From Asterionella formosa (Eukaryota), in assembly GCA_002256025.1 (NCBI GenBank), contig NKIB01014216.1:1-46024 (forward strand): a DNA stretch of 46,024 nt, in the 5' to 3' direction. Every line of letters starts with the position of its first letter. Positions within the stretch are counted from its first letter, which is position 1. Positions 1-46,024 of this stretch are shown piece by piece. Position numbers and translations under genes: made by a program. The notes under the pieces were generated by a model that saw nothing but the letters and a program-made list of their open reading frames with translations, ran no database searches and was not told where the DNA came from.

Positions 1-108
1 AACCAAAAATTACTTAGACACCCACAGTTCTCATCGAAAAGCAAGACGATGGCTAGGGTGGGGATTGCTAGCCAACAGATACAGGAACACAATTCTAATC
101 TTTGAAGC

Positions 109-2889
109 ATGATTGCGTCGTCGGAGAATGAAGAACAGCAACCAGACGACAAAGCAAGTTGTTCTTCAAACAAGCTGCTGTCAAAGTACGAGCGCATCAA
201 ATATCTCCATGTGAACAACAAAGTAGCAGAGCTCAAGCAGACTGCTGCGGAAATGCATTGTATGTGGGCTGAGGAAGTCAAGAAATATGAGCAAATGATT
301 GAGATAAAGTTTAAGGGAAAGCTTGTCCAGGTTCCTCGTCGAAATTATTACAACAAGCGAGGCCAAGTGGACGATCCCACCATGTTTCCGTACCATACTG
401 CTTGCTATCCACTGTTAGACTGTTACGATTGTTTGTACGAGGATAGAGAATTCCAACCGACTTACGAAAAGCATTCGGTCCTCCCGACGAGGGTTCAGGT
501 TCGCAATCGGCGGGACGAACCGGACGAAGACGATGATCCCGAGACCCATGTTCCTGGCCAGCTCCAAACTTCGTGGCAGGCCATTCATACAGCTCTCCTG
601 TACGAGGGAGAAGACTACGATGAAACGGATTTACCCAACAGTGCCATTGGGGCGACAGAAGAACAGGTATACGCCATGTGTAAATATTCAGGCAATGTGC
701 GTTTGGACGTGAATCCAGAGTTGGACGCCCTGGAGCGATCTGCTCGTGCTCAGCAGAGGAAATTTGAATTGCACGGTCCTCATAATTTACCTCAAAGCAA
801 ATCGGAGCGACAGCTAATATTGCTAAAGCTGCTTCGTCACGCAATGTCGGATCTGCAGAAAGATCACCGGTTGGCGTATGCTGTGCTCAGGCGAATGATT
901 GATTGGTGCTATTTTAGCGACGTTGCTTTTTACGCACGCTTCCTCGCTGTTATTATGGTAGAGCCACGAAAGTGCGATGGTGAATGCCATTCGAGGTTCC
1001 TCAATGCTAGTCGCGGAGAAGTAGAAGAACCAGATCACTACTGCTCGGATGTAAGTTCTTATTGTGGGAGTCGGTAACGTTTTTTCGGTCTCTTGTCCTC
1101 GTAAATATTTCCATGTTTTGGTCCTCATGCTTTCAAATTATAGTGGCAGATGTTTGAGATGCTGCTTGCAAAGCTGGTACCGTTAGGAGTAGCACATTTT
1201 ACTGAAGACCACGCCTTATATACTTGCGCAGCTGTGAAGATGGCATTTGACACAGCGAATTCTGGTGCACGTTCCATCGAAGAGAGTTTGATTCGGGGTG
1301 GAAGTAAAGCACAACTTTTTTCTAGGGACCCCAAAAATTGTTTGAAGCAGTCACTATACCTTTGGAAAAATACAGACGAAGATGATGATAGCGAGGATGA
1401 AGATGATGGGATATTCAGGACAGATCCTATGCCTTATACTCTCATGAATGAATTTTTGTTTGGTTTGGGGCGACGAGCTGTACAATCTAGGGATCACATT
1501 TCAACCCTTATCAGCACAATTAACGACAGCACTTCCCAAGCTGTTCAGGGAGAAAACAACAAAGAGACGGTTGCTAGCTTTATTATTGATTCTTTCTTTA
1601 ACTGCTTGAGGACGATTGTATTTTGTGCTGAAATGTCTGTTCGAAGGCTGCCCTCCAATCAGCGTTCAATGGAAATGGGCGGTGTCCTTGTCAGGTGCCT
1701 TGTAGAGGCGTACCTTGAGCCACGAGTTGATGCTTTGGATGATCAAGAAGAGTACATGCCAAGATGGAGGACCGAAGAACTGAAAGGGAAAACACTCATT
1801 GATTTTAGTCGATATAGTGACATTGTCATCAACATAGGGGACTCAAGTCCCGACAACGAGACACCCGTCACAAATATCATGTGCAAGGCCAATAATTTCC
1901 TAAAATCCAAGGTGCCTAACGATATCAGAGATGCAATCCGATCTCTTTTCGCCCGGGACCTTGTTGACATATACACGTCGCTCTGTGGATTTGGAGATGC
2001 AGTTGTATGGCTGCGACTTCCCATTCATCCTTTGGATCCTCTCATTTTTTCCCACCGCCACAACTACGTCTCCAACTATGATGATTCTGAGCCTTATTTA
2101 TTTGACGAGAATTCAAACGAGCTGTGCGCTTCTGAAAACAAGATTGCCGCCCGATACGATTTCACTCTCCTTCTGCTTCAACGATCCTGGAATCAGCATT
2201 GGACACCTGAACGTCACGGCTCCTTCCATAAGTCATATCGAGATGCGGCCAAGAATCTTTTGCTAGCCTCTCACAGAATCGGTATGCCCCTTGAGATTGC
2301 TCGAAATGTCGTTGAATTTTTGCCCAGGTCATGGTGGCCAGATAAAGAAGCAACATGCTGGTGCCAGCAATGCCTGGTAGAGAATAGTATCCAGTTGATG
2401 AGATGGAAGCTTGCTAGTGAGGCAGAAACGAACATTTGGACGTGGAAACAACCTCTGGTAACAATCCAATGTCCTGAGTGCCAAATTTCATCATGGGTCT
2501 CAAGCGAGCACAGGAAAAGGGACTACCGAGCTCACCTTTGTGATTGCGGGAAGCCGCCATTTAAGAAGTTTGATTTCGAAGATGAACTGCTTTGCCGAGA
2601 CGTCAGTCGTGCAACTGGGCGAGAAGATCTGCTCTTATTTACAAGTGAAAAGACATTGCTTGTTGCCCAAGAACCAAACCATTCGAACACATTGGCTAGT
2701 GTCGATGACAACTACCAAGATGAAGACAATGCTGATGGTGGTGCTGATTATGACGACGACGACGGCTCGTGGGAAAGTGTCGAAGAAGGTGATGGAGCAG
2801 TTCTCGACCACGAGAGAAATAGCGCCACTGAAATCATTTTTTCTTATTTCAATGAGCGATTCTACAAACTTCGGTCTAACGCAGATTGA
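109..2889 (+). CDS. Uncharacterised ~895 aa protein, join(109..1050,1144..2889), with a degenerate MYND-type zinc finger and an acidic tail
   Basis: Two long ORFs are joined in frame by a 93 nt intron (GTAAGT at 1051 to TTATAG at 1143, phase 0). The C-terminal CWCQQC...CPECQ..WVSSEH...D...H..C pattern resembles MYND. Confidence 0.75.
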
Positions 2890-2938
2890 GCTTTAAAACT
2901 TGCCTGAGTCACAAATATCTGGAAATACAAAAATATAG

Positions 2939-5156
2939 TTAGCCTAGAAATTTATCCCAGCTTCTGGAGTCGTCGTCTAGTTCAGTACCGAATAGCCCCC
3001 CGACTCGCAAAGCCTTCGGCGGTACACTTGTCGGTTTACCATTCTTCATACCATAAATGCCTTGGTCAGATGGGCTCAGCAGCTCGTCTTGTCGCCTCGT
3101 CGATCCATCGTCAGGGACCTTATCTGCTACCATAAGAGGAGGATCATTGGTGCGTATTTCACCTGAATACTGCTGTTCATTTTGAAGCTCCCATTGACTA
3201 AAAACGTGAGAGAGGAGAACTGCTTTCGCCAACGAGCCCCGACAAAAGAGTCGAATGGATTGCTGTTGTGCCGCATTTGGAATGTGGCCAATAAAATCTC
3301 CTTCGCGCATCTCTCTTGCTTCGGGGAGTTCATCCATGGGGTTACACAAAGCCACCATTTTTGCTTTTGATAGGAAGCGCACCAACTCCATCGGATTTTG
3401 ATGCTTAGCTCCATGGTGCATTTCGCACTTTTCGACAATCACGTCATTCGCACTGAGATTTATCTCGCCATTCTCTTCAAAGTCAATTCCCCTTATGGAA
3501 AGGATCTCATCTCTAATTTCAATTTCATCTTTTTTCCAAATGAGCTGATCAACTTTCTTTGAAAGATTGATTGTACATTTTCCTACACATTTGTAAAAGT
3601 CGTGCCTTCGAAGTCTGTGAATAAGCTGTTGTGCAGGTTCAAGATTTGGGTCTGTTGTGGCCAGTATTCGTTCAAGAACGTTATCTGTAAGTTGCACGTA
3701 TACAGATGGGTCAAGCATGGCCCTACTAGGTGGAAGGCACTCGGGCATATCACTCTTCAATCCGGGTATGCACTCCAACAAGGTTCTGATGCGAAAGAAT
3801 GGGTCAGCAAGCATGAGAATATCTGAGATCATGTATGTGACAGCTTGAGTTTTCTTTGCCTTGTACACATCGTTGTGAAGTGTGAATCGGATCTTAAAGA
3901 ATTGCATGACTTGGTCACCAAGCTTTACTGGAAAACAAATCATCAGGTGCCTTCTCTTCCCCACTTCTGGCTCGGTCCGGCATCGATGGCATTTTTCTGG
4001 TTTTGGACATGGAGACCAACAGACGATTGCTTCTTCAATTACTCGTAACTGAACATCCCCTGAGGTTCCAAGAGCTCGTCGCTGGTCGCGAGCGAAATAG
4101 TCCATTTTGTCGACATCGAGGCCTGACCATCTGTTGGAGACAATATCATACAAAAACTCCTGATGATAGCTTCCTCGTCCAAGAAACCCAGTTTCGCTGT
4201 TTTGGAAAAAATGTGCAGGTGCTTGGATGGGTTTACAATTGATGCACTCTTTTATAAACACAAAGTCACGGGATGTCAGTACTACACTCAAGTCCGGCTC
4301 GCTACCGTCTAGTTCGGCAAGATAGTCAAAAGACTCATGAGGATAATGGCGCATAGATATGGCATCTACTCCGTCTCCAATCTGCTTCAGAGGCTTGTCA
4401 AGATTCTCCATATCAATTGCCAGTCCAAGAAAAGCGAGGGCGGCATCGATCATCATAAATGAGCCGTCTTCGTGCTCCCAGTCATGTGGTACTTCTGGAA
4501 GACCATCATATTTCTTTTTCAAGTCAGGGTTGGCATCTAGATGTCTCTTGAGCTCTAAAGGAAATACTTGATCGTAAATATGACTGAAGGGCCCATGACC
4601 GAGATCATGAAAGAGTCCAGCAAGTTTAATGCATAGAATGTCTTTGCCAGTGATTGGAAGTTGGGGTTGCCTCTCCTTCAACTTTCTAGCCATTAATTCA
4701 GCTAGATGGGCAACTCCCCATGAATGCTCGAATCTCGAATGGTTGCAGTTCATGTAGAGATACTGTGATGTTCCAAGCTGAAGTAGATCTCGCAAGCGCT
4801 GAAATTGCGGCGTGTCGCAAAAGGCTCTGACAACGGGACAAAAGGAGATGGATTTGTGAACCTCGTCATTGATTCGACCGAAACCATGGCAGTCACTATT
4901 AAGTTTCCTAGAAGCGAATATGTGAGAGAGAACAGCATCATGTTTGCTCATGTTGGTGAGTCATAGCAGAATTTGATGATGGAAGCCCATCGTGCAAAAG
5001 CCCTGCATACCTTGTCTTGAACGCAGTTTGCATGGGCTCGGTCTTCGGCTTCTTCCAAACTGGTTCTTCTTCATCTTTCATTTCTTCTTGAGTCAGAATT
5101 TCATCTTCTTGTGTTAGCATGGCCACCACACTGTACTCCCCTTGTTCGTCATACAT
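2939..5156 (-). CDS. SAMHD1: SAMHD1-like HD-domain dNTP triphosphohydrolase without a SAM domain, ~704 aa, complement join(5156..5011,4907..2939)
   Basis: Motifs DTPQFQRLRDLLQLG, HSRFEHSWGV, AGLFHDLGHGPFSH and LDVDKMDYFARD are present. A 103 nt intron at 4908..5010 (GTATGC...CTCAC...TTCTAG) joins the two ORFs in frame. The start at MYDEQ (5156) is inferred. Confidence 0.9.
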
Positions 5157-5363
5157 GTTCGTAGAATAGCTCGCTACTATATCGGTATGAACGAAGCAAA
5201 AAGAGTGAGAACCTTGCACAACGATTCTGAAAGTCGTTGGAGTTCAAAGTCTACTTATGACGGGCTAGCTGTACGATATCATCTAGGACATCGCATGTCG
5301 CACCATGACAATGATACCGGCAGCGATACTGTAGCTACATCAAATATGATCACAGAAACGTAT

Positions 5364-5439
5364 AAGGTCCGGTCAATCAGCAATTTAGCTTAGTTTTCTT
5401 TATAGTTGAAACCGTCATTTACCGGACCTTCTTCTTGGG
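5364..5439. mobile_element. MITE family B copy (~75 bp)
   Basis: Inverted termini AAGGTCCGGT...ACCGGACCTT, with the right end reading TTGGG|TA. The interior resembles the copy at 44162..44238. Confidence 0.6.
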
Positions 5440-5442
5440 TAA

Positions 5443-5757
5443 TACCGGTATCATTACCGGTACACTAGACTACCAGTACCTGGTACCAGGGACAAGCACT
5501 ACTGTACAGTGGGTACCGGTATAATGGCTGTCAGTGCTTGATGACAAACAACGCACCGTGGTCCGTGGTATGAACTCCAACTGGCACGTAAGTAGGGGCC
5601 AGGTACCTGGTACACTGTGTACCACCTAGCAAGTTGCGGTCATTTTGCTTAAATAAACAATTTAATATCGGATAAAGACAGCTAAAGTTTTACTCTCAGC
5701 ACAATTACCGCAACTTGCTCTGGTACCAGGTACCTGGTACCTGGTACCCCTGGTACC
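5443..5757. repeat. Cluster of TACCGGTA and tandem (TACCWGG)n motifs surrounding MITEs
   Basis: TACCGGTA at 5443, 5455 and 5514. TGGTACCAGGTACCTGGTACCTGGTACCCCTGGTACC at 5721-5757. Confidence 0.85.
5622..5723. mobile_element. MITE family A, copy 1 (~100 bp, TA-flanked)
   Basis: TIR AGCAAGTTGCGGT...ACCGCAACTTGCT, bounded by TA|CCA on the left and TGG|TA on the right. Homologous to 5894 and 27442. Confidence 0.75.
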
Positions 5758-5893
5758 TTTTGAAAGCTGTACTGTATGTATGCATCGTTGAAAAAAAGGT
5801 GGCACAGCCATCATGATGACAAGGAGTGGTTTCATCAACAAAATATATTTACAGCCAAGAGAATATACGTCGGTATATGTATTTGACCAGGTA

Positions 5894-5975
5894 CCAGCAA
5901 GTTGCGGTAATTTTGCTGGAACTAAAGATTTAGCTATCTTTATCCAAGATTAAATGTTTATTTAAGCAAAATGGG
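5894..5975. mobile_element. MITE family A, copy 2 (inverted relative to copy 1, right TIR partly deleted)
   Basis: TA|CCAGCAAGTTGCGGTAATTTTGCT...TTTAAGCAAAATG-GG|TA. The interior matches the reverse complement of copy 1. Confidence 0.7.
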
Positions 5976-6212
5976 TACCAGGTAGTACACTTTTCCTTCT
6001 ATGTACATGCGCAATAGGGCACCACATTTGGATCGGGTTACGCTTCCCTGGTATTCATTTTATGTAGACACCGGTAGTCCACCTCCTCCCCAGTTGCTCC
6101 ATGTCAGCACTGCCACACACAAATGATGATGGCCATTGTTGGCCGCATTGATCGGACTAGGATACGACGTGGGGTTGGGGAAATTAAATGCTGGCTGTAT
6201 ACATAGATCTAC

Positions 6213-9176
6213 ATGCAACGCCCCCCGTGCTCGGCTCTCAACAGCACAATATCTGTTGCAGCTGTCAGCATTGACTCCACCATGACGTCCTTTCCTCAAC
6301 CTTTCCCGCTGCATCATTCACAGCAGCAACAGCAGCAGATGCAGCCATTAGTACTACCGGAAGAAAGGAATTGGTCCGACATGACCAGAACGATTGCTCA
6401 CTATCAGCGCCTCGAGCAAATCGGCGAAGGAACCTACGGCCAGGTTTATCGAGCCAGGTGCCTGCAAACGGATAGACAAGTAGCTCTCAAAAAGATTCGT
6501 GTGCACCATGGGGGCTACTGGGGCATGCCGCCAACAGTCATTCGAGAAATCAAGATTCTGAAGAGACTAAAACACCCAAACCTCGTTACAATGATCGAGG
6601 TGGTAAGTTCAAAAGGGGTCGAATGGTTGGACACACACGACGAACACCGGGAGGACAAAAAGTTAAAAAATAGCGTCGAGAAGACTGACAAAATCAGCGA
6701 TGCAAGGGAGGCATACAAGGGAAATCTATTTCTCGTGCTGGAGTATGTTAATCATGACTTAACAGGACTAATGGACGTTGCTTATCAGTTTACACCCATT
6801 CAGATTAAATCAATTCTTAAGCAGTTAATCGAAGGCTTGGCCTATATGCACCAAGAAAAGTATGTACATCGTGATATTAAGTCATCCAACATACTCATTG
6901 ATTCAAGATTTAGAGTCAAATTGGCTGACTTTGGACTAGCACGGTGTATTGAACCGCCCATTTTGGACAAGTTGCATGAGTAAGAATACCACAGTCCCTC
7001 GTTCGTTTTCGTCTCTTGCTTATTCCTCTCACACACGCGCATCACCTTTGTCCACAGTCGCGGATCTTCTCAGGAATTTACAAACAAGGTCATTACCTTG
7101 TGGTACCGGCCTCCAGAGATTCTCTTGGGGGCCACCCGCTACGGATGTGCTGTGGATGTTTGGTCGTGCGGGTGCATCTTTGCGGAACTACTCTTGGGCA
7201 AGCCTCTCTTTTCAGCCGACACTGAACTCAGTGTCTTGCAAAAGATTTTTGATTTGTTAGGGACGCCAACGTCAGAAGATACTGGCTTGCAAGATTTGCT
7301 CAAATTGCGCACTGGGGAAGTCAAGATTGACACGCTAAAAAAAAGCCGTATCCGAGAAAAGTACGGACAAAAAATACCTGGACCAGCTTTGAATCTATTG
7401 GAAAAAATGTTGGAATTAGATCCAAACAAGCGAGTGACAGCGAATCGAGCCTTGCAATCCAGGTACTTTTTGTCGGAACCAAGAGCCCCAGACAATCCAG
7501 CCGACCTGGGAATTTTACAACTGGGAGAAGGTCAAGGCGAGTTTCATGAGTTCCAAACAAAGAGAAAGAGAAAGGAAGCGAAGAAAATTGCAGACAAAGC
7601 CAGGGAAGAGGCGAAAGGAAGAGGAGCGTCAGAAATAGAAGCTGAGACGGTTGCAGACGACGTGTATCGGGAACAAATGGATCGAGTTGCCAAGGAAGGC
7701 AATGCAGGTCTCGTGACGCAGGAAGAAATGGCAAAAGAATTGGAAAAGAAGCGACGAGACGAAGACAAGCGGCGGAAAGAAGAGAAGAAGCAACGAATTG
7801 AAGAAAAGAAGCGATTGGACGAGAAACGGAAAGCGGACCGTGAAGAACGAATAGGAAAGGGTGACCGAAGGCGATCTCATCGCGATGTTGATGATGACAA
7901 TCGCCGTCGGACGCCAGAGGAAGATGAACGGAGACGGAAGCGAGATGACGACGAACGCAAGAGGAAGCGAGCTCACCGTGATGAGGACGATCGAAGCCGA
8001 AGGAGCGAAAAAAGCAAAAAGGATGATCGACGCGACGAAAAACGAGGTCGGCGTGACGATCGAAAGAAATTGGACGAAGGGAATATTTTCCGAGAAAAGA
8101 AAAGCTCTTTGGGAGAGATTGCGCATCAACATGAGGAGCACAATGGTGCGACAGATAAGCTGCAAGAATCGGGGTACACTGGTCAGGTACAAGACGCGGA
8201 ACTGAATGGACTGGCCCAAGACCGCAGATCACGCGATAAAGAGCATCGATCAAGCAGGTCTTTTCGCCGAGATCGTGATCGTGACCGTGACGATCTTCGA
8301 GAGAGAAAACGATCCATTGACGAAAATGAGGAAGATTGTCGCTATGAGGACGGGGACAGAGAACGTCGTCGCGAAAAGGACCGTGACCGCTCGAGAGAAC
8401 ATGGACGGGACAGAGATCACAATGCTAACCAGGACGGACTAGATCGAAGGCGTCGCGACGATGACTCGAATCGACGTGAAGGAGGAAGACGTCGAGATTT
8501 TCTCGGGTCCAGTCCACCTCGTGGACCTTCAGGATCCAACATGTATCATGATGGCCCTGGGGACTTTGGTCACTATGGGCGACCCCGTCAAGATCGCGGT
8601 CCTCCACCAGAAGTCTTTGCTCGAGGCCCTCCTGGTGGACCGGGTCCCATGAGTCACTATGGACCGGCGATTGTTAGGGGAGCTCCTGGTCCTCGTGACG
8701 ACCGAGGTCCCCCGCTGTTGAGTTTTCGAGACGACCGAGGACCGCCACCAGGAATTCGAGATGGCCCTAGAGATGACCGTCGACGTCACGACCGCGGGCC
8801 ACCTCGCGATGACTGGTTAGCTCGAGAGGATTGGGGCCCATCTCGAGACGATCGGGGCCTACCGCGAGGTGATCGGGGCCCTCCTCGTGACGATCGAGGT
8901 CCTAGAGATGACCGTCGCCGTCCGCGAGATGATCATATACCCCCTCGAGATGACAGGGGTCCACGAGACGATCGAGGGCCTCGAGATAACAGAGTTCCAA
9001 GGGACGATCGAGGCGCACCTCGCGACGACCGTGGACCAAAGGATGATAGGGTCTCACCAACACGAGACGAATGGCGCAGAGATGATCGAGGTCCACCGCG
9101 AGATGATCGAGGACACAGGGACGACCGTCGCCGTGATCGAGGCCCGAGAGATGACGACAACGATCGCAAAAAGTAA
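6213..9176 (+). CDS. Cyclin-dependent kinase, CDKC/CDK12-13/CDK9-type Pol II CTD kinase, join(6213..6979,7058..9176); true start may be 6282
   Basis: Kinase motifs GEGTYGQV, VALKK, PPTVIRE (PITAIRE-like), HRDIKSSN, DFGLAR and FTNKVITLWYRPPE, the last restored by a 78 nt intron at 6980..7057 (GTAAGA...CACAG). Confidence 0.93.
8690..9165 (+). repeat. Coding low-complexity repeat (P)RDDRG(P) in the CDK C-terminal tail
   Basis: The translation shows many degenerate RDDRGP units. Confidence 0.9.
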
Positions 9177-9234
9177 AGCTGATTGGCAATAATATAGTCT
9201 AGAATCAAGCTTGTTGGAGCTAATAGTTCCATTC

Positions 9235-10242
9235 TTATTTCGTCAATGTTGTTGAAACCCCATCTGGTTCAATGCCACCGCTTGAAAATGCCACTAAGGA
9301 AGCGAGTAAAGCAGAAAGGAGCACGACGATACCGCCGATAATTTTCAATCCCTTCACGAAGGTCCCAACGACCCCGAGTGTTCCCGTTGCTGCGGCTGTC
9401 GACAAGGCTTTGAGTTTTGTCAAGGGCTTTTTTGACAAAATCGCACGAAATTCGTTGGCTTCTTCGTCGCCCTCCTCGCACCGTTTGAATACAAAGCGAG
9501 TCCCTGACATACCACCCACTCCAATCCTTAATTTTTCGTCCACATAACTTGCATCTAAGAGGACACTACTTCTAGGGCCAACGTTGATATTGAGCCATCC
9601 ACCTGTCTTACCTAATGCTATGCGAGGCGCATCGAATAGGGCCTTAACAGCAACATTCGACAAAGGCTTGTCTAGATTGGTCAATCTTTCAGTGTCATTC
9701 AAAGCAATCGCATCTCCTCGCAAAATGACAAAACACCTACAGAGTCCCCACAAGGCATCAAAGGAAAGCACATTGATTGCTTCGCCCACCACCTTGCGCC
9801 CGTTAATCGACATGGTTCCGCAGCCAGTCGAGTTGGCTGCTGTTATGTGTTGGAATGTCCTTCTATTCTTAAGAATCTTTTGAGCAAGACCGCCCGGGCG
9901 AGTCCACTTCCCTCCGACGGGATTGTCACCCATTTTAGTCGTTTTGATGTATGCGACTTCATACAAACCCACCAGTGGCTTGAATCGAGCTTCTTCGTCT
10001 GATCCCTTTGGCGGGTTAAATTTATCTTCGAGATCACTGATATATATCGAAATCTCGCGTTCATCGCGCTCATCAGAATCAAGGTCAGCCAGCAAGGCGT
10101 CAACAGTAACCTTTGTGTCGCCTGATGATGGATGCAGCGACAAAAGCGAGCTTTGCCTTCCTGTCGACGACTGCCTACTTGAAAAGGCCTCACTAATAGA
10201 CTTTGGAGAAAATAGAACGAGGCACAATATAAGGAGAAGCAT
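9235..10242 (-). CDS. Plastid-targeted PAP/fibrillin-like protein with C-terminal hydrophobic segments
   Basis: A hydrophobic signal peptide is followed by SEA|F and a Ser-rich transit peptide. The motif LDASYVDEKLRIGVG...FVFKR resembles the fibrillin C-terminus. Confidence 0.7.
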   Translation of the reverse strand: MLLLILCLVLFSPKSISEAFSSRQSSTGRQSSLLSLHPSSGDTKVTVDALLADLDSDERDEREISIYISDLEDKFNPPKGSDEEARFKPLVGLYEVAYIKTTKMGDNPVGGKWTRPGGLAQKILKNRRTFQHITAANSTGCGTMSINGRKVVGEAINVLSFDALWGLCRCFVILRGDAIALNDTERLTNLDKPLSNVAVKALFDAPRIALGKTGGWLNINVGPRSSVLLDASYVDEKLRIGVGGMSGTRFVFKRCEEGDEEANEFRAILSKKPLTKLKALSTAAATGTLGVVGTFVKGLKIIGGIVVLLSALLASLVAFSSGGIEPDGVSTTLTK

Positions 10243-11039
10243 TGCGAGCTAACCCAACATTAGGTTGCAAGGACTGGTACCTGGTACGGATACCTCGTAG
10301 TAGTCTAGTCGAGTACGCTCTAGTTTCTAACCATGTACTTGACCTTTTTTATGTATCGGAGTACAAAAAATAAAGGTTCAAGGCTATGACGGCATCTGTT
10401 TTGGTACCATGGTAACAGGTACCAGCACCAGGTTTACTTCACTGTACTACAGCATAGCTAGCTACCGGAATAGATGCCGGTAGTTTACATCTCACATTCT
10501 TGCCAATGACAAGACTTTCTAATTCATCTTAACTATCTTCATCCAATTTGACGTTTTTTACTTTTGACAAGACAATTAGAACGAACACATTGTACCTTAT
10601 TCACCTGCAACTTGATAGCCTGATAGGTGAAATTTTTGTAAGAAATGATACAGTGATGCAATTGAATGGTGGCTGTCACCACCAACAGAACACATACAGG
10701 CCATTTGTCATCAATGTAGAATTGTATACATCATCAGCTTTGGCAACTTCAAGTGCTTCAGTAATGGTTCCAATTGTAGTTTGTGGAATATGATCATTGT
10801 CTGCAGGTTTTAGCTGTCAATTTCAATTCAACTATATTGTTCCTGGCCTTGAGGCCCAAGACTTGCCCATTGATTTATATTTTCGCGGTGCCAAATTTTC
10901 ATTTGCTTAGCAAGGCATTTTGACTCTTGGTTGTTGCATTTGTAGCCAGCCGATCTTGAATATACTCACATACCTGTACAGATCGAGGTAAGCCGAAAGT
11001 AAAAGCGAGTTCAAGTAAATTCAATGGCCCTAATCACAT

Positions 11040-14000
11040 CTAAGCCGCGAAATACACCACTTTTCGAAATTTCATTTACATAGGAGTGTTAATGATGGGG
11101 TACTTGACATGAATTTATGCCACTCTTCCAGTAAAGAAAGGTAACTATTAACGGTTTCATGTGAAGTTTTCACAATGAACTTTGAACTCGAGACTGAATT
11201 TAGTTGATGTTTCAAATAATTCATTTCAAAGTTCAACTAATATCCTGCTCTCGTGGCTAATTCATTTACTATACACATCTTTATTTGTGAAAAAGTAAGG
11301 ATATTTGTCGGTGTTGTATTTCATGCATGGACAATCTACAGTATATAGTTGTGCACTTCACATAAATAATATGAACTATTATAGTGAACAAGACTTCTCT
11401 TCGAGGTTTTCATGTGATGGTTCAGAATCATACAGTGATTTCCAAGACAAAACTAGTTGATGTTACAACTCATATTTTAAAAGTTCAAGATAAAATTGTT
11501 TTAGAGGATATATCATTGCGAAAGACAACTCAAGTAACGTATGGTACATATGCCAAGAAGGTATGAATCGGCCAAGATGTACAGTGAAAGCAAAGCGAAT
11601 CCTCATGCACCAAATTGAATCATCCATAAACATCGCCGCTGTAGGCTGAAGTAAGTGCGCATTGTCAATGTAAAATTGGCAAATTGAATTCGCACTATGC
11701 CAAAGCAATGCCGACTCGAGAGAGTGTCCTTCAGCGCTTATCAGAAGCACTCATGCGATGATAGCTAGCCAAGTTAAGTACTGGTACAAGCACCCCGAGT
11801 GCGTGTTCTTGTCTTGCGCTGTGTCGTGGCTCAGTTGTTCTAACCCCTTGGCGCTTTTTTCCCTCAAATACTCCATCCATACTCACGATCGGTAGATTGA
11901 TTATCACAGCGAGGATTGCAGTCATCGGATGCACGCTTAGTCAAAGTGGACCTGCTGCAAAATTCAAATCTTTCCATTCTCAAACCAGGGTACAACAACT
12001 TGGGCAACGAAGGTATGTTTTAATACGTTGGCTGTCGGGATTTCAGCATACCGCGCTTTGGGATTGTTGGATCTTGGATTCAACCAAGTCGGCGATGATG
12101 GGATTAGATCATAGGCACATGCTTTGTTTGGATATGCCTTGCATATGCTCTACTTGGCAGGGAATCACATGCGGGAAGAAGGAGCCACCATGGCGTTGGC
12201 TGATGAGATCAGGAGAGGGTGCGCTGTGACCAAGTTGTATTTGACTGGAAACCGATTAGCTAGGGCCAGATGGAGTGATTTCAGTAACAGAAGACATTCT
12301 AGAAGATGAACTGAGAAGGAGAAAAACGTCATATGGAGTCAATGACACTCGAGGGATCCAAGAGCTCTTTTTAGGCGGAACAAGCATGGGACTGATGGGT
12401 TGCCATGCAGTTGCTACAATGCTCTGAATGTACAAATCACCCATAATTGAGGAAGACACAACAGATTAAAATTTCATCATGCGAGTGAATTGGTTAACTC
12501 ATCAGTTGATTGTTTTCAATTTTAAATCAAGGCGTATTTTTTTACTGTAGTAGGACGATCTAATGGTAGATCATCCAGCGCATGTGCAATTAGGAGTATC
12601 TATTGGCTGTGTCCTCTCCCTCTTATCACACTTGTAGCCTCAGAAATTTGTCCCGATGAAATTATTAGCAAGACTGCGCCAGATTTTTTTGGTGTAGATT
12701 GTAGGTTCTGTTGGTACAAAAAGGAAGTCATGGCTGCTGCGCAAGGATTTTTGACCCTCTGAATTCATTAAAACACCAACATTCAACACCACTGTGAACA
12801 ATTTATTTTCAACATGGGGACGACACTTACAACTAGCATCTCCCTTCCAGATTTTCAGCTGCCTTACAATAAACAAATCTTTTATCAGCTCACATATGGT
12901 TTGTTTCACCAACAAAAGGTGGAATGATGCAACATTGAGATCGTCCGCAATGGATGCTTTTAAGGTAATATTTTTTCTTGCTATTTTTGCTATCATAGTA
13001 TCACCAAGCGAGTGATAATTCATAATGATATGCTGCTGTTCTCAACATTCATTTGACATTTGAACAGGCCTTTTCAGAAAAGGAGTGTTCTTTTGAAAGC
13101 AGGAGTGATAGAAGTTGAAATGATGCAATATGGAGACCCGGAATGGAAGATTTTACTAAAGTAAGCTTAATCCTCAGTTTTTGTCATCACATCAGCTAAG
13201 CGAGCGATAAATCACACGCTTTTGTTATTGTTCTCTATATATATTTCACATTTTAGCCGTCCATTTCACAACAGGAGCATCCTTTTGAATGCATCAGTGA
13301 GTTGCGGTGCTGCCTGGTGGCTAATGCCGGTGTCTTGCTATCAATTTGACTGCTCTGTGAAACAGTTGAATAGCACATGTGTGTGTTGCTTTCTGCTGTT
13401 GCTAGATCTATCATATGAATTACTGACACACTGTTGTTATTTAAATCTTTGCAGATCAATGAAGAAGTCATTTCAAGGACAAGAAGAAGGAAGCCATTGT
13501 GATGCATTCCTGTTGTAATTTCGCACCATGATGCCTCTTAAAGAATGAATAATTTTTTCATTCAGAATGAACGGCTTCTGTTTGTCTTGCATTGTCCTTA
13601 CAGATGTCGCATAATGCCTGCCTTCTCAAGACTGAAGATGCCATTCTGAAAGAACTGCTTTGTTTGATTGCATATCGAGATTTGTTTCCCATGTAATGAT
13701 GTGAAATACCGGTAGTTGAATTAGTAATCAACATATTTGATAGTACTTTTAAATTACGTAAACAAATTTAATACATTACGTGAACAAAATCATAAGGCAA
13801 TGTGAACTAAATTACAGAATTAATTGAAGTATTTTAAATAATTTCGTGAAGTATTTCAGATAATTATGTGAAGGTGATCACGTAATATAGTGATGATCAG
13901 GAAAGCATGCATGATACTCTGATCAAATAATTAACGTGATGTATTCAGATAATAAATAGATATATTCAAGTAAGCATTTTGATGTACTATTCAACTCATT

Positions 14001-14068
14001 CATGTGATCCATTCAAAATCAACTAGGCTTATTTACGTGATGGTCACTTCATGTAATACGTGGCTTAG
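11040..14068. mobile_element. Possible degenerate TIR element (~3 kb) with AT-rich subterminal TTACGTGA-like repeats
   Basis: CTAAGCCGCGAAATAC at 11040 matches the reverse complement of GTAATACGTGGCTTAG at 14053-14068 at 13/16. (A/T)(C/T)GTGA(A/T) motifs recur at 13750-14060. No TSD seen. Confidence 0.3.
11901..12427 (+). pseudogene. Frameshifted RNI-like leucine-rich-repeat gene fragment
   Basis: Consecutive LRR units separated by frameshifts: NLSILKPGYNNLGNEG, ALGLLDLGFNQVGDDG, ALHMLYLAGNHMREEG, AVTKLYLTGNRL, GIQELFLGGTSMGLMG, then a stop. Confidence 0.8.
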
Positions 14069-15282
14069 TTGCAATGCACATGTATTGCTAGCTATTTAGT
14101 GGTGCAGCAAACGCACCTGTTGCCAGCATCATCTTGCATAGATGATGCAAATTGCTTCAGCATCAGGGTTTGCAAAAGTAAGAGGGTAAACCCGGCATAG
14201 TTAATGATTTTGTTGCAACTATAGTTAAACAGAGAGAGTACACATTGAGTAGTGCAAAACATAGGAATCAAATCCTACACGTAGATTGTACAATAATTAA
14301 CATATTAATAACATTTTTCTGCTTTGTACTTACATCTATTCTAAAATTGTGGACGTTGGGGTAGTTGAACTAGAAAAAATCATTTAAAATTGTCAAAACG
14401 GCCCTGGAGAAAATTTAAAATTGTTCAATTGTTACAGCAATTGTTGTCTTCATTTTTTTAAGTTGACAACATTGTGCTAGATAGGCACTCGTTTGCATCT
14501 TAGATAAAGTCATATATTGCATCTTTGAAATCTTTTGTCAGCTTCAGCCAAGCTAGACAATAACTGATATGTATTTTGACAATTTTATCCTTCCCAGAGC
14601 GAAAAGCACAAAATTAGAAAATGGCTAATAAGACTTACAGCAAAGTTGTGATGGAATTAGGCCCGCAATTGTGACCATGAAAGGTAACAGGAGTAAAATC
14701 AAAACAATCTTGCCCTGACAAGAATTAAATTCAGAATATGAGGTGGATTGTTGTTTGTTGACATTTGCAGTGAACATTTCGATTTATAGATAAAGCAGAA
14801 AATCTGAAACTCTTGAACTTGACCATTAAAGATTGACTATCCCAACCCCGAGATATCTATCAGCACAATCTGCCATTAATCCACTCCTTGGGCTAGACGG
14901 CCTACATTGTATCAAGAGTTGTTTTGCAAAGGGATCACCATTTCAAATATTCAACATCAAAGGATGATAGCAATCACTATAAGGAGTCATCACTGAAAGA
15001 AAAAAGCCAAATTGATAGCTGCAAAACGGTCTAATATCGAGGATCATCATGCTGCAGAATTTCATTCACTCCTTAGGCCCAAAAAGCAAGAAAGCGAAAC
15101 ATAGAAATGTGCGTATTGTCATTCAAAGAAATATCTTGCTGTTACATTTGTTCCGCAATGCTGAGGTCTGTCCCACTGATAGCGACAACTCACAGGCATC
15201 TGGGATTGATTTAATTTATTGAAGGATCTTGACTGTTTGTATCTTCCCAGATCTTTTCAGGAATATCTAAGATTTATGCATC

Positions 15283-18200
15283 TTAGGGTCGCCGCCCCTC
15301 CACTCGTCGATAGCCTCCAGGGCCGCGGTCATTGGGTCGAGCCCCAGAACCACGCCCACGAACTTGGGGGTCACTGCGTCCAATAGTAAACTGGGGTACG
15401 GGCTGGCTCTGTGGTTGTTCCTCTTGATCGTCAGTTCGTCGTCTCTTATTAGGATCATCAATTCCGGGAGAATGATCGCGTTTTGCATGATGGGTCCCGC
15501 CTCCTCTACCCCCTCGCTCCCATCGACCTTCCAGACCGCTTTGCGCTTCGTCGGTCTTAGCATGGCGAGGTCCATTTCCACGCTGTAGGCCATCTCCCCT
15601 ATTTGAGGCAGAAGCTACTCGATCAGGTACGCGACTGAACGAGTTGGGGTGTCCACGTTCATCGCGACCTTTTGAAGGCAGATCATTAACTTGATCTTTT
15701 GGCGTTGTTCGGGAACCATCCCCACCCCTTCGATCACCTTGATCCCCTTCTCTTCCCCGAACAACCCGGTCCTTCTGGTCATCTCGAGGACGGGGTTCAA
15801 AGGAAGGAGGATTGGAATTAATTAGCCTCACATCTCGTTCCTTCTGATCATCTCGAGAGCGAGCGTCAGAGGATGTAGCAGTAGCATTCTTTCCCGATAT
15901 ATCTCGCTCTTTTTTGACATCTCGAGCGCGGGTATCAGAGGAAGTAGCAACGAAAGGCAATCTCCGATCGTCGCGGGGAGGACCACGTCCATCACGTCTT
16001 CCCCCGTCCCTGCGGCCACGTTGATCATCACCAAGTTCCTTGTCAATGGCCTTGGTTTCAATTTCCATTTCTGCCAACTGCTCTTCGGCTTTTTTCTTGC
16101 GTTGCAGCTGGGCCGCCTTCTCATCGTTCTCACGAGCCTTCGCGGCAGATGCATCCTCCTCCTTCCAGACACCACTGCTGCGAGCTTGCGATAATAAAAC
16201 GCTGTATGACTGAGCCGCTGCTGAGATATCCTGGAGTGGGTACGCTTCGTCAAGCATTGGTCCCATCGCATCTAGAAGTCTCTGACCCAGCACGGGACGA
16301 GTTGGAAATTCATCAACAATTCGATTCAAGACCAAGAAGCAAGCTCGCAGGTGAATATACTCCTTGGAATGCAGACAACCGAGAAAAGCCTTACCCATCG
16401 TCGCGTGCCATCGATTGTAAAGAATCTTGAACTTTGGATACGAGACTGGTGCCGTTCCTTCTCCGTCATGAACCATGAACGATCCAGGTTTACCTGCCAC
16501 TTCTATTTCAAAAGATTCCTTATTGTATCGCCAACGACTGATTACTTTCCAAGTCTCCAACAACAAAATCGCAATAGAAGCAGCCTCTCCTTCGGTGCTG
16601 GAATAAAGGGAACATTCGACAACATTCATGAGCTCATCTACAAAATGCATAAAACTGAAACCTGGTGTATTGTTTGCGTGCAATAGAAGGGCAAAATGAG
16701 CACAATACATTGCATCCTCTGGGCCAAACGTACAGCGCGGGAAGATGCAATAGGTGAAGAATGCTTGGACCGATGCGGTTGACACAGTTTCAGATGGAAA
16801 CAACCCAGAGCCTTGATTCTGAAGTTTTCCCACGCAAGACCCAAAGCGACTTGCTTGTGCGTTCATATCGTCCGGTAATCTAGTAGCGACTCGACGGATG
16901 CGCCCAAGCTCCATCTCATCATCTCTTGTAAAATGCTTATCAGATTCAGAGTTGGCAATGCGCTGCTTGTGAACAAGCGCATCTTCTACTCTTTTCAGTC
17001 TTGAAATCGACGATGTATACGATTCCTCAGGGAGATACACGTCATATAGCGAATAGGAAAAGAAGAAATCGACAAGAGATGGAGTCAAATCCTTCTGAAT
17101 GGATGTAGGGAGTACAGACTTGATGACTTCTGTTCGTTCTACGTAATTTTCTTTAATCTTGATTGCTGATTTCCCATTTGATGCCTTTCTGCTTCGATAA
17201 TCCAGTTGGATGACGGGGCGATACAACATCCAAGCCGACGGTGCATCCATAGCGTAATCCAATAGTAGGGACTTTAATGACGGCATTGACGAAGCATATT
17301 TGGCAAGCGCACTTTCACTTCTGTTGTGATCGTCTTCAATAACGAAGTCATCGGAAGTCAAAAACTCGAGCAATATAGAAGTGACCACTTGACACGAATC
17401 ATACAAATTCCCAATCAACTTGACGTGTTGCGTCTTGCCAGCACCTCCCTTGTCAAAGATTAGCTTGCTGCGCATCTGAGCCAACAGAATCAAAATCGTG
17501 ATACCCAGATTGTCACTTTGCAAAACAGAACGGATCCTATTAGACGCTATCGTGTTCACGTGTTCGACGATACCAAAGGCATACGTCTCCCGTTTTAACA
17601 ACTGCGAGCCAGCCCGACCAGCCAGTTGTGCCATCGGCAATGACGATGCTGACGAATAATCAGCAAAGGAATATCCACCCGCATCTGTGATCAACGTTCG
17701 CAGTACACCTAACTCCAAAACTTGCCCGTTCTTCAATTGATGAATCAGATACAAAAATATCCCCCGGAACTCGACATCCGGACACTTTTTGTAAAAGGCT
17801 CCCGTGAAACTTTCCAACGACGACAACCACTGAGAAACGTTGACCCCGTCATCTTTCAGTTTGTTTCTATTGGCACCAGCGACTGACCCCCTCAATCGGG
17901 TCAAAATACAATACCCCAAAACATCCATACTTAATGGTGTAACGAATCTCACAATTTCCACCATCATTTGAATCAAATTATCGTAGGATTCAATTTGATT
18001 CAATATAGTCATAAATACGACCAATGGGTTGGAGTGAGTCACTTTGGACACTTGGTGCCCCATATCACGGATATTGTCAAGCGAGAGGCGCTTCAGACAG
18101 TGCCTAGCTTCCTTTCCAGCCATCATTTCGGCTTGAACGAGGGCCAATGGTTTAAATCCCATACCTGCGCGCTCCAATCCTGGCCAGCTCCAGCTGTGGT

Positions 18201-19737
18201 ATAATTTGTAACGGACAGTGAAGGGTAGAATATCCAAGACACGCCAGAGCTCAACGGACAAGGCAGGATTGGGCGGTAGTAAGGAGAGACTAGAAACGAG
18301 GAAAGAATTGAGAAATTCAAACGTTGTTGGTTTGAGAATGGCATTTTGGTTCTCCTTCAGGAGCAAAGCTCTGGTCAAACGACACATTTGAGCATAGAGT
18401 GCCGGCTGCAAACAGTAGGATCCTGCTAGTGCTTGTAAGGGAGTAGAACATGAGATAATGAGCTGGTCAAGCGTTGCTGTCTCTGGAAGGGCGTATGGGG
18501 CAGGTTTCGTCGGAACTTCCTTGTTTAAGACTGGAGTCTTGACCAGGTAACAGTACATGAGCTTGAAGTGCTCCCCCACTACATTGCTCAAAACGTTTCC
18601 AATAGAACCAGGCATTAGAGTACACACTTGGGTCCATTCCTCATGCGTGGTAAGTAATGATGAGCATAAATCCCATCTTTGATTTTCCAACAAGACTTTG
18701 AGTAATCCAATCAAAACATTTGACGTTTCCAAGCTGGCCACAGCAGCATCGAGTTGCTTGGAAAGTTCCGACATTGACTCATCTGGCTCTTTGGCACCAC
18801 CCAATGACACTGTTACCATTTTGGAGAGTTTCTTCTTGTAGAGTTTCGTAAAAATGTCGTGAGCTGAGCTAATATGCGCGAGACCCGCAGGGACCAAAAG
18901 TTTCAAGTCTATCAGCTTTTCTTGGGCCAATAACGAAATCAAGGAATACAACGTGGACGGGAGAGGTTCCTTCCTCCTTTCGTAATTGAGAATCTTAAAA
19001 TGGATCAAGGGTAGAATTTGGTTCTTCAGCAAGATATCTCTGATGAGATTTAGTAGCTGCTGCTGCCTGTCAAAATTGTTGCTTTTCGTCCCTTGTTCCA
19101 AACAGTCCAACATTATATCCAAGACACGGATGGGATCCAGCTTGAATTTACCAATGAGACGGTGAAGTTTGATTAAGTTGCTGTTAGAGTGATCATCATT
19201 GTCATCATGAATGAGTGTAATAATGTGCCTGTCGGAAGGATCATCACGCCATAGAAAAGAAAATACTTTGGCGTATCCTTCTGAATCCTCTTGCAATAGA
19301 TTAAACTTCTGCTGTTTGTAATTATTCTCTGTATTGAGCATACGAGTCTTCTTTAGCATGGCATCTTTGTCAGCAATCAGGTCAAGTTGTCCCAGCAGTG
19401 CGGGATCTAGCGTAGCTTGAAGGTCTCTGAGAAATCCAGGTCGGTCGGGAATGGCCAGTAGATTCTCTAGAATGGATCGCAAGGCTGTCATTGACGCTCC
19501 CGTCGCGACACATGCAGCCAACCAAATGGAGTCTACAAGATGAGCTTGTAGTCCTGGTGCGGATTGCCAACATTGCACCAGCACAGCAGAAGCTTCCTTT
19601 GCTCTTGCTTCCAGCGTATCTTCCGCTTTCGGCCAGATTTCATAGTCTGTACCGAACGCCAAAATGATAAGAAGTACACTGGAAGGATCTGGCGCAGTTT
19701 GCACCTCTTGGAAGGATGGAAGTGATCGGTTCGTCAT
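15283..19737 (-). CDS. THOC2: THO complex subunit 2 (TREX), 1484 aa, no intron apparent
   Basis: Motifs YKQQKFNLLQEDSEGYAK, LKRLSLDN, NPLVVF..ILNQIESYDNLI, KDDGVNVSQWLSSLESF and CIFPRC, plus an R/D/G-rich disordered tail. Confidence 0.93.
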   Translation of the reverse strand: MTNRSLPSFQEVQTAPDPSSVLLIILAFGTDYEIWPKAEDTLEARAKEASAVLVQCWQSAPGLQAHLVDSIWLAACVATGASMTALRSILENLLAIPDRPGFLRDLQATLDPALLGQLDLIADKDAMLKKTRMLNTENNYKQQKFNLLQEDSEGYAKVFSFLWRDDPSDRHIITLIHDDNDDHSNSNLIKLHRLIGKFKLDPIRVLDIMLDCLEQGTKSNNFDRQQQLLNLIRDILLKNQILPLIHFKILNYERRKEPLPSTLYSLISLLAQEKLIDLKLLVPAGLAHISSAHDIFTKLYKKKLSKMVTVSLGGAKEPDESMSELSKQLDAAVASLETSNVLIGLLKVLLENQRWDLCSSLLTTHEEWTQVCTLMPGSIGNVLSNVVGEHFKLMYCYLVKTPVLNKEVPTKPAPYALPETATLDQLIISCSTPLQALAGSYCLQPALYAQMCRLTRALLLKENQNAILKPTTFEFLNSFLVSSLSLLPPNPALSVELWRVLDILPFTVRYKLYHSWSWPGLERAGMGFKPLALVQAEMMAGKEARHCLKRLSLDNIRDMGHQVSKVTHSNPLVVFMTILNQIESYDNLIQMMVEIVRFVTPLSMDVLGYCILTRLRGSVAGANRNKLKDDGVNVSQWLSSLESFTGAFYKKCPDVEFRGIFLYLIHQLKNGQVLELGVLRTLITDAGGYSFADYSSASSLPMAQLAGRAGSQLLKRETYAFGIVEHVNTIASNRIRSVLQSDNLGITILILLAQMRSKLIFDKGGAGKTQHVKLIGNLYDSCQVVTSILLEFLTSDDFVIEDDHNRSESALAKYASSMPSLKSLLLDYAMDAPSAWMLYRPVIQLDYRSRKASNGKSAIKIKENYVERTEVIKSVLPTSIQKDLTPSLVDFFFSYSLYDVYLPEESYTSSISRLKRVEDALVHKQRIANSESDKHFTRDDEMELGRIRRVATRLPDDMNAQASRFGSCVGKLQNQGSGLFPSETVSTASVQAFFTYCIFPRCTFGPEDAMYCAHFALLLHANNTPGFSFMHFVDELMNVVECSLYSSTEGEAASIAILLLETWKVISRWRYNKESFEIEVAGKPGSFMVHDGEGTAPVSYPKFKILYNRWHATMGKAFLGCLHSKEYIHLRACFLVLNRIVDEFPTRPVLGQRLLDAMGPMLDEAYPLQDISAAAQSYSVLLSQARSSGVWKEEDASAAKARENDEKAAQLQRKKKAEEQLAEMEIETKAIDKELGDDQRGRRDGGRRDGRGPPRDDRRLPFVATSSDTRARDVKKERDISGKNATATSSDARSRDDQKERDVRLINSNPPSFEPRPRDDQKDRVVRGREGDQGDRRGGDGSRTTPKDQVNDLPSKGRDERGHPNSFSRVPDRVASASNRGDGLQRGNGPRHAKTDEAQSGLEGRWERGGRGGGTHHAKRDHSPGIDDPNKRRRTDDQEEQPQSQPVPQFTIGRSDPQVRGRGSGARPNDRGPGGYRRVEGRRP

Positions 19738-20030
19738 TCTTGTGCAATTTTAGGAGGATGCGCTTCGTCAGGGATTTTACTTGAAGCGAAGGCAAATGAG
19801 CTACATGCAACTCCGATCTAACCCTTTTGCTCTGCTGATGTGAGTGTAACGCGAGGATATCAGAGATGTGTGCTGACACTGGTGTGTGACAACATGAGAT
19901 CGGCTGAGATGCCGAAAATACAGGGAGCACTGCTACCTGGGACATCGACAATACTACCAGACCAGATAGGTGGGACCTGGTACCATGCCAGTAAGCAAAA
20001 CCGCTGCCTATCATCGGCGGTTTGTTTCCG

Positions 20031-20071
20031 GCTAGACTGAATTCAGTCCAACAGACTGGATTCAGCCTAGC
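20031..20071. repeat. Hairpin with 18 bp arms, each arm itself (near-)palindromic
   Basis: GCTAGACTGAATTCAGTC-caaca-GACTGGATTCAGCCTAGC pairs at 16/18. Confidence 0.75.
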
Positions 20072-20079
20072 TTTTCAAT

Positions 20080-21480
20080 CCCTTGCCCCTAGCTCAATTC
20101 TCCATATATTTCATTTCTGAAAAGTAGATCAATATCTGCAGAGCTGTAGGTTGCTAGAGGTATCATGGTGATAAGTCAATTTTTTAAATTTATCAGATAG
20201 ATGAGAAATCTGCCTGGCGCAATCAGCCATCTCAAAAATATTGTTGCAGGATATTTCAAATACGCAACTTGACAATGGGCAATCATTTCATGCCTTTCCA
20301 AGTGCATTCACCCATCACTGTGGGTCCAAAATCATCATGTGAACATTGCAAAAGGTCATCAACTTGAAAGAATGACACTTCTGGCTGTGGAGGGAGCTCA
20401 AGAAAATCAGAGGTAAAGAGGTGATGATGGCCATTTGCAGTCACAGCTCCTGGGACTGTGGATGATGCTGATATAGCTGACTGAGCTGTACTTCCTTGAA
20501 AATCATTTCTTGATCATTTCTGATGGTGATCCAGACACCTTTTACTACGACGAAGGCGATTCTGTACTTGAGGAGGCAGCAGAAGGAGAAGTGATGCACT
20601 CAAAGCTTCTCGAACTTGCTTGTCAAGAGTACTGGCACGGTTCATGACTCAGATGATGATGCCATACCAGTTGGATTTGTTGATATTGGTGTTGAAACAT
20701 AACCAGCATCTGAAAAGGTTTTTTGTCATGATGAGATTGCAAAAAATTTGTTTGATAATGATGAGTGGCCTGGGGGAAGAATTCAGGAATTCGTGCTGAC
20801 AGGATACAGTTGAATGTATCAAAGAGCAAACCAATATTTTTATCATCATTTCTGATTCATTTGAAATCCACATCCCTCCAATTTATTTTTTTATTCTTTC
20901 CTTTGGAGTTCTGGAACGATTCTATTTTGTCTATCATCATTAATCAAAAGGTAGAGCGCAAACCTGTAACCCATAGACAGTGGTTTACTACAGAAAAATT
21001 TCGACATGCTCCACCCACGACGCAAAAGGCCTTCCCAAATCAGTTTGGAGGTGAAATGGTCGACGAAATGATGACTAAATAGATTGTTTGCACTCCTCCT
21101 TTCAGTCATGGCAGATGATGCCATGCTAGCATGCATATAAACACTTCTGCAAGGAGGAAGGTGGTTGATGGCATGCTCGGTTTTCGCAAGCTCTTTGCGG
21201 ATGCATTGGTATATAATCCTTATTGCAAATAATAATAATAATAATAAGTAGAAGAATTGCTGAGAAGGTCGTTAAGATTGACCAAAAATGCTGAGCACAG
21301 AGTTATTGGGCTGCCCAAAAGTAAACAAAATTTCTGGACATAGGGTTGTGGATACTGACAGTTCCCACCTCCAAAGTACATGTGTAGAATGTAAAATGAT
21401 GACTTGGACATAATGGGTTTACTGCACGGGTGTGCTTCGATGTGTTGATTGTTGTTTAATTCCATTGAAGCAGAATTGAG
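20080..21480 (+). mobile_element. Degenerate, internally deleted piggyBac-like transposase relic (boundaries approximate)
   Basis: Broken-frame peptides LFFPLEFWNDSIL (20891), ISLEVKWSTK**LNRLFALLLSV (21039), MLGFRKLFADALVYNPY (21173) and a Cys-rich end QSTCVECK...YC...LRCVDC. These resemble piggyBac/PGBD transposases. Recognised from memory, not from a search. Confidence 0.65.
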
Positions 21481-21801
21481 TCCTTCCAGTCCAGACTGAT
21501 CTGTGTCTATGGAATTTTTCATGCTGTGACTGGCACATGACTAAATATTAGTAGTTCAAATTCCAATTCTTTCTTTTTAACATGTTTAGCCCTTTTATTC
21601 CGGAGAAAAAGGAATATCCAACGATGTATCAAAGTGAAAGTAAAGTAACAATGAGATTTACATATTGAACCTCAAAGAGAGACTGAAATCAGCCTAATGA
21701 GCCGGCGGAAAGAACCCGCTGTAACTATGCCGTCTATATGTACATCATATGTACAATACCAAACTCCGTAAAATTACAGAATCATCATTCCTGTCTGAAC
21801 G

Positions 21802-21817
21802 CCAGGAAGGTCCGGTA
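21802..21817. mobile_element. Solo terminus of MITE family B
   Basis: CCAGGAAGGTCCGGTA is identical to 44163-44178. Confidence 0.45.
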
Positions 21818-23482
21818 TCTTCGACTTCCAGTATACAAATGGGGTACATCGTCCCAGTATACATACTACTGATTTCAATCAGTTTCTTTTGTTCAATCTA
21901 CCAGCTATACTACATATATGTATGGTTACGAATGTGGAGGGTATACTTGGCTGGCTGTCACGGCCTCATTTCAACTGTACATATGAGCATCGTTCACTAC
22001 ATATATGTACATACATATGAATAGCTGTTATGTATCATTAAACTCCTACACATTTGAATTTCAGTTGATTTTATAGCACGAGTACTAATACCTAGTCCAG
22101 TGTCAGCACTTCTTCAAATCCATTGCTGTTTCAGAGAGAACTGGAAGGCGATTTGCTGATTGCTTTTCAGCAGTTCAGCAAATCCAGTACTGGCTGTTTC
22201 AGCAACTGGACAACAATTTGACGTATTAATCAGCATTTTGTTATCTAATAATAAATTAAAGTTTCAATAATTACTTGCCCGCCCAGCAGGCATGACATAA
22301 ATCATCTGGAAGGAGCTGAAATTGAAATGGTGTGCACAAAATTTGCATTGCTGGACGATCCAGCATAATGCTACCTGTTAAGAACAGATCACTATATAAA
22401 TAAATAAATGAGGAAGAATGGTGATGTCAGCAATATTCAGCCACCATGGAACTACTACATCATTCAGTTGATCATGGTCTCGAGGACCATTTATTGTTTA
22501 CCTTACAAAGATTCTATATTCTGCCTGTTTTGGGGAAGCAACAATGAACTTCTAGTATCAATCCAGTTGGTGTTTGAGAATTGTCATTGGAATCATCACT
22601 GATCCTATGTGTATCACACTGGATGTAGTGCAAATAGACTACCAGGTACTGGTGATATTTGTTTGTACCATAAATGTTGGCACACAATGTTTGGAAGTAT
22701 ATCTGATTAAGAAAGGATGAATCTTCTCAAGCAATATTTGATAATCATTTGGAGGGTAGTAAAGATCTATAATGAAGGTAAGGCATGCATGATAGGCAAA
22801 CAGAAGGAGTTCACTATCGTGCCAGGTATTATAAGGATGAATTATCTGGATCTGAAATATTCGAGGAACAGTGGAAGTTTGATTGAGCAAGTGGTCGATT
22901 TGGGACAACTAGATAATAGAATCACAATGAACAGATATGGAGAAACTATTCCTAATTTATTGCCTGGCTGGTAACCATCAAAACTAGCTAACTAGCAAGG
23001 AGTAGTACAATAGTATACTAAACTAGAGTAGGTAATGTTCAAAGTCATCCTTCAGCTGACACTGAAAGGATTATTATTTGTTGCACTTGATAAGAACTAG
23101 TCATAATAATATAGGATTCAATTTACAAATTATCCTGTCGTGAGTACTGGGCGATGCTAACGATGGACCAAAAACGAAAACAAAAAACAAAATGGTACTG
23201 TAGAGCAAATAATTTACTATAGACATAAGCATATGAACCGGTAGACTACACATAATGCATAGACTGTAACTACCGGTATCATTATAGCTTCTGTACGTGA
23301 AATACCGATTAATACATGTTTTTCTCCCGGTAAATGGGATTGCTTGACGCCATGACATGATGATACATATCACTTTTTGACACCTTTCGCTTTCAAAGCA
23401 CTGCGCGTCACGTTTTGGTTCGGTCACCAACGACGATTGATTCATGATGGATCAAACTCACAAACCTGCCACTACAAATAAA

Positions 23483-24733
23483 ATGTCGGAATCCGAAGCA
23501 AGTTTTCGAGATGTAGACTATCCCTCCAAAGAGGAACTGGCGATTCAACCAAAAGGCTCCAAACGTAGGTGAATTACAGTTTATGACCGACCTTGTCGCT
23601 GCGCCGTTTTTGTCACCTTCATTCCGAGTCCTTCCTCACGCCAATCCCGTACTCCTTACTACAACAGCGGAATCGGCACTGAAGAGTTTCCTCTCTGGTG
23701 GTGTTGGAGGTAAGTGATCTTTCTTGCGCGCCACACTCAACGTAAGAAGATCTTGTGTACTTGCTATTTACATTTTCGGTCCCCTCATACATTCACGCTT
23801 CTCCTCGACATTAGGGCTGTGTGTCGTATTGGTGGGCCACCCCTTTGATCTCATCAAGGTTCGCATGCAAACTGGGGCCACTGCGGGTACAGCTTCTGTG
23901 TTTGGTATTCTCGCCTCTACCTTTCGCATGGAAGGGATCCGTGGTCTATACCGTGGAGTGTCAGCGCCCATCACAGCAGTGTCGCCTTTATTTGCTGTTT
24001 CCTTTTGGGGATACGATATGGGCAAGCGGGTGATTTCTGCGTGTCAAGAGTTTTTCACTGGGGCTCCAGTGCAGACATTCACAATTGTAAGTCGACATGG
24101 GGTTCATGATAAGTAATATTGCAAAGAAGAACATTTGGCTCACAAACGACTATTACAAAGCCGCAAGTTTGCGTCGCTGGGGGATTGTCCGCCATTCCAA
24201 CCACTCTTTTAATGGCTCCTTCCGAACGCGTCAAGTGTTTGCTGCAAGTTCAAGAGTCAGCTGTAAAACCAAAGTACAATGGAATGATGGATTGTGCCGT
24301 ACAATTATTTAGGGAAGGCGGTGTCAGGAGTGTCTTCAAGGGAACAGGTGCCACTTTACTGCGAGATTTTCCTGGATCAGTGGCATGGTTTGGAGTTTAC
24401 GAATTGTCAAAAAGAGAATTGATGCTACTCCAAGGGATTGACCCAGCAACTGGAGCCTTGTCACCATTGGCTATTTTGTGTGCTGGGGGCCTGGGAGGAA
24501 TGGCATGTTGGACTGTGTCTATTCCAGCGGACGTTTTGAAATCAAGGTTTCAAACAGCACCCGAGGGGAAGTATCGAGGTTTGATGGATGTGTATCGCGA
24601 GTTGGTGGCCAAAGAGGGGTTAGGTGCACTCTTTACGGGAATTCGACCGGCATTGATTAGAGCTTTTCCAGCAAATGCGGCTTGCTTCTTTGGAATGGAA
24701 GTTTCGAAAAAAATGTTGGCATTTATGGACTAG
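23483..24733 (+). CDS. SLC25A20: Mitochondrial carnitine/acylcarnitine carrier (SLC25 family), 322 aa, join(23483..23564,23668..23709,23815..24086,24161..24733)
   Basis: Three GT-AG introns give a continuous frame with KSFLSGGVGG, GHPFDLIKVR, PSERVKC, PADVLKSR and the CACT signature RAFPANAA. Confidence 0.9.
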
Positions 24734-25075
24734 AAAAAATAGTCACATGACATGTGCGCGCTCTGTAGGGCATTATCTCGTACTCCACTACTTTGTCAAC
24801 TTTAAAGGTACGCTTCGAATGCCATTGCTAGCCATGGTTGAAGCTCGTAGTAGTCCCCGTGTCAATTCAATAGTAGAAACTAACTAAGTCTCAGAAAAAA
24901 ATAAAAAGGTCCATAAATGAAATATCATAGAACTAACAAGTATTTATGCCTCGCACTCCTTGAGGTTACATTTTAGCGGGCCCACGATGTTTGAATTGAG
25001 TTATAAGCCCTAAACGATGGATGAAAAAATTGCACTGTATTCGTCTGGGTGACTGGATTGCAGGGGGAAGGGCTT

Positions 25076-27430
25076 CTAAAAGTAAAAGTACCCTTTGAAT
25101 GCCATTATGGTGTGCAGTGGACTCTTTGCTATTCTACTTCGCGCCTCGTCGCCTTGCGACTTTGGGCCCTTCGCTAGGTTGGCTACAGCATTTCGCATAC
25201 TTGCCACAGTTACGTTGGCAAGTCTTTTCACGGTTGCCAAAAATGTCGACTGGGGTAATTCGCATATTGAAACGAAGAAGGCATTTTGCTCCATTTGATT
25301 CATATGGTTGCCTTGGACATGGTTGCTACCAGCACTTTGCCGTTGCATGTCATCACGACGGGTCCAATGAATACAGCTTCTTCCTGTCTTGAGTTGAAAT
25401 GCATTGTTGGTAGTCGTGTTTTCAATGCTGAAAATGTATATCTTTTTCGATTTGGTGAAATCGTTGAAGCCACAGGAGGCATCATTAATGAACTGTTCAG
25501 TCCTCGTTCCCGGATGCGGTTTTGTCATGATTCTGCTGATAAGCACGAATTTGTTGGTGCACTTGCTCCTTCCTCGCTGACTTTGCCATTAGGATTTGAT
25601 CAGGAAACATAGTATCCCTGCTCTCGACACTGCTGTCATCCAGAACAACCTTTGGCTGTTTCACTAGCTCTGTTGGAAAGACTGACCTGGGTGAAACCAT
25701 CGACAAGAAAGGGCTGTTTGCCACAGTTTGCCTATGTCTTTGACCTATATTCAATGCATTTATCATGTGAGACTGATCTGGTAGGGGAGTATCATTGCCA
25801 ACACTTCTGTTACTGGACATTAATGACTGTAATTGGGTTTGTTCCCTTGGCTCATCCCATAATGGTATTTGGGATTCAACTACCAGTAGGGCAGACAGAG
25901 GCACTCGGGCTAGCATGATTTTGTCTGCGGAATTGTTCCTTCTTTGCTGCCTTCGCCATGAGGCTGATCTGGAAATGGAGTATCCCTGCTCTTGACACTA
26001 CTGTCATCCTGAGCTAAATTTGGTTGGTTAAAGGGCTCTGCTGACAAGGCAGGCCTAAAGGATGCCACTTCAGAACCTTGCTGAGCGCCATTATTTTATC
26101 TGCGCACTTGTTCTTTCTTCGCTGCCTTTGCCATAAGTCTTGGATCTGGAAATGAAGTATCTCTACTCTAGACACTACTGTCATCCTGAACAGAATTTGG
26201 ATGCTTGAAGTGCCCTGTGGCAATGAGGGCCTAATCAATGTCATGTCATAACCTTGCTGGGCGACACGATTCCCTCTGCTCACTTGTTCCTTCTTTGCTG
26301 CCTTCACCATGAGGCCCTGATCAGAGAACGGTGTATCTCTGCTCTCAACAATACTGTCATCCTGAGACAAAGTTGGCTGGTTTGAGGGCACTACTGGCAA
26401 GTCAGGCCAAGACGATGCGTTACCAGAGCCTTGCTGAGTTGCACGATTTTGTCTGCAGACTTTTTTCTTTGGCATTGCATTTGCCATTAGGCTCAAATCT
26501 GAAAATGAAGTATCCCTGTTGGCGACAACATTTTTATGAAGAGAAAACATACAGTTTAACGGTTCCTCTAGAGGAACAGTCACTATGCTGCTTTCCTAGT
26601 TGCTCGATGAGCGGCAAGAGTCCTTGGAATGTGTGCTTGGTCCTTTGTCTCTACCAATCCCATGATAACCTGATCCGGAGAAGTTTTGTCAATTCTCTGC
26701 ATGATTCTGCCATCAAAAAACAATGGCGAGAAATTCCGGGGTGGAATGGTGGGGGGTTCAGATGTTCTCCTTACGGGAGATGGGGTCTTGAAGGCCACCC
26801 TGTTGTACCTTTTCTGTGGCCTTTGCCTCCGATGGTTGATCCGGATTTGTCGTTCAAATCTTCTCTTGCAGTCAAAGCAGTTTTGATCAGCTGATGGGAT
26901 AGGCGAGCATGTAACCCTAGCTAGATGCTGTAATGATAGAAGTTCCCTCAGTATTGAGACAAATAACTTATTCTCAGTCATTGGACGCTTTCCCCAACAT
27001 GGAAGATTGCCCTTGATTTGGAGTGTCCTTGCTACCAACCGCTCCCTTAGAAGAAGTTTGCTTGCCTGCCAATGTCCAAAATGCATCCCCAACTGATGTT
27101 CGAATTTGGCTCGCTTTTCTCTATGCTCTCCATATCTCGCCATTGACTTTGCCACGAGCTGCTCATCTGGAACCGGCTTATCCATGCTTTCAAAACTATG
27201 ATTAAATTCATAAATTGGGGCTAGTTTTTTGCAATGATTGGCTCCAAATGTGATCTGTTCATCTTTTGAGAAATCCTGCTATAAGTTATCTTTCGGGTGT
27301 GTCCATTGTACTTTCTCCCTAACTTTTCCATGAAAGGCTGATGTGAAAAAAAAGTCTCCATTCTTTTCCAATTTCTCTTGTCGTCGCGATTAAACGACTT
27401 TGGGTTTGCGATACGTTTGGTCTCCAGAAG
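25076..27430 (-). pseudogene. Multiply frameshifted gene of unknown function containing ~59 aa repeats
   Basis: A chain of minus-strand ORF pieces in shifting frames, with the recurring peptide DDSSVESRDT.FPDQ.LMAK.A.KEQV. Confidence 0.6.
25540..26535 (-). repeat. Degenerate tandem repeat, ~177 bp unit, about 6 copies
   Basis: GTATC(C/T)CT(G/A)CTCT...ACT(A/G)CTGTCATCC-type anchors near 25612, 25980, 26157 and 26333, with more diverged copies near 25789 and 26510. Confidence 0.8.
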
Positions 27431-27441
27431 CGATACTGGTA

Positions 27442-27543
27442 CCAGCAAGTTGCGGTCATTTTGCTCAAACTAACATTTTAATCTACGATTAAAAAAGCTA
27501 AATCTTTAGTTGTTTTTTCAGCAAAATTACCGCAACTTGCAGG
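27442..27543. mobile_element. MITE family A, copy 3 (102 bp, most intact, TA target-site duplication)
   Basis: TA|CCAGCAAGTTGCGGTCATTTTGCT...AGCAAAATTACCGCAACTTGCAGG|TA. Confidence 0.8.
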
Positions 27544-29585
27544 TACTAGGGTATACATTTGGTCAAGAAATTGTTTATCAATTACTTGTAGTCGAAATCG
27601 CCATTGAAGCTACAATGTAAAGCATTAGTGTTACGCTAACAATATATTTCTTAATGAAATCGTAGATGTAATTATCATTATGGCTTATGTTGGTTCTTGG
27701 CAGTGAGATCTTCTGGCACCATTGTGCTTGTTGTTTGTTGAGGGTATTTGACCACCAAATTCTGTGATCGGTGCTGTTGTAATGTATTACCGGTAGTCTT
27801 TCATAAAATCGCCCTTGGCAAAAAAGAGTTTTATTTTTCCTTTAGTATTTATTCCAGTATTAATTTTCATTTTAGAAAGTAGTCCTAGCAAAATTGTACT
27901 GCCCAGCAAAATTTAAATTGTTTGTATGTACCACACCAGGTTGTTGATTCCTTCTTCCCATCCATATTGAGAGCAATAGGTTTATCATTAGATTTTCGTT
28001 GTTCTAGGATTGTCAATGCATTCAGCAAACATATAGTAAGACCGATCATTCAATCCTGTGACTGAACATTTGTTAAGTTCAATTTTAGGCTGTAGTAGAG
28101 AAGGCAATAATAATCTTTCAATGCTCAACAATTTCCATTAGCTCCTAGTAGTCTCTGCCATCTAATCTAATGCCTGCATTGAAGTGCATACTCGCTAGTC
28201 ATTGAGAGACCCATGCTGGAGGGTGATACAATGCTAAAAGAGAGACCACCCCCATTATTTATGAGCATGCCTGTTCCACTACTACTAGCTTCAAAACTGT
28301 GACAGCTATCAAAAATAGTTAACCATGATTGAGGGTGAATGTCACCCTGATTCCGGTTCAGTCCACAATAAGTTATCCAATTCTGTCCAATTCTAGACTT
28401 GAATTCCTTGAAGAAATTAAGTCATGTTCTCAATTCCTATGGGGGTCCGCCCCCTAGAGTCAAAGTATAACTACTTTTTGAGAAGGTAATTTTGACCAAT
28501 GACTATTATTTCAGGCAGTATCCCAACAACTAGTGTGTAGCTAGTTTTCGAAAAATGAAGGAGGGTGCCCATCAACCTTCAATTGAATCAGACCAAACCA
28601 TAAAACTGACAGAAGTTCTGGAAACCAGTTCCATACAGTAGTGAACTTCCGCCTGATGAAGTATACTAAGTGCCACTGTGGGAGTCCACTCCTACTACCT
28701 GGTACTTGGTACCGGTACGACATACATATTATGTACCAGGGGTATGTATCCAAATATCATTAGGAACAAATAGTTTCAAAACCTGGAAAACTACTTTTGA
28801 CTGCAATATTCATGTGTCAAGAATATAGCATCAATGACTATAATGAGTGACAAGGACTGTGAACTCAACTATGGTCCAATGAGTCAAATGGTGCGTTCCC
28901 ATGTCAAGAAGCTTGCAAACAAGATTGATGTCTTCGATCAATCAGAAGAAGGTTTACATCAACGAAAAGGGAAAACGAAGAACAGGTTCTCGAATTCGAA
29001 GTGTGATGAATTTGATTGAAACATTAGTTTTAGTTTAAGCTTATAATTAAGAAACAATGAGAATTGACAGAGTAAGGTCAAAAGCGAAAACTAGGACGAA
29101 GGCTAGCAGCAGAAAAAAGGTAACAATACTACCGTTCGTCGTACAACAGGTAAGACCTACGTAAGAGGATTCCCATCAGAAGGGAAGGAGTACGATACCT
29201 TTCAACATTCATGTACTCCTATCATTCATGCATGGATATGGCAAACGTTGTAGACCCAAAAATACCGTTACAGAAGCACGCCCATCGTCTTTATTTTTTT
29301 TTATAACATTCTTTCTAGTTTCGAAACCTGTACAAATAGTGATAGTGCACGGTTCGGAACGGAAACGAGCCAGCTCAGATGTTGTAAATGATGTGCCATG
29401 CATACATAGATCATGAATCTTTTGTACCCCTGCTACTGGTACAGTCTCATAGTATAACTGAAATTTGCGGCATGTCGTTACCGGTAAGAAAGTCAACCGC
29501 ACACTGGCAAGATTTCTTCCATACTAACTAGTTAGTGTATATCTAAGAAATTATGTATGTACAGTCACCGGTAAGCACGACTATT

Positions 29586-29890
29586 GGTACCGGTACCTTT
29601 CCATGTACTCCATCCTACATACCAGATACTCCATACCTGGTACAGTACCAGGTACTGGTAACAACCTCGGCCGTATTATGCAAGCAGAATTCGGACCATA
29701 ACGGTCGGCATCACCAGATAACTATGGGCTCCGTACCAGGGATTATCACTGTGATTTACTGGATGCCCACTGGCAAGGAAACCTGCCTGGCAGAAGATTT
29801 ACGTATGCGACATCCAATCAACAGACGACCCTGGTACCTGGTACCAGTACGAGGTACCCTGGCATAGGTTGTATCGGGTACCTGGTAGTA
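29586..29890. repeat. Cluster of TACC(W)GGTA motifs upstream of the MATE gene
   Basis: GGTACCGGTACC (29586), TACCTGGTACAGTACCAGGTACTGGTA (29634), CTGGTACCTGGTACCAGTAC (29831) and GGTACCTGGTA (29877). Confidence 0.85.
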
Positions 29891-30164
29891 TGACCAATAG
29901 TAAGAGTAGGTAAAATACAGCGAGACCGGTACGGTAATTACCTTTGACATTCAGCCAAGGCGAGTCTCCTCCATACATAACCAACTCGTTTCTTTCTCCG
30001 CATAAAATGTTGCAGATGTGTTCCACCTTGCAGGAGAGCTGCGAAAATGGAAATATCCGCTCCATCCGTGGCCAGCATTGCAATCGCCATTCCTCATTTA
30101 CCAACCTCCAGAGTTTCGAGCCACGGTTAATAATTTGTCAGAGGCACTCTGTTGAGTTCACAAC

Positions 30165-32500
30165 ATGAGTGGCGACGATGACTATTACGCATATCCGAAA
30201 GATGACATCGGCGGAGTCTTGGATTTCAATGGTTACCAGCCAAATACGACAGATCCGGGACTACTTCTTTTCCTTGTAACAACGTCTACCGTTGTTCTAC
30301 TCATGGCTATTTTTGTGCCGTGCATGGTGGTCCGCAGAAAGATTTCGCGAAAGAGGCAGAAGGCATCGCAATTGGATCGCGCGACAGTAGTGAATCGATG
30401 CGAAGATGCTTCGGTCACCGAGAATGACGAAGGTAAGAGAACGTCAACAGAAGATTCAAAGGCAGATGACAACCTATACGTGCAACTCGAAGAACAACCT
30501 GCAAGTCCAGATGCTCCCAAATCAAAGTCAGATCGCACCACATGGGAGAATCTTAGACGGAAATTCATATCTTCCATCAAGTCCATTGTGCAATTGGATA
30601 AGGAATCGAGGAGCATCCTTCGGTATGCCGGTCCGTTCACCTTTTACGCCATCGCAGCATCCGTCTTGTCCAACGTGATCCTGGCCCTAATTTCGTGGTA
30701 CATTGGGACGAAGGAAGTGGTCGCTTATGCAGTTGTAAGCATCTTGGTATCACTATCAGAGGATTTTCTGAAAGGTCCATTGTATGCCAACACTAATCTG
30801 ATTGCTCGCGCAATTGCGGTCAATAACCATTTCCTGGCGGGTCAATATGTTCAACTGTCGTTGTGGTTATATTTGATGGTTGGAGGTCCCTTTCTTGTGT
30901 TTTGGTACTGTTTCACGTACGAAATTGTTCTTTTCTTGACAACCGGAGACGAGAAGGTGGCGGGATTCGCCCAAGGCTTCGTCAAGATTTATATTTGGAG
31001 TTATGTGACCGACTCCATCCATCAAGCCATCGGGCAACTCTTGGATGTTACGGGTCACGAAATCTTCACGACATCCATTGACTTTTCGAAAAGTATGACA
31101 AATGTGTTAACCATGGTATACTGGATTGAATCCAACACCAACATCAATCTGAACTCTATCGCGTGGATGTACTTGGGCTCATCCTTTTTCTATTTGGTTG
31201 TATCTAGCACTGTTGCAGTCACCATGGGGTGGCTGAAGCCCTTCATGAAAGGCATGGTCAAGAACCCTGCTATTATGAATGAAATGGCAATACAGAACCT
31301 GCTAAAGACGACAATTCCACTTGCTTTTGGTTCCGTTGTTAGCAATGCAGAATGGGCTGTCCTAACCATATTGGCTGGATATTTGGGTCCTGCAGAAGTT
31401 TCTGCTTGGGCTATATTAGCAACCATTTGGATGTTTTTTGGTTCGCTAACCAAGGGCATTGGCGATGCTGCCGAAACTCGTATTGCTTACCGTGAGTTTC
31501 GTACCTACTTTGTTGATGGGATGGAGTGTTTGTATCATGGTCACTTACCCCGTGTTCGTATCCAGATCTCGGCAACAACCACCCTTCGCTTGCCAAACTA
31601 TCGGCTTACAAGTCCCTTTACTTGGGAATGTTTGGATCTAGTATGGTTAGCATCGTATTCTTCGCGATTATCGATCGCATTCCATCTTGGTTCACTCCTG
31701 ACGCGACCTTACAAGGAATGATTGGATCGACATTGCCGTACATAGGTGTTGGGAATATTGCCTTAACTTTTGGATACTTATGTTGGTATTTGGTGGGTGC
31801 CCAAGGACGTTATAAGCTCGGCACTTTGATGAACTTTTTTGCTAATTGGTGCGTGACTATGCCTCTGGCAGCGACTTTCACGTTTGCGTGGAATTTTGAT
31901 CTTCAAGGTTTGACCTCTGCTGTCGTACTTGGATACGTCGGACTTGGGGCCTCGCTCTCATACATTTTGCTCACTTCGGACTGGGATGCACGAGCTGCCA
32001 AAGTACAAAAACGTAAACTTGCTGCAGCGTTGGCCGATACAAGAGACGGTGTAACAACCAGTCCGGAGGAAGATGAGGAAGCCAATGAAGAACTTTATGC
32101 AGTTTTGGCTGGAGGGCGATCACGAGCAGCTCGAGCTACAACCAAGAGAAACATTAGGCTGTTCACCGCTCCACCTGGTATGCTAGGAATCCAGATTGGA
32201 ACCTTATCCCACCGCAGTGGGGTCATGGTGACAAAGGTCATGCCTACCAGTCCATTCTTCGGTCGTGTTTTTGTGGGCGACATCATTCTTTCAGTCGATG
32301 GATATATTGTTGCAAAGAATTCGCCCGCATCGTCAGTACACGATATTGTGATGCTACGACAAGATACCGATCGAGAGTTAACCATATTAACAACTCCAGG
32401 GCATTGCCGTTACGAAGATTCCAATCACGTTCTTCTTGTTGGGGAAACCCCTGACATTGATGATTTTGAGAGCTTTGATCTTGGAGGCCTTTTGTCGTGA
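30165..32500 (+). CDS. MATE family transporter with an extra N-terminal TM segment and a C-terminal PDZ-like domain, 753 aa, join(30165..31491,31566..32500)
   Basis: Multi-TM MATE fold with IPLAFGSVVSNAEW, GIGDAAETRIAYHLGNNHP (restored by a 74 nt intron, GTGAGT...CCAG) and AQGRYKLG. The tail reads APPGMLGIQI...VTKVMPTSPFFGRVFVGDIILSVDG. Confidence 0.88.
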
Positions 32501-32921
32501 ATGTCCCGATTCGTGGTTGCTCGATCACTGCGACATACATGAACATATAATATGTTTCTTCTTTACTCTACCATCCCAGTCATGCATGAAGTCCGCTATT
32601 AGATGGACAGTTCCAAATATATTGCCAGATAATTTTCACAGAGTGAGATTGTTTGATTGTACTCGTGCACACTTTTTCCAGCAGAAGTACCCTTAAGTCA
32701 TTATATTAGTTGGTGATTATAGAATCATTTTAAAAATATGTCCCATCCCCTGGATTTACTTCCTATAAATTGATCATCACCCCCCTACACAAGTTCCGAG
32801 GACCGCCTTGGTTGGCTACCAGCCATAACATATAAAAAAAATAGCTGCATGCTATTCATGCACCAGGGCACCATGTACGTACAGTAGAGTAACGGATGAC
32901 TAAGTTCGCCAGGCAACTTGG

Positions 32922-33122
32922 TTACCGAAGCTTGCTCAGTGAACGGAAACAACTTTTCACTTCGGAGAACTCTTTACCGCAACTCGATTTTTCCAGTGTT
33001 CCTGCTTTCTGATTAATCAGTACACAAGTTGCATATGATTTCATATGTTGTGGGCACGTTTCTTTCATTCGACCAAACATTTTGGTCAACCGATTGGGCT
33101 GCTGGGGCGTTTTCCTCCTCAT
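32922..33122 (-). CDS. Small twin-CX9C mitochondrial intermembrane-space protein, NDUFAF8-like
   Basis: 66 aa with CPQHMKSYATC and CGKEFSEVKSC, both C-x9-C. Confidence 0.7.
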   Translation of the reverse strand: MRRKTPQQPNRLTKMFGRMKETCPQHMKSYATCVLINQKAGTLEKSSCGKEFSEVKSCFRSLSKLR

Positions 33123-33537
33123 GGTGGACGGATGAGAACAAGCCAGTAAATCTGACAGTGAAGAATCTAAGCCCGTAACAAAATAACCAACAGGGTCTTT
33201 CTCGCGCCGCTCGTGTGCATATATTCTGGTGCTATCTAAGGGTCGTTCTTATCATTTTCGATTTAGTATCATATTTTTTGAAAAAGTATCATGCAACGGC
33301 TGCTCGATTTATACCGAAAAAATCCATTCTCCACAAAAATAAAAATAAAATTGTATCATCAAAAAGTATCACGAAAATTCAACGGCTACCGGCTGGCTAC
33401 AAACATGTGATTTTCCTTCCAGACTACCTGTACATAATGGTACCAGGTACCGAACCAGTCCTCAAACCATGCAAGAAATCTACGCGAATTATACATATGG
33501 ACTACTACAGTCAATGGTATTTGCAGAGGTATTTGTT

Positions 33538-33689
33538 GTAGTCACGTGATCATTTTCGTAATCTATTGCCTAGTAAGTGCTGGACGAGTGATAGTAGAAT
33601 GTACCGGTAGTGACATCCAAAGCCATAGTATTTGCACAGCTAGTATATGTCGTAGTCACGTGATCATTTTCGTATTCTATTGACTAGTA
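33538..33689. repeat. 38 bp direct repeat (36/38) containing CACGTG, in a divergent promoter region
   Basis: GTAGTCACGTGATCATTTTCGTA(A/T)TCTATTG(C/A)CTAGTA at 33538 and 33652. Confidence 0.85.
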
Positions 33690-34172
33690 CTTTGTCATTA
33701 ATTCCCGAATATCAGTACCAGGCACTGGTACCTGTAATTAGATACCGGGTATGTCTCTTTGCACATGACTCAATCTGTTCAATTCTCGACTCTGTGGTTG
33801 TCGTTCTTTGGTGTTGTGGCTGAACATTGCCACACACGGCCGCTATAATGATTGTATGGTTCTTCTTTGATGCACACCTTAATAATTTTTGTATATTTTA
33901 TGTAGATGTAAGGAAAAGTACTGCCCTGCAGGCGTATTTTCGGTTATTTTATTAGTGACAACGGAAATGATACCCGCGTGAAAACGTCAGTATCATATAG
34001 CCTACCAAGGATGGTGTCCGGCATAATATATTTCTCAGCATGTTAATACCGGTATTTTATAAACATTTAACAATGATACAAAAATAATGCCAAACAGCAA
34101 ACTTCACAACAAACCTTTCAGCAACTCCAAAAAATAACCCAGACAACCACGTAAGAAACCAAGTGATTGACC

Positions 34173-35987
34173 ATGACAAAAACAACAACAACGAAGCGCG
34201 CATCCAGAGCCATCAATAATTCCAGAGTGCGTCGCGTAAATACTAAGAAGCAAGACGGAAAATCGGAGCCTATGCTGAACGCTGACATTTTCTCGCTCAT
34301 CCTGCCAATGCTTCCACCAAGGGACATGCTCAATCTTGCGTGCTCTTCCAAATGGATGCTTCAGTTATTGAACCGAAGCGATATCCTGCGCTCGGCAGTA
34401 ATGCAAGGTGGATATATACAAGTTAGTATGATGAACTTGATTAAATTACTCAGAAGTCCTTGTAAGATTCACCTTCCATCGTGCTTGAGAATGCTCCGGA
34501 TTGCGTGTGGGCAAACACGAAAACAATGCGAAAACCCTGGTTGCTTTCGCTTGGCTCGTAAAATTGATGTCAATTTCGGCCTTTTCTTTTGCTCTAGTTG
34601 TCTTAGTAAGAAGCGTCTATTCGACCCCAGCATCGGCCTGTGGACGGGTGAGCTAGTTTCTATTGGATCGAAAGGTCTTGCGAGTTTATGGAATGCCAAT
34701 TTCAGCGCCATCGTTATAAACGATCATGTTGCCAAAAAATGGAATAAAAGCATGTCAAAATTTTTAATCTTGGGTAAGCCTGTCATCATTAATGGAGAGC
34801 ACTGTGGACCTTTGGTTACTTTTGAGGAAGCGGCGAGTGCAATGAACAACATCAATAAAACGATCCATCACATTCTCCCGTTGCTTCCATCCAAAGAAAT
34901 GATCGCTTTGCTTTCCTCAACCCTCGAAGAAGCGACATTGGAATATAATAAAATCGAAGTCGAGCAATGGTTTCAGCGCATCGATCGACGTCAAATGAAG
35001 TTGGATGCAAAATACGAGAGAAACAAGAAGATCGTCGACGAAGTTGCAAACATGGTGCACAACCGCTGGAAAAGTGCCGTTCAGCAATGTACGTGGGAGG
35101 CATATGAGAATGACAATGAAACTGATTCTTACGATTCAAATTATGCTTCTACTCAAGGAACCGTTCGAATTAGACTAGAGACGCCCCGATTTCTGTACCG
35201 TATCGTCGCTGAACACATGAACCCTGCAGTGGAAGGAACTACTCCAGTGACTAAGCGCCAATTGAAAGAGATTGTCGAAAATATTAATCGTGACCTAGAT
35301 GAAGTTGAAAATAGTGGCTTTGCAACCCTCTCTTTTCTTTCCAACAACGCGTCTTCAGAGCCGTTTCAATCAGATTTACGAGCGCACTTGTCCCTCATTC
35401 TTCCACGAGCGCTGATATTTACACACTATCATCTTGACGGGGATTGCATAAAGTTCATTCGTTATGGGAAGTATTTCGAAGCCCTATTATGGATGATTTG
35501 GCAAGAATGTGGGGAAGTAAATTACTCTAGGATTGGATCCACTTTAGCGGGGGCGATGATGAAGGCAACGGAAGCATCAACGATCCTAGCGACACAGAAT
35601 CAGCGTAATTTGTTTGTTGCACTATGGGATGATAGTTACGACGCAGATTTGATGCCACCAAAATTGTGCAGGTCGTCAGGTTTTTGGTCCGTTGAAAGGT
35701 GTGAGGCCCACTATTTGAAAGTCAAGGAAGAATTCGAATGCTTGTCGAAGGTTCTCAAACAATATGAGAACAAAAAAGTTGTGAAAACATTTATTTCGAG
35801 AGAGGATCAAGAAACAGCAGGGGAGAACCGCATGTGGATTGCAATAAAGATGAACTCCCTTAATGCTTTATGGTCAGACAGGAGCATCATAAAGCACCTG
35901 CGGACGGGAAACTTTGACTCACTCTTTGTACATCATCACAGTATAGCAACAGGTCGATGGGATAGAAGGCACAATGACAACCGATGA
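34173..35987 (+). CDS. Uncharacterised ~604 aa protein with an F-box-like N-terminal motif and a CxxxxC...CxxC cluster
   Basis: Long intact ORF with LNADIFSLILPMLPPRDMLNLACSSK and CENPGC...CSSC. Confidence 0.7.
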   Translation: MTKTTTTKRASRAINNSRVRRVNTKKQDGKSEPMLNADIFSLILPMLPPRDMLNLACSSKWMLQLLNRSDILRSAVMQGGYIQVSMMNLIKLLRSPCKIHLPSCLRMLRIACGQTRKQCENPGCFRLARKIDVNFGLFFCSSCLSKKRLFDPSIGLWTGELVSIGSKGLASLWNANFSAIVINDHVAKKWNKSMSKFLILGKPVIINGEHCGPLVTFEEAASAMNNINKTIHHILPLLPSKEMIALLSSTLEEATLEYNKIEVEQWFQRIDRRQMKLDAKYERNKKIVDEVANMVHNRWKSAVQQCTWEAYENDNETDSYDSNYASTQGTVRIRLETPRFLYRIVAEHMNPAVEGTTPVTKRQLKEIVENINRDLDEVENSGFATLSFLSNNASSEPFQSDLRAHLSLILPRALIFTHYHLDGDCIKFIRYGKYFEALLWMIWQECGEVNYSRIGSTLAGAMMKATEASTILATQNQRNLFVALWDDSYDADLMPPKLCRSSGFWSVERCEAHYLKVKEEFECLSKVLKQYENKKVVKTFISREDQETAGENRMWIAIKMNSLNALWSDRSIIKHLRTGNFDSLFVHHHSIATGRWDRRHNDNR

Positions 35988-36232
35988 GCTTGAGTAGCAT
36001 TTGCCTCTCGGCTATTCTCGCCTGTTGTTTGTTTGTCGCACTCAATGAGCACATCACTATTGTTCACACCAGCTCACATTCTGAGCTTGCTGGTTTCTCG
36101 ACATGAGCGTGTCTCTAAAAAGTCTATTATGCTGAATTTTGCCTCAGCGACAATAATAGCTATAATTTTGAAAACCTTGAAGCTTTTGCAATAATTTATT
36201 CACGTGCAGAGCTTTATTCTACAATGCTGGTG

Positions 36233-37775
36233 CTATACTTGACTTTCTTGTATCCGCTTCCGTATTTCCGAACTGCTGACATCTACTCGGAACGCTTCCT
36301 CCATGACAAGGGTAAACATCTGCCGCACATCTTTTGGCATTAATTTAAGTTCGTCTTCACCACTAACAAACTTGGTCGAGTCACAGTCGGGTCGCTGTTC
36401 AAGCCGTCCTCCTACTACAAAGTGAACGCCTGCCCGTCCCATTTCCCGCACGGCTTCGAGCATGTTTTCTTCCGAGTTCCCGTAGTATTTTGGGTTCAAG
36501 ATACGTACCATTGTGTCAGTACCAATGACAAATCCCATTTGAGGGATGCTTTCATGAACTGTAGAAGAAAAGTGAGTGAACCAAAATTAATCGTGCTTCA
36601 GCAAGGATAAAAATGAAAGTCATACCTTGGGCCATGTACGGTTTGAGGGTCGCCACCTTTTGTGCAAACAATGGTGCACTGGTTAACAAGACTCCCCATT
36701 GCTTCGGAAGCTTATCCTTCAGGTCAAAGAACTGGTGAGCTCGCCGCGAAACATCCTTTGGCTCCATACTGGGCTTGTCCGGGTTGGTCAAACTGAGCTC
36801 GAGACAGACAGCGTCACTCTGCCCTTGCCATGCATATGTGGCTGCATGTGCAAGGGCCGTATGGCCCGAGTGAGGTGGATTGAACGATCCCGGAAATACC
36901 AAGGCTTGCATCGGAAGAACAGGCTCGACAATTGCGACGAATTTGTTGCCTTCCGTCGGCAACAGCAACACTGCACCCACCTCACCAGCCAGAATACGTT
37001 GAGCTCCTTCAAAAACCGCATCTGCCTGATCAACTTTGGTGAATGATTCCTCAATAAAATCGGTTTTTACTCCCATAGCGATACTTTCTTTTCCCTCCGA
37101 TTTCAGTTGTTCAATAGCTCGAAGAACCATGTCACCCATAAATTCATCTTCCTCCATGCGAGATCTCAAATTCGGCGTAAGCCGTACTTGACATTGCCAT
37201 ATACTTCCGTCCGCTTTGGATGCAACAATATGCCCAAAGCTGGGCTTTCCTCGCGTCGTGGAACTCACTAGCGCGCTCGAACAGCCGACTCCAATGCATA
37301 GTGAATATTCTTCCAAGTCACTTCTATACTGTAGCGCCTTGCGGAGAGCAGCCCTCGCCAACATTGCAGCTCCCTGGAAAGTAGCATAGGAGAAATCTTT
37401 TTCCACCGCAGATCCAACGTAGGCTTGAAAAGACTTTCGGTCGTAGGTGATTGTTCCTTCAAGGAACAGGGACGAAGCCCCAGGTGTCGATGCTAGTGTC
37501 GAAATGGCAGATCCGCCGCCCCCAGCAACAGCTACACAAACGTAGTTTGGTTTCTCCTGAGCCAAGTTCGTCCCAACAAGTCGTTTGGAAGTATCTTGAA
37601 GCGCCATCGTGAGCTGGGTGGAGCGAGCTATTGCAGCAAATGATCGAATCATGTATGATGAATAACTAAATGGGAATAAGAACGTGAAGCTCAACAACAG
37701 CACGAGTGGGGAAAATTGATCTTGACGCGGATTTCTTCTTCGTTTCAACGTTTTCGGACCGTTTCGCATGGCCAT
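36233..37775 (-). CDS. CinA/PncC-like plus nucleotidyltransferase (NadD/NMNAT-like) fusion protein; intron 36559..36625; start uncertain (37775, 37652 or 37607)
   Basis: The N-domain has GGGGSAISTLASTPGASSLFLEGTITYD. The C-domain has FPGSFNPPHSGH (HxGH), IGTDT..RI..PKYY and DVSSSEIR. A 67 nt GTATGA...CTCAC...TACAG intron joins the two ORFs in frame. Confidence 0.8.
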
Positions 37776-38191
37776 ACAGAAGTCAGAAGGCACCGAACGT
37801 TCTTAATAGCAGCTGAATGATCGGTCTCGGCACCAGAAGAAATGGCGAGACCAGTAATTTTAACAGCATCAGTTGCAGCCCATTGACATTGATCTATAAC
37901 CGGTATTCTGGTTGTTGAAGCAGCAGGTCGTCGTTCTTGTCATAAGCTTTACCGGATATATTCGCTCATTTTACCGTTATTTCTCTTTGTGTGCAAATAT
38001 ATTTGTTTAGTTATTGCTTTTAATGTAGTAGTCTATGTATAGCAACCGTATTTATTTTGATGCTGAGCCCGGCCCATCTGTTGTCTCCTCAGGCAGAGGA
38101 CAGACTTATTATGTAGAGTAGTAGTATCACCAGCAGCCAAACAAGACTTGCACCAAGCACACTTCATTTTATCCATGGCAATGATATATAC

Positions 38192-38247
38192 TACCGGTAC
38201 CTGGTACCAGGTGCCAGGAACTAGGTACCGGTACCTGGTACCTGGTA
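38192..38247. repeat. Tandem TACC(W)GG motif cluster
   Basis: TACCGGTACCTGGTACCAGGT...GGTACCGGTACCTGGTACCTGGTA. Confidence 0.85.
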
Positions 38248-38360
38248 ATGTACATGCCGGTCGTGCATACCGTTAGTAGTATAGAACACACACATATAAC
38301 GAAATCATATATAACAGAAACGAAATCATGTATAACAGGGGTACCAGGGTACAAGGTAGC

Positions 38361-41061
38361 GGTATTTCTTGGTTGACCGAAAACCCGGAAACTGTTTGAA
38401 TTTCATTACGATAAATCTCGTGCTATCAAAATGACGATGGCGATCGCCGTTTTCTTCCTAGATAATAGTAATTCATTATCCCATTTTTCGGATATGCTCA
38501 AACATACCATTGCTTAGAGCGTGAGCTATTGTAATGGCTGGTACGGTAGTCGACTTGTGTGTACTAGTAAAATCCATAATTTTATTATTTAGCTTAATGA
38601 CTCGAGTCGGTTGAGTCAAAGCACGAGAAAACTAATAGGGAAATGTATAGGCAAGCAGTATATATTTACCACTTAAATTGCAGTCAAATAGATTCAAGAT
38701 GGTTCATTTGTTACTTGGAAGCCAAGTCTATTTGCTTGTCATATGTCGAACAACCCAGTGGGCTTGCCGCCACCATTCTTTTCACTGTAGGAAGGAGTCT
38801 CTCTTTTTATTTTGGGCAATGCCACCATGACGGAACAATCAGACAAAAGTCGTCTGACCGTCTCAAGAAGGGACGCAAGGTGGAAGCGAGCACAAGCTCT
38901 TGGCACTTCATTGTTGGTTTCTTGGTTCTTTGCTGGAGGTTTCTTCAAGTGAGGAGACACTGCTGGCTGGTGTGCTTGTGATTGCCTTGTGATTGTCTTT
39001 TGTTCTACAATGACAACATGATAGAGAAAGTTTCTCGCCTAGCGGTTGGTTCATTCATCACATTTTGATCATTTTGTTGGTGCTTGTCCCCACCTTGAGT
39101 TTTTATGTTCCTTGGCTTGCTTGGTCATTGCTTCTGCAAAGATTGAAGAATAATTGGCTCTATTATCTCTCTTACTATCTTTGTATGCATAATTCTGTTG
39201 CATCCATCAAGATTCTCTTATCAGAAACACACCACTGAATAGAGCAAGAAAGAAAACTAGGGGCGATTTTCGATACAGCAATTGCCAACCATCAGAAATA
39301 TTTCGTCCAATGGAGTGCTGAGCAGCTATCAATTCTTACTGCATTTGGAGAGTTCCTGGTTGGATGTATTGTTGATTATTGGTTGTTGGGTGGGCACCAT
39401 GTGCACAACGGGATCTTAATTTCGCATCCCTTGCTACCAGTGGAGTACAAATGTTTGGTTCAAATTGGACTCATCCTTTATGTAATTCTTACAGCGGCAA
39501 TCAACAGTTTCAATGCAAAAACAAGGGACAATGCTGCAATTTTCGACACATGGAACGACTGCCTTCAATTAATTGCTTGTGAATTCGACATTTGGAACCA
39601 AGACAATCTATTTTTTTACCAAAATTCGAATCCTGAATCAACTTGCAGCATTCATGTCCAATATGCAAATGACAGAACGTGCAGTCAGTGGGGAAAGCTT
39701 TTTCCAATAATGGTAAACAAGAAGAAGGTAAATATGCACAGTATGCATGGTGTTGTCTTGTCATTCTTGCAATGGTAACATAATGTTCACAATCATGGAA
39801 ACGCAAGTGACAACAAGGATGGGGCAGGTAAAAAATCACTTAACCAATAAGTAGGATGAGAGAGGGCAAAGACTACATTCAATACAGCAATATTACTACT
39901 TAAAAGAAGAAATGTCTAAATAGGCAGGAGAAATGCAATTCAGAGTTTTATCATGAGCAAAGGTGGCTGATTTGATGCTTCCTTTCTTGACATAAGAACT
40001 TTGAGGATATTCAGAAATAAAATATGGAACTGTTTGAGAGCAATATGTTGCTTACAAAACCAAAGAATTCTATTTAAATTCAAAATGATTTGGGATTAGA
40101 GGTGCATGAATCACTGGCATGATTCACTTCATTAATGCGAAAAAGAAAGTGACATGTCTAAATCACATGGAGAATCTGGTTGCGGAGTTGCTTGCTACTA
40201 GGAATGTTGAGTTGGGGATTGCCAGTCACATTTGTGCACTCAAGGTTTCCCTTAAGGTAGATGAACAGCTATGGAGGATAGAAAAGAATCCAGGAGTTTC
40301 TGAAACTTAGTAGAACAGTTCCTACTTCATACCAATACTGGGTAACAGAAGGAGATCAATTCATAGCGTAAAATCATAATTATTAGCAGAAGTATTGGCA
40401 ACTAACATGGCTGAACAAATATACTGGAATTATAGTGGTCTACAATATACCAAAATGTAAGTATAAACCATGATGGTTTGTTCATACTCCATATCAGGTA
40501 CTACCAGTACCCCGGACCATACCAGGTATTTATTTATATACCGGCATACCGGGATGCCTTGAGAGCATGCTGATGAAGAGTGAATCGACTTAATGTACCC
40601 TCCTGGTACCAGCAGTAGCAGGTAGTAGGTACCAGGTACCAGCAATAACAAATGAGCCATCATGAAACAATTGCATTGCCGGTAGACTAGACTTAAACCG
40701 GTACCAGTACAGCAAGGCCATATTTATTTCATGTATACTTTATTTGTTTTTAATCAATTTATATGTTGCCAATACATTTCCCTATTAGTTTTCTCGTGCT
40801 TTGACTCAACCGACTCGAGTCATTACGCTAAATAATAAAATTATGGATTTTACTAGTACACACAAGTCGACTACCGTACCAGCCATTACAATAGCTCACG
40901 CTCTAAGCAATGGTATGTTTGAGCATAACCGAAAAATGGGATAATGAATTACTATTATCTAGGAAGAAAACGGCGATCACCATTGTCATTTTGATAGCAC
41001 GAGATTTATCGTAATGAAATTCAAAACAGTTTCCGGGTTTTCGGTCAACCAAGAAAATACC
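38361..41061. mobile_element. 2.7 kb non-autonomous element with ~295 bp terminal inverted repeats (38361..38655 and 40766..41061)
   Basis: The two arms are near-identical reverse complements with few substitutions or indels. No intact ORF lies between them and no TSD is evident. Confidence 0.75.
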
Positions 41062-44000
41062 TGATTTCGCGACATCCGTGAGCACTATAGTAAGTAATGT
41101 TGAATACAACCAATTTTTAGTTCTGGATTACCAGTACCAGGTCTTCCGAGTACCTGGTACATATACTTGGTTTTAGAGCAATTCCCGCTCCAGCTATCGT
41201 CTTGCCATTCAGGGACTTCTAAGTAATTTTTAGGCTCTAAGTAATTTCTTAAGTAAATATTATTTAGGGGCAATATGAGGCACATCGAATTTTTCGGCAT
41301 CATAATTGCCGATTTTAGCATGACAGCCAGAGAAACGGCAATATGCATAGAGATGGTACAACAAGCAACAAGTGTAAAACACATGAGAATGATTGTAACA
41401 TGCAACATCAATGAAAATTGAACATGATGTTGCTTTGAAGCAACCAAAGTATGAAATGCTATGTTAAAAATAGTGTCAAATGAGAAATAGAAAATATTGT
41501 TTTGGGTTAGAAATGCAGTAAAAAAATATGAGTTTCAGTGGAGATGTACTATACATTGTAGCACTTACTACATAGGCAACAATGACTTTCCATCACATGA
41601 TCGAAGAGCGAAATGAAACAGATAAGAAGAAAAAGCTCAACTCAATTGAAATCTGCATCGTCATGTAGCGTAGATGATCTGGTTGCTGCAACCATGAACA
41701 TCGCTGTAGTCGCCTGACCCAAGTTGCTTGCAGCCCTCCTCCCGCAGTCGTTCCTCCCATCAAACAGCAGCCATAATCATTTCATTTCAATCTGTTCTGA
41801 TTGATTGTGATCGTCAGGAAGCTCCAGCACTATCGACTTCCTCTAGCTGAATATTTTAACGTTGCTTGTGATGTGAACTCATAGTAGAAACTCAGCAAAG
41901 TGCGTTAGTACAAGAAAATCATTGCTTGGCGGCAATTTTGACATCATTGTCAACGACTATACAAATCAACAAATACAATCAACAAAGTCAAAACACCACA
42001 TCTTCAAAGAGTAGACATTGATAAATACATTGGTTCTTATGTAGATAGATACAATCAAATCAAAACGACAGTGCAGAATGACAAACAACGACGGAAGCGA
42101 TCAAAACAGATTATGGAAGCAATCAAATCGGAAATTTGATCAATAGGATCTACAATCCACATTCAGTGTTTCACTGTTGTACTCACCGATCCGCTTCAAC
42201 TAGCATATCAATCAGCAGACGAGCGATGGGATCAAAAAAAGACAAACGTTGCCTGTTGCAAGGCCGAATAGAGCAATGGCAGGCAGGATAGGCAGAGTGA
42301 GAATTATAATTGTAAGGAAAAAATCAGGCATACCATACATAAAATCAATCAATATGTGAACGATATAATTTAACATTCTGGTCTCATAAAAATAATTCTG
42401 AGTCTACAGCGATAATATTATAATGTGTTCAAAGTCAGTGTTAGAGTTTGGCTTAAACCATGCATGGTTATTTCAAGTACCATGTGCGATTGTAGGCTAG
42501 ACGACTACAGGTAGAATATCCGTTAGGGATGATCACATGCACGACCGGAGCAAAAACTTCCCACCAACATCAGATGTATCAATATCATGTTTGTCCAACG
42601 AAATATGGACGACGCGACTACATGAATCTCTCGAGAAGAAAAGCAATACAACAATTATACAAAGAATAGCTACTGGAGTCATCGTCACTGAACTGATTTC
42701 GCTTCAAACCGTCATGATGGACAACGATCGGGCGGCATGGTGAAAGGTGAATTGCCAGAGTCCACTTCTCAGGAGATGAACAAAAACGAGGTGAAAACTA
42801 GATTAAATTTACTCGAATCTGTATACTATATAAAATGGTTTCCTTAAGTAGACCCATTGCCGATTTCGGCAATCCCAGGGCTGGAAAACCGAGGGGCAAT
42901 TGGTGTCTGTTGTCTTGCCGAAATGCGAACATATGAAATATACAAAATATATTTTAATGATGGGCAATATCGAACCTTTGGCAATTTTCGATGTGAAGAT
43001 AGGAAATATACAAAATACACTAATGTGATGGGCAATAGTAAGCTAAAATTGACATTTATACTGTAGTTGTGGGCAGTAGGTAAGCGAATGACGCGAGGAT
43101 AGCTAGAGCGGGAATTGCCTCAACAATACCCTTCTTGGCGGCTACTTGCCTTCTCGTAGTGTACTCGCAGGCAAGAGACCACCTCGGGCATGTATTGCCT
43201 TCAGCATGATCCCACCGCATCGACCAAATACCAAAGCCAACTGAAGTCGAAAATATCAAAACACGTCACTTGGTCGAGAAAATTTTCATCAATAGTCGAA
43301 ATTTTCAAAAAGTGTTTCCCCACCACATGAACCAAATCCTAAAATAGTCAAATCTCGCGCATAAATTTTTAGCGAATAGAAATAGAGGTAGAGTGTGGTC
43401 ACATGTGTATCATTGTTTATATATGATGGGTACTACTATGAATACATGTTTACCGGATACTGATAGCTACTACACAAAATGAAAAAATGATGATAGTGAC
43501 TCATCAGATGATGACTATTTCTACCATTTCTCCAAGATGTATCGTCAACTCAGAAGTAGCAATGTAAAGCAAAGTCGACATCGGGGAGGAGGATCCAAGG
43601 TTGACAAGTTTTCTAATGTTTTTCAACTATTTTAAATCGAAAGTTGCAGCTAGCTAAATCGGAAAAATTGAAATGATACTAGGAAATATTTTACAACTCT
43701 TCTTTTTCAGTTTCTAGAATTGATTCCACTCATCGCCTTAAAGTTTCTTTACAATGCTTCATCGAATTCTGCTAAAAAATGATCCAGAGCAGAACAAGAC
43801 AAATTTTTAGGCAGCAGAAGTCCAACACTGCTATTTTCATGACACAATGACGAACGGACTTGGAAGTAAAGTTTTGGTGATCATGACACTTTACCTGGCT
43901 GTTTCATTGCCTAATATAGTTGCAGTGAGATGCGAGAGTCAGCTCCAAAGTAGTCTACCATGAATGATTCCAAAAGAAGTTGTTGGGCACTGCCTGCATC

Positions 44001-44161
44001 TCGTCTTTCCGATCATTCAATAAGAGCAACGTCTTCCTAAATTACTCAAGGAATATTATTTTGATCAAAACCTGGCCTATCTTGTCCAGCAGGCATGGGA
44101 CGAATCATTGGGAGTGAGTTGTAGCTGAAAAGGTGCGCATAAAATGTGCGCTACCAGACCT

Positions 44162-44238
44162 CCCAGGAAGGTCCGGTAATCGAGATATTTAGCTTAATCT
44201 TTTCTTAATTTTAAAACGTTTTTCACGGACCTTCCAGG
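44162..44238. mobile_element. MITE family B copy
   Basis: CCCAGGAAGGTCCG...CGGACCTTCCAGG, with the interior ATTTAGCTTA shared with the 5364 copy. Confidence 0.65.
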
Positions 44239-44665
44239 TTGCAGGGGTACCTCCTAAGAACTGAGAGTCAACTATTAATAGCTCTACCTTCCGCCTAAAA
44301 TTATCGAAGTTTCTTAAATGATAAAATTCGAACAAAGTACGAACTTTATTGTAGTCGATAGAATGGGGATAGCTATCATTTAATCAGTTCTTAAGTAGAA
44401 CATATAGTTATGGAGATCTTAGCCATTTTATTTTACCCGTTTTCACTCATAACGTTGTCTTTCAGTACAGATTATTTAATTTATACATCAAGATTTTTTA
44501 CCCCCAAACCGTGTTTTACTTTCTGATGCCTGTTTGCATATACAAAAGGTGATTCCAGCTGAATGAAATAAAAATTAATTTAGCTTTTTCATTCCATTTC
44601 TCGTCAACAGCAACCTTTGGGACTATATATGGGAGTAACGCAAGCTAGTTGACGAGTTCAGAGCA

Positions 44666-44979
44666 TGATCATTATTTGTTAGTAAATTATTTTGCAACAA
44701 CATTGCCTGAATGATTTTGTTCGTATCTAGCATCGTTTGACACTCAGTTTTTAGGTGAAACCTATTACCCACCGGAGTGAAGTATCTAACTAGAAGTAGT
44801 AGTATTTGTTGAATATATAAGCTTATTAATTAATCCTTATGTATAACTCATTTCCTGAACTGACATCAAAGTATAGAATGGGTGTTAGTCGAGTTCTCTC
44901 ATTATTGAATTCCGATATATTTGACATAACCCCAACTCTATATATATCTGTATCGATGTGCAGGATTGCTCACTCTCCC
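44666..44979 (-). mobile_element. Putative 3' LTR (~307 bp, 44972 to 44666) preceded by a short polypurine tract (44979..44973)
   Basis: On the minus strand GGGAGAG follows the integrase stop, then TGAGCAAT. The candidate end is AATGATCA (TG...CA, 6/8 inverted match). The 5' LTR lies outside the window, so the distal boundary is unconfirmed. Confidence 0.5.
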
Positions 44980-44998
44980 ACACTTGAGGGAAAACCTT

Positions 44999-46024
44999 TT
45001 ACCTATGAAAAGGTTTGATACGACGAATATTAATTCGTTCGGTAATATGCATAGTGCGTTGAAAAGTAACTGTACCATTGGCATGTACTTGAATAATAGT
45101 ATAAGGACCTCGTCCACGATCATCCAAAGTAGTAGGATTATCCAATAATATTAAAATCTCGTCACCCACTTTGTAATCATAAGATCGACGACGGAAATTT
45201 GCACGACGTAAACGTTCGTCAATTATCACCTGTCGACGTTGATGTATTAATTGTAAATCTGTAATCAAAGGAATATTTAATATCATATCACGTTGGAAAA
45301 CCCATGCTCCTGGTGAAATACGTAATATACTATGAATAGTAGCTCGAGCTGCATATGACGCAGCTGCAAAACATGTATCCACAATATTTTGGGCTTGAAA
45401 TTCATTGATTGGAGGATGAGCCTTTAACATAACTCGTAGACTATTGCTGATAGATTGATGGAAACGTTCACAGATAGCATTTGCTTGTGGATTCTTTACT
45501 GTGGTAGTCACATCTTTGATTCCATTCAATACTAACATGTGTAAGAAAGGAGCACCAGTAAATTCACCTCCATTGTCATGTATACAACGTTCTGGACGGG
45601 GATATCTGGCTAACCAATCATTTTCAAATTTCATTGCAATATATTCTGATGTTTTATTGATGATACGTGAAATTTCTGCTAAATTGGTGACTGTGTCAAT
45701 ACAAGTTAGAGCACGAAATTCAATCGTTTGAGCAGCCACTGTTATCTTCCATGGACCAATTAGATCTACTGCGACTTCTGACCATGGTAATAATAATGCA
45801 TTCCTGGGTGGAAGTTCACCAAAACCAGTACCAGGTAATTTTGTACGTTGACATGCTTCACATACTCTTACAATATGTTCCACTCTTGTTTTTAATATAG
45901 GGTGATAAAAATGTGTAGCAATTGTAGCATTTAATCTTGTCATACCCACATGAGCTAACATCTGATGATACCAATTAATAATAGGATCCAATAATGATGT
46001 AGGAATAGCAATACGCCAAGTATC
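44999..46024 (-). CDS. pol: Ty3/Gypsy LTR retrotransposon pol, integrase domain (5'-truncated by the window edge)
   Basis: HHCC finger (YHQMLAH...CEAC), catalytic D-D-E (VDLIGP, HDNGGEF, NAICERFH) and a GPY/F motif (RGPYTI). The integrase is C-terminal, as in Gypsy elements. The frame stays open to 46024. Confidence 0.95.
   Translation of the reverse strand, partial: DTWRIAIPTSLLDPIINWYHQMLAHVGMTRLNATIATHFYHPILKTRVEHIVRVCEACQRTKLPGTGFGELPPRNALLLPWSEVAVDLIGPWKITVAAQTIEFRALTCIDTVTNLAEISRIINKTSEYIAMKFENDWLARYPRPERCIHDNGGEFTGAPFLHMLVLNGIKDVTTTVKNPQANAICERFHQSISNSLRVMLKAHPPINEFQAQNIVDTCFAAASYAARATIHSILRISPGAWVFQRDMILNIPLITDLQLIHQRRQVIIDERLRRANFRRRSYDYKVGDEILILLDNPTTLDDRGRGPYTIIQVHANGTVTFQRTMHITERINIRRIKPFHR

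What the first reader, a model, noticed from the sequence alone, without database searches (positions are those of the whole stretch)
5443..41160. Intergenic TA-CC(W)GG-TA motifs look like a record of serial transposon-excision footprints
Seen: TACCGGTA occurs at least 13 times by eye (5443, 5455, 5514, 13707, 23271, 27788, 28710, 29479, 29588, 33602, 34047, 38192, 38226). About 0.7 would be expected for an 8-mer in 46 kb at uniform composition, and all counted copies are non-coding. TACCAGGTA/TACCTGGTA form mixed tandem arrays (5721, 29831, 38198, 40620), and TACCATGGTA occurs at 10405. MITE family A in this window is bounded by TA|CCAG...WGG|TA. Established: Tc1/mariner elements duplicate TA and leave 2-3 terminal bases on each flank, for example the Sleeping Beauty footprint TAC(A/T)GTA. 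Inference: joining two TACCA-3' ends gives TACCATGGTA (no loss), TACCWGGTA (one base lost) or TACCGGTA (two lost), which is the observed series. Each scar supplies new TA targets, so repeated insertion and excision would build (TACCWGG)n arrays. This would be a self-propagating, transposase-written microsatellite concentrated in intergenic DNA.
Basis: partly seen in the sequence, partly recalled or inferred. Interest (0 to 1): 0.8.

Follow-up and report, generated by a model that had tools for sequence, protein, structure and literature searches.

The report
Transposon exit scars filling diatom promoters
Two short words that crowd the DNA in front of this diatom's genes are most likely scars left each time a jumping gene cuts itself out, and one transposon family appears to rebuild its own favourite landing site with every scar, so the scars stack into small repeat arrays.

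Summary
Observation confirmed: all 13 TACCGGTA coordinates are right and non-coding. Genome-wide there are 28,528 TACCGGTA and 26,886 TACCWGGTA (reversed-word controls 1,718 and 902).

The footprint reading mostly holds. Between repeat copies, 17 of 39 derived 6-nt insertions turn TA into TACCGGTA, and 16 of these are not tandem duplications. Adjacent array units match no more often than chance (19 of 75; 18 expected).

The proposed maker is wrong. MITE A duplicates CWG (29 of 30), so it lands inside TACCWGGTA and does not write it. The 10-mer class is not enriched (677 vs 851).

Two better makers:
- pogo elements ending TA|CCG, whose flanks match those of TACCGGTA;
- 'family B' ending TA|CCA (754 exact ends). 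It encodes a Pfam-less DD37D transposase whose homolog folds like Mos1/Sleeping Beauty. Its insertion-site profile equals that of TACCWGGTA (GG|TA|CC), so each scar would rebuild its target.

Weak points: only one clean de novo CCWGG gain, no element/scar/empty allele trio, no assay.

This scan noted the scar idea and the CWG duplication before, on other pieces of this genome.

The parts
5443..5521 (.). Scar cluster: TACCGGTA at 5443, 5455, 5514; stack TA-CCAG-TA-CCTGG-TA at 5471-5485
   Evidence: between the divergent HD-domain and kinase genes
5630..5717 (+). MITE A copy (CAAG...CTTG), flanks degenerate; a user of the motif, not its maker
5720..5758 (.). Array TA-CCAGG-TA-CCTGG-TA-CCTGG-TA plus a decayed unit
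5898..5984 (+). MITE A copy with one end lost, preceded by CAG and followed by TACCAGGTA (5976)
   Evidence: right boundary read from the sequence
10272..10426 (.). TACCTGGTA (10278) and the single TACCATGGTA (10405), upstream of the 9235-10248 gene
13707..13714 (.). Lone TACCGGTA
22640..23278 (.). TACCAGGTA (22640) and TACCGGTA (23271), upstream of the carrier-like gene
27443..27542 (+). Complete MITE A (27446-27539) with a CAG duplication on both sides; the empty site would be TACCAGGTA
27788..28718 (.). TACCGGTA (27788, 28710) and TACCTGGTA (28696)
29479..29887 (.). Dense scar field upstream of the MatE gene: TACCGGTA 29479, 29588; stack CCTGG/CAG/CCAGG/CTGG at 29634-29660; CCTGG/CCAG at 29835-29849; 29879
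33441..34054 (.). TACCAGGTA 33441; TACCGGTA 33602, 34047; upstream of the 606-aa frame
38192..38247 (.). Two stacks, CCGG/CCTGG and CCGG/CCTGG/CCTGG
40502..41159 (.). Scars at 40502, 40520, 40630, 40702, 41129, 41151, in and beside a TIR element
44250..44758 (+). Degenerate non-autonomous copy of family B (TA|CCA-type ends), left flank GGGG-TA
   Evidence: both ends carry substitutions
45829..45837 (.). TACCAGGTA inside a Ty3 integrase reading frame; probably chance, not a scar

Best explanation
The motifs are excision footprints of TA-duplicating IS630-Tc1-mariner (ITm) DNA transposons, fixed at about 55,000 intact sites in this genome. Insertion duplicates TA. Excision with a staggered cut leaves the element's first 2-4 bases on each flank, and end-joining heals the break. 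Pogo families ending CCG give TA-CCGG-TA, either through the self-complementary CG pairing or through a 2-nt stagger. Family B, ending CCA on both sides, gives TA-CC(A/T)GG-TA and probably part of TA-CCAG-TA. Family B prefers GG|TA|CC, and a CCWGG scar puts GG before its right TA and CC after its left TA, so each visit leaves two sites that resemble the preferred target; repeated visits stack units into arrays. MITE A is a separate CWG-duplicating element that lands in the middle of these scars. Shown: enrichment, polarised TA>TACCGGTA gains, TA duplication and ends of both maker groups, flank matches, transposase fold, CWG duplication by MITE A. Inferred: which family made which scar, the cut positions, repair by end-joining, and serial growth of arrays.
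For: (1) Gains. Among 691 distinct 3-16 nt indels between repeat copies, 39 are derived 6-nt insertions; 21 of these are TA-bounded and 17 have core CCGG, 16 of them not tandem duplications. Only 1 of 9 derived 6-nt deletions removes CCGG. Examples: a MITE A copy with the gain against 50 empty homologs (L022); a pogo copy against 15 empty (L059). (2) Pogo makers. 93 DDE_1 matches; 67 of 70 fetched loci fall in three families; TA precedes 37 of 41 CCG ends; empty paralogous sites hold one TA; copies 99.4-100% alike sit at different flanks; 473 end matches vs control 67. (3) Family B. 23 of 32 ends found read TA|CCA; empty paralogous sites hold one TA for two insertions (7 and 3 paralogs); 754 exact ends vs control 2; a 3.54-kb element at C780 and the whole 3,540-nt contig C14068 carry the transposase, the latter with a 779-aa stop-free frame that holds all three aspartates; 150 matches in the genome; DD37D spacing in 108 of the 112 homologs that showed the motif, of 120 examined; a model of homolog P0036 (mean pLDDT 75.6) has Mos1, SETMAR and Sleeping Beauty in the top 11 rows (Z 12.8-11.3, rmsd 3.1-4.6, 191-253 aligned; next rows are integrases at Z 8.8). 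(4) Flank match, bases -1 to -4 before TA. CCWGG motifs G .76, G .62, T .39, C .49 (n=337); family B ends .79.67.42.46 (n=24). CCGG motifs have G .30 at -1 (n=385) and pogo CCG ends .27 (n=37). Family B vs pogo at -1: p=8e-5. 4 of 24 family B ends abut a scar unit, against 0 of 37 pogo ends and 1.4% of all TA. (5) Arrays. Adjacent units identical 19 of 75 (18.0 expected); CCWGG pairs 14 same vs 15 opposite orientation; one homologous site holds different unit strings in different copies. (6) Rate. 170 CCGG indels per 72,509 substitutions predict about 29 intact scars per 100 kb at steady state, against 81 seen in non-ORF DNA.
Against: CCWGG gains are poorly documented: 2 of 12 derived 7-nt insertions, only 1 not a tandem duplication. 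The pairwise rate (14 per 72,509 substitutions) predicts about 2 per 100 kb, against 72 seen, so hot spots, older activity, selection or another process must add most of them. No site was found with all three states (empty, element, scar) among 24 reconstructed empty sites and 7 more. The share of CCGG among insertions vs deletions is not significantly different (Fisher p=0.13). Polarity is by majority among related paralogs, and the pairwise counts are not independent. Most family B sites read G-TA-C, which cannot separate a TA from a GTAC duplication; only two sites with other flanks favour TA. The flank match is also expected if family B merely targets arrays made otherwise. 26 of 34 window motifs lie within 1 kb upstream of a start, a zone with only 579 of 1,756 non-genic TAs, so selection on function is not excluded. 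The family B transposase has no Pfam match, its profile match to the pogo transposases is weak (E 0.02), and Foldseek had no row at E<=0.001 (best 1.2e-3, Mos1).
Confidence: 0.78

Rival explanations
1. TACCGGTA is a footprint, but the (GGTACCW)n arrays grow mainly by replication slippage or fold-back template switching in a near-palindromic repeat. Family B and MITE A only exploit them as targets.
For: Only 1 clean de novo CCWGG gain, and 1 of the 2 gains is a perfect duplication. The measured CCWGG gain rate is about 35-fold too low for the standing density. Template switching in a quasi-palindrome could flip the W (inference).
Against: No excess of identical neighbours (19 of 75 vs 18.0). 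260 of 337 CCWGG flanks are not preceded by an intact unit, and these keep the G bias (0.68). A family with the right ends and the right target profile exists in hundreds of copies. One gain sits at a TA with no adjacent unit (L179).
Confidence: 0.13
2. The palindromes are transcription-factor sites that arose and are kept by selection in promoters, as proposed for TACATGTA and GTACCGGTA in oomycetes.
For: 26 of 34 window motifs lie within 1 kb upstream of a start. In oomycetes GTACCGGTA/ATACCGGTAT is reported as a promoter motif (PMC10031896, passage), and a MYB protein binds TACATGTA (PMC11134190, passages).
Against: The motif appears as a whole 6-nt insertion inside transposon bodies, including a transposase gene, where promoter selection cannot have built it. 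Its flanks follow transposon target preferences. Open chromatin could give the promoter bias (inference). Later use as a binding site is compatible with a scar origin.
Confidence: 0.05
3. MITE A, read as a TA-duplicating element with CCAG/CCTG ends, wrote the whole series.
For: TA precedes 74 of 84 such ends; 655 exact ends genome-wide.
Against: The CWG is a direct repeat in 29 of 30 clean elements and is not tied to one end (22 CAG, 7 CTG in fixed orientation); 14 of 30 lack TAC or GTA on a side while keeping CWG. No transposase frame was seen in the twelve loci translated, including the 1.4-kb relative. The 10-mer class is not enriched.
Confidence: 0.04

Closest known systems
Excision footprints of Tc1/mariner and pogo elements: Sleeping Beauty (PMC7827188, passages), ZB (PMC7913693, passages), Passer (PMC9976928, passages)
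   Same: TA duplication, staggered cut inside the element, end-joining, and a scar made of TA + terminal bases + TA.
   Different: Those scars are 0-4 nt and were read from assay donor sites. Here 4- and 5-nt cores are fixed at about 55,000 natural sites and are the commonest non-homopolymer 8- and 9-mers of non-coding DNA, and one scar resembles its maker's target.
Oomycete promoter motifs TACATGTA (motif-1) and GTACCGGTA (motif-9) (PMC3520976, passages; PMC10031896, passage; PMC11134190, passages)
   Same: TA-bounded palindromes, very abundant upstream of genes in a stramenopile; motif-9 contains the same 8-mer.
   Different: They are interpreted as transcription-factor sites. Seidl et al. 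noted that TACATGTA is a Tc1 footprint in C. elegans and rejected that origin because the motif is abundant and conserved. Here abundance goes together with de novo insertion. I did not test any oomycete sequence.
pogo superfamily (PMC7386202, passages)
   Same: Families F1/F2 have DDE_1, TA duplication, short TIRs and, in F1, DD35D counted by eye. Family B has a DDD triad in register with F1 and a size within the range given for pogo.
   Different: Family B is DD37D, about 900 aa, without Pfam match; that spacing is not named for any family in the passages read, though it falls inside the range given for Lemi and pogoR. No tree was built.
NuwaI group of PHIS transposons (PMC4482050, passages)
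   Same: MITE A duplicates CWG.
   Different: NuwaI TIRs usually start GGG and were found in animals only; MITE A starts CAAG; no autonomous partner was found.

Membership tests
ITm excision footprint | Arises by gain at a single TA, with TA duplicated | tested here: met
   CCGG: 16 non-duplication gains among 39 derived 6-nt insertions
ITm excision footprint | Same, for the CCWGG core | tested here: inconclusive
   1 clean gain and 1 duplication among 12 derived 7-nt insertions; mixed stacks at hot spots
ITm excision footprint | Core equals the terminal bases of a resident TA-duplicating element | tested here: met
   CCG ends; CCA ends
ITm excision footprint | Flanks follow the element's target preference | tested here: met
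   n=24 and n=37 element ends
ITm excision footprint | One site seen as empty, occupied and scarred | tested here: inconclusive
   empty and occupied states seen together, never with the scar; strain indels not localised
ITm excision footprint | Produced by the transposase in an excision assay | not testable with these tools
   needs bench work
ITm transposon (family B) | TIRs and TA duplication | tested here: met
   a GTAC duplication is disfavoured by two sites only
ITm transposon (family B) | DD(D/E) triad in an RNase H-like transposase fold | tested here: met
   invariant D447, D596, D634 in 34 homologs; top 11 fold rows Mos1/SETMAR/Sleeping Beauty; the model is of homolog P0036, about 48-50% identical to the C780 copy over its two main pieces
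pogo superfamily (family B) | DDE_1 and pogo-type DNA-binding domains | tested here: inconclusive
   no Pfam match in 8 pieces and 13 homologs; weak in-register profile match to F1
pogo superfamily (family B) | Placement in the pogo clade by phylogeny | not tested
   no tree built
pogo superfamily (F1, F2, F3) | DDE_1 domain, short TIRs, TA duplication | tested here: met
   (Pfam scan run on F1 and F3 frames; F2 assigned through)
NuwaI (MITE A) | CWG target duplication | tested here: met
   29 of 30
NuwaI (MITE A) | TIR usually beginning GGG | tested here: not met
   begins CAAG; feature from PMC4482050
NuwaI (MITE A) | Autonomous partner with DDE and Myb/SANT genes | not tested
   no Harbinger-type search was run
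Slippage microsatellite | Gains are duplications of the adjacent unit, and neighbours share unit and orientation | tested here: not met
   1 of 17 CCGG gains is a duplication; 19 of 75 identical neighbours vs 18.0 expected

The most novel reading that the evidence does not exclude
A DD37D ITm family whose scar regenerates its own GG|TA|CC target drives a feedback loop that writes promoter-side arrays. These arrays are then used as landing sites by an unrelated CWG-duplicating element and may be co-opted as regulatory sites. By the same logic the abundant TA-bounded promoter palindromes of oomycetes (TACATGTA, GTACCGGTA), now read as transcription-factor sites, began as transposon scars, which would make excision a major and overlooked source of cis-regulatory words in stramenopiles.
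Probability: 0.4. Interest if true: 0.85.

Novelty: new variant of a known kind. Interest (0 to 1): 0.68.

Why it matters
Footprints are usually treated as rare traces at single loci. Here they are the leading words of non-coding DNA: about 0.36 Mb of intact gained sequence (28,528 x 6 plus 26,886 x 7 nt), concentrated in front of genes. That makes them a countable record of past transposition, about 60-120 CCGG scars per standing pogo end or element, and a source of promoter sequence. It removes the argument 'too abundant to be a footprint', which was used to reject this origin for the top oomycete promoter motif (PMC3520976), and it gives a simple test for any genome: align repeat copies and ask whether the motif is gained whole at TA. 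It also points to an unannotated DD37D transposase family with a sequence-biased target.

Tried and rejected
Own-genome searches with DDE_3 (PF13358) and Transposase_1 (PF01359) found nothing. The first missed proteins that hmmscan later matched to DDE_3 and the second rang in no control, so neither shows absence.

A search for an allelic contig of window 29000-30600 returned only a dispersed repeat.

Laying four runs on 26600-40760 did not localise strain indels: the indel table showed 12 of 78 rows, nearly all from repeats. Four long contigs of run X2 are shorter than the window by 3, 6, 7 and 6 bases, which are unit sizes, but the places are not given, so this is not counted as evidence.

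The metagenome scan with a window protein found no relative. The scan with the MITE A end gave 115 stretches, of which 8 matched sequences from this genome and none showed an autonomous partner.

I first read MITE A's 'heterologous' CCA/CCT ends (13 of 14) as a neat 1-base microhomology for CCAGG and dropped this. The first orientation test counted elements twice and was redone.

PDB sequence search with the family B profile gave nothing meaningful.

Paper searches for a genome-scale footprint account or this motif in diatoms (listings only) showed none; the library lacks most subscription journals, and no supplements were opened.


Full report
Setting. The window is the whole contig G000:C14216 of a 68.4-Mb assembly in 15,436 contigs. 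It has intron-containing eukaryotic genes. Runs that hold it are mostly freshwater metagenomes, and 2 of 120 listed homologs of one of its transposases are named from the diatom Fragilaria crotonensis, so I treat it as a freshwater diatom (inference).

The 13 coordinates are exact. All 13 TACCGGTA and 20 of 21 TACCWGGTA are outside hand-drawn gene bounds, against shuffle means of 0.13 and 0.19. In 398,701 bases from 40 other stretches, non-ORF DNA holds 161 TACCGGTA (second-order Markov expectation 3.4) and 144 TACCWGGTA (3.1); ORF DNA of equal size holds 19 and 13; TACCATGGTA occurs 0 times. Genome-wide counts are 28,528, 26,886 and 16,745 for the CCGG, CCWGG and CCAG/CTGG cores, with reversed-word controls of 1,718, 902 and 3,655. 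All four TACCWWGGTA words together give 677 against 851.

How the words arise. I used dispersed repeats as reporters: all-against-all alignment of 195 sequences (943 kb including the window), clean indels of 3-16 nt, clustered by context and polarised by majority. Of 691 distinct indels, 39 are derived 6-nt insertions; 21 are TA-bounded and 17 have the core CCGG, 16 of them at a TA with no identical unit beside it. Of 9 derived 6-nt deletions, 1 removes CCGG; as proportions this contrast is not significant (p=0.13). Gains occur inside a MITE and inside a pogo copy (L022, L059). For CCWGG the record is thin: 2 of 12 derived 7-nt insertions, one de novo (L179) and one a duplication. One CCATGG gain was seen among 9 derived 8-nt insertions. 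At hot spots in a 1.4-kb repeat, homologous sites carry different strings of CCGG, CCAG, CTGG, CCAGG and CCTGG units in different copies. In the sample, neighbouring units are identical in 19 of 75 pairs (18.0 expected if independent), and CCWGG pairs are 14 same and 15 opposite in orientation. Simple slippage does not fit these numbers; template switching is not excluded.

Rate check. In 1,095 non-independent pairwise alignments there are 170 CCGG indels and 14 CCWGG indels per 72,509 substitutions. If a scar is lost at its first substitution, this predicts about 29 and 2 intact motifs per 100 kb, against 81 and 72 seen. CCGG is within threefold. CCWGG is about 35-fold short, which I cannot fully explain; ragged alignments at hot spots, older activity or selection are possible.

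MITE A is not the maker. It has 655 exact ends. Two earlier notes of this scan proposed a CWG duplication, and I tested that. Of 50 elements oriented by internal sequence, 30 have clean CWG on both sides; 29 of these are direct repeats, 22 CAG and 7 CTG in the same element orientation, and 14 lack the TAC or GTA frame on a side. The W is therefore neither fixed to an end nor independent between ends, which is the mark of a target duplication. The empty site is TACCWGGTA itself. This resembles NuwaI (PMC4482050, passages), but the TIR start differs and no partner was found, so I do not file it there.

Maker of CCGG. A DDE_1 search gave 93 matches; 67 of the 70 fetched fall into three families, two ending TA|CCGT and one TA|CAGT. 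Empty paralogous sites show a single TA. One family has copies 99.4-100% alike at different flanks. The base before TA is G in 0.27 of 37 CCG ends and in 0.30 of 385 CCGG flanks, and none of the 37 abuts a scar unit. If the cut is three bases inside the element, as for Sleeping Beauty and mariner (PMC7827188, passages), the two CCG overhangs pair through CG and fill to CCGG; a two-base stagger gives the same. This step is inference.

Maker of CCWGG. A search for recurrent TA-C words led to family B, with ends TA|CCA(C/G)..AAAAACTG: 754 exact ends (control 2) and a 750-bp subfamily with at least 40 copies. Two insertions have empty paralogs with one TA. Its flanks (n=24: G .79, G .67, T .42, C .46) match those of CCWGG motifs (n=337.76.62.39.49) and differ from pogo's (p=8e-5); 4 of 24 ends abut a scar unit. 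Unlike MITE A, it inserts at the TA, so this match is not trivial. G000:C780:1240-4783 is a 3.54-kb copy inside a scar array with a frameshifted transposase. Contig C14068 is one whole element with a 779-aa stop-free frame that includes the triad; its N-terminal part lies in another frame. The protein has 150 matches in the genome and 178 homologs elsewhere, no Pfam family, invariant aspartates and DD37D spacing. A model of one homolog ranks Mos1, SETMAR and Sleeping Beauty first in both fold comparisons, although Foldseek gave no row at E<=0.001. Two CCA overhangs joined over one mismatched base, or with one base lost, give CC(A/T)GG; further loss gives CCAG/CTGG, which outnumber CCTG/CAGG 110 to 35. 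CpG decay of CCGG can also give CCAG/CTGG (CG methylation in diatoms is recalled, not checked). A CCWGG scar supplies GG before one TA and CC after the other, so it rebuilds the preferred target. This is the self-propagating step; it is inferred and applies to family B only.

Position. 26 of 34 window motifs lie within 1 kb upstream of a gene start, a zone with a third of the non-genic TAs (starts placed by hand). Open chromatin or later selection could each explain this.

Comparison. The mechanism is known from assays (passages). I found no account of footprints at this scale, or of this motif in diatoms, in eight paper searches (listings only; no supplements read). In oomycetes, TACATGTA was found upstream of 12,070 genes and a Tc1-footprint origin was rejected for its abundance and conservation (PMC3520976, passages); GTACCGGTA is another such motif, and a MYB protein binds TACATGTA. 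I did not test oomycete DNA.

Verdict. The feature is real. The footprint origin is strong for CCGG (about 0.9) and likely for CCWGG (about 0.7); the proposed maker is replaced. It is a new variant of a known kind; interest 0.68. The scan had already noted the scar idea on other pieces of this genome; look-ups for the family B transposase returned nothing.

Noticed in passing
repeat copies across G000: A second, commoner class of small gains: 167 of 204 derived 3-nt insertions can be read as a 2-bp duplication around C or G, and 58 of 94 derived 4-nt insertions as NN-GC-NN with many different dinucleotides. Possibly footprints of an element with a non-specific 2-bp duplication; maker not found.
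   Followed up: partly
window 38361-41061: 2.7-kb element with about 300-bp inverted repeats at 96%, ends GGTA...TACC, no target duplication seen, no long frame; several copies judged by depth.
   Followed up: no
window 41178-43118: 1.9-kb element with 33-bp inverted repeats beginning GCAATT; duplication unclear.
   Followed up: no
L051:781-1215 and L132:1380-1838: Both CCG-ended pogo families carry a convergent second frame of 145-153 aa without Pfam match.
   Followed up: partly
window 44999-46024: Ty3-type integrase frame cut by the contig end; near-identical frames at the start of three short contigs.
   Followed up: no
window 25497-26569: Degenerate 176-bp tandem repeat, 60-80% alike, with remnants of reading frames.
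   Followed up: no
window 28800-29210 and 33220-34000: Two very high-copy dispersed repeats; the first was used only as an indel reporter.
   Followed up: partly
L100:6742-7863 and L076:7987-8186: Clusters of a 20-bp palindrome CCAATTTGGATCCAAATTGG, mostly between TA dinucleotides; nature unknown.
   Followed up: no
G000:C14068 (L322): The contig is exactly one family B element, which suggests collapsed identical copies; the frame change lies in a GC-rich proline run and may be an assembly slip.
   Followed up: partly
L203, L225, L251, L268, L281, L290, L292: Metagenome contigs carrying MITE A-family sequence; L203 has 15 motifs in 1.2 kb.
   Followed up: no
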